Below are positions 1 through 64,000 of a stretch of DNA of 64,000 nucleotides, piece by piece. The stretch is from contig CAWIIQ010000001.1 of the NCBI GenBank assembly GCA_963836185.1, forward strand, positions 1,248,001 through 1,312,000, given 5' to 3'. Numbering within the stretch: the first letter of the stretch is position 1; the number at the start of each line of letters is the position of its first letter. The notes under the pieces were generated by a model that worked only from the letters and a program-made list of their open reading frames with translations, was not told where the DNA came from and searched no databases. Position numbers and translations under genes: made by a program. Origin of the DNA: Candidatus Krumholzibacteriia bacterium (GTDB lineage: Bacteria > Krumholzibacteriota > Krumholzibacteriia > Krumholzibacteriales > Krumholzibacteriaceae).

Positions 1-11
1 GTCCCAGCGCT

Positions 12-2228
12 TTGAAGAAAGACAGCCGGGTGCTTCCGGCGATCTACATCACTGTCTTTGTCATTCTCTCGATACTTCTCTTTCCACCGACCAGGAAGAC
101 AAGAGAGATAGCCTTCAACGAAGGTGACATAGCCGATGTCGATGTCATCGCTCCCCTCGATTTCGATGTGCCGCTGAGCGGCCAGGAGGTAGAGATCAAC
201 AGGGCGAGGGCCGCGGTCAGCGTACCCCCTGTGTACAGGATCAGGACAGAGGCGCTGGAGCATCTGCCCGGAGACCTTACCCTTCTGATGGAGAGGATAA
301 AAGAGGTCGCCCTGGCCGATTCCATCCCCCCGGAACAGCAGACTCAGATGATCAGGGAGATGGTTCCCGCCCTGGAGAGAGAGGCAGTAGAGCTGCTTCT
401 CGTGAAAGATACCCGGCGGACGATCCTCGATGAGGGACTCGATATACAGAAGCGTCTCCTGGAGCGGGGGATCATAAATGACGCTTCTCCGCTGAGGCGA
501 AGGGACTATCCGCACATTGCGCTCATCGACGGGGAATCGGAGAGCCTGAAGCCGGCAAACGGCCTGCTCGAACAGGGTCAACTCGAATCTGTCATACTCG
601 GCCGGGCGGAGAGAGCATTCCCCGGAAGTGATGACGCGCAGCAGCTCTTCTACGCGATCGTCCGGTCACATCTCGTTCCGAATATGATATACGATGCCCA
701 GGAGACGAGGCAGCGGCAGGAATCCGCGATGAACGAAGTCAAGGAGTTCTACGGGGTCTCCAAGAATCAGAGGATCATCGCGAAGCACGACAAGGTGACA
801 AAGAAACAGGTCGAGGAACTCGAGGCTCTCGAGGAATCGCGCACGGCTGAGGAACTGAAGACTTCTCCGGCAACGAGGATAATGCTGTTTTTCGGGAAGA
901 TCGTGAGGATGCTTCTTCTCGCCGCGATGTTCGGCGCGGCACTTTACAGGTTCGACAGAGCGCTTGTCATGGATGTGGAGAAGCTGACGCTGACATTCAT
1001 GATAATAATCTTCTACCTCCTGATGACTGCGCTTGTAGTAAGACTGCCTTTCCTGAGCATGTACCTCATACCTGCAGCCTTCGTAGCCCTGGTAGCGACG
1101 GCCTTTTTCGGTTCGCTCACCGCGCTGATATTCACGCTGTTCGCTTCGCTGATGCTGATCACACACGCCGAACTTCCGGGAAGCATCGTGTTCATAACGA
1201 TACTGGCAGGCTCGGCTGCTATATTCAGCATAGCTCATCTCCGCGAAAGGCGTAATTTCTACACGATATTTCTTTATACTTCTCTCGCGTATATAGTCGG
1301 GATCTCGAGTTTCGGCATCTCCGAGGCGTTCAGCCTCGGCGAGTTTCTTTTCGGGTCCCTGTGGGGAATCGCGAACGCGTTCGCGTGTACGATACTTGTC
1401 ATGTTCCTGATGCCGATATTCGAGTCGCTCTTCAGCGTGACAACGGACTTCACACTGATGGAGCTAAGTGACCTGAACAGGCCGCTGCTCAAACGTCTGA
1501 TAATCGAAGCCCCCGGGACTTACCATCACTCCCTGATGGTCGGCAATATGGTCGAGTCCGTCGCCCAGGAGGTCGGAGCCAACGGCCTTCTCGCGAGGGT
1601 GTCAGCATACTACCATGATATCGGTAAACTCGCCAAACCGGAGTACTTCTTCGAGAACAAGGGAGAGAACTTCAACAAGCACGAGAAACTCGCTCCTACG
1701 ATGTCGGCGCTGATACTTGCATCGCACGTCAAGGAAGGCCTGGACCTCGCGAAGAACGAGAAGATGCCCAAGGTCGTGATGGACGGTATCCGCGAGCATC
1801 ATGGAACGACTGTCATGGCGTTCTTTTACAACAAGGCACTCGAGTACGACTCTCACGACAGCGTCAATGTCGACGATTTCAGGTATCCGGGTCCGAGGCC
1901 GCAGTCTAAAGAGACAGCTCTGATAATGCTCGCCGATTCATGTGAAGCGGCGGTCAGGTCCCTGAAGGAACCGTCCGCGCCAAGGATCAGGGCTACCGTA
2001 TCGAAGATATTCGCGACAAGGATGAACGACGGGGAACTGGACAACAGCGGACTGACCCTTAATGACATCGCGGCGATAAGGGAGAAATACATTCAATTCC
2101 TCACCGGCATCTTCCACCCGCGGGTGCAGTATCCTTCGCAGGGAGAGCGGGAGAGGGAAGGTGATCACGAAGTTGAGGATAACGGCAGGCAGCAGCAGTC
2201 CGTCGGTGACAGGAAAAAGAGAGTTTGA
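12..2228 (+). CDS. 7TM-HD family phosphohydrolase (PgpH-like cyclic-di-AMP phosphodiesterase homolog)
   Basis: N-terminal TM, large extracytoplasmic domain, 7TM region, and HD domain with APGTYHHS, YYHDIGK, EHHGT and MLADSCEAA motifs. Directly upstream of ybeY, its usual context. Confidence 0.9.
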   Translation: MKKDSRVLPAIYITVFVILSILLFPPTRKTREIAFNEGDIADVDVIAPLDFDVPLSGQEVEINRARAAVSVPPVYRIRTEALEHLPGDLTLLMERIKEVALADSIPPEQQTQMIREMVPALEREAVELLLVKDTRRTILDEGLDIQKRLLERGIINDASPLRRRDYPHIALIDGESESLKPANGLLEQGQLESVILGRAERAFPGSDDAQQLFYAIVRSHLVPNMIYDAQETRQRQESAMNEVKEFYGVSKNQRIIAKHDKVTKKQVEELEALEESRTAEELKTSPATRIMLFFGKIVRMLLLAAMFGAALYRFDRALVMDVEKLTLTFMIIIFYLLMTALVVRLPFLSMYLIPAAFVALVATAFFGSLTALIFTLFASLMLITHAELPGSIVFITILAGSAAIFSIAHLRERRNFYTIFLYTSLAYIVGISSFGISEAFSLGEFLFGSLWGIANAFACTILVMFLMPIFESLFSVTTDFTLMELSDLNRPLLKRLIIEAPGTYHHSLMVGNMVESVAQEVGANGLLARVSAYYHDIGKLAKPEYFFENKGENFNKHEKLAPTMSALILASHVKEGLDLAKNEKMPKVVMDGIREHHGTTVMAFFYNKALEYDSHDSVNVDDFRYPGPRPQSKETALIMLADSCEAAVRSLKEPSAPRIRATVSKIFATRMNDGELDNSGLTLNDIAAIREKYIQFLTGIFHPRVQYPSQGEREREGDHEVEDNGRQQQSVGDRKKRV

Positions 2229-2637
2229 CCGCGCGGCAGGCCTGATCGAGGAGATGGGCCGTGGATGCGCCGGGGACAGGCAGGTCGAAGTCACTCTTAT
2301 AGGTGCTCGCCGCATGGCTCTCCTCAACCGGGAATACAAGCGTCGCAGGGGTGCCGCGGAGATCCTCACATTCAATTACGACGACGATCCCTCACCGGAA
2401 GAAGAGGGGCCGTCAGGTGAGATACTGATCTGCTGGAAGAGACTCGCCGCCTCAGCAGCGAGGCTGGGTGTTTCAAGACAGGTTTATCTCCTGAGGCTGG
2501 TCGCTCACGGACTGTCCCATCTCGAGGGATTTACGCACCGCGATGACGCGGAGGCGATGGAAATGGAAAAGCGCGAACGGGAGATCCTCTGTGGGACCGT
2601 AACGGAGAGGGATATAGCGAGGTTGTTCCGCTCTTAG
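2161..2637 (+). CDS. ybeY: rRNA maturation endoribonuclease YbeY
   Basis: HGLSHLEGFTH zinc motif (HxxxHxxGxxH), LNREY and ILTF motifs. Start codon uncertain. Confidence 0.9.
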   Translation: MITKLRITAGSSSPSVTGKREFDRAAGLIEEMGRGCAGDRQVEVTLIGARRMALLNREYKRRRGAAEILTFNYDDDPSPEEEGPSGEILICWKRLAASAARLGVSRQVYLLRLVAHGLSHLEGFTHRDDAEAMEMEKREREILCGTVTERDIARLFRS

Positions 2638-2651
2638 AGAACAGTGAAATC

Positions 2652-3904
2652 ATGCAACCACTTATATTGAATACTATCGCGCTGCTTCTGCTGACGGTAG
2701 CCCAGTTTCTCGCCGCCGGGGGCTTTACTGCCTTCACGAAGATATCCCGCATGAGCGAGGAAAGGGTCTTCCCGAAGGGTTCCGGAGCTGACAGCTGCCC
2801 CAGGATGATCCACAGGGGAAGGCTCCACGCGGCGATGATACTCGTCGCTGTCCAGGTCGTCCTTATCGCGGCCGTCTCGTATGTGCTTCCAGCGACCGAG
2901 GACGCGATAATCGAATGGTCGTCAGGCAGGCATATCTTCACCGTCGCCGTGGTACCTGTCGCTGTCGTCTTTCTCATGCTGATCGCGGCGCTGGCGGGGA
3001 CAGGCATCGCTGTCAGGCATCCCGCCGGGATGGCCAGGTTCGTGTCTTACCCCTTCTGCCCCGTGTATATTCTGCTCAGGCCCTTCTCCGGTCTGCTTCT
3101 GAGGATAATGGGCCTTATTTTCCCGGAACTCCCCGGGGAGCTTGCCTCGCCCTTCATGCTTATCCATCATTCCGTCGAGCCTGGTGAGGGATTCATCGAG
3201 GAAAACGGAAGCAGACTCGTCAACAGCATCGTCGAGTTCGGAGAGAAGAAGGTGCGTGAAGTAATGGTGCCCAGGATCGATGTATTCGCTATCGAGAAAG
3301 GGCTGACGATGACCGAGGTCCGCGAGTGTGCTCTCCGGCGCCGGGCATTCACGCGTGCCTGTTTATGACGGTAACATCGACCGGATCGTCGGCATGCTCT
3401 ACGTGAAGGACCTGGTGGCGGTCGAGGATGGTGAAGAGGACAGGGGTATCGAGCATCCTGACGCGGGAGCCCTATTTTGTTCCTGAGGGCAAGAAGATCG
3501 ACGACCTTCTCAATGAGTTTCAGGTCAAGAAGATGCATATGGCGATAGTCGTCGACGAGTATGGGGGGACCTCGGGCATCGTGACTCTCGAGGATATACT
3601 CGAGGAGATCGTAGGTGAGATACGTGACGAGTTCGACCATGAAGCCCCTCTCGTCAGGAAGGCGGGAGAGGGCAGGTACGTGGTCGAGGGCAGGACATCT
3701 CTCGATGATCTCGGCGAGATGCTCGGGAGGGAGCTCTCCTCCGAGGATGTCGACACGCTTGGAGGATTCCTCTACAACCTCCTGGGCAGGGTTCCCGAGG
3801 AGGGAGAGGAGTTCGAGTACGAAGGAATGACCTTCAGGATAGAACGTCTCGAAGGGCAGAGGATAGCCGAGGTCGTCCTGACGATTGCCGACCGGGAGGA
3901 ATAG
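2652..3904 (+). CDS. HlyC/CorC (CNNM-CBS-CorC) family protein, split by two frameshifts (~3340, ~3440)
   Basis: TM region, VREVMVPRIDV, GHSRVPVYDGNIDRIVGMLYVKDL (in a shifted frame), MAIVVDEYGGTSGIVTLEDILEEIVGEI and CorC tail DTLGG. Confidence 0.9.
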
Positions 3905-3908
3905 ACTG

Positions 3909-4569
3909 ATGTTCATATGGCTGAGAAGAAAGTTGCTCACGGGCCTGCTGATCCTGATGCCGACCCTGCTGACCGGCTGGATACTAATCCGGCTTTTCAG
4001 GTTCGGCGGATAACATCCTTGAACCGGTCATCGTGAGGTATCCCTTTCTCGACATACCGGGACTGGGATTCTTCGCGGTAATCATCATCCTGCTGCTCAC
4101 GGGGATATTCGCCGGGAATTTTATAGGGCGCCGGACTATCCACTGGGTGGAGAAAGGGATCAACCAGATCCCGATGGTGAGCTGGATGTATACTGCCTTT
4201 AAGCAGATGAGCGAGGTGTTCCTGCACGAGAAGAGGACGGCTTTCCGCAGAGCTATCATCTTGGAATACCCGCGCAGAGGTGTATATGCGGTCGGATTCG
4301 TGACCTCGACCTGGAACTACCACGACTCGAGCGGGAGAGAAAGAGTCTTTATAAATGTCTTTCTTCCCACGACCCCCATCCCTACGTCGGGCCTCTTCCT
4401 CATGATCCCAGAGGAGGACACGATCCCGATGAACTGTTCAGTCGACGAGGCTCTTAAGATGGTGATATCGGGGGGTGCAATAACTACGTCGATCCCAGCC
4501 ATCGATGCTGCGAGGGAAGCTGCTGAAAGCGGCGACAGCGCCGCCGGTGAATCCTCTCCACGGGAATAA
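3909..4569 (+). CDS. DUF502 membrane protein (frameshift ~4000)
   Basis: ATG 3909 gives MFIWLRRKLLTGLLILMP, continuing in ORF 4033-4569 with EYPRRG, GFVT and FLPTTPIPTSG motifs. Confidence 0.85.
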
Positions 4570-4658
4570 TTCCTTGACTGTAGACCAGTTCCGCTTCATC
4601 CTGTTGTCCTGCCAGCAGTGCCCGGCGCACGGCTGCGCGTGTAAAGGCAAGGATAGAT

Positions 4659-6018
4659 ATGGATGATAATCTCGATCTCAAGGTCGATTCGATAAGGGAA
4701 CTCTTCGAATCTGGAGGGACGGCACGGTTCGCCAGTGCCCTCGAGGGTTTGCGTGCGCCTGACACCGCTGAGGTCCTTACCGCCCTTCCCGGGGAGATCC
4801 AGATCCCCCTCTTCAAGTCGATGGAGCAGGAGATGGCCAGCGAGGTCCTCACGCTCGTCGACGAGGGGATAGCACGCGATATCCTGGAGCATCTCACGAT
4901 CGACGAGATCGTCCCTCTGATCGACTTCATGGCAAGCGATGACGCCACCGATATCATAAATCTCCTCGACTCCGACACGGCGGGAGCGGTCCTTCGCAGG
5001 ATAAGCCGCGAGGATTACGAGGATGTCTCCGAGCTCCTGAAGTTCGACGAGGAATCGGCCGGCGGCCTGATGGCCAGAGAGCTCGTCACTGTCCGTTCAG
5101 GCAAGTCGATATCCGATGTGATCGCGACGCTGCGCAGTGAGCACGACAGCATTGAACATATCCAGTACATATATGTCGTGGACAGCGAAGGTGTCCTTCT
5201 CGGGACGATCCCCGTAATCAACCTGCTCGTCACCGACCCTGGCAAGAAGGTCGAAGAGGTGATGGAACGCGACTTCCTGAAGGTGACTGCCGATACCGAC
5301 CAGGAAGAGGTCGCGGCGATGTTCTCCAAGTACGATCTCTACTCGATGCCCGTAGTCGACGATAGCGGAAGGCTCGCCGGCCGGATCACCGTTGACGATA
5401 TAATCGACGTCATAGAGGAAGAGGCGACCGAGGACATCTCGATGATGGCCGGTACTGGAGAAGAGGAGTTCTACGAGAGGTCGCCGGTAAAGCTATCAAG
5501 GGCGAGGCTGCCCTGGCTGCTGACGGGCCTGCTCGGCGGGATAGCTTCGGCCGTGATAATGAACAGTTTCAAGGAATCGTTCGAGTCGGTGCTGACCCTG
5601 GCGTTTTTTGTTCCGGTGATCATGGCAATGGGAGGAAATGTCGGCATTCAGTCCTCGGCGATCGTCGTCAGGGAGATTGCTCTCGGAGGGTTGAGCGTCT
5701 CGCAGACGGGGGGGAAGTTGCTCCGCGAGCTGAAAGTCTCGATAATCAACGGCATCGTCATAGGCACGGTACTCCTGATAATGGTAACGATATGGCAGAA
5801 GGACTACAGGCTCGGGCCTTCTGCTCGGTATCTGCATGTTCATCATCATATGCTGGGCAACGATAATGGGGGCGTTCATCCCCCTGATGCTCAAAAAGGC
5901 CAACATCGACCCCGCGCTCGCGACCGGCCCCTTCATCACGACATTCAACGATATTCTAGGTATAGCCATCTATCTCGGTATCGCCACTGTCTTCCTCGAG
6001 TGGCTTGGGAAGGGTTGA
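4659..6018 (+). CDS. mgtE: Magnesium transporter MgtE (frameshift ~5815)
   Basis: MgtE_N and CBS pair, RLPWL, GGNVGIQS; C-terminal IDPALATGPFITTFNDILG lies in ORF 5836-6018. Confidence 0.95.
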
Positions 6019-6036
6019 CGGACGGGACGGTGAGAG

Positions 6037-6784
6037 GTGAGCGTAATCCTCAAGGACAGGGCTGTCATTCTCAAGACATGGGAGTATGGCGAAACGAGTC
6101 TTGTCGTATCCGCGCTGACGAGAGCGGGAGGTAAGGCGAATTTCCTGGCCAAGGGGGCAAAGCGGGCAAAGAGTCTGATGCACGGAAGGTTCCGGACGGG
6201 GAATGTGGGGGATATCATATATTACGACAAACCGGGAAGAGGGCTGAAGCTGATCAAGGAATTCTCCGCCGGCCCCATGTTCGATTCGATGGATGCCGGG
6301 TTCGAGCGCCTCTGTATCTTTCAGGCCGGGCTGGAGCTCTGCCGGCCGGGCATCGGCGGGAGATGAGCAGGAAGGGACGGTCTTCGATCTCGTGGAGGCG
6401 TTCATCTCCGAGCTCGTTTCCGGCGCTGATCCCTGGGCGGCATTCTTCGCACTCGAGATTATGCTGCTTACCGCCTCAGGGCTGATGCCGGAGATCGAGC
6501 GCTGCGACCGTTGTAAAAAAGAACTTGCGGGATGCGGGTTTTCTGTAAATCCTACGAGTGGCGCCGTTGAATGCGGCGGCTGCACTGCGGGCGAGGGAAC
6601 CCTCTCGCCGGGATCGTGCGATCTCCTCGCGAGGATGTCTGCCGGTTTCAAGGGAGTGCGCGGGGTGGAGATAGGCGCGGAGGCCCGCAGGGAGATCGGT
6701 ACCCTCCTGCACCACATGTTGACGCATCACATGGATGGATACAGGCTTCCCGGTTCTCTCGGGATGCTGAAAGGAGTCAGCTGA
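6037..6784 (+). CDS. recO: DNA repair protein RecO (frameshift ~6340)
   Basis: N-terminal OB fold ([14 protein letters not shown]), CxxC...CxxC zinc finger, and position upstream of glyQ. Confidence 0.9.
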
Positions 6785-6786
6785 GG

Positions 6787-7686
6787 ATGACGTTTCAGGA
6801 ACTGGTGGCTGCCCTCGACGGGTTCTGGTCCAAGAACGGGTGCCTCGTGACAACGCCTTACAACTCAGAGGTGGGGGCCGGCACGATGAATCCGTCCACC
6901 TTCCTGAGGGTCCTCGGGCCGGAGCCGTGGAAGGCCGCCTATATCGAACCGAGCAAAAGGCCGAACGACGGCAGGTACGGCGAGAATCCAAACAGGGTTC
7001 AGCAGTTCAACCAGTACCAGGTGATCCTGAAGCCTTCACCCGATGATGTGCTGCCGCTCTACATCGAGAGTATGAAGGCGATCGGAATCGATCCGGAGAT
7101 GCACGACATCCGGCTCCTCGAGGATGACTGGGAGTCGCCTACCCTCGGCGCTTCCGGCCTTGGATGGGAGGTATGGCTGGACGGGATGGAGATCACGCAG
7201 TTCACCTACTTCCAGCAGGCGGGAGGGCTGGAGCTCGATCCGATCGCGGCCGAGATCACATACGGGCTCGAGAGGATCGCGATGTATATCCAGAAGGTTG
7301 ACGACATCATGGAGATCGAATGGCACGACGGCGTCAAGTGGGGCGAGCTGAACATGCAGGCCGAGCGTGAATTCAGCGCGTTTCATTTCGAGCACGCCGA
7401 TACAGAAATGTACTTCGGGATATTCGAGAAATTCCAGGGAGAGGCGCGGAGGATGCTCGAGAAGGGGTTGATACTGCCCGCATACGACTACGTCCTGAAA
7501 TGCTCGCATATATTCAATATCCTCGACGCGAGAGGCGCTATCAGCGTTTCCGAGAGGACCAGTTACATCGGCAGGATAAGGGACCTCGCACGGAGGACCG
7601 CCGAGGCGTACGTAGCGGAGAGAGAAAGACTCGGGTTCCCTCTGCTCAGGGAAAAGAAGAAAACCGGAGGAAAGGTTTCGCGATGA
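6787..7686 (+). CDS. glyQ: Glycine-tRNA ligase alpha subunit
   Basis: MTFQE start, [43 protein letters not shown]. Confidence 0.98.
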
Positions 7687-9848
7687 AGAACGACTTCCTG
7701 CTCGAGATCGGCTGCGAGAACCTGCCCAGTGGATATATCGATGGAGCGCTGCGCCAGCTCGAGGAGAAATTCTCGAAGGAGCTTCGCTCCATGAATGTCG
7801 AATATGACTCCCTCTACGTGACAGGTACGCCCAACCGTCTTGTCGTGCACATCAAGGGGCTGCCCGTAAGGCAGGAAGGGTCAGTTACCACTGTCACAGG
7901 GCCCCCCGTTTCGGTGGCAGTCGCTGAAGACGGAAGCTGGACGAAAGCGGCCGAGGGATTCGCGAAGAAGCAGGGTGTAACGGTTGGTGACCTCACACGT
8001 CTGAAGACGGACAGGGGAGAGTACCTTGCTGTCGAGGTCACTGAAGAGGGAAGGCCCCTCGACGTGGTGCTGCGTGAGATGGTCCCGGCCTGGATATCGT
8101 CTCTCCGTTTTCCAAAGGTGATGAAGTGGGATGATACAGATCTCAGATTCGCCCGGCCGGTAAGGTGGGTCCTGTCGCTGCTAGGCGATGGGGTGCTGAA
8201 GTTCGATCTCGGAGGACTCTCGTCAGCCTCCGCTACCAGGCTCTCCCCATACTTCGAGGAGAATGTGGCGATCGAAGGGCAGAAGCACTATTTCGAGGTG
8301 CTGAAAAAGGACCGGATCATCCTCGATCGCGTGAAGAGGGAGGAAAAGGTTCGAAGCGAGGCGCGGAAAGCAGCTGAGGGAGCCGGATGGCTCCTCGTGG
8401 AAGATGACGAGCTGTGCTCGATGGTCGCCAACCTCGTCGAGACACCTGTTGCCATGGCGGGCTCATTCGATAAAAAGTTCCTCGAACTGCCGCGCGAGGT
8501 GATAGTGACAGCGCTCAAGAGCCACCAGCGGTATTTTTCCGTACAGGCGAAGAACGGGGACCTCAAGCCGGGATTTATCGCGTTCGCAGATGGCGCGAGG
8601 AAGAACAAGGCCGAAATATTGAAGGGATACGAGAGGGTACTGCAGGCGAGGCTCGAGGATGCGGGCTTCTATTACAGGGAGGATACCTCTATATCCCTTG
8701 AGAAGATGTCAGAACGTCTCGGCGGGATCGTATGGCTTGAAGGGCTGGGCACTCTTGCCGACAAGGCAGTCAGGACCGCATCGCTGGCCGCCCGGATTGG
8801 CGGCTCCTGGAAGCCCGGAGAGAGTGCGCTGGCCGGCAGGCTGGAGCGCGCGGCACGTCTGGCGAAAGCCGATCTGGCCAGCGAGATGGTCAAGGACGGC
8901 AAGGAATTCACGAAACTCCAGGGATATATTGGAAGGGAGTACGCCAGGGCGGCTGGAGAGGATGACGAGGTGGCCGAAGCTGTCTTCGAACATTATCTCC
9001 CCAGATTCTCGGGGGATTCGCTGCCGGCGACGGACACCGGTACCGTGCTGGCTCTCGCCGACAGGCTCGACACTATCGCGGGTTGTTTTATCCAGGGATT
9101 CGGACCGACAGGATCACAGGACCCATATGCCCTGCGCCGACAGGCTGTCGGAATCCTCCGCATCTGTTCGGAGAAAGGGATACCCCTGGAGATTCCAGAA
9201 ACACTTGCCTTCTGCCTCGGACAATACGGGGAGGAGGCGGTCGACTCCTCGGGGAAGAAGAGCGGCGAGCTCCTCGAAGGCATGATCGACCTTTTCTCGC
9301 AGAGGTTAAACTCGATCCTTCGCGCGCGGGGATTCGACTATGATATCGTCGCGGCAGCCCTTACCGCCCCGTGGCAGTATCCATCGGCTGTAGAGGGGAT
9401 GGTCGGGAGTCTGGGGGAGATGAGAGAAAAAGGCAGCCTTCAGGATTTTGCGCTGGCGATGAAGCGGATCGTCAATATCCTGCCGAAGAAGTACAGAAGG
9501 CCTGTATCGCGGGAAGAGGGCGATAGTGCGCTGCTTGAGATATCAGGCGCTGATGGAGCGGTCCACTCGTTCGACCCGGAACTCTTTGCCGAAGATCAGG
9601 AGAAGGTCCTCTTCGAGGCAGCCTCGACGGCGGCGGGCAGGATGCGGACCCTCGGACCAGCGGAATCGAGCGTCAGTCTCGATATCCTGGCCAGCCTGGT
9701 ACCCTCGGTAAACTCGTATTTTGACGAGGTTCTGGTGAATTGTGAAGACGAATCAGTGAAAAAAAACAGAATTGCCTTCCTTCTGGCCCTCAGCAGGTTT
9801 TCAGGGCGATTCTGCAATTTTTTAGAGATCGTCTCCGATCAGGGGTAG
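7683..9848 (+). CDS. glyS: Glycine-tRNA ligase beta subunit
   Basis: [49 protein letters not shown]; ATGA overlap with glyQ. Confidence 0.98.
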
Positions 9849-9942
9849 TAAGATAATTTTCCTGGTGTCCTCTTTTGGGGCGGCATATGGCCCCGAAGCT
9901 CCACAATTCGCATAATTGCCTTATTCTAGGTATATATACTGG

Positions 9943-9972
9943 TTGACAGATCGCCTCTTCCTGTGATAAAAT
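9943..9972 (+). promoter_or_regulatory. Sigma70-type promoter
   Basis: TTGACA (9943-9948), 18-bp spacer, extended -10 TGnTAAAAT (9964-9972), AT-rich upstream region. Confidence 0.8.
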
Positions 9973-9979
9973 CCTCAAG

Positions 9980-10193
9980 ATCTCAGAGTAGACGTTTGGT
10001 CGTGCCCCCTGTGGGCGAACCTTCGTGGTACGCAGGGTTTCCACTACGCCGACCGCCGTTGGAGAACCAGACTTACTCGACATAATTTTGGAGCTCAACG
10101 GGAAAGAGACCTTGCACGGACCAGCTGGATCATTCGAAAGGAGTAAGGGTAAATACGATCCGGTCAGATGGTTTTCAACGCCACTACTGAGAT
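9980..10193 (+). ncRNA. Candidate structured leader RNA (unassigned family)
   Basis: The 5' end ATCTCAG(AG)TAG at the predicted TSS pairs with CTACTGAGAT (10184-10193). Several internal stems, plus a loop-loop complementarity CTTACTC/GAGTAAG. Confidence 0.5.
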
Positions 10194-10238
10194 AATAATA
10201 GTTTAGGTTTATTCTCTTAACGCTGGGGGGAATAAATA

Positions 10239-13200
10239 ATGAGGAAAGCCTTAGTAGTCCTACTGGGCGTTTGCCTCCTTGCCCTGTTCGTCGGATCCGT
10301 GTCGGCGCGCGATATCGACAGAAGCGGCCTTCAGGTAATGAAAGCCGTTACGGATGACGAAAACCCTGCTCTCATCGACCAGGGTGCTCAGACACTGATG
10401 GCTTCGGCCGCAGTTGATACCTTCTGTATAATCTGGTACGACTTCGAGCCGATGTCATGGCAGGGCTGGACGAGTCTGGACAAAACTGCTCAGGTAGATA
10501 CGTTTTTCCACGTTGACGATTTCGCTGGGCTCGGCGGCGGTGCCTTCGGGCGTCTCGCTCCCATCGAAGGATCCAAGTCACTGTGGTGCGGTACCCGTGG
10601 GGGCACCGATTTCTACCTTTGCTCATGGATCAATGCACCTGGTTACGGCAACGGCTGGAACCAGTTGTGCTACACGGATGTCATTCCCTTTACTGGCATC
10701 CTTACGTGGTCATTCAAGGCTATCATCGATTCAGAGCCTGATTTTGACTTCACGCACGTAGAGTACGACGCTGGTGACGAGAACTGGGTCGAGATCGATG
10801 TATTCGATGGCGTTGACACACTCGACGCATCGTATCAGCTTCTCCTTACCCAGGCTGCCACCAAGCTTCGTTACCACTTTACCGCTGACGGTGCCTGGTC
10901 CGACCAGGACGGTCTCTGGGACACCGATGGTGCCTGCATCATCGATGAGATCTCGGTCACCGATGCCACCGGACTTCTCGATTACGAGGATTTCGAAAGC
11001 TATGCCGTTGGAAGCAAGGGCGAGCTTGGTATCTGGAACTGCTGACGTCGAAGACGCTTTCGGCGCCTACGCCGACCTCAGGAACAACCTTGTTGACAAA
11101 GATCCCTGTGCCGACAACTTCGGCGCTCAGTTGATCTTCTTCAACGGTTCATCCTATCCCAGTTCCGATTATCCCGGTATGTTCGACACTCCGTTCTGCA
11201 CGGGCCCCGGCGGGATCTCCGCCCCCTGTCAGGACGAGTCGGTCATATCGCCTATCATCGACATGAGAAGGTATTCATCGGCTTGTGACGTAAATCAGGA
11301 TATGCCCATCGACGCTGGCGACCTTGCCACGCTCGGCGGTGCCATCATGAGATTCGTCACCTACCGTGACCTTCCGTCGGAGAACCTCGTATACTACACC
11401 TGGTCGGTTAGAAGCATAGATGAAGCTACTAACTGCCCGGGGCAGTGGAGAGATCGTAACTACGTCTACTACGGTGGAGACAAGGATTACATCCAGAACG
11501 GACAGGACATCTCTGACCTCGTCGGTTCTGAGCCTGTACAGCTGACCGTTGGTGTCACTGACATGTGCGATGTCTGGTGGGAAGGCGGCAACGACTGTGC
11601 TGCCCATACACCTTCACCGTGGCTCGACAATGTACGTCTCTACCGCTACGCGACTGTAGGTCCGTCCTGGAGTTTCCGTGGCCTGGAGCTTTTCCAGGAC
11701 ACCTTCCCCCAGGAACTCGAGTTCAGCGTAGATCCTATGGAAGAGATCTGTCGCGCCGACGCGGCGAACGATATCGCCCCCGACGCGGAGCCCGATCGTA
11801 TCGATCCGGGCTGACTCGGCTGTAGTCAAGTGCGCGGCCCCTCTTGCCGGTGGCCTGGATACCCTGGCGACCGGTGAAGAGAGAGTCTACTTCCACTGCA
11901 ACGTTCATTTCCTCGGCCCCGACGGAAAGCCTGACATCGCAGGTATGATACTCGAGGGTTCGGATGGACGTTACATCAGTGATGACGGTGACTGGACCGT
12001 GTTGCTGTGTGAGCCTGCTCAGAACGCGAGCGGTGCCATCACACCCGAGACCTACGCGATCGACCTCAATGACTCGCTCTTCACGCGCGGGTACATGATC
12101 GAGTACTACTTCAAAGCGTATGACATCCTGGGCTATTCGTCGACTCTTCCGGCTTCGGCCGAGGAAGTCGATGGAAACAGGTATGAGTTTACCTGCCTGC
12201 CTACCCTGAGGACAGTTCCCGGCGTCCTGTACTGCGACGATTTCCATGGTCGCGGCACATTCGAGGGAACAGTGCAGACGTACTATGATCCGGCATTCGC
12301 GTCCGTTTCAGCTTCGGTTGACGCTATGCCCGACAGGTACGACACCAACGCACCGTCCTCCGGTGTCAGCAACGGTGTAGGCGCATACGTTTCGGCAGCT
12401 GGTCCTCAGTCGATCTTCTGCCAGGCCTATGAGAAGGTCATCTTTGATTCCGGAGATCTCAACTCGTATACGATCTCTGAGGGAACCCTGGAGAATTCCG
12501 ACAAGTCGAACGACGCTCAGCTTCTCGTAGATTGGCTGAATCAGTCGGACCACAAGGTCGGACTCCTTGTAATGGGCGACCAGATCGCTTATGACCTTTC
12601 CCTTTCGGATCAGGCGATCGCTCTCGAGCTCGTTTCCACGACCTGTGGTGTCACGCTTGAGAACTCGAGTTATTACGAGCTTACCGGTGGCCGTACGGCC
12701 GGCGGTACGATAACTCCTCTGATCACCGGTGTTGCGGGTGGACCGTACGCAGGCATGACCTACTATGCCTTCGGCGGCTGCCCGATCATCAACGACTTCG
12801 ACGTTCTTCAGACAACGGGCCCCGGCGCTTATGCACTGCAGTATCCTGACTATGCAGCCGCGCCGTACTTCGCCGGTATCCACACACCTTCACAGGTGAA
12901 CAGTGCCGGTTACCCGCTCAGGACTGTCTGGGTCGGACACAGCTTCATGCAGATCAGAGACGCTGTAGCAGGCGCTCCCGCAAGGAACACGTTCCTCGGG
13001 AAAACCTATGAGTTCTTCGAGAACGCGACGTCGGGCGATTACACCGACACCGAGCTCCCGAAGGCCTACAGCCTCGCGCAGAACTTCCCCAACCCGTTCA
13101 ACCCGTCGACGCGGATCCAGTTTGCGCTGCCCTCCAAGGGTCACGTAAGCCTGAAGATCTACAACGTGGCTGGACAGCTGGTCAAGACTCTGCAGAATGG

Positions 13201-13342
13201 TGTCATGGATGCTGGTTCTCATGAACTTACCTGGGATGGCGCTAACAATCTCGGGGCCAATGTTGCTTCCGGTGTTTACTTCTACAAGATCAACGCCGGC
13301 GACAACTATGAGAACATGAAGAAGATGGTTCTTCTGAGGTAG
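10239..13342 (+). CDS. Large secreted Cys-rich protein (~1030 aa) with FlgD-Ig/T9SS-type C-terminal domain; two +1 frameshifts (~11041, ~11811)
   Basis: Signal peptide; MAM/InhA-like beta-sandwich segment; the three ORFs join seamlessly after single-base shifts; C-terminal LAQNFPNPFNPSTRIQF...LKIYNVAGQLVKTL...WDG...VASGVYFYKI...KKMVLLR. Confidence 0.85.
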
Positions 13343-13380
13343 TACCGGGAAACCGGGAATCCTTCGAGGATTCGATCTTT

Positions 13381-13413
13381 GAGGCCGGGGCTCATACCCC
13401 GGCCTCTTTTTTT
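13381..13413 (+). terminator. Rho-independent terminator
   Basis: GAGGCCGGGG-CTCATA-CCCCGGCCTC followed by T7; preceded by a smaller GAATCCT/AGGATTC hairpin. Confidence 0.9.
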
Positions 13414-13485
13414 GGTGACTTCGGCAATCGTCGGCTGAAACAGCCCGAAACGATCATGTGGATGCGCTGAACCTCCCGAAATATA

Positions 13486-13515
13486 TTGACATGCGGAATT
13501 CCAGATACATATATT
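13486..13515 (+). promoter_or_regulatory. Sigma70-type promoter
   Basis: TTGACA-18 bp-TATATT upstream of the lipoprotein operon. Confidence 0.6.
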
Positions 13516-13566
13516 AAGTGTAGATTTGGAGAGATATATATCCTTTTGAAATAGTCCCAAAGAAGG

Positions 13567-15531
13567 GTGGAGATGAGACGTTTCAACTCAAGGAATATCA
13601 TAGGATTACTGGTGTTTGCGGCATTGGTGATCCTCATCCTCCTGCCAGCATGCAGGCAGGAGCAGGACCCGCTGGACAGGAACAGGGCTCCGGAGACGAT
13701 CCTCACGGTCGCGCCTCCAGAAACAATCAATGCCGAATACCGGGTCCATCTTTACTGGTACGGCGAGGACAAGGACGGAGTCGTTACCAGATACATGTGG
13801 TACCGTTCGGATACCTTGAGGACGCTCAGGCCCGATCTTGATCCTGAACAGGACCTGCTCGACTGGAATCCCGAGGCGAGGAAGGACGATTTCGAGGCAG
13901 GCACATATACTTCAGCGAACGATACGGTGATCGTCTTCACCGGATTCGATATTACGACTGGCGCGATGCTTAACAGGCAGGCGTTTCATATCGTAGCGGT
14001 GGATGATGGCGGGAGTATGGACAAGACGCCGGCGAGGATCCAGTTCTTCGCCCAGGTCAATTGTATTCCCGAGGTCAAATTCTGGTTCGAAAGCGAGACG
14101 ATACCGAGAAAGCCTTACGTCCCGGGCGACCTTGACACGATCAGTATGTTCGAGCCGTTCTGCGTGGAGTTCCAGGGCAGCACCTGTAACAACGTCATCA
14201 ACGGGTACCAGTGGATATACGAGGGTACCGTTTATCCAGACTTCAACAATGACGGTGTGCCTGACTGGTATATCCCCACTTATGATCCGCCTGAGGTAGT
14301 TCAGGTCTGCCTCGACAATCAGGGTGATACACGTGTTTCCGAAGGCGATTTCTACTTCAGGGTAACTGCCAGGGACGAGGCGGGAGCCAGGTCGAATGCG
14401 GATATTATCACTGGTGAGGGTGTTTTCCAGGTCGTGGTCAACCATGATCCTGATACAGAGATCACCTTTGGTGAGAGCTTTTATACAGAACAGTCGGGAA
14501 TCATCCATGAGGCTGAGAGGATCGAATTCGACCCGGCTCATCCCGACACACTGCCCTATAACTCAAGGCTCAGGATGCACTATATCGGCTGGGATGACGC
14601 CAAGGACAGCCTTGAGTATACAAACCCGCCTGTTCCGATGAGGTTCCAGTTCAAGTTCGAGCGGTGGGGGTATGGTCTCAATGGTGGTATCAACAGCCAC
14701 AAGCCTGCCTGGATGCCGGAAAAGAAGGCAGAGGATACAAACTGCAATTCAGATGAGGATTCGACGACGATGGTGATCGGCTCGTACGATTACCTGTTCC
14801 TCGCCAAGTCTTTCGACGAGCAGTACAGGTACGACCACACACCCGATACAGTCGCGTTCGTGGGCAATTTCCCACCTGGAATCGACAAGATCTCCATCGC
14901 GTTCGATTCGATACCTTATACACCCGGGCTGGAGCTGGCTGATATCAAGGGAGATACGGTCTTCATCGCGATCGGTGAGCCGCTGAGTATAAGGGATGAA
15001 GAAGATTACGTGTCCGCGTACATGGTCCAGTATGATCCGGAAACTGAGATATTCAACCAGTTCTTCAAGATCTACATCAATGGCAGTGGACACGACGATT
15101 ACCGGGATCCACCGGGATCCGGGATTATGGGCTGGCTGTTTTCTCTTACAGCGGAAGAGGACAAGTACTACCGAAACGAGGGTGAGTGGCTGTACGATTT
15201 CGATCCGGACACGCTCCTTCAGGAGATAACATTCAGACTCGTCATTCCGAGGGATCCGGACTTTCTCGATTATCCCCGCCCCGATCCCGATTTCGTCAAC
15301 GATCCTCCTCTATGGATGGGGAATCAGGATCTGGTCGTCAGGGGATCGGACCTTCACAAGACTGAGAGCTTCAGGGAATCGATCAGGGGTATCAGTCCTG
15401 TATATGTCGACAAAAATCCTTGTAACGAACTTGTGTCTCCGGGTGTATGGATCTCTCAGGACCGAGGCATCTCCAACTATGCCAGGACAGATCTATACAA
15501 CGGCTGGTTCTACATAAAGCTGGTGTACTAG
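13567..15531 (+). CDS. Large lipoprotein with Fn3/Ig-like modules, function unknown
   Basis: Lipobox LPAC; PETILTV...LYWYGEDKDGVV module, repeated in degenerate form (PDTEITF...YIGWD). Confidence 0.8.
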   Translation: MEMRRFNSRNIIGLLVFAALVILILLPACRQEQDPLDRNRAPETILTVAPPETINAEYRVHLYWYGEDKDGVVTRYMWYRSDTLRTLRPDLDPEQDLLDWNPEARKDDFEAGTYTSANDTVIVFTGFDITTGAMLNRQAFHIVAVDDGGSMDKTPARIQFFAQVNCIPEVKFWFESETIPRKPYVPGDLDTISMFEPFCVEFQGSTCNNVINGYQWIYEGTVYPDFNNDGVPDWYIPTYDPPEVVQVCLDNQGDTRVSEGDFYFRVTARDEAGARSNADIITGEGVFQVVVNHDPDTEITFGESFYTEQSGIIHEAERIEFDPAHPDTLPYNSRLRMHYIGWDDAKDSLEYTNPPVPMRFQFKFERWGYGLNGGINSHKPAWMPEKKAEDTNCNSDEDSTTMVIGSYDYLFLAKSFDEQYRYDHTPDTVAFVGNFPPGIDKISIAFDSIPYTPGLELADIKGDTVFIAIGEPLSIRDEEDYVSAYMVQYDPETEIFNQFFKIYINGSGHDDYRDPPGSGIMGWLFSLTAEEDKYYRNEGEWLYDFDPDTLLQEITFRLVIPRDPDFLDYPRPDPDFVNDPPLWMGNQDLVVRGSDLHKTESFRESIRGISPVYVDKNPCNELVSPGVWISQDRGISNYARTDLYNGWFYIKLVY

Positions 15532-15595
15532 GGATAGTCACGTGACGACCGGGCCCGGGCAGGCTGTTTCCGGGACTCAGGAGGTTGAAGGTCAA

Positions 15596-17851
15596 ATGCG
15601 AAAATTTATGCTCTATCTGATGATGCTCTCACTCCTGGCTGCGGCAGCTATGCTGGCAGGCTGTTCCGAAGGTGTCTATACAGGTGTACGGGACGAAAAC
15701 GATCCGCCGGAGATATGGCTCTCGAGTGGCCCTGTAGAGGGCGACACAACCGGCTACCAGGTACATTTTTACTGGAGCGGTTGGGATCCCGACGGGGAGA
15801 TCGATTATTTCGAGTTCGTAGTGGCAGAGGGAGATCCTATCGGGTATAACCCCGCTGATCTCGCTGACGGCAACTGGATATCGACTTCGGTGCATGACAG
15901 TGTGTTCCGTGTGCCCGCCGACGACAATGCCAGGCCCTGGGAGCCGAACGATCTCTATACGATCTATGACAAGACTCATACCTTCTTCATCAGAGCGGTC
16001 GATAAGGAAGGGAAGAAATCGGATGCTGCGACCAGGTCGTTTACAGCATGGACCCTTGCCCCGACGATCGAGATAGAGCGGCCGATCGGTACTACGCGCA
16101 CTTACAGTACAGTGATCACTTTCGGCTGGACGGGAGTGGACCCGATCGACAGCCCGCAGAACACCCAGGATCCCGATTCGATGCGGTACCTGTGGTCTCA
16201 GGTCGTTGATAAAAGCGGCGTGTACGATGCTACCTTTAATATTATCGCGGATCTCAACCAGAACCCGGAGGATTACGAAGATCTGTGGAGTCCCTGGATA
16301 TGGTACCGTGCCGATGGGGATTCAGGCAGGGAGACGATTCTCGGTGACGATGAGATCCTCGAACTTAACAGGAGCCATATATTCGCTCTAATGGCCAAGG
16401 ACGATGCGGGAGCCGTGACTTCCGTGTTCCAGACGAACAGGAACGTCAGGCAGTTCCTGGTGTCGTTCAAACAGGGACCGCTTCTCACGGTCTCGGAGAC
16501 GTTTCTAGGCAGTAACAGGTTCCTCGGCACGGAAATGAATTACGTGCAGAGTGACCTGCCGCCAGGTGTCCCCCTGAACTTCAGGTGGACCGCGACGGCG
16601 GAAGATTACGGCGGAGAGATAAAGAGCTACAGGTACGGCTGGGATATTCAGCAGCTTGATGATCCATCCCAGTGGTCCGTTACTGCGAGTCCGTTCATCA
16701 AGACTGCCGAACCGAAGACATTTTTCTCGGGAGTGCACAGGTTTCTCGTAGAGGTAGTCGATAACGGACAGAAGATAACGTATGGAAAAATAGAGGTCAC
16801 GATCATACCGTTCTCGATGGAGAGAAGTGTTCTCTGGGTGGACGACTATCCTCTCGGCGGGGAGGATCCGGTAATGACAAATCCATCCGAGACCGTACAC
16901 GATACATTCTGGGTGGATATATGCAGCAACGCTATCGATTTCAGGCCTGACAGAGATGTATATGATGTGGCGTCGCAAAATAACAAACCGCCCGAGATGA
17001 GACAGATCGGATTATACGCTAATATCATATGGACCTACAGTTCGGCGATAACCACAGCTTGGCAGCAGGTGATCCCGTTTGTTCCCGAATCGATGATCGG
17101 GACAGGGACACAGCTGACGGTCAACTACCTGTCTCTATTCCTGGCCAAGGGCGGACATCTGCTGTCATCGGGCAGAGCTGACAGGTCCGGTGGCGGCCTG
17201 GTCGAAGCGTTCCCTTCGATGCCCCTGCTTCCCGCATCGTTCAAGTACGATATGGCGGGAGTAAACTCTGAAGATACTAGCGGTGTCAACTCGATGCCGT
17301 ACAAGGATTACTGTGTCAGTGTCGTGGACAAGGTCTCGGGAATGTTCCATAGCGGCGAGGATATGGCTCCTAATATCAACAGATCCATCGCCAGGGATGG
17401 GCTTGCTGACATTTACAAAGAGGCCGATGATGGAGGCGATGACGGGATCGGGGATTATCCCGGATTCCCTGAACATCTGACTCTCGATGACCTGGTGACT
17501 TGTTCGTCCTGTTTCTTCAATCCCCAGTATAGAGGATTTACATACGTCGAGGTATATGATCCGGCGTACTGGCTGGAATTCAAGCTCATTCCATCCTCAT
17601 TGGGCTGTTACAACGCGATGTACAGGATGCATGCGGTCTCGACGAACTCCCCGATCGATGAGCAGGCCGTTGCTGTCATCATCACAAAGTACAGGAAGAA
17701 CTTTGAGGCGGATATCGCGAATGGCGTACCGGTGACTATCCTTCCGGCGGACAGTTTCCATTTCGGATTCCCGTTGTGGTTTTTCGAGCACGACAAGGTC
17801 TATCAGATAATGGACGAGATATTTGCTGAATGGCAGATTGCAGCTGAATAG
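15596..17851 (+). CDS. Large lipoprotein with Fn3/Ig-like modules and C-terminal alpha/beta (GATase-like) domain
   Basis: ATG 15596 after an SD sequence, lipobox LAGC; repeated W-x-G-x-D-P-D-G modules; C-terminal VLWVDD...NIIWTY...FLAKGGHLLSSG. Confidence 0.8.
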   Translation: MRKFMLYLMMLSLLAAAAMLAGCSEGVYTGVRDENDPPEIWLSSGPVEGDTTGYQVHFYWSGWDPDGEIDYFEFVVAEGDPIGYNPADLADGNWISTSVHDSVFRVPADDNARPWEPNDLYTIYDKTHTFFIRAVDKEGKKSDAATRSFTAWTLAPTIEIERPIGTTRTYSTVITFGWTGVDPIDSPQNTQDPDSMRYLWSQVVDKSGVYDATFNIIADLNQNPEDYEDLWSPWIWYRADGDSGRETILGDDEILELNRSHIFALMAKDDAGAVTSVFQTNRNVRQFLVSFKQGPLLTVSETFLGSNRFLGTEMNYVQSDLPPGVPLNFRWTATAEDYGGEIKSYRYGWDIQQLDDPSQWSVTASPFIKTAEPKTFFSGVHRFLVEVVDNGQKITYGKIEVTIIPFSMERSVLWVDDYPLGGEDPVMTNPSETVHDTFWVDICSNAIDFRPDRDVYDVASQNNKPPEMRQIGLYANIIWTYSSAITTAWQQVIPFVPESMIGTGTQLTVNYLSLFLAKGGHLLSSGRADRSGGGLVEAFPSMPLLPASFKYDMAGVNSEDTSGVNSMPYKDYCVSVVDKVSGMFHSGEDMAPNINRSIARDGLADIYKEADDGGDDGIGDYPGFPEHLTLDDLVTCSSCFFNPQYRGFTYVEVYDPAYWLEFKLIPSSLGCYNAMYRMHAVSTNSPIDEQAVAVIITKYRKNFEADIANGVPVTILPADSFHFGFPLWFFEHDKVYQIMDEIFAEWQIAAE

Positions 17852-17865
17852 TTGAAGGAGGAGTA

Positions 17866-19197
17866 GTGATTTCCATCCGTTGGATCAAAATTCTATTGGT
17901 ATTTGCCGTCCTTGCAGTCGGTCTGAACGGACCGGCGAGGACGCAGAGCGAGATAGATACGATGGTACTCGTTCCACAGGCGCCCGACTCGTATTACGTG
18001 GAGAGGAGGGGGGCAAATATCGTCATAGGATGGTATCCTCCTGCTGACAGTGTCGGCAGGGTGATAGGTTCGAGAGACTATACGAACTGGTATGGCACTC
18101 ATACTGCGGTCGACGGAGTCACAGTATCCTTTACCGGCTATTATACAAACGGCTGGATCGACAGGCAGGTCTTGATAGCAAAATACGACAGGAATTCGTA
18201 CGAGGTGGGAGTCTCCCCCAGTATCCCCATGAAACTTGAAACGGTCGATATGTTTGACAGGACGTTCCAGAAGAACTTCGATATCGGCACGGAGTACTAT
18301 ACTCCCGGCGATCCGATAGAGATGACACTCAAAGAGATCGTCGGTGCCGGCGAGGATCCCCTTATACTCGAACTAGGGTTCAATGTCCACTTCAGTGAGG
18401 GTTTGATCGATACGAGCCTGTATGGTTCTGCCGCCCAGATCCTTCTCGATACTCAGGATTTCGAAGGATTCCATATCTGGCGGGGCCTCTCACCTTTTCC
18501 TTCCGATATGCAGGCTATAGGGGAGATCTCCAAGGAGGATTACTTCAAGGTCTCGATCTTCGACGCGATCGAGGATGTTCCCCAGAAATGGAAATGGCTC
18601 TGGGAGTATTTCAGGGACAATATCGAACCTGCCTGGCCGCGACAGGACAGTCAGGGTAAATGGTATTATGAGTGGGTTGACGAGAATTCCTACTCAGGGT
18701 TCACTTATTATTATAATGTCACTACTTTCGACAGAGGGTTTTTCAGGGGTTTCAATACATACAACAAGCTGGACAATTTCATCTGTGATGAGGATCTTGA
18801 GAATCCTGAGACTCCCGGATATCCCGTGGATTGCGATACGATGAGCCTGGCTTTCGAGATGACCGTCGATACAGGGACTGATATCGGTAAGGTATATGCG
18901 GTTCCCAATCCATACCGGACAGGTACTTCGGAACAGACAACGCCTTACTATCACAACTATCCCGACATGACCATCAAGTTCTTCAATATGCCGAGCGAGG
19001 CGCAGATCAAGATCTACACGGTTGCTGGAGATCTCGTATGGGAGGGATCCCACATGAGCGAGGACGGTTCGGACGGTATACTTGACTGGGATGTGAGGAA
19101 TAACGGCGGACAGGATGTCGGATCGGGCGTTTACATCTACAGGGTGGAAGCCTCGAACGGTGAGGAAGTGTACGGCAGGCTCATAGTTATCCGCTGA
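17866..19197 (+). CDS. Secreted protein with T9SS/FlgD-like C-terminal domain
   Basis: Signal peptide; DFEGFHIWR and YYYNVTTFD Fn3-like motifs; VYAVPNPY...IKIYTVAGDLV...WD...GSGVYIY...GRLIVIR. Confidence 0.85.
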   Translation: MISIRWIKILLVFAVLAVGLNGPARTQSEIDTMVLVPQAPDSYYVERRGANIVIGWYPPADSVGRVIGSRDYTNWYGTHTAVDGVTVSFTGYYTNGWIDRQVLIAKYDRNSYEVGVSPSIPMKLETVDMFDRTFQKNFDIGTEYYTPGDPIEMTLKEIVGAGEDPLILELGFNVHFSEGLIDTSLYGSAAQILLDTQDFEGFHIWRGLSPFPSDMQAIGEISKEDYFKVSIFDAIEDVPQKWKWLWEYFRDNIEPAWPRQDSQGKWYYEWVDENSYSGFTYYYNVTTFDRGFFRGFNTYNKLDNFICDEDLENPETPGYPVDCDTMSLAFEMTVDTGTDIGKVYAVPNPYRTGTSEQTTPYYHNYPDMTIKFFNMPSEAQIKIYTVAGDLVWEGSHMSEDGSDGILDWDVRNNGGQDVGSGVYIYRVEASNGEEVYGRLIVIR

Positions 19198-19219
19198 TCC
19201 CGTTCAGCCCAGATCTTTG

Positions 19220-19254
19220 ATGACCGCTCCGCTGACGGGGGCGGTCATTTTTTT
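19220..19254 (+). terminator. Rho-independent terminator
   Basis: ATGACCGCTCCG-CTGA-CGGGGGCGGTCAT stem followed by a T-run. Confidence 0.85.
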
Positions 19255-19289
19255 AGGCGCGGCAGGGGCGGAAGTATTCGGTGAGGGGG

Positions 19290-19318
19290 TTGACATGGGA
19301 CATTCTTTCGTTCAGAAT
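19290..19318 (+). promoter_or_regulatory. Possible sigma70 promoter
   Basis: TTGACA-17 bp-CAGAAT. Confidence 0.5.
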
Positions 19319-19356
19319 CCGGTCCGGACAGTCCAGGTGGCAGGAATGACCGACAG

Positions 19357-20286
19357 GTGGTGACGATGCTCAGAACGAACAAACAATATCTGGTGGAGAA
19401 GGCCGTTTCCGGAAAGATCTCGAGCCCGCGGATCCCGTTGAAGAATCCGTGGCTGATCGATACCGACGGTGCGCCGCATGTCATGCCGGGCACGGGAGGG
19501 ATCACCTATAATGTTTCTGTAGGTGATTCAGCCCTGGACTTTGTCGGAGATCATATCGAGCCGGGAGTAAGCGTGACCCTGAAGAGCTCCGAGGCGGAAC
19601 GAAGTGTTCTCGGCGGGCTCAGCATATTGACATGTGTCGGTAATGAGGCAAAGGTGATGTCGGGACAAGCGCTTGGCGCCAGAGGTGTAGTGACGGGCAA
19701 ACATGGCGGAGTAGAGCACGTGATCATTGATTTCTCTAGCGCCACGCTTGATAAGCTCGCGATCGGGGACACGATTCAGATCAGGTCTCTCGGCCAGGGG
19801 CTGCAGCTGAAGGATTACCCCGATGTGCATGTCATGAACATCGATCCGGGACTGCTCGCGAAGCTCGGGATAGTATCCCGTACCAAGCAGATGATAGTCC
19901 CCGTGACTCATGTCATCCCCGCTTCTATCATGGGCTCGGGACTTGGATCGAGGCACAGTTACAGCGGAGACTACGATATTCAGATCGGTGAACAGGGATC
20001 GATACGGAAATTCGGGCTGCAGAACCTGAGGATCGGCGATGTGATCGCCATAAGCGATGCGGATTGCAGGTTCGGAAGAACTATAAGACCGGGCGCAATA
20101 ACCATCGGTGTAGTCGTTCACGGGGCGTGTGTCACGAGTGGGCATGGTCCCGGCGTGACAGTCCTTATGACAACGGTGAAAAAGCTCATAGTACCCAGGA
20201 TAGAAGAGAGCGCTAATCTGGCCAACTGTCTCGGGACGGGCGGCCCGAAGAAGGCCGGGCGCCCTCGAAACAGGAGAAGGCATTAA
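19357..20286 (+). CDS. DUF4438 family protein
   Basis: MLRTNK start, PGTGGITYNV, GDHIEPGVS, GVVTGKHGGVEHV, MGSGLG, GDYDI, GHGPGVT. Confidence 0.85.
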   Translation: MVTMLRTNKQYLVEKAVSGKISSPRIPLKNPWLIDTDGAPHVMPGTGGITYNVSVGDSALDFVGDHIEPGVSVTLKSSEAERSVLGGLSILTCVGNEAKVMSGQALGARGVVTGKHGGVEHVIIDFSSATLDKLAIGDTIQIRSLGQGLQLKDYPDVHVMNIDPGLLAKLGIVSRTKQMIVPVTHVIPASIMGSGLGSRHSYSGDYDIQIGEQGSIRKFGLQNLRIGDVIAISDADCRFGRTIRPGAITIGVVVHGACVTSGHGPGVTVLMTTVKKLIVPRIEESANLANCLGTGGPKKAGRPRNRRRH

Positions 20287-20304
20287 AAAAGGAGGAACCT
20301 GTCA

Positions 20305-20850
20305 ATGCCGCAGTGGAAAAAACTATTGCCTGAACTGGACTGGATAGCCGATGGCGATCTAAGGGATCTTGTCGAAAAGGTATGGGAGGACGCTTTTCAA
20401 CTTGGAGGATGGGAGGATGGCGATCTCGATTCGATTCCCTTTACACTTCTCGTTCAGGACACTGATATCAACCTGTTCGATCATACAAGGATCGTTACTC
20501 ATCTGTGCAGGCAGATAGCGCAACCGTTGAAGGAGATGCAGGGGCTTGAGATAAATGACGATTATCTTATCGCCGGCGCTCTTCTGCACGATGTGGGCAA
20601 GTTGCTCGAATACGAGAAAGTAGATGGAAAGGTCGTCGTTGCCAGGAGCGGCAGGCTTCTGCGCCACCCGCTGTCAGGTATGGGCCTGACGGTCAAGTGG
20701 GGTCTCCCCGAGGAGATCAGCCACTCGATAGCGGTCCATTCGCGGGAGGGCGAGAGGTCGCCTCGCAGCGTGGAGGCTACCGTCATCCATCACGCCGACT
20801 TCATTATGTTTCATTCGTTCAAGAGCAAGAAAGAATTCCCCGACATCTGA
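20305..20850 (+). CDS. HD-domain phosphohydrolase
   Basis: LFDHT, ALLHDVGKLLEY, RHP, HHAD motifs. Confidence 0.85.
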   Translation: MPQWKKLLPELDWIADGDLRDLVEKVWEDAFQLGGWEDGDLDSIPFTLLVQDTDINLFDHTRIVTHLCRQIAQPLKEMQGLEINDDYLIAGALLHDVGKLLEYEKVDGKVVVARSGRLLRHPLSGMGLTVKWGLPEEISHSIAVHSREGERSPRSVEATVIHHADFIMFHSFKSKKEFPDI

Positions 20851-20860
20851 CAGGGGAGCG

Positions 20861-22597
20861 ATGCGCTTAAACAACAGGCTCGCAACGGGATTGATCATAC
20901 TTGCCGCCATGACGCTGCCGGCAGCGTCTCAGACTCCGGGATCTGAGGCAGGCCGGGCTGAGTGCGGCAGGTCCCTGGCCCGGATGATACCGGAGATGGA
21001 AGCTGACGATATCGTCGCAGTATGGATATATTTAGCCGCGCCGCCGGATGACGACGCGGCTTCTTCACGCAGGGCAGGCGAAAGGATCAGGCTTCGCGTG
21101 GCGAAAGAAAATGATCCTGCTGCACTGCGGCCTCCCTCGAGGGATGTCACAGACAGGATCAGGCCCTTTGTCGAATGCGTCAGGAACAGGTCTTCATACT
21201 TCAACGCCATCAGCGCGGATGTAAAGATAGAGGCCATACCAGTTCTTCTTTCAATGCCTGATGTCAGGAAGGTCGACGCCGTAAGGAAGTACAGGAGAGC
21301 CAGGGTCCCAGAGCCTTCGGCAGTGGAAAATGCTCCCCGGAAAACATCCTCCTCGCAGCAGATCGGAATATACGGGGAAAGTTTCAACCAGCTCTACATG
21401 ATCGAGGCGATCGATCTCCTCGAGATGGGTTTCAACGGATCGGGAGATTCCAGCTCCGCCGGTCAGATAATGATCGGGATCCTCGACACGGGTTTCCTCC
21501 TCGACCATTATGCTTTCGACCGGCTCGAGGTCCATGCCCAGTACGATTTTATAAACGATGATCCCGTTACAGAGAATGAACCGGGGGACCACCCCGACCA
21601 GGACAGGCACGGTACCCTCGTGCTCGGGACGATCGCCGGATATGCCGAGGGTGGTCTGATCGGGCCCGCATGGGGAGCGTCCTATCTTCTGGCAAAGACT
21701 GAGATCTACGGCGAAGAGATAGAGATAGAGGAGGATAACTGGGTCGCAGGGCTCGAGTGGTGCGACAGCATAGGGGCCGACATCGTGACGAGCTCACTGG
21801 GATATATCAGCTGGTACGATCCGGATTACGATCTGGACGGGGAAACGGCCCTCTGCACGAGGGCTGCGAACAGGGCAGCTTCAAGGGGGATCGTAGTCTG
21901 CAACGCCGTCGGTAATTACGGATGGAACGGGCCGACTTCGCTTATAGCGCCGTCAGACGCTGACAGTGTGATCACAGTCGGCGGCGTCTATGATAACGGG
22001 AGCCTGTGGCCGTCGAGCTCAAGGGGCCCGACATCAGACGGGAGAATAAAGCCGGACTTGATGGCCCAGGCCGTAGCCGTTCAGACTGTAGCCTGGCCTT
22101 TCGATTACGGGTACGGGAAGTACAGCGGCACATCGTTCGCGACCCCCCTCATCGCGGGGCTCTGCGCGCAGCTTCTCGAGGTTCATCCCGGCTGGACGCC
22201 GATGCAGCTGAAGGATTCACTGCGCGTCCATGCTACAGGCAGCGATTCACCGGATAACAGCTTCGGGTGGGGTATAGTGCAGGGCCTAGCATCGGCAGGA
22301 TTTTCATCAGGCGTTTCGACTGACGTATCATTCTCTAACGGTTATCCGAATCCGTTCGATGACGCGATCGTGTTTGACCTTTACTCAGGGAGATGGACTT
22401 ACGTGACGGCGCGGGTCTACGATATCTCCGGCCGTCATGTCAGGACACTTCTCTTCGAGGAGCCCCTTCTTTTCGGAGCGAAGGCCGAATGGGACGGCAG
22501 CAACGATGGCGGAAGACAGGTAGCGAGCGGGATCTATTTCGTCGAGTTCATATCACCGCAGGTGAAAAGGGTGATCAAGATCGTCAGGATCAGGTAA
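20861..22597 (+). CDS. Secreted S8 subtilisin-like serine protease with FlgD/T9SS-like CTD
   Basis: Catalytic triad motifs ILDTG, HGT and GTSFATP; RIKPD; C-terminal YPNPF...YDISGRHVRTL...WDG...ASGIYF. Confidence 0.93.
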   Translation: MRLNNRLATGLIILAAMTLPAASQTPGSEAGRAECGRSLARMIPEMEADDIVAVWIYLAAPPDDDAASSRRAGERIRLRVAKENDPAALRPPSRDVTDRIRPFVECVRNRSSYFNAISADVKIEAIPVLLSMPDVRKVDAVRKYRRARVPEPSAVENAPRKTSSSQQIGIYGESFNQLYMIEAIDLLEMGFNGSGDSSSAGQIMIGILDTGFLLDHYAFDRLEVHAQYDFINDDPVTENEPGDHPDQDRHGTLVLGTIAGYAEGGLIGPAWGASYLLAKTEIYGEEIEIEEDNWVAGLEWCDSIGADIVTSSLGYISWYDPDYDLDGETALCTRAANRAASRGIVVCNAVGNYGWNGPTSLIAPSDADSVITVGGVYDNGSLWPSSSRGPTSDGRIKPDLMAQAVAVQTVAWPFDYGYGKYSGTSFATPLIAGLCAQLLEVHPGWTPMQLKDSLRVHATGSDSPDNSFGWGIVQGLASAGFSSGVSTDVSFSNGYPNPFDDAIVFDLYSGRWTYVTARVYDISGRHVRTLLFEEPLLFGAKAEWDGSNDGGRQVASGIYFVEFISPQVKRVIKIVRIR

Positions 22598-22616
22598 TGC
22601 CCGACTGCTTTTAATC

Positions 22617-22645
22617 TTGAAAATCCGGGTTCTATCGGATAAATT
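22617..22645 (+). promoter_or_regulatory. Possible sigma70 promoter for ppdK
   Basis: TTGAAA-17 bp-TAAATT in an AT-rich intergenic region. Confidence 0.45.
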
Positions 22646-22739
22646 CCGAAAAGACAGCAAGGAATGATTGTTGATTCGTAATGTATTGATATCGTTATAG
22701 ATATAGAAACGTTGCTGTATCGGCAACAGGAGGTCTCTC

Positions 22740-25475
22740 TTGACTGACAAGAATGTATATTTTTTCGGAGGCAAGGAAGCCGACGGCAATGCCGGATTGC
22801 GTGATCTGCTCGGTGGTAAAGGGGCCAATCTCGCCGAGATGGCCAGCACGGGAATTCCCGTGCCTGCCGGATTTACCATCTCCACGGAGGTCTGCACCTC
22901 GTTCTACAGGAACGGGGGAAAATATCCGGAAGGCCTCGAGGCTGCCGTAGAATCGGCGATCGAGAAGGTCGAAAAGACGATGGGAGCAAAATTCGGCGAT
23001 CCGGCCGATCCGCTCCTTCTTTCCGTGCGTTCAGGCGCCCGCGTGAGTATGCCGGGGATGATGGATACCGTCCTCAACCTCGGACTGAACCTGGAGACGG
23101 TCGAAGGGCTGGCCCGCAAGAGCGGAGACGACCGGTTCGCCTGGGACTGCTTCAGACGATTTGTCCAGATGTACGGCGACGTGGTCCTCGATATGAAGCC
23201 GGTCGGAAAGGACGCGAGGGATCCATTCGAAGAGATCCTGCATTCGAAGAAAGCAGAGGTCGGGGCCAGTCTCGATATGGATCTCGGGGTGGATGACCTA
23301 AAGGACCTGGTCGATCTGTACAAGGCGAAGATAGCCGAGGATACCGGCCTGGAGTTCCCGGAGGACCCGCGCGAGCAGTTGTGGAACGCGATCGGAGCGG
23401 TCTTCAACTCGTGGAACAATGACCGGGCGAACACATACAGGCGGATCAACGGGATCCCTGACGACTGGGGGACAGCGGTCAACGTCCAGTCGATGGTATA
23501 CGGCAATCTTGGCGACGATTCGGGAACCGGTGTCGCGTTCACGAGGAATCCCGCCACCGGAGAGAATCTCTTCTACGGCGAATATCTCATGAAGGCCCAG
23601 GGTGAGGATGTCGTCGCAGGGATCAGGACACCTCAACCTATCAACAATTCGCAGAAGGGCGAAGTCGAGGCCGAGTCTCTCGAAGAAGAGATGCCGGATA
23701 TGTACGCAGAACTCGAAGCGATACGGCTGAAACTCGAGGAACATTACAGGGACATGCAGGATCTCGAGTTTACGATCCAGAACGGAAAGCTCTGGATACT
23801 CCAGACGAGGGCGGGCAAGCGGACAGGATTCGCCGCGATAAAGATAGCGATCGATATGGTCCGCGAGGGCCTCATATCGAAGGAAGAGGCTATCCGGCGG
23901 ATAGATCCCGAGCAGCTCAACCAGTTTCTCCGGCCGGTTTTCGATCCGGAACAGAAGAGGAAGGCCTCGGAAGAGGGCAGGTTGATGGCGAAAGGTATCA
24001 ATGCAGGCCCCGGCGCCGCTACGGGGAAGGTCGTATTCAACGCGGAAGATGCCGAGCAGTGGGCCGCTGACGGAGAAGAGGTCATCCTCGTAAGGATAGA
24101 GACGAGCCCCGAGGATATCAGGGGTATGGATGCCGCGTCCGGCATCCTAACCTCGGCGGGTGGAGCGACTTCTCACGCGGCGCTCGTAGCCAGGCAGATG
24201 GGAAAGGTCTGTGTCGTGGGGGCGAAGGAGATATCGATCGATTACAGTGAGAGGAAGCTCGTGTCAGGCGGCATGACCCTCTCTGAAGGTGACTTTATAT
24301 CGATAGACGGCTCGACCGGAGAGGTCATCTCCGGAATGATAGAGACGAAACCATCCGAGATCATACAGGTCCTGATAGACAAGACGCTCGATGGGGATGA
24401 TTCGGTTGTATACCGCGACTACGAGGAACTGATGGGCTGGGCCGACAGCCTTCGGACGATGCGGGTAAGGGCGAATGCCGATCGTCCCGATCAGGCCGCC
24501 GCTGCCGTCGCGTTCGGCGGCGAAGGGATCGGTCTATGCAGGACGGAGCACATGTTCTTCGAGGGGGAGAGGATCGACTGGGTAAGACGCATGATTCTTG
24601 CCGATGACGAGTCGGGGAGGAAAGAGGCGCTGGCGAAACTCCTTCCGATGCAGAGAGAGGATTTTTACGGAATATTCAAGGCTATGGGAGGGCGGCCGGT
24701 CACTGTGCGTACTCTCGATCCGCCGCTCCACGAGTTTCTTCCACACGAAGCTGATGAGATCGCTGAGCTCGCCGGCAAGATGGGCGTCGATGCGGGAGCT
24801 CTTGCCGACAAGGTCGTATCACTGAAAGAGGCCAATCCGATGCTGGGGCACAGGGGATGCAGGCTCGGTATAGTATATCCGGAGATAACGGAGATGCAGG
24901 TCAGGGCCATAATCGAGGCAGCCTGCGACCTGGCAGCAGAAGGCGGCGAAGTGAATCCGGAGATAATGATCCCCCTTGTGGGCAGCGCCAGGGAGTTCGA
25001 ACTTCAGGAGGAAGTAGTCAGACTCGTGGCGGCGGAGGTCATGAAGGATCGCGGTGTAGAAGTCGACTATCTCGTCGGCACGATGATCGAGATCCCGAGG
25101 GCCGCCCTGACAGCTGACGCGATCGCCGCCAAGGCAGAGTTTTTCTCGTTCGGCACGAACGATCTGACCCAGACGACATTGGGGATCAGCAGGGACGATG
25201 CGGGCAAGTTTATAGCCGACTATGTAGAAAAGGGAGTATGGCCTGCCGATCCGTTCCAGAAGCTCGATCAGGAAGGTGTGGGGACACTGATCAAGATCGG
25301 CGTGGAACTGGGGAGGGGAGCAAGGGAAGGACTCAAGGTCGGTATCTGTGGTGAGCATGGTGGAGAACCATCGTCGATCGGGTTCTGTCAGAAGACAGGT
25401 TTCGATTACGTGAGCTGTTCGCCGTTCAGGATCCCGGTAGCGATCCTCGCTGCGGCGCAGTCTGCACTGGAATAA
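22740..25475 (+). CDS. ppdK: Pyruvate, phosphate dikinase
   Basis: [43 protein letters not shown] (phospho-His), [29 protein letters not shown]. Confidence 0.98.
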
Positions 25476-25486
25476 CCCGAAGAAGG

Positions 25487-26294
25487 GTGGGGGCGTATCG
25501 AAAGCGGCGACAGGGGAAGCAGGACGCCTGACTGCGTCAGCAGTCTCAGAAGATCTATCCTCGGTTTTCTCGCAGTGGCTGTCGTGGTCCTGGCCGTGTG
25601 TTGCGGGACTCTGGCCGCGACTCGTTCGGTGTGGCTTGCCGTCGATCTTGTCCTGTGGACCATTCCGGTGATCGGCGCGTTCACGATATTCTCACTCAGG
25701 AACATGAAGTTATTTCGAAGGCCGGACGGGAGGGAGGTCTGCCGTTTTGAAGCGGCAAACGCTCTTACCGCTGTGAGGATCTTCCTTGTGCCTCCTGTCC
25801 TGGTCCTCCTGAATCACGGATATATGATGCAGGGAGCGATCCTGTGGCTGATCGCTGAACTGACCGATGTTGCTGACGGTTTCGTCGCGCGCAGGTTCAG
25901 GCAGGAGACTGATTTCGGCCTCATGCTCGATCCTGTCGGCGATATCATGGCCACGATATCGGTCTTTACATGGCTGTTTGTCAGTGGCATGGTCCCGTCC
26001 TGGCTCTTCGCCCTGCTCGTCGCGCGATACGTGCAGTTCTTTGCCGGCCTCGCGATACTTTCTCTCACACGAAGACTTCCCAAGCTTCATGCCACTACTG
26101 CCGGCAAGGCCGCGGGAGTGGTTCAGGGCGCGATAATAATGTTTATTCTGCTCCGGACCGCCCTCGGCGATCCGGAGAGGCTTACTTCGTACGATCATAT
26201 ACTTTTCCCGGTTCTGGGAGCCGCGTTCCTTTCCGTCATCGTTTCGCAGACAGCTATCGGTCTGAGGGCGGTAAGGAACCACGATGCTTCCTGA
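25487..26294 (+). CDS. CDP-alcohol phosphatidyltransferase family protein
   Basis: ANALTAVRI, TDVADGFVAR and GLMLDPVGD motifs. Start uncertain: GTG 25487 with an extra G in a homopolymer, or GTG 25575. Confidence 0.85.
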
Positions 26295-26307
26295 CAGGAG
26301 GTAGGAG

Positions 26308-26799
26308 ATGGACCTCGGCGGCGACCTTGCGGTTATGGATCCCTCGATGATATTTCAGGTGACCGGCATTTGCGGCCTGACCGGCAAGATGAAATTCATA
26401 ACGATAGACAACGTGGCCAGTTTCTGGTTCAGGGAAGGCGGACTTCTATTTGCGACTATCGATACGGGAAAGAGAAAGATCGGCGAATTCCTCACGGACA
26501 GCGACTTCATAACGGAAGAGCAGCTCGATGAGGCTCTCGAGGAGATGCGTAAGAAGAAGGGGAAGAAGAGGATCGGCAATATCCTCATCGACCGCGGATA
26601 TCTCGATTACGAGACTCTCGAGAAGGCTATACACGAGCAGATAAAGGAAGTCGTATACGAGGTCCTGCCCTGGAAGAAGGGGCAGTTCGTATTTTTCGCC
26701 GACGTCGAGCCTGAGCACGAGGACATACTGCTCGATATAAGGATGGATCACCTGATACTCGAGGGCCTGAAGCGCATAGACGAAGCAGCCAGGGATTGA
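26308..26799 (+). CDS. DUF4388 domain protein with MshEN-like segment
   Basis: LGGDL...IFQ...TGKM...WFREG N-terminus; KIGEFL and RIGNILIDRGYL repeats; WKKGQFVF...LILEGLKRIDE. Confidence 0.85.
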   Translation: MDLGGDLAVMDPSMIFQVTGICGLTGKMKFITIDNVASFWFREGGLLFATIDTGKRKIGEFLTDSDFITEEQLDEALEEMRKKKGKKRIGNILIDRGYLDYETLEKAIHEQIKEVVYEVLPWKKGQFVFFADVEPEHEDILLDIRMDHLILEGLKRIDEAARD

Positions 26800-27734
26800 C
26801 AGTGTTTCCAACGATTCCGCAGAGGCAGAGAACACTCAAGCGGTTGATGATCGCCGCCGCCGTTATCCCCATCCTCTCTGGCGCAGCTTCCGGCGAAAAA
26901 CCGGAGCAGTTCGACGGAACGGTATCATCTACGAGATCGATGGCCTTGGGCGGGGCATTCTCCCCTCTGGCCGACGATATTTCGGCGCTCATGATCAACC
27001 CTGCCGGACTGATCAACACGGGCGGTATCGCGTTATACGGCGATTATATGGAGACGGGTGGTGAGTCTGGGCCATGGGAGGGAAAGGTCTTCGGCGGTTT
27101 CGAGAAATGGGGGATCGTCTTCGCCGGTGCCGGTTCACAGAAGAGTTATGACGACGGGGTTAAGGAGGGCCAGCTCTCGGCAGGATTCGCGATCAACGTG
27201 ATGTCCGGCTCGGTCGGTTCGTTCATATCGATAGGCGGGGCGTTGAGGGCGGGGCGAGTCTCGTTCGATCTCGATGACGGATGCGTGCCATGCGGCACTT
27301 CACCAGGCCGGTACTCGTACAACGCGCTGACAGCGGACCTCGGCATGATGATAAGGCCCCTGCCGTTCATATCGCTCTCTCTATCAACAGAAAACATATC
27401 TGAGACCGGGTTCGGTTCGGGGGAGTACTACATCCCGTGGGAAAGGACCGTGAGATACGGTGCGGCCTGGCTTCACGAGGACAGGTTCACTGTCTCGTGG
27501 GAAAGCAGGCACATCGGTGACCAGGTGACGAATCATTTCGGGTTCGGCCTGCGGACGGCCCTGCCCCTCGAGATCATGGCGGGCATCACCGATGAACGTA
27601 TCTACGGCGGAGCGAGGTGGGACGGGGGTAGATGGAGGGCCTCAGTGGTCTTCGGCCAGGAGGCGGAGAACGTCATCACTGCCGGCGCATCGGTCGAGAT
27701 ATTCTTCAACAGGCCGGCGAGGATCTATCAGTGA
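26796..27734 (+). CDS. PorV/PorQ-like outer-membrane beta-barrel protein
   Basis: Signal peptide, RSMALGGAF..LADDISALMINPAGL motif and amphipathic strands. Confidence 0.7.
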   Translation: MTVFPTIPQRQRTLKRLMIAAAVIPILSGAASGEKPEQFDGTVSSTRSMALGGAFSPLADDISALMINPAGLINTGGIALYGDYMETGGESGPWEGKVFGGFEKWGIVFAGAGSQKSYDDGVKEGQLSAGFAINVMSGSVGSFISIGGALRAGRVSFDLDDGCVPCGTSPGRYSYNALTADLGMMIRPLPFISLSLSTENISETGFGSGEYYIPWERTVRYGAAWLHEDRFTVSWESRHIGDQVTNHFGFGLRTALPLEIMAGITDERIYGGARWDGGRWRASVVFGQEAENVITAGASVEIFFNRPARIYQ

Positions 27735-27740
27735 AGCCGG

Positions 27741-29278
27741 ATGAGCCGCATAATACTTTCTTCCAGTGATGATCCTTGCACTGTTGCTATGCGGCGGTGC
27801 CGGCGCTATGCGAGGTGAACGCTGAAGCATGCGAGCCGGATTCCTCAGACAGCTACAGGTGGGGAGGGGTCTACACGGAGCCTGATCGGGCTGAGGGAAG
27901 AGGATACTGATTTTCCCATGGAACGATCCAGCAGTCTATATCGTCCCTGACCGACCGGGTATCCCTGATGTTCGAGGCGGATTTCGCGGAATATTTCAAT
28001 ATCTTCGTGAAGGGGACTACGGGTTACTGGAAGCTAGGGACGGGATATCTACTCGAGCCGGTTTTTCATAGACCAGGGTCATATCTCCGCTACATGGCGC
28101 GAACGCGCTGACGGGGAAGCTCTTCCTCAGGGAGCGGGTGTTCCGCAACCGGAACAGGCTGATGTTTCTCGTCTCGAACGACTCGCAACTGATCTCGGGG
28201 AGAGGCGAGGGATTTGATGTCGCGGCTCTGACTGCCGGCCCCGTTCTTCTGACATATACCGGCGCAGTCTTCAGGAATCCATGGCGAACAGAAGGCAGAA
28301 CTTCGGCCTGCCGCCGTGCCAGTCTGGAAGGTGATTATCTCAGCCTCTTCGAGGGAGGGATACAGCGGCCCTCATGGCACGCCGGGCTGACGCTCGCCGA
28401 CATGTGGTCGGACCGGTCTACTTAGAGCGATGACTCGGTGCTGTACGGGATCGACGGCGGGATTCGATCTGGCCGGAGGCAGTGTCAACCTGGAGTTCGC
28501 GAGGTCGGCGTACAGCATGGGATGACTTCGAGAATGGCCTGCTCGGCCTCGACCTCGACGCGATGGAATGGGGCAGTTTCAGCGCGGGGCTTCCTTCCGA
28601 CGGCGCGCTGGCCGCGGAATGGACCGGGATTCGCTTGGAACACGGAAGGGAAGGGAAGGTTCGGGCTCACTCCCGGATACCGCTATTCCGGAGATGAATT
28701 CATCGACCATATCGGAGAGGTATCATCCGGATATGTTGAGAGCTATCTCGAGACATGGTGGAAACACGCGAAACTCGCCACTGCTAGTTACCCTGAAGGC
28801 GGCTGACAGGTACGATTATGAGACGGGAAAGGGTGGCGGTGTCCTCGAGACTTCCCTCTGGACGAGATTCAGAGGGGGGCTCGAGACAACGGCGAGGGCT
28901 TTCTTCGCCGAGGGGAGCCGGCCCGTAGTGATACTCTCCACAGTCGATGATAACAGCCTTACGAGGCTGCTTACAACCGCGAGGATCGACGATACGGGAG
29001 GGGAGAGTGAGTTCTCGTTCCTGACCGAAGCCGGCATCAATCTCGGAAGAAGATGGACTCTGGGAGGCTCTGTTTATCTCGAGCGGTCTGTATCAGGATT
29101 CTATTCTGCCGATATCGAGATGCAGAGGCCGGGAAGAGGTTCGTGTTCAGGGCATCGGCTGGTACGTACATCCCCGGATATGACCTTTGCCGGGCTGAAT
29201 TACGATCCTGCTCTACAGGAGACGATCAGGGACAGGACGATCTCATTCTATACGAGGATATCACTTGGAGGGATATAG
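27741..29278 (+). CDS. Probable outer-membrane beta-barrel protein (several frameshifts)
   Basis: Hydrophobic signal-like sequence after ATG 27741; alternating aromatic/Gly strands across ORF fragments 28138, 28438, 28482 and 28568; ends FYTRISLGGI. Confidence 0.5.
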
Positions 29279-29281
29279 AAG

Positions 29282-31224
29282 GTGAACCGTTTCGAATCAG
29301 CAATAATCTTCCTAATCTGCGCGGCGGCGATATCGCTCGTTGTGCCGGCAAAATCGTATGCCTCGATAGAGGTCGACGAGGAAGAGGTCGTCTTCAGGCT
29401 CGTGGATCCGGGCGCGGCAAAGGTGTTCCTGGCCGGCGATTTCAATAACTGGAACCCGACGATGGACAGCATGGTCAAGCGTGGAGGGGGCTGGGAGGTC
29501 AGGCTCTATCTCGTTCCTGGCAGATACAGGTACGTCTTCGTAGTCGACGGGAAGCAGATACCGGACCCGGACAATCCGAACAGGGACGCGGAGGGTAATA
29601 CCTTCTTCATATTCGTCGAGGAAGACGGCGTCTACGATATCATATTCGAGGTCACCGAGACGGGTGAGAGGAAGATCGAAGAGATATACACACCGTACGG
29701 GGCCCTGACAGCGACCGCTGTGGAGGACTACGGCCTCTTTACGGCTTCTGCCGGGGTCGATGGCGAGATCGACGGTTCCCTCGAGGGAACATCCTCATCG
29801 GGGCGGAATACGAGACGACGGCAGAAGATCCGATGAATGCATATCTCGTCAGGGCGAAAGGGGAGTGGGTGACAGACAGGTTCAGTGTCGGCGCTTTCCA
29901 CAGGTCAGGCAGGGTCGGATTCGACGATCCCCTGTCACTGTTTACCGATGTCGGGCCATATGCCTATCCCCTCGATCTATTCTGCAGGGGTGCCGAAGTA
30001 GCAGCAGGATGGAAGAACTCGGTCGAGGGCCGCGTCTTCTTCGCCAACAGGATCGACAGGCCCTGGGTTGGGACCGATTACCTGCCGGAATCAGGGCGTA
30101 GATTCGTGACCGACAAGGACATGATAGGAGGATCGCTTACAGGAAGATTCGGATCGTTCAGGCTGGAATATTTGTACAGGCATGACAGAGGCCCCGAAAA
30201 CGAATGGTCGGCCGGGGACTCAGTCTGGACAATGATAAGTGGATACGAATCGAGGACCTCTCACGGCCTTCTGCTCGAGATAGAGAAGAAGGACTGGCCG
30301 GTCCTGACGGCCCAGTACCTTACCGGCCTGACCCAGCTCATTGCGAACTCGATATATTCCCCTCAGGTGGAGGCCTCGGGCACAGACCTTTCAGAGTATG
30401 ATCTGGACTGGGAGGAAGGATACAGGGCCCTCGCCGGGATATCCTGGCCAAAGGGATCTTTCCTGACGCTCCTGAAGTGGCACCGGACGACGATCGAACG
30501 GAACGCCGAAGTGTACGATCGTATGATAGACTGGGAAGATGCCAGGATGGATTTATACGAAGCCGGAGTGAGTTACTGCACAGAGAGGATCACGCTAGAC
30601 TTCAATATTGATTTCCTGGATTTCAGCGGATCCGGAGGGACGGGAGGGACCTTCTGGATGAATAACTCCAATTTCTGGCTCGATGGAGATATGCTGCGGA
30701 CAGAACTTTTCCAGTTCATCGAGTCTGAGAGGATGTGGAGGGCGACACTGGATGTAGAAGAGGGCGGAGTGGAGGATATCCCCGGGCCTTACCGCCTGGA
30801 GGGATATCTTCTGGCGAAGGTAAACTGGGACGGGTATGAGGATAGAAGCATGTTCGAGATATCGGGAGGAAAGGGTATCCGCGCCGGCTCGTATCTGTCT
30901 CTCCACGCGGACCTCAGGTACGTATCATATAATAGACGATCGCTGGACCGGCGAGAGCAGTTTCTTCGATTTCTGGGCCGGGCTTCGAGGGAACCTCGGA
31001 GGTTCGGGATGGGCCGCACTCGGAGTCGGTATTGCACCGCACAGGTTCGACAGGTGGTACTTCGATTTCACTGGAGACGGGAGGGAGCGTTATCTTCTTG
31101 ATCCGGCACTGGTCTACAGCAACTATAATAGGGGAGAGCACAGTCTGCTCGAAATGCTGAGAGAGCTGAGAAAGCCCTCTCCGAAGAGTGGAGATTGAGC
31201 TTTGAGGGTGGTTTTTCCTTCTGA
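29282..31224 (+). CDS. CBM48/AMPK-type glycogen-binding domain fused to probable outer-membrane barrel (three or more frameshifts)
   Basis: Signal peptide; VFLAGDFNNWNP...WEVRLYLVPGRYRYVFVVDG...DPDNP; the final frame ends EWRLSFEGGFSF* (C-terminal Phe beta-signal). Confidence 0.7.
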
Positions 31225-31230
31225 TAGAAT
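31202..31230 (+). promoter_or_regulatory. Possible sigma70 promoter for the CBM48 lipoproteins
   Basis: TTGAGG-17 bp-TAGAAT with a TG extension. Confidence 0.4.
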
Positions 31231-31248
31231 CAATTTTTCGGAGGATCG

Positions 31249-31641
31249 ATGAAAGTATCTGTTATATTGAGAGTGGCTGTCATGGGCGCCGCGCTGCTTC
31301 TTGCGGTCGGCTCGTGCAGATATATAGATAAGGCTGTCGAATCTCCCGTGCTGAAAGAGGGAGAGATCCTGTTCAGTTATCCGTCCCACTCGGCGAAGAC
31401 GATACAGGTCGCCGGCGACTGGAACAACTGGGGTGAAGGGGATGCTGCGCAGGGCGAGGTCCTCGTCGGCCTGATGGAGAAGGACGAAAAAGGAGTCTGG
31501 AACCTGGCGCAGCAGCTGCCGCCGGGCAGGTACCGTTACTACTTTCTGGTGAACGAGACTCAGAGGATACTCGACCCCGCCAATCCGAGAGTCGCGGACG
31601 ATCCATGGGGAGGGAAGGCAAATCTGCTGATTGTGCCGTAA
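31249..31641 (+). CDS. Lipoprotein with CBM48/AMPK-type glycogen-binding domain
   Basis: Lipobox VGSC; VAGDWNNW...GVW...LPPGRYRYYFLVN...DPANP. Confidence 0.85.
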   Translation: MKVSVILRVAVMGAALLLAVGSCRYIDKAVESPVLKEGEILFSYPSHSAKTIQVAGDWNNWGEGDAAQGEVLVGLMEKDEKGVWNLAQQLPPGRYRYYFLVNETQRILDPANPRVADDPWGGKANLLIVP

Positions 31642-31643
31642 TC

Positions 31644-32030
31644 ATGAGAAGATACAGAATGATCGTGATCCTGGTCCTCGCCGCGGCGGCGCTCTGGTCC
31701 GCCGGGTGCGGGGTGTCCGGAGGGAAGCCCGGAAGCGTGGAGCCATCGGCGGGCCCCCAGATCACTCCTGAAGGAGTGAGGTTCTCCCTGTATTCCACTA
31801 AGATCAAGAAGATCAACATAGCCGGATCCTTCAATAACTGGTCGATGACCGCCGACCCCCTGTACGATCGTGAAGGTTCGGGGATGTGGACGATAGTACT
31901 TCCGCTTCCTCCTGGAAAATACGAGTACAAGTTCATCATCGACGGCGATGAATGGATACCCGACCCGGCAAATCCGACGACGACCGATGACGGATTCGGT
32001 GGCTACAACTCCGTCATATCGGTGGAATAG
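31644..32030 (+). CDS. Lipoprotein with CBM48/AMPK-type glycogen-binding domain
   Basis: Lipobox SAGC; IAGSFNNW...W...LPPGKYEYKFIIDGDEWIPDPANP...DGFGGYNSVI. Confidence 0.9.
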   Translation: MRRYRMIVILVLAAAALWSAGCGVSGGKPGSVEPSAGPQITPEGVRFSLYSTKIKKINIAGSFNNWSMTADPLYDREGSGMWTIVLPLPPGKYEYKFIIDGDEWIPDPANPTTTDDGFGGYNSVISVE

Positions 32031-32097
32031 CAGCCGGCCTGATTTCGCCTGAATTCTTAACATCATGTAAATCGGAGGCTTACAGAGTGACAGAATG

Positions 32098-32131
32098 TTG
32101 CAATTTGCCCCGGTTTATGCTAATTTATACT
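32098..32131 (+). promoter_or_regulatory. Possible sigma70 promoter(s)
   Basis: TTGCAA-17 bp-TAATTT with TG extension, and an overlapping TATACT (32126-32131). Confidence 0.45.
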
Positions 32132-32138
32132 GAATCAT

Positions 32139-32317
32139 CTGCTGTATTCTGCGCCGCGGAGCCCGGGCATGGAGAAGAGGCTTCCGTGGCGACGGTGGAT
32201 AATCGGCCTGAAAAAAGCCGATGTATGGGCCGCTTGTGATGAAACATATTGCGGAAACAGCAGTTAGCGAGCCCCAAACATACCCCTGAGCCTGAAAAGG
32301 GCACTGGTCAGGTATGT
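32139..32317 (+). ncRNA. Candidate structured RNA / leader upstream of giant adhesin operon
   Basis: Long-range stem 32139-32152/32251-32263 enclosing hairpins 32152-32191 and 32202-32222; further stem ACATACC/GGTATGT (32278-32317). Confidence 0.4.
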
Positions 32318-32369
32318 CCTCATACGGACTGATAAGCTTCATCTGGGCCGGTTCAAACGGTTCCGAATG

Positions 32370-32384
32370 TGGCATATACCTTGC
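32370..32384 (+). promoter_or_regulatory. Sigma54-type -24/-12 promoter
   Basis: TGGCATATACCTTGC = GG-N10-GC, close to the consensus TGGCAC-N5-TTGC. Confidence 0.6.
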
Positions 32385-32401
32385 CCCTGTATTGGTGAAT
32401 C

Positions 32402-35400
32402 ATGTCCGGACCGATTAATAAGGCTTCCTCTGGAAGACCGGCGCATAAGCCGGGCAAAAGGGCCCTGAAGGGGCTTATGCTCGCAGTATGCCTCATTCCG
32501 GGAATCCTCTTTTCCACGGCGGCATACGCTCAGCCGGGCAGCGGCACAGCCGCGATATTACCGGCGACAGATGTCGCGGCCGGATCCTCGGGGACCTGGA
32601 CCGTCACCTATCAGGCCGCCACGAATTTTTCGACAGGGGTCGTAAGGCTGACAATACCGGCAGGCTGGACGACACCGCAGATATCCTTGAGCTCCTCCGC
32701 GGGGTTTGTCACCGCGACAAGCCAGGGTGCACTTAACATCACTCCCATATCAATAGCGGGAAACAACATAACGGTCAATGTCGATACCTTGACAGCAGGC
32801 GAAACGGTCACGATCGTTTATGGAGCTCCTGCCGGGCCGGCAGATGCCCAGACACTAACTCAGTCCGGCGTCGAGTTCACAGTCGGGTCCAACCCTCTCG
32901 GTTCGTCGCCTTCTGATCTCACTGCCGGATCACCGACTCTGAACGTGGTGGCGGCGCCTGTCTCGAAACTTGTCTTCACTACTGCTGCCCAGACGGTAAA
33001 AGCTGGCGGAGAGAGCCAAGTCATGAGGGTCATGGCTTTCGACGAGTTCGACAATCCGTCACCGGTCGTTTCAGCCCAGGACGTTTCCCTGTCATCGACA
33101 TCGGGATCCGGGACCTTTTCGCATCTTCCCGCTGGAAGCTGGAGTGCGACGACTTCGGTCACGATATCGGCGGGAGAGGATACGGTCTCTTTCTATTACA
33201 GGGATACATTCCCTGGAGCCTACAATATCACCGCATCCGCGGACGGCCAGAGCTGGACCGATGCCCAGCAGACTGTAACGGTCGATCCGGGGGATGCGGC
33301 AAGCCTGGTCATCTCACCTGCTGATACGACGATCACGGCCGGAGAATTCGGCCGGTATATCCTTCGCACGATCGATATTATAGGGAACCCCAGCGCCCCT
33401 GCCGCGGATCAGACGATAACGCTGATCGCGGGCGGCGGCAGCTTCTATGACAAGGACGATCATGGTACGACCTTGACGGAGCTCGTGATCCCGTCGGGAT
33501 CGAGTGCGGCCGAGTTCGACTTCAGGCATACTATAAAGAATACCGGGGCCGGATACTTCCTCGTATTTCTCGACAATGACGGTGTCGCGCCTCTGCTCCA
33601 GTCGGACAACACTATAGTCTATATCGACAATGCGGCGGCTGATACGTCGGCCTCTTCAATCGAGACAGACGCGGCGACGGCCACCGCAGACGGTGTCGCT
33701 GAGATGGCTGTCACTGTGACGGTAAGGGATGAGTTCGGCAATCCCGTCCCAGGCGTCGCTGTAGTGCTTTCCATGACAGGTACGGGTAATGTGATCACAC
33801 AGCCTGGGGCAGTCACAGACGCGAGCGGTGTAGCGTCCGGATCGGTAAGATCGACAGTAGCCGAAGCCAAGAATATCCGCGCAACTGCGGATGGAACATA
33901 TCTCGAGGATATCATCCTGGTAACATTCACTGCCGGTCCTCTGGACCTTGCGGTATCGACGATAGGGGCTGTACCGCTGACGGTACCGGCGAACGGGACG
34001 GATATAACGACGGTGACTGTGACGGCCCGCGACGCCCAGGGGAACGCGGTGCCCGGGGCGGCTGTTGTGCTTGCGGCTACCGGCAGTGGCAACACGATAA
34101 CGCAGCCTGCGGTAGTGACGGACGCACTTGGGACAGCGACCGGGACGATATCGTCGACGGTGGCGGGGCTCAAGACAGTAAGCGCTACGATAAACGGATC
34201 GGCGCTGACGCCGACGGTGGATGTAGATTTTATAACGGGCACGTTCAGTCTGACAGAGTCCGAGATATCAGGGGACAAGTCTCTGGTGACAGCGGACGGA
34301 TCAGATGAGCTGACGGTGACGGTGACGGTAAGGGATGGAGAGGGGAACCCTGTAGCGGGTGCGGCGGTGACGCTGGAGGCGACCGGCACTGGCAATACGA
34401 TAACGGATCCTGGTCCTGTGACCGGAGTCGACGGGATAGCGACCGGGACGATATCGTCGACGGTGGCGGAGCAGAAGGTAGTGCGTGCTCTGATAGAGGG
34501 CTCGCAGATGGTCGACACTCTTGTCGTCGACTGGGAACACGGTCCTCTGGACCTTGCGGTATCGACGATAGGGGCTGTACCGCTGACGGTACCGGCGAAC
34601 GGGACGGATATAACGACGGTGACTGTGACGGCCCGCGACGCCCAGGGGAACGCGGTGCCCGGGGCGGCTGTTGTGCTTGCGGCTACCGGCAGTGGCAACA
34701 CGATAACGCAGCCTGCGGTAGTGACGGACGCACTTGGGACAGCGACCGGGACGATATCGTCGACGGTGGCGGGGCTCAAGACAGTAAGCGCTACGATAAA
34801 CGGATCGGCGCTGACGCCGACGGTGGATGTAGATTTTATAACGGGCACGTTCAGTCTGACAGAGTCCGAGATATCAGGGGACAAGTCTCTGGTGACAGCG
34901 GACGGATCAGATGAGCTGACGGTGACGGTGACGGTAAGGGATGGAGAGGGGAACCCTGTAGCGGGTGCGGCGGTGACGCTGGAGGCGACCGGCACTGGCA
35001 ATACGATAACGGATCCTGGTCCTGTGACCGGAGTCGACGGGATAGCGACCGGGACGATATCGTCGACGGTGGCGGAGCAGAAGGTAGTGCGTGCTCTGAT
35101 AGAGGGCTCGCAGATGGTCGACACTCTTGTCGTCGACTGGGAACACGGTCCTCTGGACCTTGCGGTATCGACGATAGGGGCTGTACCGCTGACGGTACCG
35201 GCGAACGGGACGGATATAACGACGGTGACTGTGACGGCCCGCGACGCCCAGGGGAACGCGGTGCCCGGGGCGGCTGTTGTGCTTGCGGCTACCGGCAGTG
35301 GCAACACGATAACGCAGCCTGCGGTAGTGACGGACGCACTTGGGACAGCGACCGGGACGATATCGTCGACGGTGGCGGGGCTCAAGACAGTAAGCGCTAC

Positions 35401-38400
35401 GATAAACGGATCGGCGCTGACGCCGACGGTGGATGTAGATTTTATAACGGGCACGTTCAGTCTGACAGAGTCCGAGATATCAGGGGACAAGTCTCTGGTG
35501 ACAGCGGACGGATCAGATGAGCTGACGGTGACGGTGACGGTAAGGGATGGAGAGGGGAACCCTGTAGCGGGTGCGGCGGTGACGCTGGAGGCGACCGGCA
35601 CTGGCAATACGATAACGGATCCTGGTCCTGTGACCGGAGTCGACGGGATAGCGACCGGGACGATATCGTCGACGGTGGCGGAGCAGAAGGTAGTGCGTGC
35701 TCTGATAGAGGGCTCGCAGATGGTCGACACTCTTGTCGTCGACTGGGAACACGGTCCTCTGGACCTTGCGGTATCGACGATAGGGGCTGTACCGCTGACG
35801 GTACCGGCGAACGGGACGGATATAACGACGGTGACTGTGACGGCCCGCGACGCCCAGGGGAACGCGGTGCCCGGGGCGGCTGTTGTGCTTGCGGCTACCG
35901 GCAGTGGCAACACGATAACGCAGCCTGCGGTAGTGACGGACGCACTTGGGACAGCGACCGGGACGATATCGTCGACGGTGGCGGGGCTCAAGACAGTAAG
36001 CGCTACGATAAACGGATCGGCGCTGACGCCGACGGTGGATGTAGATTTTATAACGGGCACGTTCAGTCTGACAGAGTCCGAGATATCAGGGGACAAGTCT
36101 CTGGTGACAGCGGACGGATCAGATGAGCTGACGGTGACGGTGACGGTAAGGGATGGAGAGGGGAACCCTGTAGCGGGTGCGGCGGTGACGCTGGAGGCGA
36201 CCGGCACTGGCAATACGATAACGGATCCTGGTCCTGTGACCGGAGTCGACGGGATAGCGACCGGGACGATATCGTCGACGGTGGCGGAGCAGAAGGTAGT
36301 GCGTGCTCTGATAGAGGGCTCGCAGATGGTCGACACTCTTGTCGTCGACTGGGAACACGGTCCTCTGGACCTTGCGGTATCGACGATAGGGGCTGTACCG
36401 CTGACGGTACCGGCGAACGGGACGGATATAACGACGGTGACTGTGACGGCCCGCGACGCCCAGGGGAACGCGGTGCCCGGGGCGGCTGTTGTGCTTGCGG
36501 CTACCGGCAGTGGCAACACGATAACGCAGCCTGCGGTAGTGACGGACGCACTTGGGACAGCGACCGGGACGATATCGTCGACGGTGGCGGGGCTCAAGAC
36601 AGTAAGCGCTACGATAAACGGATCGGCGCTGACGCCGACGGTGGATGTAGATTTTATAACGGGCACGTTCAGTCTGACAGAGTCCGAGATATCAGGGGAC
36701 AAGTCTCTGGTGACAGCGGACGGATCAGATGAGCTGACGGTGACGGTGACGGTAAGGGATGGAGAGGGGAACCCTGTAGCGGGTGCGGCGGTGACGCTGG
36801 AGGCGACCGGCACTGGCAATACGATAACGGATCCTGGTCCTGTGACCGGAGTCGACGGGATAGCGACCGGGACGATATCGTCGACGGTGGCGGAGCAGAA
36901 GGTAGTGCGTGCTCTGATAGAGGGCTCGCAGATGGTCGACACTCTTGTCGTCGACTGGGAACACGGTCCTCTGGACCTTGCGGTATCGACGATAGGGGCT
37001 GTACCGCTGACGGTACCGGCGAACGGGACGGATATAACGACGGTGACTGTGACGGCCCGCGACGCCCAGGGGAACGCGGTGCCCGGGGCGGCTGTTGTGC
37101 TTGCGGCTACCGGCAGTGGCAACACGATAACGCAGCCTGCGGTAGTGACGGACGCACTTGGGACAGCGACCGGGACGATATCGTCGACGGTGGCGGGGCT
37201 CAAGACAGTAAGCGCTACGATAAACGGATCGGCGCTGACGCCGACGGTGGATGTAGATTTTATAACGGGCACGTTCAGTCTGACAGAGTCCGAGATATCA
37301 GGGGACAAGTCTCTGGTGACAGCGGACGGATCAGATGAGCTGACGGTGACGGTGACGGTAAGGGATGGAGAGGGGAACCCTGTAGCGGGTGCGGCGGTGA
37401 CGCTGGAGGCGACCGGCACTGGCAATACGATAACGGATCCTGGTCCTGTGACCGGAGTCGACGGGATAGCGACCGGGACGATATCGTCGACGGTGGCGGA
37501 GCAGAAGGTAGTGCGTGCTCTGATAGAGGGCTCGCAGATGGTCGACACTCTTGTCGTCGACTGGGAACACGGTCCTCTGGACCTTGCGGTATCGACGATA
37601 GGGGCTGTACCGCTGACGGTACCGGCGAACGGGACGGATATAACGACGGTGACTGTGACGGCCCGCGACGCCCAGGGGAACGCGGTGCCCGGGGCGGCTG
37701 TTGTGCTTGCGGCTACCGGCAGTGGCAACACGATAACGCAGCCTGCGGTAGTGACGGACGCACTTGGGACAGCGACCGGGACGATATCGTCGACGGTGGC
37801 GGGGCTCAAGACAGTAAGCGCTACGATAAACGGATCGGCGCTGACGCCGACGGTGGATGTAGATTTTCTGACAGGATCGTTTGACATCGCTCTCTCCTTT
37901 ATGGATGGAGACAAGAACGAGGTCACGGCCGACGACGTGGACGCGCTGGGTGTTACTGTCATGGTGCGTGACCAGTATGACAATCCTGTGGTGGGAGCAG
38001 CCGTGACGCTGGAGGCGACCGGCACTGCCAATACAATAGTACAGCCTGTAGGTGGGACAGACATCGACGGGAAAGCGGATGGGACCATCAGTTCCACATT
38101 CGCCGAACGGAAGGTAATAAGGGCCCGTATCGGGACCGTGCAGATAACAGATACGCTGGTGGTCGACTGGGTGCCCGGGCCCGTGGACCTCGATCGCTCC
38201 CAGATATTCTCCGATGTGGACACTGTGACAGCCGATGGATCGGACAACTGCCGCATAACGGTAGTCGTCCGGGACGCGAATGACAATCCGATCGGCGGCG
38301 CCTCAGTAAATCTCCAGGCGGACGATACGGGCGGCAACAATACATACTTCCAGCCGGTCGACGACTCGAACGAATTTGGTATCGCGGTCGGATGGATCAG

Positions 38401-41400
38401 CTCGACCTACGCTGAGATAAAGACTGTAAGTGCTACAATAAATGGCTTTACGATGAGCGGCACGCGTGATGTCGCATTCGTGGCCGGAGAGCCGGACAGG
38501 TTTGTAATAACCCATGATGGATCGGGGACCGCGGGCGCTCCGGAAGAGATCTCGATCGAGATATTCGACGCGAATGACAATACCGTCGACTGGTTCGACG
38601 ATATCATACGTGTCTATACGGACAGTCCCGAGATAACGGATATGATCGACTGGGCCCTCGGCCCTGGAGCTTCGGGCAGTATAAGTGAGTCCGGGGATAC
38701 GGTCAGTTACGACTTCTCCGTGGCAGACAATGGAAGGGTAGTGCTGGGATTCCGTGATGAGAAGGCTGAGACTGTCTATTTCACTGCCAGGTACGGTTCC
38801 GTGATCGATCAGTCGGTGCTGTCGATGACGATCGCTCCCGCCCAAGCGGACAGCATCTTCATCATCGCGGGGAACGGTCAGCGTGCCGTTGTCGATCAGG
38901 CTGTGGCGCAGCCGCTGACAGTCGGCGTCGAGGACGCGTTCGGTAACCGGGTACCATCCCATGCCGTCAGGTTCCATGTCACAGCCGGCGCCGGTATGAT
39001 CGATGTCGATACTTCCTCACCGCCCGACGATCAGGAATGGACAGTGACCGATGGCGCGGGAGTCGCCGTATGTGATTCGTGGATACTCGGAACGGTAAGC
39101 GGGGAAGGCTCGGATGAAGCAAGCGCCTCGATCCCGTTCGGTTCGACCGATGAAGTGTTTTTTACCGCGACGACCGATCATGATGAACTGGCATCGGTAG
39201 TACTGGCCCCGGCTGTCGCCGGTGTCACGGTCAACAGCAACCTGATCGTGACCGCTACGATGAGGGATCAGTTTAACAACCTCGTTGTCGGCGAAAACCT
39301 CACGATCTTCATAAAGGATGCCGCTGACGGTACCCTCTCGGAAGATACGGGAAACGCGAATGCGACAGTTCCTCTGGGACCCGGTATCCGTTCCGGATCG
39401 AGCGATTCCACCGGAACAGTCACAGTCCAGTACAATTCGCCGGCTGCCGCGGGACTTTCGGACATCGTCGACGCTTCTCATGCCGTGTTGACAGCGGACC
39501 AGATAGCCGATGCTGTATACACCTCCGTCGCCAGTGGAGCTACCAAGCTTATTGTGACCGATATCACCGGCCAGCCCTCACAGGCGGGGACCGTATTCTC
39601 TTTCAGAGTGAGAGCGGTCGACAGCAACGACAACCTCGATCCGACAAATACAAGCCATATAGTGCTTGTACCCGAGGCTGGAGGAGGACTGATATTCAGC
39701 TCCGATATCGGATTAGTCCCGGCGATCACAGAAATCGATCTCATCAATGGCGAGTACCTCCTCTACGCAATGGGCACGGCCACCGGTGACTGGAACATCG
39801 ATGTGATAGATTCTCCTTCGAGCCTTACCGATGCGGCTTTCACGGCGTCAATTACGGCCAACGATAATGTCCATCACTATGCGATAACAGCGCCTGCTGT
39901 TGCGACGGCAGGTATCGATTTCCCTGTATCCCTCGAGGCGAGGGACGAATGGAACAACCTCGTTACAACGGCAAATTATGATATCGACCTTCGCGCAGTG
40001 CAGCCTGTTGACACTGCAGCAGCCGCGGGCGCGGCACTGAATATTACCGCCGGCGCTATCAGCAACGGCCGCTTCTCTGAAGATAATCTCAGGTATGACC
40101 TCGCCGAACCGATCAGGGTGGAGATCAGAGATGACAGCACCTCGGTCGTCGGCGTCAGCGGGGTCGTCGATATCGGTCACGCTCCCGCGTGGCAGATAGT
40201 GGAGGTCTCTGGAGATACGACAGGAGTGGCTGCCGGGAGCCTTGTACTGCTCAGCATGAGAGTTCTCGACAGTTTCGGCAACCCGGTGGGGGGTGAGACG
40301 GTCTCATTCAGCATACTGGAAGGCGGAGGCGGTCTCGGCGCGCTGCAGGGTGTGACCGGCGTGGACGGAATGACATCTGTCTCATACACGACTGGAGTGA
40401 TCGCGGGAACGAACAGGGTAAGGGCAGCGATACTCGATGGAAATCCCGAAGGTCTCGAGACGCGTGAATTCGTCATAGAGACTGTTCCCCAGGGAGCCAT
40501 CGCGTATGTACTCCTCGATATCACGGGAGACACTTTCGAGGCTGGTGAAGAGTTCACCGTCCACGTCACTGCTTACGATCTGAACAACAATCCCATAACC
40601 ACGGATAACTCTACCAGGCTCATACCAGTCGCCCAGACTCTCTCTGTAGTTTTCAATCCCGATACGTTGCAGCTCTCGTCAGGCGAGGCTTCGTTCACGG
40701 CAACGGATACTGTGATGGGTACGAACAGGATATTCATCGAAGAGCTTTCGGGGGTGACGCGCGGAGGGAGCAGTGACCTGACTATTACGGCGGGACCCGC
40801 GTACGAGCTCGTCAAGGTAAGCGGGGATACGACTGGTGTTATCTCGGGAGACACGACAGAGGTGCTGGTCCGGGTGGCCGATATGTACGGCAACCCTGTG
40901 CAGAACGAGACGGTGAGATTCCTGATAACGAGTAATCTCGGCGGCAGCCCGTCACTGATCGATGAAACAGGTGCCCCCGGTGATGGCCTTGTGCTCAGCG
41001 CAGCGAACGGCACGGCCGCGTGCAGGCTTGTTACTGACACGAATTACGGCACGAACAATGTGCTGACCACGATACTTGATGGAACACCGGAAAGGGAGAC
41101 TGCTACCTTCGATGTAGAGACTACCGCAGGCACCATCCAAAGATACACGTTGGTACCGGTCGGAACGATCCATACCGCCGGAGAGAGCTTCGACGTTGAG
41201 ATAACCGGCTATGACCTCAATGACAATGTCGCTGAAGGCGATTTTACGACCGTTGTAGATCTCGGGAGCGATGGAACAGCCGTGTGGGCGGAGAATCCTG
41301 TGACCCTGAACAACGGAAGGTACACCGTCAGCGTCTCGGAAAACGCCGCGGGTCCGCTTGTCCTGCATGCTGAGACCCAGGGCGGAGGAGCGCTCAGTAA

Positions 41401-44400
41401 CAGCGAGACGATCATGATCGTTCCGGAGCTTCCTTCAGGAGACATATGGATCGCCTCGATCAATCCCGATACGATCACTGCGGATGGAATGAGCCAGTCG
41501 GCGATCGAGACTGAGCCAGTATTCGATATCTACGGAAACGTCGTGCCCGAGAGGACTCTGGTAACTGTTTCGACTACCGGCGGCTCCGTAGCAAGCGAGG
41601 ATCTCGATCTGACAGAGCCCGGTGTCCAGAGAGAGACGGCCCAGAACGGGGTAGTTTCAGTCTTCGTCAGGTCCGGGATCACGCCGGGAGATTACGATGT
41701 AGATTTTGCCAGCGTTGAGGGATCTGCGACGGGTGACACAGTACTGACTTTCGCGCCTCCCCCCGCTGTGGCCTACGCCGATTCGATATATCCGATCTAC
41801 GCGGTGCCTGGATCGGACCTCCACTTCAGCGTCCGCATGACAAACACGAGCCCTACCAGGGTTCTCCTCGGCGCTGCGAGCAAGATCTCGTTCAGTGACG
41901 GAATCGGACATGAATTCGAAGCTGAACTGGGTTCCAGTCTCAGCCTCAACAGACTTGAGACGGCTGACCTGATATTTACCGAGACCACGATGCACCCGAT
42001 GTTCGAACCGGGAACATATTCACCGAGGATCTCACTGATCGGTACCGATGAATACGGATCGGCCTACACGGCGGGATTCGATGCCGGTGCCAACTCAGTG
42101 AGTGTATCTAGTATCGAGATCAGCAGTATCCTGCCCCTCAAGACCGTTGTGAGCAGGGGGGATACCGCAATAGTCAACGTGAACATCACTAATACAGGCG
42201 GAGCGGTAGTAAGGATACAGGAGATAGATCTTCTGTTCGCGTCCGGAAGTTATCTCGCTTTGCCCGATTCTACTTTCCCGGAACTGCCCGATACTCTGCC
42301 CGCCGGACTCAGCAGGACATATGCTCTAAAGACGATTGTGCTGCCGAACTGCCCGCTCGGTGTGGATACGATCGATGCCCAGGTGACCGCACGGGTCAAC
42401 GGCTATGAAGTCACAGACCTGACTGCTGATCATAACGTAGCGACCTGGACGGTCCAGTCCTCCGCTCTTATCTCTTATGAAGCTGGTACGCTCGCTCCGA
42501 TGGTCGTCTCTTCGGGGCAGGCTCATTCGTTCACTCTCGATCTCCTGAACTCTGGAGAAGCCGCGGTGATCCTCGATGCCGGCCTGACCACGTTATCATT
42601 TAACGATGGAACGGAGACATACGCTGTTGCTCTCGCCTCAGAAGGAGCGCTGCCGGGCGGAGCGGTCTCCGACCTGATATTCCCAGAGACCTCGATACCC
42701 GCCGGGATGAGTGCGGGAGCCTGGGAGGTGACCGTGGTGCTGAGCGGGACCGAGAACGGCGGCGAGTTCGATACCTCGTTCGTGCTGAGCGATCCGGTGA
42801 CGGTCGTAAGCCCGGCTGCTGTCAGTTATAACACCTCGTCACTCTCACCCTCGACCGTGAGCAAGAACAGCTCGGTGGCGTTCGAGGTCGGAATAAACAA
42901 CACCGGGGGCGCGGATGTCTTTCTCGATCCGGCTGCCACGACTTTCGAACTGGATGATGGCGCTACGACTTACATTGCTTATCTGGACGGCGCACGGAAT
43001 AATCTGCTGGCGCCAGGCGAAAATACGATATGGTTTGAAGCTGTCACGATCCCGCCAGGGTTTATTACAAACAGTTACACGCCGGTCATAGAACTGTCCG
43101 GTACGGAGAACGGCCTGCCATTCGCCGCGCAGCCTCCCGTTTCCGATGCGGTCTCTGTGCAGGATGCCTCGCAGCTTGCAATAAACAGCACCGAGATCTT
43201 ACTGACTGACCTGTTCACTGCTGACCAGACCGGATTCAGGATTGCTCAGATAAGGGTCGCCAACAATGGAGAAGCTGAGGTCAGGCTGGACAGCCTCGAT
43301 GTCAGGTTCTACATCGGCGGGAGCGAAGTCACTGGCGAGTATGTGTTGAGTCCCCTGCCGGATGTGGCGGGGATCCAGGTGCCCGGCGGAGCTGACACTC
43401 TCGTAAGGATGATGTTCGAAGATGGCGCCGGACCTGCGACGACAGGGACCGTGACTGTCGAGTCGTCCCTGTGGGGAACGGATCTCAACAGCATGGGTGA
43501 GCTGGAAGTGACGACTGAATACGGCGGCAAGGGGAGCTTCACAGTTCAGACACCCTCGGTCCTGGCAGTCGACCATGTCATCGCTTCGGTGACAGAGGCG
43601 ACGGCCGGCCAGGACAGGGACTGGGTTGTCGATGTGATAGTACGAAATGACGGGGAGTCAGACCTTGATCTGAATCTGGCAGCGACTGCCCTTACATTCT
43701 CGACTTCCGGTGATTTCACCGTCATCCCGCCGGCGGAGCTGGCAGGGGGCGGGATCACGCTCGAGGGAGAATCGTCCGATACATTGAGTTTTATTGTGGA
43801 TATTACAGGCTCAGTTTCCGGCAACTGCAGTGTGAACATGACTGCAAATGGAACTGAGATAAACTCAGCCAGGAATCTCGGTCCGGTCAGCGCCGACCCG
43901 GCTGACGCCGCTTCAGTGGATATCCAGGGTGAAGCGCTGCTGCAGGTCGTGTCCGTTACGGCTCTTCAGGATCCCGTGACTGTCGGCCAGTCTAACGAAT
44001 GGTCGATCGATATGGTCGTCATCAATGGCGGCGGATCGAGCGTGACGCTCGACCTCGACAGTTTCGATTCGACGTTTGTCGCGGTAGATGGAGGGATTGG
44101 TTTTGCCTTCACGCGGCCGACCGAGATACTCGAGGGAGGCCTGTCTCTCGAGGCGGGGGAGACGGGGACTCTGAGGTTTATTGTAAATACGACTGGATCG
44201 GTGCCTGCCGGAGCTACGGCACTCTCAGGAAGCATCATCGGCACCGAGGACAACAGCGGCTCCAGGGTATACGACGGGATAACAGGTCCTGTGGGAATCA
44301 ACTCGATGCTCTTTGAGGAGCGTCCCGTTCCTCAGTACACCCTCGACAGCCTCACTCCGACTGTAGCGAGCACGGGCTCGGATATCGGTATCCAGTTAGG

Positions 44401-47400
44401 GATATTCAGCGATGACCCTGATCACGCGACAATTATCCTCGACAGGGATAGGACAGTTGTGTGGTTCGGCGACGCGGACGGCGACACATTCCGGACCGAC
44501 CTCTCGGCTGTTTCTCCCGTGACGTTGGCTGGTGGATCGGACACTACCCTGACATTCAACAGCGCACCGGTCTCCGTGGATCTCGAGAGGATCGCCTACA
44601 TCGTCGGTATCCATCTCGAAGGAACGGAGAACGGGAATCCGTTCACTGCCGATATAACGACATCACCCGATACGATCGAAATCGAAGAAGCATCCCAGCT
44701 CGCCATAAGCAGCATAGTGGTGCCACAGAGTGTCACAGCGATCGAACAGCCTGACTGGGAAGTCCGCATGATCATCCGGAACACCGGCGAGGCTTCCGTG
44801 AGGCTGGTGCTTGATTCCGATTTAACCGATATCTCCTTCACGATGGCGGGAGTCGGAGACAGGACATACGAATACGAACCTATCGTCCGGCCGATGGAGC
44901 TTTCCGGCCTCGGCGGTGTTGTACTGCCCGGTGGGCAGACCGATACCCTCGTCTTCGGGATTACGACTACCGGGAGCACGACAGGGACAGCGTTAGTCAA
45001 CGGAATTGTCACGGCAGTTGACATCAACAGCAGCGAGATACTCACGGACGATACGTATACCGGCGGCGGCAGCTACATGGCCATTCAGTCCCCTGCGGCC
45101 CCAGTAGTGCTCGAAACTATCGCGAGCCAGGATTCGGTCACATCCGGTCAGACGACGCCGTGGAACGTGACCGTGCTGGTAAGGAACGACGGAGAGGCTG
45201 CGATGACTCTTCAGCCCGGTATCACGTCAATATATGCCTCTCCATACACCCTGACCGTACCGGTGCCTCCTGCCTCATTTGTCGAGGGCGGGACCGTGCT
45301 GGCAGCGGGCGAGGAAGGGCACCTCGCGTTCGGGATAACGCCGACGCCGTCGGTACCGGCAGGAGACGACCTGACCATCAATACCATTGCCATCTTCTCT
45401 GAAGACAACAGCGGCATTTCCCGTATGTTCGATACCGGAGCGGAGGGAAGCGGTTATGGCAGCGTCAGGGTCCAGGCTCCAGCCGATATTCATATAGTCG
45501 CTCTGACCGGTAACGCGCCGAGACAGCCATTCGTGAATATGGATCAGAGCTTCCCGCTCGCCGTTGAGATCATCAACTCCGGTGAAGCGGCGGCAGAGCT
45601 CGTCAGCACAGATCTTACGGGTGACGGTACGTCGATCATCCTCAATTCCCCCGTGACTTTCGGAACGATCGCGGGGGGAGAGACCCTCATAGATACCTTC
45701 AGGGTCACCGCCGCTGACGTGGCGGGATCAGAGGACTTCACCTCTTCGATAATCTCCGCGACTGATGTTAACTCTGGACAGGACGATCTTGTTACAGTGT
45801 CGTCGGGAGACGATACGACAGAGACGATGACGATACAGGAACCCGCCGGTCTGGCTGTGACCTCTGTCCAGACATCCCAGGATGAGCTCAATGCCGGCCA
45901 GACAGCCGACTGGACGATACGTCTGAATTTGACCAACAACGGTGATGCGCCGACGACGATCGATGTCCCGTCTCCGGATGACATGGAGTTCCTTGATTCA
46001 GGCAGCGGGTTCCCGCTGAGCGGCTACCTTGTCGTGCCGCCTGTCGATTTCGGCTCGGGCACACCGGGATGGACCCTCGATGGTGGCGAGACAGATTCGC
46101 TGATCTATATCGTATCTACTACCGGCACCGATACAGGCATCGTGGATATCAACGCGGACGTCTCATGGGTAGACGAGAACGATCCGGGGGCAGGGGCGTC
46201 GATATCGAGCGGAAATGCAACTGTACATGTGCACGAACCATCCGGCCTGAGAATAATCTCAGTAACGAGCAACGCGCCGAACAACACCCTTATCCCCAAC
46301 ACGTCTATAGTCAACGAGGGCCAGATTTTCAACGTGACCGTTACGGTAGAGAACACGGGCGGTGACGACCTGAGAGACATAGTCATGTCCATCACGTCCA
46401 ACGGCCCCGCTTCCATAACCGAGACGGTGTCGACGCCCGATCTGCCGAACGAAACCTCTGGAGATTTCGTCTACGAAGTCTATTCTCCGGCTGCGGGCGT
46501 GGAGATACTCACGGCGGAGATCACAGAAGCATACTCGGTCAATACAGGTGAGCCTGTTTCTCCGATCCAGGCCGTCGAGTCAGCCGAGAACCTTCAGGTA
46601 CAGGTCCCTGCCGCGCTGGTGACTTCGACCTACGTGCTTTCACCGGCAGGCGCGGTTGACGATACCGTCTCGACCGATCAGCAGTTCGTGTTCGCGGCCA
46701 TGGTGGAGAACACGGGGCAGGCGGAGATCGACGCCACCGGGCAGATCACGCTTTCTCTGCCCGCTGGATTCACACGGGTAAATCCGGGTACAGAATCGCT
46801 CACGATGTCGTTCGCCGCGGGACAACAGATCACGTGGACGCTCCAGGCACCTGCCGCCGCATCGGTTTCGCCGGAGCCGGTGACCGTTTCGATAACGAGT
46901 ACACCAAATGATATAAATATAGCATCAGCCTCCTTCGTGCAGAAGGACGCCGATACCGTTTCAGTAATGACCGAGGATGCCGCTGTGATAGCCGGCTGCC
47001 TGGCAGTCGTCTCAGACCCCTCTGGAGCCAGAGACCTGGTTCTTTCCTCGAATCAGGATTTCATCGTGACGTTCACCGCCATTCCTTCCGGAAACTCGGG
47101 GTCGAATACAGCTACGATAACGCTGCCGGCGGGATTCACGACGGCCGGCAACCAGACGATCCAGCTCGGAACCGGTGATGGCACCGAGAAGACAGCTGAA
47201 TGGGCAGTCACCGCCCCTGGGTTTATCTCGACGGCAAACGGGATATCTGTCTCGACGGCGGGTACGGATGATAACTCCGGGATCTCCTTCTCCGGGTGTA
47301 CGCACGAAATATACGTGGATATCGTAAGCAGGGCCGTGCTCAACCTCACGGCGATGATTTCGGGTCCTCCCGAGGCCGTTGATGGAAACCTCTCGGTCGG

Positions 47401-48517
47401 GTTGCCTTTCACGATACAGGCCGATGTTACAAACGCTCCCAGTGCGGCCGGGATAGATACGACAGGCGCGAGGCTCGAGATAGTCCTGCCTGACGGCGGA
47501 TCGTATACGCTGGCGGCCGGAGAGACTTACCGCAAGACGTTCTTCCCGGGAACGCCCGTGAACTGGAACATGACCGCGCCGGATGCTGCCGAACCTCCGA
47601 GGATAATTACTGTGCAGTTCGCGTCGCCGCCGGCGACAGACGAGAACACGAACGAGCCTGTCGCCTATCTGACCAGCGAGATTCCGATAGGCGTAACGAC
47701 CGAAGCGGGTACGATAACGATGCAGAACGTATCGAACCTCGATACGATCCCTCCGGTCATCGTACCGAGGGGCGCTTCCGACGTGCCGGTCCTGCGTGTG
47801 GTCTTCAAGAACAATTCAGCGTATACGGCAGGGCTGGATACGCTGTTTGTCAGCGTGGAGGACGGCAATGGAAACCTCAGGAGCGATCCTTCGAGGTATG
47901 TGTCGGCAATATCACTGAGCGCCGGCCTGGATAACTGGAGCGAACCGGTGGGCTCGGTGAATCCCGTGCCGGTGATAGTCGATCACAATTTCACGCTTCT
48001 TGCCGGAGCTTCCGACACGGCCCTCGTCTCGATCGACGTATCAACAGCCGCTCCTGACGGAGAGTTGAGGATCAACCTTGCAGAGAGCAGGGATGTCGTC
48101 TTCTCGATCGGCGATGGGGGGAGCCCGATCGGTGTCGTACGTGATGCCAATGGCGAGGACATCGCGGGATTCTTCTACAATACATCGCTTTCGGTGATGA
48201 GCGCGAACTTCGAGGAGTATGTACATAACTACCCGAACCCGTTCATGGCGGGAAGCGAAGTCACAAAGATAGCCTATTTCCTCACGGAAGATACAGCCGT
48301 GAGCATAAAGATATATGACTACACCGGCGTGCTCGTCTGGACGAAGGACATTCCGGCCGGCGGGCCCGGTGGCTCGGGAGAGCCCGGGGGCACATGGTGG
48401 GAAGCTGACTGGGACGGCCGTAACGGCAGGGGCGAGGTAGTAAGGAATGGAGTTTACATCTGCAAGGTGATGGCCGGCGGCGATTCCGCGATGTTCAAGA
48501 TCGCGGTGGCCAAGTAG
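32402..48517 (+). CDS. Giant (5371 aa) surface protein: tandem Big_1/invasin-type Ig domains, CARDB-like Ig domains, FlgD/T9SS-like CTD
   Basis: Uninterrupted ORF; signal peptide ending AAYA|Q; many ADG...VTVTVRD..GNPV.G..V modules; later V.NxGEA modules; C-terminal NYPNPF...IKIYDYTG...WDGRN...RNGVYICKV. Confidence 0.92.
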   Translation: MSGPINKASSGRPAHKPGKRALKGLMLAVCLIPGILFSTAAYAQPGSGTAAILPATDVAAGSSGTWTVTYQAATNFSTGVVRLTIPAGWTTPQISLSSSAGFVTATSQGALNITPISIAGNNITVNVDTLTAGETVTIVYGAPAGPADAQTLTQSGVEFTVGSNPLGSSPSDLTAGSPTLNVVAAPVSKLVFTTAAQTVKAGGESQVMRVMAFDEFDNPSPVVSAQDVSLSSTSGSGTFSHLPAGSWSATTSVTISAGEDTVSFYYRDTFPGAYNITASADGQSWTDAQQTVTVDPGDAASLVISPADTTITAGEFGRYILRTIDIIGNPSAPAADQTITLIAGGGSFYDKDDHGTTLTELVIPSGSSAAEFDFRHTIKNTGAGYFLVFLDNDGVAPLLQSDNTIVYIDNAAADTSASSIETDAATATADGVAEMAVTVTVRDEFGNPVPGVAVVLSMTGTGNVITQPGAVTDASGVASGSVRSTVAEAKNIRATADGTYLEDIILVTFTAGPLDLAVSTIGAVPLTVPANGTDITTVTVTARDAQGNAVPGAAVVLAATGSGNTITQPAVVTDALGTATGTISSTVAGLKTVSATINGSALTPTVDVDFITGTFSLTESEISGDKSLVTADGSDELTVTVTVRDGEGNPVAGAAVTLEATGTGNTITDPGPVTGVDGIATGTISSTVAEQKVVRALIEGSQMVDTLVVDWEHGPLDLAVSTIGAVPLTVPANGTDITTVTVTARDAQGNAVPGAAVVLAATGSGNTITQPAVVTDALGTATGTISSTVAGLKTVSATINGSALTPTVDVDFITGTFSLTESEISGDKSLVTADGSDELTVTVTVRDGEGNPVAGAAVTLEATGTGNTITDPGPVTGVDGIATGTISSTVAEQKVVRALIEGSQMVDTLVVDWEHGPLDLAVSTIGAVPLTVPANGTDITTVTVTARDAQGNAVPGAAVVLAATGSGNTITQPAVVTDALGTATGTISSTVAGLKTVSATINGSALTPTVDVDFITGTFSLTESEISGDKSLVTADGSDELTVTVTVRDGEGNPVAGAAVTLEATGTGNTITDPGPVTGVDGIATGTISSTVAEQKVVRALIEGSQMVDTLVVDWEHGPLDLAVSTIGAVPLTVPANGTDITTVTVTARDAQGNAVPGAAVVLAATGSGNTITQPAVVTDALGTATGTISSTVAGLKTVSATINGSALTPTVDVDFITGTFSLTESEISGDKSLVTADGSDELTVTVTVRDGEGNPVAGAAVTLEATGTGNTITDPGPVTGVDGIATGTISSTVAEQKVVRALIEGSQMVDTLVVDWEHGPLDLAVSTIGAVPLTVPANGTDITTVTVTARDAQGNAVPGAAVVLAATGSGNTITQPAVVTDALGTATGTISSTVAGLKTVSATINGSALTPTVDVDFITGTFSLTESEISGDKSLVTADGSDELTVTVTVRDGEGNPVAGAAVTLEATGTGNTITDPGPVTGVDGIATGTISSTVAEQKVVRALIEGSQMVDTLVVDWEHGPLDLAVSTIGAVPLTVPANGTDITTVTVTARDAQGNAVPGAAVVLAATGSGNTITQPAVVTDALGTATGTISSTVAGLKTVSATINGSALTPTVDVDFITGTFSLTESEISGDKSLVTADGSDELTVTVTVRDGEGNPVAGAAVTLEATGTGNTITDPGPVTGVDGIATGTISSTVAEQKVVRALIEGSQMVDTLVVDWEHGPLDLAVSTIGAVPLTVPANGTDITTVTVTARDAQGNAVPGAAVVLAATGSGNTITQPAVVTDALGTATGTISSTVAGLKTVSATINGSALTPTVDVDFLTGSFDIALSFMDGDKNEVTADDVDALGVTVMVRDQYDNPVVGAAVTLEATGTANTIVQPVGGTDIDGKADGTISSTFAERKVIRARIGTVQITDTLVVDWVPGPVDLDRSQIFSDVDTVTADGSDNCRITVVVRDANDNPIGGASVNLQADDTGGNNTYFQPVDDSNEFGIAVGWISSTYAEIKTVSATINGFTMSGTRDVAFVAGEPDRFVITHDGSGTAGAPEEISIEIFDANDNTVDWFDDIIRVYTDSPEITDMIDWALGPGASGSISESGDTVSYDFSVADNGRVVLGFRDEKAETVYFTARYGSVIDQSVLSMTIAPAQADSIFIIAGNGQRAVVDQAVAQPLTVGVEDAFGNRVPSHAVRFHVTAGAGMIDVDTSSPPDDQEWTVTDGAGVAVCDSWILGTVSGEGSDEASASIPFGSTDEVFFTATTDHDELASVVLAPAVAGVTVNSNLIVTATMRDQFNNLVVGENLTIFIKDAADGTLSEDTGNANATVPLGPGIRSGSSDSTGTVTVQYNSPAAAGLSDIVDASHAVLTADQIADAVYTSVASGATKLIVTDITGQPSQAGTVFSFRVRAVDSNDNLDPTNTSHIVLVPEAGGGLIFSSDIGLVPAITEIDLINGEYLLYAMGTATGDWNIDVIDSPSSLTDAAFTASITANDNVHHYAITAPAVATAGIDFPVSLEARDEWNNLVTTANYDIDLRAVQPVDTAAAAGAALNITAGAISNGRFSEDNLRYDLAEPIRVEIRDDSTSVVGVSGVVDIGHAPAWQIVEVSGDTTGVAAGSLVLLSMRVLDSFGNPVGGETVSFSILEGGGGLGALQGVTGVDGMTSVSYTTGVIAGTNRVRAAILDGNPEGLETREFVIETVPQGAIAYVLLDITGDTFEAGEEFTVHVTAYDLNNNPITTDNSTRLIPVAQTLSVVFNPDTLQLSSGEASFTATDTVMGTNRIFIEELSGVTRGGSSDLTITAGPAYELVKVSGDTTGVISGDTTEVLVRVADMYGNPVQNETVRFLITSNLGGSPSLIDETGAPGDGLVLSAANGTAACRLVTDTNYGTNNVLTTILDGTPERETATFDVETTAGTIQRYTLVPVGTIHTAGESFDVEITGYDLNDNVAEGDFTTVVDLGSDGTAVWAENPVTLNNGRYTVSVSENAAGPLVLHAETQGGGALSNSETIMIVPELPSGDIWIASINPDTITADGMSQSAIETEPVFDIYGNVVPERTLVTVSTTGGSVASEDLDLTEPGVQRETAQNGVVSVFVRSGITPGDYDVDFASVEGSATGDTVLTFAPPPAVAYADSIYPIYAVPGSDLHFSVRMTNTSPTRVLLGAASKISFSDGIGHEFEAELGSSLSLNRLETADLIFTETTMHPMFEPGTYSPRISLIGTDEYGSAYTAGFDAGANSVSVSSIEISSILPLKTVVSRGDTAIVNVNITNTGGAVVRIQEIDLLFASGSYLALPDSTFPELPDTLPAGLSRTYALKTIVLPNCPLGVDTIDAQVTARVNGYEVTDLTADHNVATWTVQSSALISYEAGTLAPMVVSSGQAHSFTLDLLNSGEAAVILDAGLTTLSFNDGTETYAVALASEGALPGGAVSDLIFPETSIPAGMSAGAWEVTVVLSGTENGGEFDTSFVLSDPVTVVSPAAVSYNTSSLSPSTVSKNSSVAFEVGINNTGGADVFLDPAATTFELDDGATTYIAYLDGARNNLLAPGENTIWFEAVTIPPGFITNSYTPVIELSGTENGLPFAAQPPVSDAVSVQDASQLAINSTEILLTDLFTADQTGFRIAQIRVANNGEAEVRLDSLDVRFYIGGSEVTGEYVLSPLPDVAGIQVPGGADTLVRMMFEDGAGPATTGTVTVESSLWGTDLNSMGELEVTTEYGGKGSFTVQTPSVLAVDHVIASVTEATAGQDRDWVVDVIVRNDGESDLDLNLAATALTFSTSGDFTVIPPAELAGGGITLEGESSDTLSFIVDITGSVSGNCSVNMTANGTEINSARNLGPVSADPADAASVDIQGEALLQVVSVTALQDPVTVGQSNEWSIDMVVINGGGSSVTLDLDSFDSTFVAVDGGIGFAFTRPTEILEGGLSLEAGETGTLRFIVNTTGSVPAGATALSGSIIGTEDNSGSRVYDGITGPVGINSMLFEERPVPQYTLDSLTPTVASTGSDIGIQLGIFSDDPDHATIILDRDRTVVWFGDADGDTFRTDLSAVSPVTLAGGSDTTLTFNSAPVSVDLERIAYIVGIHLEGTENGNPFTADITTSPDTIEIEEASQLAISSIVVPQSVTAIEQPDWEVRMIIRNTGEASVRLVLDSDLTDISFTMAGVGDRTYEYEPIVRPMELSGLGGVVLPGGQTDTLVFGITTTGSTTGTALVNGIVTAVDINSSEILTDDTYTGGGSYMAIQSPAAPVVLETIASQDSVTSGQTTPWNVTVLVRNDGEAAMTLQPGITSIYASPYTLTVPVPPASFVEGGTVLAAGEEGHLAFGITPTPSVPAGDDLTINTIAIFSEDNSGISRMFDTGAEGSGYGSVRVQAPADIHIVALTGNAPRQPFVNMDQSFPLAVEIINSGEAAAELVSTDLTGDGTSIILNSPVTFGTIAGGETLIDTFRVTAADVAGSEDFTSSIISATDVNSGQDDLVTVSSGDDTTETMTIQEPAGLAVTSVQTSQDELNAGQTADWTIRLNLTNNGDAPTTIDVPSPDDMEFLDSGSGFPLSGYLVVPPVDFGSGTPGWTLDGGETDSLIYIVSTTGTDTGIVDINADVSWVDENDPGAGASISSGNATVHVHEPSGLRIISVTSNAPNNTLIPNTSIVNEGQIFNVTVTVENTGGDDLRDIVMSITSNGPASITETVSTPDLPNETSGDFVYEVYSPAAGVEILTAEITEAYSVNTGEPVSPIQAVESAENLQVQVPAALVTSTYVLSPAGAVDDTVSTDQQFVFAAMVENTGQAEIDATGQITLSLPAGFTRVNPGTESLTMSFAAGQQITWTLQAPAAASVSPEPVTVSITSTPNDINIASASFVQKDADTVSVMTEDAAVIAGCLAVVSDPSGARDLVLSSNQDFIVTFTAIPSGNSGSNTATITLPAGFTTAGNQTIQLGTGDGTEKTAEWAVTAPGFISTANGISVSTAGTDDNSGISFSGCTHEIYVDIVSRAVLNLTAMISGPPEAVDGNLSVGLPFTIQADVTNAPSAAGIDTTGARLEIVLPDGGSYTLAAGETYRKTFFPGTPVNWNMTAPDAAEPPRIITVQFASPPATDENTNEPVAYLTSEIPIGVTTEAGTITMQNVSNLDTIPPVIVPRGASDVPVLRVVFKNNSAYTAGLDTLFVSVEDGNGNLRSDPSRYVSAISLSAGLDNWSEPVGSVNPVPVIVDHNFTLLAGASDTALVSIDVSTAAPDGELRINLAESRDVVFSIGDGGSPIGVVRDANGEDIAGFFYNTSLSVMSANFEEYVHNYPNPFMAGSEVTKIAYFLTEDTAVSIKIYDYTGVLVWTKDIPAGGPGGSGEPGGTWWEADWDGRNGRGEVVRNGVYICKVMAGGDSAMFKIAVAK
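33934..37867 (+). repeat. Tandem repeat, 606-bp unit, ~6.5 apparently identical copies (202 aa = two Ig domains)
   Basis: Units start CGGTCCTCTGGACCTTGCG at 33934, 34540, 35146, 35752, 36358, 36964 and 37570; translations on both strands are identical between copies. Confidence 0.97.
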
Positions 48518-48527
48518 GTGGAAGAGG

Positions 48528-50418
48528 ATGAAGAGAGTACTTGAAATAACACTGATCATCGCTCTCGGACTCTGTCCTGTCGGCGCTGCCGCACAGGATG
48601 GAGGCGGGGGAACGAGATCGGTCTTTACTCTCGGCGCCGGGTCCCGGGCCATCGCCATGGGCGGAGCTTTCTCCGCAGTGGCCAACGACGCATCAGCGCT
48701 CTACTACAATCCCGCCGCGATGAAGATCAACGGCGCGCCAACTTTAATGGCGAACCATATATCGCTCTTCTCCGGATTCACCGATGCGAGCTACGATTAT
48801 CTTGGACTCGTCTGGCCGACACTTGGAGCCGGGGCATTCGGTGCAGGCCTGCTCACGACTGGAACGGGTGGTATCCAGGGGTATGACGAGTTCAGCAGGC
48901 CTACCGGAGAACTCTCGTACAGGGAGAGCCAGGGGATCGTTTCGTACGCGTTCGATGTCCCATGGAGATTTGCGGGCACCTGGTCGTTGGGGACCTCGAT
49001 AAAGGTCCTCCATCAGAAGGTGGGAGAATATTCCGATACGGGGGCGGGACTCGACCTGGGCCTTCTTTACCGCATCAAGTATATCGAAGGACTCGTTTTC
49101 GGCGTGAACCTCCAGGATATCGTCGGAGCGAGGACAAAGCTCGTTTCGGCGAGCGATGAGGTATATCGCACGATGATGTTCGGTCTCGGTTACATAAGAC
49201 CGATCGGTGAGAGTTCCAGGCTGACCCTGGCGGTACAGATGGATATGCCGGAGAAGGCTGACAACGATCTCAGGGTCGGAGCCGAGTACACGATCCGCGA
49301 CATGATCAGCATCAGGATTGGGTTACGATTCTGAGTCATTTACAGCGGGAATCGGATTCACATGGCACGGGTACGCGTTCGACTACGGGTACTTCAGCAG
49401 GGAAGAGGCGGGAAGTTCGCACCCGATCACGCTGTCGGCCAGGCTGGGCAAACCGCTCGAGCAGCAGATCGCCGAGCAGGATGAGGCAAGAAGGATCGAA
49501 GAGGAGAGAATGCTCAACGATCTCTTCGCGGCTCGTATAGCCTCGCACATCGACGCCGCCGACAGTCTCCGTGGAGCGGGCGAACTGGAGAGCGCCCTCG
49601 ACGAGGTCAAGATAGCGCTCGAGTACGATCCGGGCAGTGAGAGGGCGTTGACTCTGCGCGATGAGATCGGAACGGCGATCCTGGCAGCACAGGCGGAGCG
49701 TGCGAAGGACAGCGAGAAAGAGCTTCTGATAAACCAGCATTTCGAACTTGGATTGAGACATTACAACGCCAACGAATATATCCTCGCGAGGGCCGAATGG
49801 AGGAACGTCCTTGAGATCGATCCTGAAAACGTGGAGGCACTCGGCTACCTGCGCCGGACCGAGGAGAAGCTCGACGAGCAACTCCAGTCACACGTTTCCA
49901 CGGCGGCGGAATACGAGAGGACAGGAAGGCTCCCAGAGGCGATAGGTGAGTGGAATATCGTCAGTATGATCGAACCCGATAATGCCGAGGCTGCCGCCGC
50001 GATCGAGCGGATCAAGCTGCGTATTAACAGCATGAGCAGGGATTACAACGAGGCCAATCGCAAGCTCCAGACGATCGATCTCTACGAGAGAGCGCTAACA
50101 GCGTTCAGCGAGGGCAGGTACGAGGACGCGGTCACGCTCTCGCAGCAGGTGCTCCAGCTCGACCCGGCTCATGAAGGGGCGAAAGATCTGATCAATGGGG
50201 CGCAGCGCAGGATGAGACCTCTCAGCGACGAGGAAAATGAAGAGATAAGGACCCTGTATATCCAGGGCATGACATACTTCGGCCAGAAGGAATATGAGAA
50301 GGCGATCGAAATATATTCGAGGATACTTGAGATCAATCCATATAACGAGAGTGTCAGAAAGCAGGTCGAAGAGGCACGGCAGAGATTGAAGAAACTCGAA
50401 TCACCTGAAGGCGGATAA
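48528..50418 (+). CDS. PorV-family beta-barrel fused to C-terminal TPR domain (frameshift ~49322)
   Basis: GAGSRAIAMGGAFSAVANDASALYYNPAAM; barrel strands continue across the shift (IRIG-YDSESFTAGIG...FDYGY); then multiple TPRs (ALEYDP, VLEIDPEN, ILEINPYN). Confidence 0.85.
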
Positions 50419-53400
50419 GTGAAGCGGGAGCTCCTAAAGGGCAAAGAGACATTCCACCTCGAGATCCCGGCCGATGAGAATAATCTCAGCGATGTCCGGG
50501 ATTTCATCGCCGAGGTCTGTTTTAAAGCCGGTTTCTCCAAGCGTGAGATGAACAATACGAAGCTCGCGATGGATGAGGCCTGCACGAATATCATCAAGCA
50601 CGCCTATCGTGACAAAGCCGGAACCATACGCATCGACGTCGAGGCGGAACCCGGCAAAGTCGAGATGAACATCTTCGACAGGGGAAAACCTTTCGACTGG
50701 TCGAAGGTGAAGGATCCCGACCTGCAGAAATATGTCGAGATCGGCAAGAAGGGCGGCCTCGGCATCTACCTGATGAACAGGTTGATGGACGACCTGGATT
50801 ATCAGACCTCGGAGGACGGAAACCGGCTCTACATGGCAAAGGTCGCGGGCAGCGAAATGTCAGAGCCCCTGTTTCTGTCCATCAAGCCGAAATGGACCGC
50901 GACTCTTCGATTCAAATTTGCGTTCAGGGCGACTCTCGGGCTTCTCGGTCTCGTATTCTTCCTCTGGGCAATACAGTATGTGAACCAGACAAGGGTCGTC
51001 AATTCCCGGACGGACGAGGCCTGGCAGTCGATGAAAAATTATGCCAGGGCGGTCGAGGGAAAGAGCGAGACGGCGATGATCAAGGACGACCTGTTCGATC
51101 CGGAGTACAGGGAACTCACCGATTTCGTGATCGAGAGGGTCGCGAAGCATCCAGCCGTTAGATACACGAAGATCGTCAACAACAGACGGGGTCATCGTCT
51201 CTTCAAGCGATGTGGAAGAGTTCATGATCGGATACCAGATCCCGCCGGGCGCCGTGACGATGGACCAGGGCGGGACGTGGGTGATAAAAAAGGATGAGGA
51301 CGGCGAAGTCACAAGGGAACTGCATTTCCCCATTTTTATAACGCGGGATGAGGCCGAGAATGTAGCGTCACTCGGTCGTGTCGTAGTCGGGGTCTCCGAG
51401 GGCGTGATAATGAACAGTGTCGACGATCCGAGGCTGAAGACAGCCCTGATCCTTATCGGCATATTCATAGTCGGGCTATCCCTGATCTACCTGCTCATCT
51501 CGGTTTTCGTAAAGCCGATACAGGCCCTGACAGACGGAGTAAGGGCGATCGGAGAAGGTGCGCTTCACGACGAGATAAAGATCGACGGGCCGGAGGAGAT
51601 CGGAGAGATCGCCAGGGCCTTCAACGAGATAACGATGAAATTCCGCGACGCACAGCAGAGCGTAGTCGAGCAGGAAAGGATGCAGAAGGAGATGCAGGTC
51701 GCCCAGGAGATCCAGCATTCGCTCCTTCCCGGGAAGGTCCCCGATGTCAGCGGGTATGACATCGCCAGCCTCTACCGCGCGGCCAAGGAAGTCGGAGGAG
51801 ACTATTACGACTTCGTAAGTGTCGATGAGGATACGCTAGGTGTAGTCGTGGCGGATGTGTCAGGCAAGGGCGTACCCGGCTCCCTCGTAATGACGATGAT
51901 CCGTACAGCTCTGAGAATGGAGGCGAGGGGAAGCCATTCTGCCGCAGACGTCATGGCGCGTATGAACGATTTTGTCACCGAGGACATGAAGAAGGGGATG
52001 TTTGTAACGATCTTCTACGTGATCCTCGATTCGAAGAACAGGGTCATCAGCTACGCGAGCGCGGGTCACAATCCCATGGTCCTGTTCCGGGCCGAGACAG
52101 ACGAGACATTTTTCCTCAATCCGCAGAGGGTTCCCTGTCGGCATCAGCCTTCCGGATGAAAGTCTTTTCCGGCGTTCGATAGACGTAGAAAAGATCAAAC
52201 TGAAAAAAGACGACATGCTCGTCATATACACAGATGGTGTGACCGAGGCGATGAACGACGCGAGGGAGCAGTATGGAGAGGATCGTCTGCTCGCCCTGAT
52301 AAAGACTTGCGGCAAGAAGTCACCCGACGAATTCATAGATCTGCTCAACGAGGATATCAGGGAATTCACAGGTGGCTATCCGCAGAACGACGATATCACT
52401 GTCGTTGCCGTGAAAGAAAAGATGATGGCCGACGACGTGCTCTTCGGGATCAGGAAGAAACTGCTCGATCTCGTGGAGGTAGAGGGTCTCACTGTGGCCG
52501 AGGCTTGCCTGCGCATGAAGGTGTCGCCGTCTACATACTACCGGTACAAGAAGCGTATGACCGAGATGGGAGACCGCGGGCTGAAAAACAAGAGCCTGCG
52601 TGAGGAGCACGAGATAAAACGGGTCAGCCTGGAGCAGAGGAAAGGCCTTCTCGAGATAATCAGAAGGGATCCGAAGTTCGGAGCGAAGCGGATAGCGACC
52701 ACATTCAATGAAGACAAGGATGAAGGTGATCTGCTGACACCGTCGTTGATCTATGATGAGCTGAAGAGGATGCGACTGAATACATACGACAAGAGACTCG
52801 AATATCTCAGGCGCAACAGGTTCATCACTGAGGAACAGTTCCAGGCGATGCTGTCCGGTGAGGAAGATCGAGGTCGTCACGGGGGACGGGGTGCCGACAG
52901 TTCCTGTCGATGAAATGCCTGTTCCCGGCGATGAACCCGGTGAGATCATTGAGCCCGCGGCCGTTGTTCCGGCGGAAACCGGACCCGTGGATACCGATGT
53001 GCCCGAGTACCAGCCTGTGACCGTCTCGAAGTTCGATGAGGATGCGGAGGAGGATGATGTAGACAAACTTCTCGCTTCGGTACTCGGAACGGATCAGGGA
53101 GAAGGCGGCCTCGTCGAGGTCCTGACGCAGGATGAAGAGACGGGAATCATCGTCGTAAGGGTAACGGGCCATCTCGATTCGAGTTCGGCTGGAGAACTCG
53201 AAGTGTTCCTCGAGAGTGTATACGAATACGGATTCTCCAAGATCGTAATGGATCTTGGAAGCGTACCTTATATCAGCAGCGGCGGATGGGGCATCTTCAC
53301 CGGACGTGTGAAGATGCTGAGGGAGAAAGAGGGCGACGTCGTTCTTGCGGGCATGTCTCCCGAGGTGTTCGATATCTACGAGCTTCTCGGTTTTCAGGAT

Positions 53401-54793
53401 ATCATCATGCATTTCCGCAACGTCGACGAAGCAGTCGATTTCATATCTCTTCCGTTCGATGTCAGGCAGGAAAGGCTCGAGCTCGTTTCCGGCAATGTCT
53501 CGGAAGGCAAGCGTCTCGAGCAGAGGATAAGCGCTGTCTCCAGGGAAGAGGAAGAGGCGGAGGAGGAAGGGGCAGTTCCGTGGTCGCCGCTGAGGATCGA
53601 AGCGGGGACGGTCGGGCAGTCTGGCGAGATCACGATACTCAATCTGATCGGGGTCATAGATACGGTCAGCTGCATGAAGCTCCGGGACATCCTGGAGAAC
53701 CTCATCGCAAAGGGTGTGAACGAAATTCGTGGTGGATATGTCCCTGGTCGAATATGTCAGCAGCGCGGGATGGGGAGTGTTCGCATCGAGGATAGATGAT
53801 GTGAGACGTGCCGAGGGTGATATAAAGATATTCGGGATGGATCCCGAAGTAGACAGCATCTTCCATCTGCTCGGATTCGATGTGATCATGCGCTCGTTCA
53901 GCATCCTGTCGGAGGCGATCGACGATTTCGAACGGAAACCGGCTCTTGCCAGCGTCGACTGTGCCGGCCACATCGACTATTGCCGTCCCGGCTAGACAAG
54001 CCGGCATCAGCTGCCGTGGACCGATGAAGAGACCGTGCAGGAGGCCGTTGCGGAAGCACCGGAGGCTGATACCAGGCAGACAGGCCCGGATATGAGCAGG
54101 CTGGAGTTCGAGGTTGTCGCAAGGAGGTCGCCCGACGGGAGATCGATGGTGCTCGATATCTCCGGGGCGATAGACGCCGCTACATCGGCTGTCTTTCGAG
54201 GACAGGCTGGAGATCGCGATCGAGGACAGCCCAGGTTCCTTGTGCTCGATCTTTCCGGAGTGATATATATAAGCAGCAGCGGCTGGGGAGTCATCGTCAA
54301 GTACATGCAGAAGACAGGGGAGCTGGGGCGGTAAGATGGCGCTTTCAGGGATGAATCAGCCGATATTCAAGATATTCAGGGACCTTGGGTTCGAGCCGCT
54401 GATACCGCACTTCATGAGCAGTGGAGCGGCTCTGGCCGAACTCTCCGCACCGGCCGCCGAATCGATCGATAGAGGAACCGGCCGCCAGGAAGTCGAGAGT
54501 CCGCCTCCCGCTGAAGAGGTCGTGAAGGAAGAGCCGGCGCAGAGTGGACGCGTTCCGGTCCGACCCGCTTCCCGAGAAGTCAGCGGGTCCCGAGCTGGAG
54601 AAAACCGGCGTCGAGCCGATAGAGCCGGCGGAAAGGGAGCAGGTCGAGACCACTCGACGTCAAACTCGACCTTTCTGAGAAGGCCGGAGAGGCTGAAGGT
54701 AAGGACGGGAAGATTCGCAAGATGGGATGGGGCGAGTACGGCAGGAAGCTTTTCGAGCGGAACAGCAAGAGGGACGGGAGGAAGAAGAAATGA
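50419..54793 (+). CDS. Multidomain membrane signalling protein: RsbW-like kinase, TM/periplasmic/HAMP, SpoIIE/PP2C phosphatase, HTH, three STAS domains (about seven frameshifts)
   Basis: DEACTNIIKHAY, DRGKPFD, GGLGIYLM; two TMs and HAMP (EEIGEIARAFN); VGGDYYD, ADVSGKG, SAGHNP, YTDGVTEA, DDIT; HTH; three YxSSxGWG STAS motifs; final frame ends RKKK* overlapping the ParA ATG. Confidence 0.75.
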
Positions 54794-55542
54794 AGAGCTT
54801 CGCGATAATGACTATGAAGGGGGGCACGGGCAAGACGACGACGGCAATAAGTCTCGCGCACGGATTGACCCTCAGCGGAAGAAAGGTGCTTCTCGTCGAC
54901 TGCGATCCGCAGCGAAATGTAGCCGTCACCTTCGGTGTCAAGGGAGAGAAGGGTCTCGACGGGCTCCTGATGACGGGCGACGTCGATATCATACAGGTAA
55001 GGGAGAACCTTTTCATCATAGACTCGGGCGGACGCCGGCTGGTCGAAGTAGAGCTGCAGCTGGGAAGACAGGAAAAACGCGAAGGAAGGATGCGGGACGC
55101 CCTGGCGCATCTGAAGGGGTGCGATTACGTTATCTGCGACTGCCCTCCCTCGATGAACCTGATAAATGTCAACGTGCTTGCTTACTGCGACGAAGTGATA
55201 GTCCCGGTAGGTATGGACTATCTTTCCGAAGTGGGGGCACGCCAGACGATGGAGATCATCGAGGAGATCAAGTGGATCACTGAAAAGAGCGCAATCGATT
55301 ACAGGATACTGCCTACATTCTACGATTCCCGCACGAGGATATCGAAGACCGTACTGAAGGACCTGAAGGAACATTTCGGTGACAGGGTTTTCAATACCGT
55401 GATCAGGATCAATACGGCGATAAAGGAAGCCCCGGGCTCAAACAAGACAATATATGAGCACGCTCCCCTGTCGAGGGGAGCGTACGATTACTACAAGCTG
55501 ACCGAAGAAGTGCTCGCTCTCGAAAAAGAGGATGAGCTCTGA
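54790..55542 (+). CDS. ParA/Soj family ATPase (orphan, no parB nearby)
   Basis: KGGTGKTTT deviant Walker A, LVDCDPQ, DYVICDCPP, IRINTAIKEAP. Confidence 0.92.
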   Translation: MKSFAIMTMKGGTGKTTTAISLAHGLTLSGRKVLLVDCDPQRNVAVTFGVKGEKGLDGLLMTGDVDIIQVRENLFIIDSGGRRLVEVELQLGRQEKREGRMRDALAHLKGCDYVICDCPPSMNLINVNVLAYCDEVIVPVGMDYLSEVGARQTMEIIEEIKWITEKSAIDYRILPTFYDSRTRISKTVLKDLKEHFGDRVFNTVIRINTAIKEAPGSNKTIYEHAPLSRGAYDYYKLTEEVLALEKEDEL

Positions 55543-55612
55543 AGGCAGGCTGTTTTACTGTATTCCGCGGAGGAGATATGATACTATTCCCTCCATGCGG
55601 GAGGAGATCCTA

Positions 55613-56730
55613 TTGGACAGTTTTGAATTGAGGGAAGAGATACGTCACGGCGGGGCAAGTTATTTCCTGCAGACGAGCTATCAATCCTGAGAGCGGGCAG
55701 ATAAAGAGCGCGTTCTTCAGGGACGGAAATGTCTTTGATTCGATCGTAAGGCAGGCAGGGGATGCTGACGCCGACGAGCTCAGGGAACTCACGAAGGAGA
55801 TCCACCAGCGCAACAAGCGGAGCTTCCGGTTCATCCTCGACGCGAGAGACAACATCAGCAGATCGGACGATCCCAACCCGCATCTCAGGCTCGCCGAGAC
55901 CCTGTTGAGGAGGAATCTCTTCCGGGAGGCTGATAGCCGAGGCCGAGATGGCAGTGGAGAAGGGCGCGAAAGACTCGAGGGCATGGATGGTCACAGGCGA
56001 GGCTCTGTACATGATCGACGAGCTGGACATGGCCCTGGACGCGATCCGAAAAGGTATTGAGATCAGTCCCGATTATCCCGACCTGCACAACATCATCGGA
56101 AAGATATTTCTCAGGCAGAACATGTGCGGCATGGCGGTCGAGAGTTTCAAGAAGGCGATCAGCCTGAACATCTATTACGGAGAACCGTATCTGAACCTGA
56201 TCCGGGCATATCTGACCAACACGATAGTCAAGCAGGACTACGAGCTTTCCCGCGGGCTCGAGGAGAAATTCTCGACGAATCTCGAGAGGGCCGGTCAGCT
56301 CAATACAAACCTCAAAGACGGGATCCTCGATGAAGTAAGGGAACATTTCAAGCGGGAGCAGTATGAAGAGGCTCTGAAGCTGCTCGAAGGAATCGATACG
56401 GTCAATCCCCGAAGTCTCGTAGACGATATTATCCTCGAGCTCTATCTGATGCTCATCCAGAGCGGAGATGAGATCGAGGAGGCGGATATCGAAAAGTACC
56501 TGGAGAAGGTCGAGGAGATACTGGACCGGAATCCTACCTTCGCCGATGCCTGGAACTCGCTGGGAATCCTTTATACTGCAAAATGCAAGGTATTCATGGA
56601 TAAAGCCAGTGTAGCATTCGGGAAGGCTCTCGAGATCAACCCGGAGTATGAAAAAGCGAGGAAAAACCTGAGGCTTACGGAGAACGACCGACAAGGAATT
56701 TTTATCCTTTTAAAGGCATTATTGGACTGA
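55613..56730 (+). CDS. TPR protein (two frameshifts, ~55682 and ~55931)
   Basis: TTG start after GGAGGAG; coding-like frames join ORF 55948; TPR motifs PDYPDLHNIIG, PTFADAWNSLG, ALEINPEYEKARKNL. Confidence 0.75.
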
Positions 56731-56777
56731 AAGTTGCAGTTCAAGGACGCGAGGCAATAAAAACAGGAATCTGACGC

Positions 56778-57146
56778 ATGGACAAGCTGCTTATAAACGA
56801 AGAAAAGGTCGAGGACGTAGTCGTCCTGAAGCTACAGGGGCTGGTAGATTCCGGCACCTCTCAGCAGATGGAAGGACGGCTTAACGATCTGATCTCTGAC
56901 GGTAACGTCAAGATCGTCGTGGATCTCGACCTGGTGGATTACATAAGTTCCGCCGGATGGGGGATATTCGTAGGTGAGATAAAGGGAGTAAGAGAGAGCG
57001 ACGGCGATATCAAACTAGCCTCGATGCGTCCCGATGTTCGGGAGGTATTCGACCTGCTCGAGTTCAACACCCTGCTGACACCGTACGATTCCCGGGGGGA
57101 TGCTCTGGCAGCGTTTGAAGCGGATAAAAGAAGCGAACTGGCTTGA
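56778..57146 (+). CDS. STAS-domain anti-anti-sigma-factor-like protein
   Basis: LKLQGLVDS, IVVDL..VDYISSAGWG. Confidence 0.93.
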   Translation: MDKLLINEEKVEDVVVLKLQGLVDSGTSQQMEGRLNDLISDGNVKIVVDLDLVDYISSAGWGIFVGEIKGVRESDGDIKLASMRPDVREVFDLLEFNTLLTPYDSRGDALAAFEADKRSELA

Positions 57147-57173
57147 GCAAGGAAGCAAAGGGGAACAATACCG

Positions 57174-57575
57174 ATGAATGACATCAACATTTCTTTTTCT
57201 AAATCTGACGAGAATCCCGATGTATCGGTCATATCCGTGAAGGGATATGTCGACACCACGACCTCGACCGATCTCGAAGAGAGCCTCAAGCGACTGCTGG
57301 GCAAGGGAAGATACGACATAGTAATAGACCTGGGAGATGTGAACTATATCAGTTCCGCAGGATGGGGTATCTTCATCAGTGAGATCAAGGAGATCAGGGA
57401 AAACGGCGGGGACCTGAAGCTTGCCGCTATGATCGGCGACGTCTACGAGGTATTCGAACTGCTCGAGTTCCAGACTATCCTGGAGAGTTTTGATACTGTC
57501 GAGGAAGCTGTCACTAGCTTTGGCGAGTCTTCTCGCGGGAAAAACGGAAGCGAGGAGAACCAGATCAAGGCTTGA
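57174..57575 (+). CDS. STAS-domain anti-anti-sigma-factor-like protein
   Basis: VKGYVDT, IVIDLGDVNYISSAGWG. Confidence 0.93.
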   Translation: MNDINISFSKSDENPDVSVISVKGYVDTTTSTDLEESLKRLLGKGRYDIVIDLGDVNYISSAGWGIFISEIKEIRENGGDLKLAAMIGDVYEVFELLEFQTILESFDTVEEAVTSFGESSRGKNGSEENQIKA

Positions 57576-57605
57576 TCGCTGACTCGATATAGCTGAAAAT
57601 TACAG

Positions 57606-57632
57606 ACCTCCGCCAACGGCGGAGGTTTTTTT
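57606..57632 (+). terminator. Rho-independent terminator closing the adhesin/partner-switch operon
   Basis: ACCTCCGCC-AAC-GGCGGAGGT followed by a T-run. Confidence 0.9.
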
Positions 57633-57690
57633 ATTATCCGGCTACGGCCATCCTCGGTTAAACTCTCCCTGTTGTATCGATGGAGGTATT

Positions 57691-59843
57691 TTGGAATCGT
57701 CGACTTGGACAATCGTAACGGATCCTGATCCCTGGAGGCTCGCTGCCGGGGCGGCTCTGGTATTGTATGCGCTCTGGGCCTATAGAAGGACCGTTCCGCC
57801 CGTTTCCCTTTCGAGACGTGCGGTCCTGGCAGCTCTCAGGGTGACCGGTTTCGCGATGCTCGTTTTCTTCGCGCTCGATCCATCGATCGTGACGAGGCGC
57901 GAATCATCACGAGAACCGGTAATTCCTGTTCTCGTCGATGTATCGAGGAGCATGAGCATCGAGGACGCCGGCGGGGAGATGAGGATATCGGAGGCACGCA
58001 GGGTGGCCGGCCGTATTTCCCGGTCGTTCGGCGGGGTGAGGGTAGAGATATTGCCGTTTGCCGCCGGCCTCCATGCGGCGGCGGTGACTCCTGACAGCAT
58101 TCCACCGGCTGACGGCGAAGGGACAGATATCTACAGCGCAGTCGCCGGAGCTGAGAGAAGATATTCCGACGATAATCTGGCGGCTTTGATAGTCATCTCC
58201 GACGGCCGGATCACCAGGGGGATGGCGGGGAGGACCGCGCCTGGCCGTGTGCCTCTCTTTGCGGTCGCCACCGGGGATACAGTCGATGGGGCCGACCTGT
58301 CCGTCGACCGGGTAGAGTACGAGAGGACCGTCTATACGGGGACGCGGGAGAGTGTAAAAGCAATCATAAGGTATTCATCCGCCGGGGGAGAACGGCGGAT
58401 GTCGAACTGATAGAGGAGGGAAGGGTCCTCGACAGATTCAGCACAGCTCCCCTGAAAGGGGACGGCCTCATAGAAGCGGAACTGCAATATGTCCCTTCCA
58501 GGGAGGGAATCCGCTCGATGGAGGTGCGTGTGGCGCCGGTTGACGGCGAGGTCACGGAAGGGAACAACAGGGAGATGTTCAGGGTAAGCGCGCTCAAGGA
58601 CCGGGTCGAGATACTCTTCTTTGACGCCAGCCCGGACTGGAACATGACATTCCTGCGCAGGATGTGTGAAGGTTCGAAGAGGCTTCACCTCGAAACGGTG
58701 TTCCCCGCGCCCGATGGAGGTCTGAGGATGCAGGGGGGCGGAAGATGGGTATTTCCTCCAGCCGCGGATGGACTCGCGAAGTATGATCTCGTCATCGCCG
58801 GGGGTGGAGGGAGTTTCCCTTCGGCAAGGGATGCTGAGACGCTGACTGGATATATAGAGGCGGGCGGTGCGGTCCTGTTTATAGCTTCAGAGAGATCTCC
58901 CCTGCTTCATCCAGGTACGGCGATGATCCTTCGTAAAGTTCTACCGGTATCAGTCTCGGGTTCCCCGCGTATTGTTACCGGCGATTTCCTCGTGAGCCAG
59001 GGGCCCGAGGGGGATACTCCATGGCTTCCCGATATGAGCGCAGGAGGCAGCGGGTCACTTCCTCCTCTTTCGGCCGTGGTCGAGGGACTGGTTCCGACCT
59101 CGGGAGCAAGGGTGCCTCTTGTTCTGACCGGCAGCGATGAGGAGATGCCTTTTCTCGTTGTCGAGCAGAAAGAGAAGGGGATATCGGCGGTCATGCTGGG
59201 TTTCCCGGTCTGGAGATGGAGGCTCGCCGGAGAGGATGGGGCCGAAGCCTGGGACGGACTTTTCGGAGGATTGATACAGTATCTCGCTGAAGGACACGCG
59301 GCTCCAGATCTGGACGTGCAGACCGACAGAACAGCTTACAGGACCGGAGAACGGCTGAGGATCACTGTCTATCCCTCGACGGGACGGGCAGGAGAGAACA
59401 TCCGGGGAGAGATATTCGCTTCGGGAACTGACGGTGTCCCGGTCGAGACTTTCATCCCTGAACCCGATCCGGACATACCCGGGGCATGGTTTGCCGAAAC
59501 GGGGACGTTGCCCCCGGGCGACTACTCGATCAGGGTCAGGTCGGGCGAGGGCGCTGCTCCCATGGCGGAGGGAAGCACGTCGTTCGCCGTAGAACCTCTC
59601 TCCGTGGAGATGCTGAGGACCTCCGCCGATACGCACCTCCTCGGGAGGTTGGCTTCGGCTGCAGGAGGCCGCCTCGTCGACCCGGGGGAGGTGGAGAATA
59701 TCGCCGGCATGATCGATCTCAAAGATGATACGGTGGTATCGACATCTGTCCGGAAGATCAGGGGCAAGGTATGGTTCTTCGTTCTGATCATCCTCGTTTT
59801 CGCCGCCGAATGGCTGCTGCGAAAGATCCTCGGCCTGGTCTAG
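57691..59843 (+). CDS. Membrane-anchored vWA + Ig + GATase-like protein (frameshift ~58385)
   Basis: N-terminal TMs, MIDAS DVSRSM, EGTDI, VISDG; central YDLVI...YIEAGGAVL; C-terminal TM AAEWLLRK. Confidence 0.8.
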
Positions 59844-59864
59844 GCCGGGATAATCCGAAAATCC

Positions 59865-59893
59865 TTGATATAGCCGCTGCCCGGGAGTAAACT
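59865..59893 (+). promoter_or_regulatory. Sigma70-type promoter
   Basis: TTGATA-17 bp-TAAACT, followed by a GGAGG SD sequence. Confidence 0.55.
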
Positions 59894-59915
59894 TCCTGTC
59901 GGAAGACAGGGAGGT

Positions 59916-61550
59916 GTGGTGATGAAGGCGTGGAGCTTCCTTCCGCTTATATTTGCGGTCACAGTGGCGGATTCCGCTTTATCGCAGGTCGTACTCAACG
60001 AGATCTATTACGATCATCCCGGCAGTGACGCGGGTTTTGAATTCATCGAGCTGTATTGTGCGGGCAGCGTGGAGATCCCTCTCGCGGGATGGTCGATCGT
60101 CATGATCGACGGGAGGACGGGTACATCGCGCGAGCTGTGGGCGGCAGGTGCCGGGAGGGTCATCGATAGCGGCGGATTGATCCTCATAGGAGGCGACAGC
60201 GTCGCCGTCTCTACGGCTGACCTGCTGGCCGGCTCGATCGAAAACGGGCCCGACGCGGTGGCCCTTCTGCGGGCTGGCGAGAGCATGGACCTGGTGCGCT
60301 ACGGTGGTGACGATCCGGGTTGCAGCGCCGGCAGATCCCTGTCCCGCAGGCCGGATGGATCGGGCCTTGTCTGCTCATCGCCGACTCCCGGACGGATAAA
60401 TTTTCATAAAATCGATCTGGCGGTCGCGTTCGCCGGCCCCGTCCATGTTCATTGCGCTTCCGGATGGTCGGAAATATTCATCTGTCTCGAAAACAGGGGG
60501 CTGGAAGGATTCTCCGGAGACTGTTTTCTGACAGTAACGAGTGTGCGGGATGGTCTTAGGTCAGTAGCGGGCAGCAGGCGGGTCAGTCCTTCGCTCGATG
60601 CGGGGGAAGGGCGGGAAATAGGGGTAAGCTGCGGCGGGATGCCTTCCGGGATCTCGACTCTGGAGATATTGATAGAGGCTGACGGCGACACCTGTCCCGA
60701 AAACGACATCGAAACTGTCTCGACCAGTTCTTCGCCGGGAGAGGTCGTTGTGACCGAGATAATGTACAGGCCCGAAGGCGGCGGCGAATGGATCGAGATC
60801 TTTAACAGGTCATACGGAACAGTCGATCTTGCAGGATGGTCCGTGACTGACTTGTCGGGAGCCTCAGGGTCCATTCCCGGAGGTGTGGAGATAGAGACGG
60901 GAGGCTTCGTCGTCCTCGCTCAGGACCCTGCAGCCGTCCTGTCTGTGTTTCCGGGTATCACCGCTCCTGTTCTGCCGCTCGAGAACGGGTGGCCCCGTCT
61001 CAACGACGGGGATGGGGACGGCACTGCTGAAGAGATATTTATCAGGCGTTCCGACGGGACCATTATGGAAAGTGTCTCGTACCGCTCCATGATCGAAGAT
61101 GAGAAAGGCCGCTCTATCGAGAGGCTCTCGCCCGAACTGTGCAGCACCGGCAGGGACGGTCTCTGGCTGCGGTGCGGAGCGGCCGCCGGCGGCACTCCCG
61201 GTGAGAGGAACTACTGCAATGCCTCCGTTATCCCATCGGAGGGGATGCATGTCTCTCCCGACCCTTTCTGCCCTCAGAAAGATGGCATGGTGCGATTCAC
61301 CGTTGCCGCCGGCTCAGCGGATGTCTCGTATGGAGCGAGAGTGTTTGATATGTCGGGCAGGGAGGTTTCCAGGCTGGCATCGGGGCCGGTCGACGCTCCG
61401 GCTGTCGTCTGCGGCTGGGACGGGCGGGATTCAGGAGGGAAGCCGGCCGGTACAGGCCTTTACATATGTGTGGTGGAATTCATGGGAAGCGGAGGTGGGG
61501 TATGCAGAAGGGAAAAAGGTACCGTGGCGGTCTGGACCGGACAGCGATGA
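59916..61550 (+). CDS. Secreted lamin-tail-domain (two copies) protein with FlgD-like CTD
   Basis: VVLNEIYYD...EFIELY and VVVTEIMY...EWIEIFN, TPG.RN motifs; SPDPF.P...FDMSGREV...WDGRD...GLYI. Confidence 0.85.
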   Translation: MVMKAWSFLPLIFAVTVADSALSQVVLNEIYYDHPGSDAGFEFIELYCAGSVEIPLAGWSIVMIDGRTGTSRELWAAGAGRVIDSGGLILIGGDSVAVSTADLLAGSIENGPDAVALLRAGESMDLVRYGGDDPGCSAGRSLSRRPDGSGLVCSSPTPGRINFHKIDLAVAFAGPVHVHCASGWSEIFICLENRGLEGFSGDCFLTVTSVRDGLRSVAGSRRVSPSLDAGEGREIGVSCGGMPSGISTLEILIEADGDTCPENDIETVSTSSSPGEVVVTEIMYRPEGGGEWIEIFNRSYGTVDLAGWSVTDLSGASGSIPGGVEIETGGFVVLAQDPAAVLSVFPGITAPVLPLENGWPRLNDGDGDGTAEEIFIRRSDGTIMESVSYRSMIEDEKGRSIERLSPELCSTGRDGLWLRCGAAAGGTPGERNYCNASVIPSEGMHVSPDPFCPQKDGMVRFTVAAGSADVSYGARVFDMSGREVSRLASGPVDAPAVVCGWDGRDSGGKPAGTGLYICVVEFMGSGGGVCRREKGTVAVWTGQR

Positions 61551-62278
61551 TGGTGGTGCTTGCCTTTGCGCTGTCACGGGGAGAGTGCAGGGCAGCGGAT
61601 TCGTGGCAGAGAGCAATGGGGGGTGTGATCTTTCCGAGGAGGAGGCATCCGGCGGTCTACGGCGCAACTGAAGGATACCTGCTCGCCGCGGCATCGGCAG
61701 CGAATCCGTTCGCCATACCGGGGCTCTGTGAATCGACGGCCTTCCTCTCCCTCGTACGGAACAGATGTTCGGCAGGGTTGGAGTGGGAACGTACAGGCAT
61801 CGCCGGATATTCGCATGACCTTCTCGAGGTGTCAGGAGGCTTCGCCCTTCCCGGAGGATTCATACATGCGGCAGCCTCGATGCGCGCGGAAAGCTGGAAT
61901 GTGACCGGGTACGGGAGGGATACGTCGGTCTCGGTTCTGTATTCCCTGTCGATGAAGCTGTCATCGATAGCCGTTATCGAGCTGGAAGGGGGAGGCAGGC
62001 AGATTGAGGCCCCCGCTCACATAACGGTCGCAGCCGGCCGCGGCACAGCAGTTATCATCCTGACATATGGCAGAGACGGATACGGAGGGAAAGTCGCGAG
62101 GGCTGGAGGGACGGTCAGTATCACTGGAAGGTTTTCGTTTCTTGCAGGATACGACATGGATACAGGTGAGGCCTCAGGGGGCCTCGCGTTCCGCACCCGG
62201 GTCCTGGCAGCGATTTCGTGGAGTATCCATCCTGCACTTGGTCCGACATTCTCAGTATCCGCGGGAGCGGTACGATGA
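61547..62278 (+). CDS. Putative outer-membrane barrel, distantly PorV-like
   Basis: RAMGG...HPAV motif, NPFAIPGL, C-terminal HPALGPTFSVS; ATGA overlaps on both sides. Confidence 0.55.
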   Translation: MMVVLAFALSRGECRAADSWQRAMGGVIFPRRRHPAVYGATEGYLLAAASAANPFAIPGLCESTAFLSLVRNRCSAGLEWERTGIAGYSHDLLEVSGGFALPGGFIHAAASMRAESWNVTGYGRDTSVSVLYSLSMKLSSIAVIELEGGGRQIEAPAHITVAAGRGTAVIILTYGRDGYGGKVARAGGTVSITGRFSFLAGYDMDTGEASGGLAFRTRVLAAISWSIHPALGPTFSVSAGAVR

Positions 62279-63768
62279 GGCGGGCGGCTCTGGCGGCCGC
62301 AATCCCGCTGATGCTCTCATGTGCCCGGGCGAGCGGTCCCCGGGGACCGGGCAGCGCCCTGTCGGAAGGGATCGATCCGTCCAGGGACCGGTATTTCAGT
62401 GAGACCTTTCTCGACGAGGTCTCACCGGGACCCGCGGTCGAAGCAGGAGTCGGCAGTGAACTCGATCTCTCCTGCGGCAGAGAGAGAAGGGATGCCTGGG
62501 TGCGGATCGGTACCCGGGGCGCAAGTTGCGCTGGGAGAGTGAGGAGTGCGGACGGCTGTTTCCGGGAGGCCTTTCATCTGGCGATAGCGCATGCAGGGAG
62601 GTTGAGGGTCGATCTTGGAGACCTTGTTCCAGACCTGGGGATCGGGCTTGTCTCGAGTGGCAGGAGATTCGCCTATCCATTCTCCTCGAGGCATCCGCTC
62701 TACCGCCCCAGAGGGATAAGGGGCTGGACAGGTTTCTACGGCTCTTTCATCCGGGGTGGGGCGATCCGTACCACTGTCGGGCCGGTCAGGGTGACACTCC
62801 TTTCCGGAATACTGGCGAGTCACGGCAGCCAGGGTGTCGAATACTCAGGCAGCGGCGCTGTTTCCGGAATCAGATTCGAAGTGGAAAGGGGCGCGGTCAC
62901 CGGGGGGCTGACCACGATAGATCCCGGTTCCCGAGGTGGTGAGAGGATAGCGGGACTCGACTTCACCGTTTCGTCGCCGGGCAGGATATACATGCTGGAG
63001 ACGGCGGCATCCCGGCCGGGGAATATATCGGCGGCATGGGGCATGACTGTCGATGGAAAGGATCTTGACTGCGGGATGATCGGGTGGTCGGTTCCTGCCG
63101 GATCAGACGGTTTCCTTGCATCCTTCCCCGGGCTTTCCACCGCATCCAGACGTTCCCGCAGCGGTGCATCTCTGGTGCTGAAAGGAAAGCTGCCCCGGAG
63201 GATCCATATTTCGGCATGGGGAGAGGTGAGGCAAAGCAGCGATGGAAGAGACAGGGAACTCGACAGGGCGCTGCGGTTAGAGGCCCGGATCAGGTGGAAA
63301 AGAAGCGCGGCGAGGTGTGCCTGGTCCTCACGTAATAAAGAATCAGAAGACCTCGTTCCTTTCCCGCCTCTCCAGGAGCTCTGCCGGGACGAGACCAGTG
63401 GGCTGGTACTCTCCTTTTCATGCAGGCCGGCGGCCTCGCTTGCCCTGGTGATCGAATTCAAGAGGCCGGGGGGTACTGGCGGCGACGGTCTGATGTGTGC
63501 ATCGAGGGCATCTCTCGCGCTTCGCAGTATCGATTCGCGGCTTTCGATATCGGCCGCGGCATACGGCTCTCAGAGTGGCAATCCCCGCTTCTCCCTGTAT
63601 GAACCGTCAGGGGGCGGGAAATACCCCTGGAAGACGCTCTACGGAAGTGGAAAGCGCATTGCGCTCGGTCTGGATACCGGAATCAGCATCGTCAGGGCAT
63701 CCGTATTTTTTCTGTGGACCCCTGAAGGGGCAGCGGAAGCGGCCTTCAGGCTGTCAGCTGCTATTTAA
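62275..63768 (+). CDS. Putative outer-membrane protein resembling the barrel part of Bacteroidota helix-hairpin-helix (ComEA-like) proteins
   Basis: Possible lipobox MLSC; LGDL...GIGLV and LYE...LYGSGKR segments recall that family; no HhH motif seen. Confidence 0.45.
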   Translation: MRRAALAAAIPLMLSCARASGPRGPGSALSEGIDPSRDRYFSETFLDEVSPGPAVEAGVGSELDLSCGRERRDAWVRIGTRGASCAGRVRSADGCFREAFHLAIAHAGRLRVDLGDLVPDLGIGLVSSGRRFAYPFSSRHPLYRPRGIRGWTGFYGSFIRGGAIRTTVGPVRVTLLSGILASHGSQGVEYSGSGAVSGIRFEVERGAVTGGLTTIDPGSRGGERIAGLDFTVSSPGRIYMLETAASRPGNISAAWGMTVDGKDLDCGMIGWSVPAGSDGFLASFPGLSTASRRSRSGASLVLKGKLPRRIHISAWGEVRQSSDGRDRELDRALRLEARIRWKRSAARCAWSSRNKESEDLVPFPPLQELCRDETSGLVLSFSCRPAASLALVIEFKRPGGTGGDGLMCASRASLALRSIDSRLSISAAAYGSQSGNPRFSLYEPSGGGKYPWKTLYGSGKRIALGLDTGISIVRASVFFLWTPEGAAEAAFRLSAAI

Positions 63769-63784
63769 CATATTTTCAGTGAAT

Positions 63785-63800
63785 TGGAACCATTCATGCA
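63785..63800 (+). promoter_or_regulatory. Possible sigma54 promoter
   Basis: TGGAACCATTCATGCA = GG-N10-GC. Confidence 0.35.
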
Positions 63801-63814
63801 TAAAATTCATCGGA

Positions 63815-64000
63815 ATGGAAACTCTAAAGACACTATCGTATGATTACGAGGCCGCGGGCCGCAGGATCGTCACGATCCCGACGGAACTGCCATTCTCTGA
63901 GTTTTACGAGGGGTTCAAAGCAATACGTGATTTTGAGCAGAGGCAGAAAGAGCTGACCGCGATAGCCGAGAACGGGAATATTTACGAGCTCTCAGCATCT
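63815..64000 (+). CDS. Hypothetical protein, 5' part (runs off window)
   Basis: Open frame METLKTLSYDYEAAGRRIVTIPTELPFSEFYEGFK... to the window end. Confidence 0.5.
   Translation, partial: METLKTLSYDYEAAGRRIVTIPTELPFSEFYEGFKAIRDFEQRQKELTAIAENGNIYELSAS

Follow-up and report, generated by a model that had tools for sequence, protein, structure and literature searches.

The SiaABCD system of Pseudomonas aeruginosa, in which SiaC activates the cyclase SiaD, is described as a switch that controls aggregation (PMC7647112, PMC8457831). SypE/SypA of Vibrio fischeri is linked to polysaccharide and biofilm formation, and has no known sigma target (PMC3610818, PMC8256260). Rv1364c from Mycobacterium tuberculosis has the domain order PAS-PP2C-kinase-STAS and acts in SigF regulation (PMC9138534; PDB 3ke6), and CapK/CapS is described as a soluble, single-stranded-DNA-activated system that controls immune operons (PMC13373217). 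SprB-SprF and PG1035-PorP-PorE are described as T9SS cargo that is anchored on a barrel with a periplasmic partner beneath (PMC12618676, PMC9143113), and type A CTD cargo is stated there to be normally joined to LPS and not retained on the barrel (PMC9143113). PorA-PorXY-SigP of Porphyromonas gingivalis is presented as a system of histidine kinase and ECF sigma factor for which the CTD itself is the ligand (PMC12152298).

The operon presented here (32370..57632 of the window, i.e., of the whole 64-kb stretch of DNA that was analysed; all features lie on its + strand) encodes, co-oriented and in the order given by the initial annotation, a giant putative adhesin, a barrel-TPR protein, an inner-membrane sensor, ParA, a TPR protein, and two STAS proteins. 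The initial annotation had not recognised this combination as described, and indeed no description was found in the literature searched, mostly non-subscription sources and main texts.

As in SiaABCD, a PP2C phosphatase is combined with an opposing kinase and a small target, and a cyclase follows the STAS gene in Zixibacteria-labelled loci; among known structures, the PP2C domain of SiaA matches that of the sensor best (Z 27.3). Unlike in SiaABCD, where the kinase is separate, kinase and phosphatase are here fused on one membrane chain, a serine loop is found in place of Thr68, and there is a fixed link to an outer-membrane barrel-TPR protein and T9SS cargo. An identity as SiaA equivalog was rejected (NF038263, 80.3 bits against a cut-off of 700). 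SypE likewise carries an N-terminal serine kinase and a C-terminal PP2C on a single chain acting on a STAS protein, but its centre is a REC domain, whereas TM-Cache-TM-HAMP, followed by HTH and tethered STAS, is found here. Rv1364c also unites sensor, PP2C (Z 25.3), kinase, and STAS in a single polypeptide; it lacks, however, a membrane-spanning receptor, and no SigB/F/G-type factor (TIGR02980) scored above cut-off in this 92.5% complete genome. CapK/CapS, in which an anti-sigma-type kinase phosphorylates a DNA-binding STAS-like protein without a sigma factor, provides a precedent for the STAS-HTH fusions present in 18 of our loci, yet its abstract names no phosphatase or envelope part. With SprB-SprF and PG1035-PorP-PorE the locus shares a barrel gene directly downstream of a giant cargo gene (here at a 10-nt gap), but differs in its PorV/PorQ-family barrel, type A-like CTD, and fused, predicted periplasmic TPR rod, and in that the gene after the barrel encodes a signalling enzyme. 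A path from T9SS cargo through the periplasm to an inner-membrane sensor, as proposed here, has its counterpart in PorA-PorXY-SigP, albeit without barrel-borne rod and without partner switch.

Operon layout and interrupted reading frames

A re-check of the sequence confirmed the order, spacings, sigma54-type site, and terminator of the operon as real. The sigma54-type -24/-12 site (32370..32384) exceeds chance expectation, being present in 9/9 readable upstream regions of the same order, though not found in 16 such regions of the phylum's other orders; its motif with a 5-nt spacer occurs 24 times genome-wide (20 outside long ORFs), as compared to 1-8 times (0-2 outside long ORFs) with seven other spacers. 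A second conserved motif, TTGCAW-N17-TAnnnT (32098..32126; likewise 9/9 in the order), may be a sigma70-type promoter or an activator site. In agreement with the initial annotation, the operon contains no sigma factor gene: 14 sigma70-family matches and rpoN, which this genome possesses, all lie outside the window. The tight coupling that had been assigned to most of the genes applies to the first four, with the barrel gene 10 nt after the surface-protein gene and 0 nt before the sensor gene, and an ATGA overlap between sensor and ParA, but not to the last three, which are spaced at 70, 47, and 27 nt. Since these loosely spaced genes are preceded by a sigma70-like match that may act as an internal promoter of the TPR gene (55554..55582; 9/12 matches, loosely kept in congeners), a single transcript is only a candidate. 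The operon ends in an intrinsic terminator-like hairpin (57604..57636; 11 pairs and a T run), similar to hairpins in 9/24 relatives, and no Rfam family was found within the window, 270-nt leader included. The downstream neighbours, a frameshifted VWA-domain gene and a lamin-tail/FlgD gene (57691..61550), are kept in the same phylum and in Eisenbacteria-labelled loci and stand outside the cross-phylum core.

In this assembly, the three middle genes are interrupted, with one frame change in the barrel gene (near 49318), at least seven in the sensor gene, and two in the TPR gene, most of them single extra bases relative to a congener. Relatives have intact frames of 629 aa (barrel), 1379-1493 aa (sensor), and 371-378 aa (TPR protein), and at two sites reported with an extra base, this base is missing from short contigs of sequencing run X1, which covers the stretch in short pieces only; an assembly error is therefore the likely cause. 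A pseudogene reading is less likely given the single-base insertions, the lack of stops in well-aligned pieces, the 84-90% identity to the congener, and similar breaks in unrelated neighbouring genes. A special genetic code was set aside because the breaks are frame changes.

The encoded proteins

The giant Ig-repeat surface protein (32402..48517; 5371 aa, about 2800-5900 aa within the phylum) begins with a signal peptide (hydrophobic stretch 25-43) and carries Big_1/invasin repeats, with Big_1 matches in 17 stretches and six identical 606-bp two-domain repeats at 33935-37570; its sequence suggests an adhesin. At its end (~48191-48514) lies a T9SS type A-like CTD that weakly passes TIGR04183 (29.6 bits, cut-off 23), and no CHU_C (type B CTD) match was found on the C-terminal 2371 aa. 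No other part of the cargo is as well conserved as this CTD (54-92% identity as compared to 34-74% for the body), which reaches 107 bits vs 69 for the next among the 109 CTD-bearing ORFs of the genome. The T9SS translocon SprA, the sortase PorU, and PorV all score above cut-off in this genome; the GldM and GldN models (PorL/M motor, PorK/N ring) gave no match here and none in the control genomes either.

The following gene (48528..50418) had been annotated as PorV-TPR, an identity that holds at the level of the PorV/PorQ family (NF033709; 113.1 bits for the congener barrel P0003, cut-off 90) but not for PorV proper (NF033710, 27.5 bits vs 250); a canonical PorV is encoded behind PorU elsewhere in the genome. 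A PorP/SprF shuttle was rejected as well (TIGR03519, 33.6 bits, cut-off 90.55). In the predicted structure (pLDDT 84), 14 strands are followed by a 320-aa helical rod of four 30-43-residue helices linked by TPR hairpins and ending in a conserved TPR tip, and the top Foldseek matches of the barrel are FadL and PorV, i.e., a 14-strand FadL-like fold with an N-terminal hatch. No TPR rod was matched among the other 10 PorV-like matches of the genome. The tip is more conserved (34%) than the rod (20-23%), and the rod is predicted to lie in the periplasm.

The sensor (50419..54793; 1455 aa in the intact congener protein P0002) consists of an RsbW-type kinase, TM1, a PDC-Cache domain, TM2, HAMP, PP2C, two HTH modules, three STAS domains, and the tail motif IRxxGWxxYGxxL. 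The RsbW/HAMP/PP2C/HTH/STAS chain of the initial annotation is thereby retained, although with three STAS domains rather than one. A GHKL serine kinase, a PP2C with metal-binding aspartates, and STAS with a conserved serine loop are all present, and the same 12 residues of the kinase and PP2C motifs recur without exception in 73/73 sensors. Kinase and phosphatase are predicted to act on the STAS domains of the operon. The periplasmic domain matches the PDC folds of WalK (Z 15.0) and CitA (Z 13.4) as well as the ligand-binding PDC domain of DcuS (E 5e-4) and shows the lowest conservation within the sensor (17% mean identity). Both HTH modules are transposase-type, and the ESM Atlas returned only generic HTH/transposase clusters for this region; an IS481/IS630 transposase or IS remnant was rejected, as the match spans only model positions 2-112 of 284 and the modules are in frame and conserved across phyla. 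Many Zixibacteria-labelled sensors lack them.

The ParA/Soj-like ATPase (54790..55542) has an intact Walker A motif and no ParB gene beside it, its neighbours being the sensor and TPR genes, and was not assigned to a ParAB partition system (NF041546, 87.9 bits vs 180). Within the phylum, sensor tail motif and ParA co-occur: six f8 loci and L089 lack the two, and L087 has both. The cytoplasmic TPR protein (55613..56730) carries an unassigned N-terminal domain, for which the ESM Atlas gave no match, and in the Zixibacteria-labelled phylum homologs of this protein are encoded within the cyclase/Wza locus. The free STAS proteins 1 (56778..57146) and 2 (57174..57575) both carry a YISSAGW loop, and homologs of the latter in other phyla end in the second HTH of the sensor.

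Conservation across phyla

In several phyla with differing flanks, almost every sensor homolog has a barrel-TPR gene and a CTD cargo gene ahead of it, so that the main refuting case named in the initial annotation, signalling genes rarely adjacent to PorV-TPR or adhesin genes, did not arise. Counting fused sensors with at least 3.3 kb of readable upstream DNA, and bearing in mind that loci of kin share gene order and are not independent events, barrel-TPR stands directly upstream in 93/100 loci and the tip in 94/100 (barrel-TPR in 41/41 loci of the same phylum, 20/23 from the collection scan, 14/16 KSB1-labelled, and 18/20 Zixibacteria-labelled); L077 and L210, whose sensors are cut by runs of N, were left out. 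CTD cargo precedes the barrel in 89/97 loci. In a separate Calditrichota-labelled sample counted by hand, a barrel-TPR gene precedes 46/50 sensors within 301 bp, while 0/29 distant PP2C control loci had a barrel or CTD match above 40 bits. By genome, the sensor occurs in 50/51 Calditrichota-labelled, 40/41 KSB1-labelled, 34/41 Zixibacteria-labelled, and 91/208 same-phylum genomes; it was not found in 401 genomes of the Bacteroidota side. The carriers belong to several phyla of mostly uncultured bacteria.

The cross-phylum core is CTD cargo, barrel-TPR rod, RsbW-Cache-HAMP-PP2C-HTH sensor, and STAS. Background synteny was rejected as the whole cause: flanks are conserved within the order too, but only the core between phyla. 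The conserved unit is thus smaller than the 25-kb operon initially proposed, with ParA (0/14 KSB1-labelled loci, missing from most others), the TPR gene, and the sensor-tethered STAS domains missing in many lineages; these parts are lineage add-ons. TPR tip and sensor form the tightest pair of the cassette, as five loci (L124, L127, L128, L130, and L228) encode, ahead of the sensor, a TPR protein without barrel that has a signal peptide and retains this tip. Another locus (L120) has a shortened rod with tip and no cargo, and six fused sensors (L121, L122, L123, L207, L208, and L211) have neither tip nor barrel upstream. Mirror-tree covariation, in contrast, does not single out the tip-sensor pair, since the residual correlation of tip and periplasmic domain (0.40) compares with 0.43 for barrel and kinase, which are unable to touch.

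Possible signalling routes and output

The locus probably represents a trans-envelope form of partner switching. The best explanation, which we regard as evenly balanced between holding and failing, is an outside-in chain from cargo via barrel, rod tip, and Cache domain to kinase and phosphatase acting on STAS; its direction, the reach of the rod, and the cargo-barrel and tip-Cache contacts are inferred. The CTD would anchor the giant surface protein on the PorV-like barrel, whose TPR rod would reach and bind the periplasmic Cache domain with its tip. A barrel that is loaded or pulled would then tilt the balance of the sensor between phosphorylating and dephosphorylating its STAS domains, and ParA would position the complex by binding the tail motif. 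The predicted folds of barrel-TPR and sensor fit this geometry. However, the low conservation of the periplasmic domain is not the simplest expectation for a fixed interface, and if type A cargo is released from the barrel, no pull on the rod is possible; the genome has PorU. Adhesin engagement, which the initial annotation took as the input, may be one input but not the sole one, since loci that have lost barrel or cargo still pair the tip with the sensor.

As its output, the switch likely drives an attachment programme that involves no sigma factor, although a factor other than the SigB/F type could still be its target. Of 20 Zixibacteria-labelled loci, 18 continue with a diguanylate cyclase (GGDEF) and 17 with Wza; GGDEF was found in 0/43 loci of the phylum of this genome, and this operon has no cyclase. 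Elsewhere in the genome, the sigma54 motif of the operon also precedes a GAF-GGDEF/Wza/Wzc locus, a second Wza, pilB, and pilM, and the remote cyclase resembles the Zixibacteria-labelled ones in the GGDEF domain only (35%). By analogy to SiaABCD, STAS control of diguanylate cyclase and polysaccharide export is likely, with DNA binding through the HTH modules possibly as second output.

Other readings share parts of this evidence. The sensor might monitor secretion, reading the empty or loaded barrel or unsecreted CTD cargo in the periplasm and tuning production of the giant protein without any surface contact. The binding of the PorA CTD to the sensor kinase PorY in the periplasm, as reported (PMC12152298), the outstanding conservation and score of the CTD, and the cost of a 5371-aa product speak for it, yet it explains neither why tip and sensor stay paired after the loss of barrel and cargo nor why genes for a cyclase and for polysaccharide export are linked to the cassette, and we consider it unlikely, if the foremost of the rivals. 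Adhesion genes are often clustered with their regulators, and adhesin and sensor may also be co-regulated but uncoupled: Cache would bind a small ligand and control biofilm like SiaA/SypE, and the rod would brace the adhesin carrier structurally or fix it to the cell wall. The ligand-binding PDC domains of DcuS and CitA are the closest folds, six sensors have no upstream rod, and the periplasmic partner PorE holds PorP-type barrels (PMC9143113). This reading, ranked behind secretion monitoring and likewise improbable, faces strict cross-phylum adjacency, 0-nt gaps, and a lone tip gene in five loci, which exceed what co-regulation needs, and 17% conservation argues against a single shared ligand pocket.

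Signalling could conversely run inside-out, the phosphorylation state of the sensor together with ParA positioning, holding, or releasing barrel and adhesin via the rod. LapD/LapG is a model for such control, orphan ParA proteins position large complexes, and tail motif and ParA are kept and lost together in the phylum. The Cache-HAMP-PP2C order is, however, that of an input receptor, the cassette contains no protease gene, and ParA is missing from KSB1-labelled and most other loci, so that we regard this direction as the least probable. The outside-in chain can be extended to a broader proposal, possible but on balance doubtful: in a new class of trans-envelope signalling, a carrier barrel of a secretion system would have become a receptor that keeps its giant adhesin and passes force or occupancy via a TPR rod spanning the periplasm to a bifunctional serine kinase/phosphatase, which would set c-di-GMP and expression through STAS and a domesticated transposase HTH without sigma factor. 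Such a sensor of surface contact would be near-core in several FCB phyla and absent from the sampled Bacteroidota.

It has long been asked how bacteria detect the binding of their adhesins, and little is known about what SiaA- and SypE-type switches respond to. To our knowledge, all T9SS work has been done on the Bacteroidota side, where the sensor was not found. The cassette proposes a specific and testable wire between two easily expressed parts, a TPR tip of 60 residues and a Cache domain of 150. If true, the PorV family would be extended from shuttle to receptor, and the inward-pointing arm of the barrel would let the cell monitor its own surface protein.

Gene order across phyla

The core of the gene order described in the initial annotation holds across genomes: a barrel-TPR gene lies upstream of 93 of 100 fused sensors, the tip (i.e., the last TPR of the barrel's rod) upstream of 94 of 100, and a CTD cargo upstream in 89 of 97 loci, identical rows and rows with less than 3.3 kb upstream having been dropped from these counts. 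On the KSB1 side, the neighbourhoods of 19 of 45 matches were used, and on the Zixibacteria side those of 20 of 34; the selection deliberately took in second copies and forms lacking the HTH. By hand count, 46 of 50 sensors in a Calditrichota-labelled sample are no more than 301 bp away from the barrel gene; of the other four, three are on a different contig from the barrel gene and one is itself cut by an assembly gap. As a control, 29 distant PP2C loci (L151, a family member, excluded) gave zero barrel or CTD matches above 40 bits. Within the organism's own order the flanks are conserved too, and between phyla they differ, so that only the cross-phylum comparison carries weight; kin, furthermore, are not independent, and the counts thus describe a few deep lineages.

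The PP2C-HTH junction occurs in 91 of 208 genomes of the own phylum and in none of those of two of its families (0/91 and 0/12). A profile search yielded dozens of 50%-identity clusters with the complete kinase-to-HTH architecture, and a collection scan covering 5 of 64 parts returned loci titled Zixibacteria, Eisenbacteria, FCPU426, Calditrichota, KSB1, Spirochaetes, Ignavibacteria, Cytophagia, and Omnitrophota, these being depositors' titles that are possibly wrong. Around the labelled loci, the sensor is present in 50 of 51 (Calditrichota), 40 of 41 (KSB1), and 34 of 41 (Zixibacteria) sampled genomes; around a Parabacteroides genome it was found in 0 of 401, with two candidates scored per genome.

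Several loci depart from this arrangement. Five (L124, L127, L128, L130, L228) encode, directly upstream of the sensor, a TPR protein that has a signal peptide and this tip and lacks the barrel, and L120 has a shortened rod with the tip, RNase R being upstream instead of the cargo. Upstream of six fused sensors (L123, L207, L208, L211, L122, L121) there is no tip and no barrel. For L121, a barrel-TPR gene lies 3.5 kb off on the opposite strand; L123, L207, and L208 are second copies adjoining an unrelated cytoplasmic gene, their sensors (1250-1990 aa) standing behind a 250-aa P-loop-like gene. In a split type (L124, L128, L130, L127, L140), HAMP-PP2C, STAS, and RsbW are separate genes, followed by GAF-GGDEF in three loci and an MCP-domain gene in two; both the fused and the split type occur in FCPU426-labelled genomes. 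L132 (3484-9968) is a variant with a cell-wall-binding domain, in which two barrel-TPR genes and a propeller-OmpA gene precede a HAMP-PP2C sensor, and in L191-L206 (KSB1-labelled) the sensor C terminus is a cytoplasmic TPR region in place of STAS domains. Of 20 Zixibacteria-labelled loci, 18 have GGDEF and 17 have Wza downstream, and neither follows the cassette in 43 own-phylum or 14 KSB1-labelled loci.

Reading frames and modules

The ORF list gives a 5371-aa cargo protein (32402-48517) and is fragmented 3' of it; Pfam recovers the domains named in the initial annotation in the same order. In a congener whose frames are intact, the barrel, sensor, and TPR genes encode 629, 1455, and 371 aa. 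Compared with it, the window shows frame changes, for the most part through single extra bases, in the barrel gene (one), the sensor gene (at least seven), and the TPR gene (two). Unrelated neighbour genes have comparable breaks (29-31 kb and 58 kb), whereas the 16-kb cargo gene and seven genes at 16-28 kb have none, and the extra bases at 54321 and 54653 are absent from contigs of a DNA sequencing run covering the window in short pieces (run X1, low depth). The frame changes are likely assembly errors. Elsewhere in this genome (3.5 Mb in six contigs), STAS, RsbW-like, and sigma factor matches on contig C5 (12.5 kb) score equal to those at C1:1947500-1948800, probably a duplication in the assembly.

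The window sequence confirms the two gaps (10 nt and 0 nt), the ATGA overlap, and the terminator reported earlier. The order and spacing of the proposed 25-kb operon stand; the conserved unit is smaller and does not include ParA, the TPR gene, and the tethered STAS domains, which are absent from one family of the phylum (f8) and from locus L089, where the core is kept, and which are add-ons to that core.

The cargo has a signal peptide, a type A CTD (weak match), 17 matches to Big_1, and six repeats whose DNA is identical. It spans ~2800-5900 aa in the own phylum and is shorter, down to ~800-1600 aa, in Zixibacteria-labelled loci. The 606-bp repeats (33935-37570) differ in copy number among relatives, and their identity may stem from gene conversion, from an expansion in the recent past, or from the assembly. 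The genome encodes SprA and PorU with its own PorV; models of GldM and GldN gave no match in it, the control genomes being blank as well, and its T9SS may use another motor. At C1:1969747-1979402, a second CTD cargo (1505 aa) stands immediately upstream of a gene for a PorV-like barrel lacking TPR, and CBM48 genes come next. Upstream of the cassette, a CBM48 cluster (26796-32030) consists of a CBM48 fusion and two small lipoprotein-like CBM48 genes, with frameshifts in this assembly; it is a conserved neighbour in most of the phylum and not in f8.

Among 11 PorV-like matches in the genome, only the cassette barrel bears a TPR rod. Its model (pLDDT 84, pTM 0.51) shows hatch helices, 14 strands, helices of 40, 43, 30, and 42 residues with short hairpins, and a terminal TPR unit; FadL and PorV rank first in Foldseek, and by analogy with these barrels we take the C terminus to be periplasmic. 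From the helix rise, the modelled rod would measure an estimated ~17-19 nm if straight. Its best conserved part is the tip (34% vs 20-23% elsewhere).

The sensor has two TM helices flanking, in the periplasm, a PDC/Cache fold (WalK Z 15.0 and CitA 13.4 by structure; DcuS by sequence) that is only 17% conserved. The kinase is SpoIIAB-like (Z 18.3), and the nearest match of the PP2C domain is SiaA (Z 27.3). Twelve motif residues do not vary across 73 of 73 sensors, and a Y-I/V-S-S-x-G-W loop is common to the STAS domains. In the HTH region, the similarity is to the front part of IS481/IS630 transposases, their catalytic core being absent, and the second HTH is carried by 18 free STAS proteins outside the own phylum. 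Within it, the sensor's C-terminal IRxxGWxxYGxxL motif is present or absent exactly with ParA, which suggests a ParA docking site. Homologs of the N-terminal domain of the TPR protein (55613-55880), which has no match among Pfam families or Atlas clusters, recur near the cassette in several phyla.

Promoter motifs

All nine readable upstream regions from the own order (one further region being N-masked) retain the sigma54-like site noted at 32370, in DNA that is otherwise hardly alignable; a search of 16 regions from other orders of the phylum did not find it, and two of five readable ones from other phyla have it. A second motif with sigma70 spacing lies 270 nt further upstream in the same nine regions, the ~270-nt distance being common to all. 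The stretch between both motifs (32127-32369), with zero Rfam matches, may hold activator sites or a leader RNA. Given a weak sigma70-like match upstream of the TPR gene, the final three genes may be transcribed from a separate promoter.

Genome-wide, the sigma54 motif with its 5-nt spacer occurs 24 times; 20 of these sites fall outside long ORFs and 18 shortly before a long ORF, vs 1-8, 0-2, and 0-1 for seven other spacers. Behind such sites lie a GAF-GGDEF cyclase at the head of a sugar dehydrogenase/epimerase/Wza/Wzc locus, a second Wza, pilB-pilT-pilC, pilM-pilQ, a REC-GGDEF protein, and a sigma54 activator, which looks like a putative sigma54 attachment regulon. The set (L231-L241) has ~20 sites, which also cover the adhesin operon and several genes that belong to no known family.

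Precedents and a possible mechanism

Every module has its own precedent: shuttle genes behind their cargo (PMC12618676), cargo kept on a barrel with a periplasmic partner (PMC9143113), CTD-to-sensor signalling (PMC12152298), SiaABC and SiaC-SiaD (PMC7647112, PMC8457831), SypE/SypA (PMC3610818), HsbR-type PA3346/PA3347 and others (PMC8256260), Rv1364c (PMC9138534), and CapK/CapS (PMC13373217). The cassette would act in the manner of Sia/Syp partner switches, yet proved to be a member of neither SiaABCD, SypE, nor the sigma-controlling Rsb systems, and no description of the combination was found in the literature searched.

We infer every contact in the following scheme, which is the likeliest reading and to which we give an even chance. 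The barrel would hold the CTD of the cargo and the rod tip would bind the Cache domain, such that barrel load or occupancy would shift the HAMP-linked kinase/phosphatase balance on STAS; the output would go to a cyclase, to polysaccharide export, and perhaps to DNA. Its least secure step is that the type A-like cargo would be retained; type A cargo in Bacteroidota is LPS-linked (PMC9143113). Counting against the tip-Cache contact are the six fused sensors without tip or barrel upstream, the low conservation of the periplasmic domain, and a covariation between tip and periplasmic domain (0.40) that does not exceed that of an impossible pair (barrel and kinase, 0.43). It is rather unlikely that the sensor reads export status as a secretion monitor. 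Co-regulation without coupling, in which the Cache domain would take a small ligand and the rod would be a strut, is also unlikely, if slightly more so. Least probable is the reverse direction, with sensor and ParA controlling barrel and adhesin from the inside.

The cassette is real and widespread, and undescribed within the literature searched; tentatively, it may represent a new class of surface-contact receptor.
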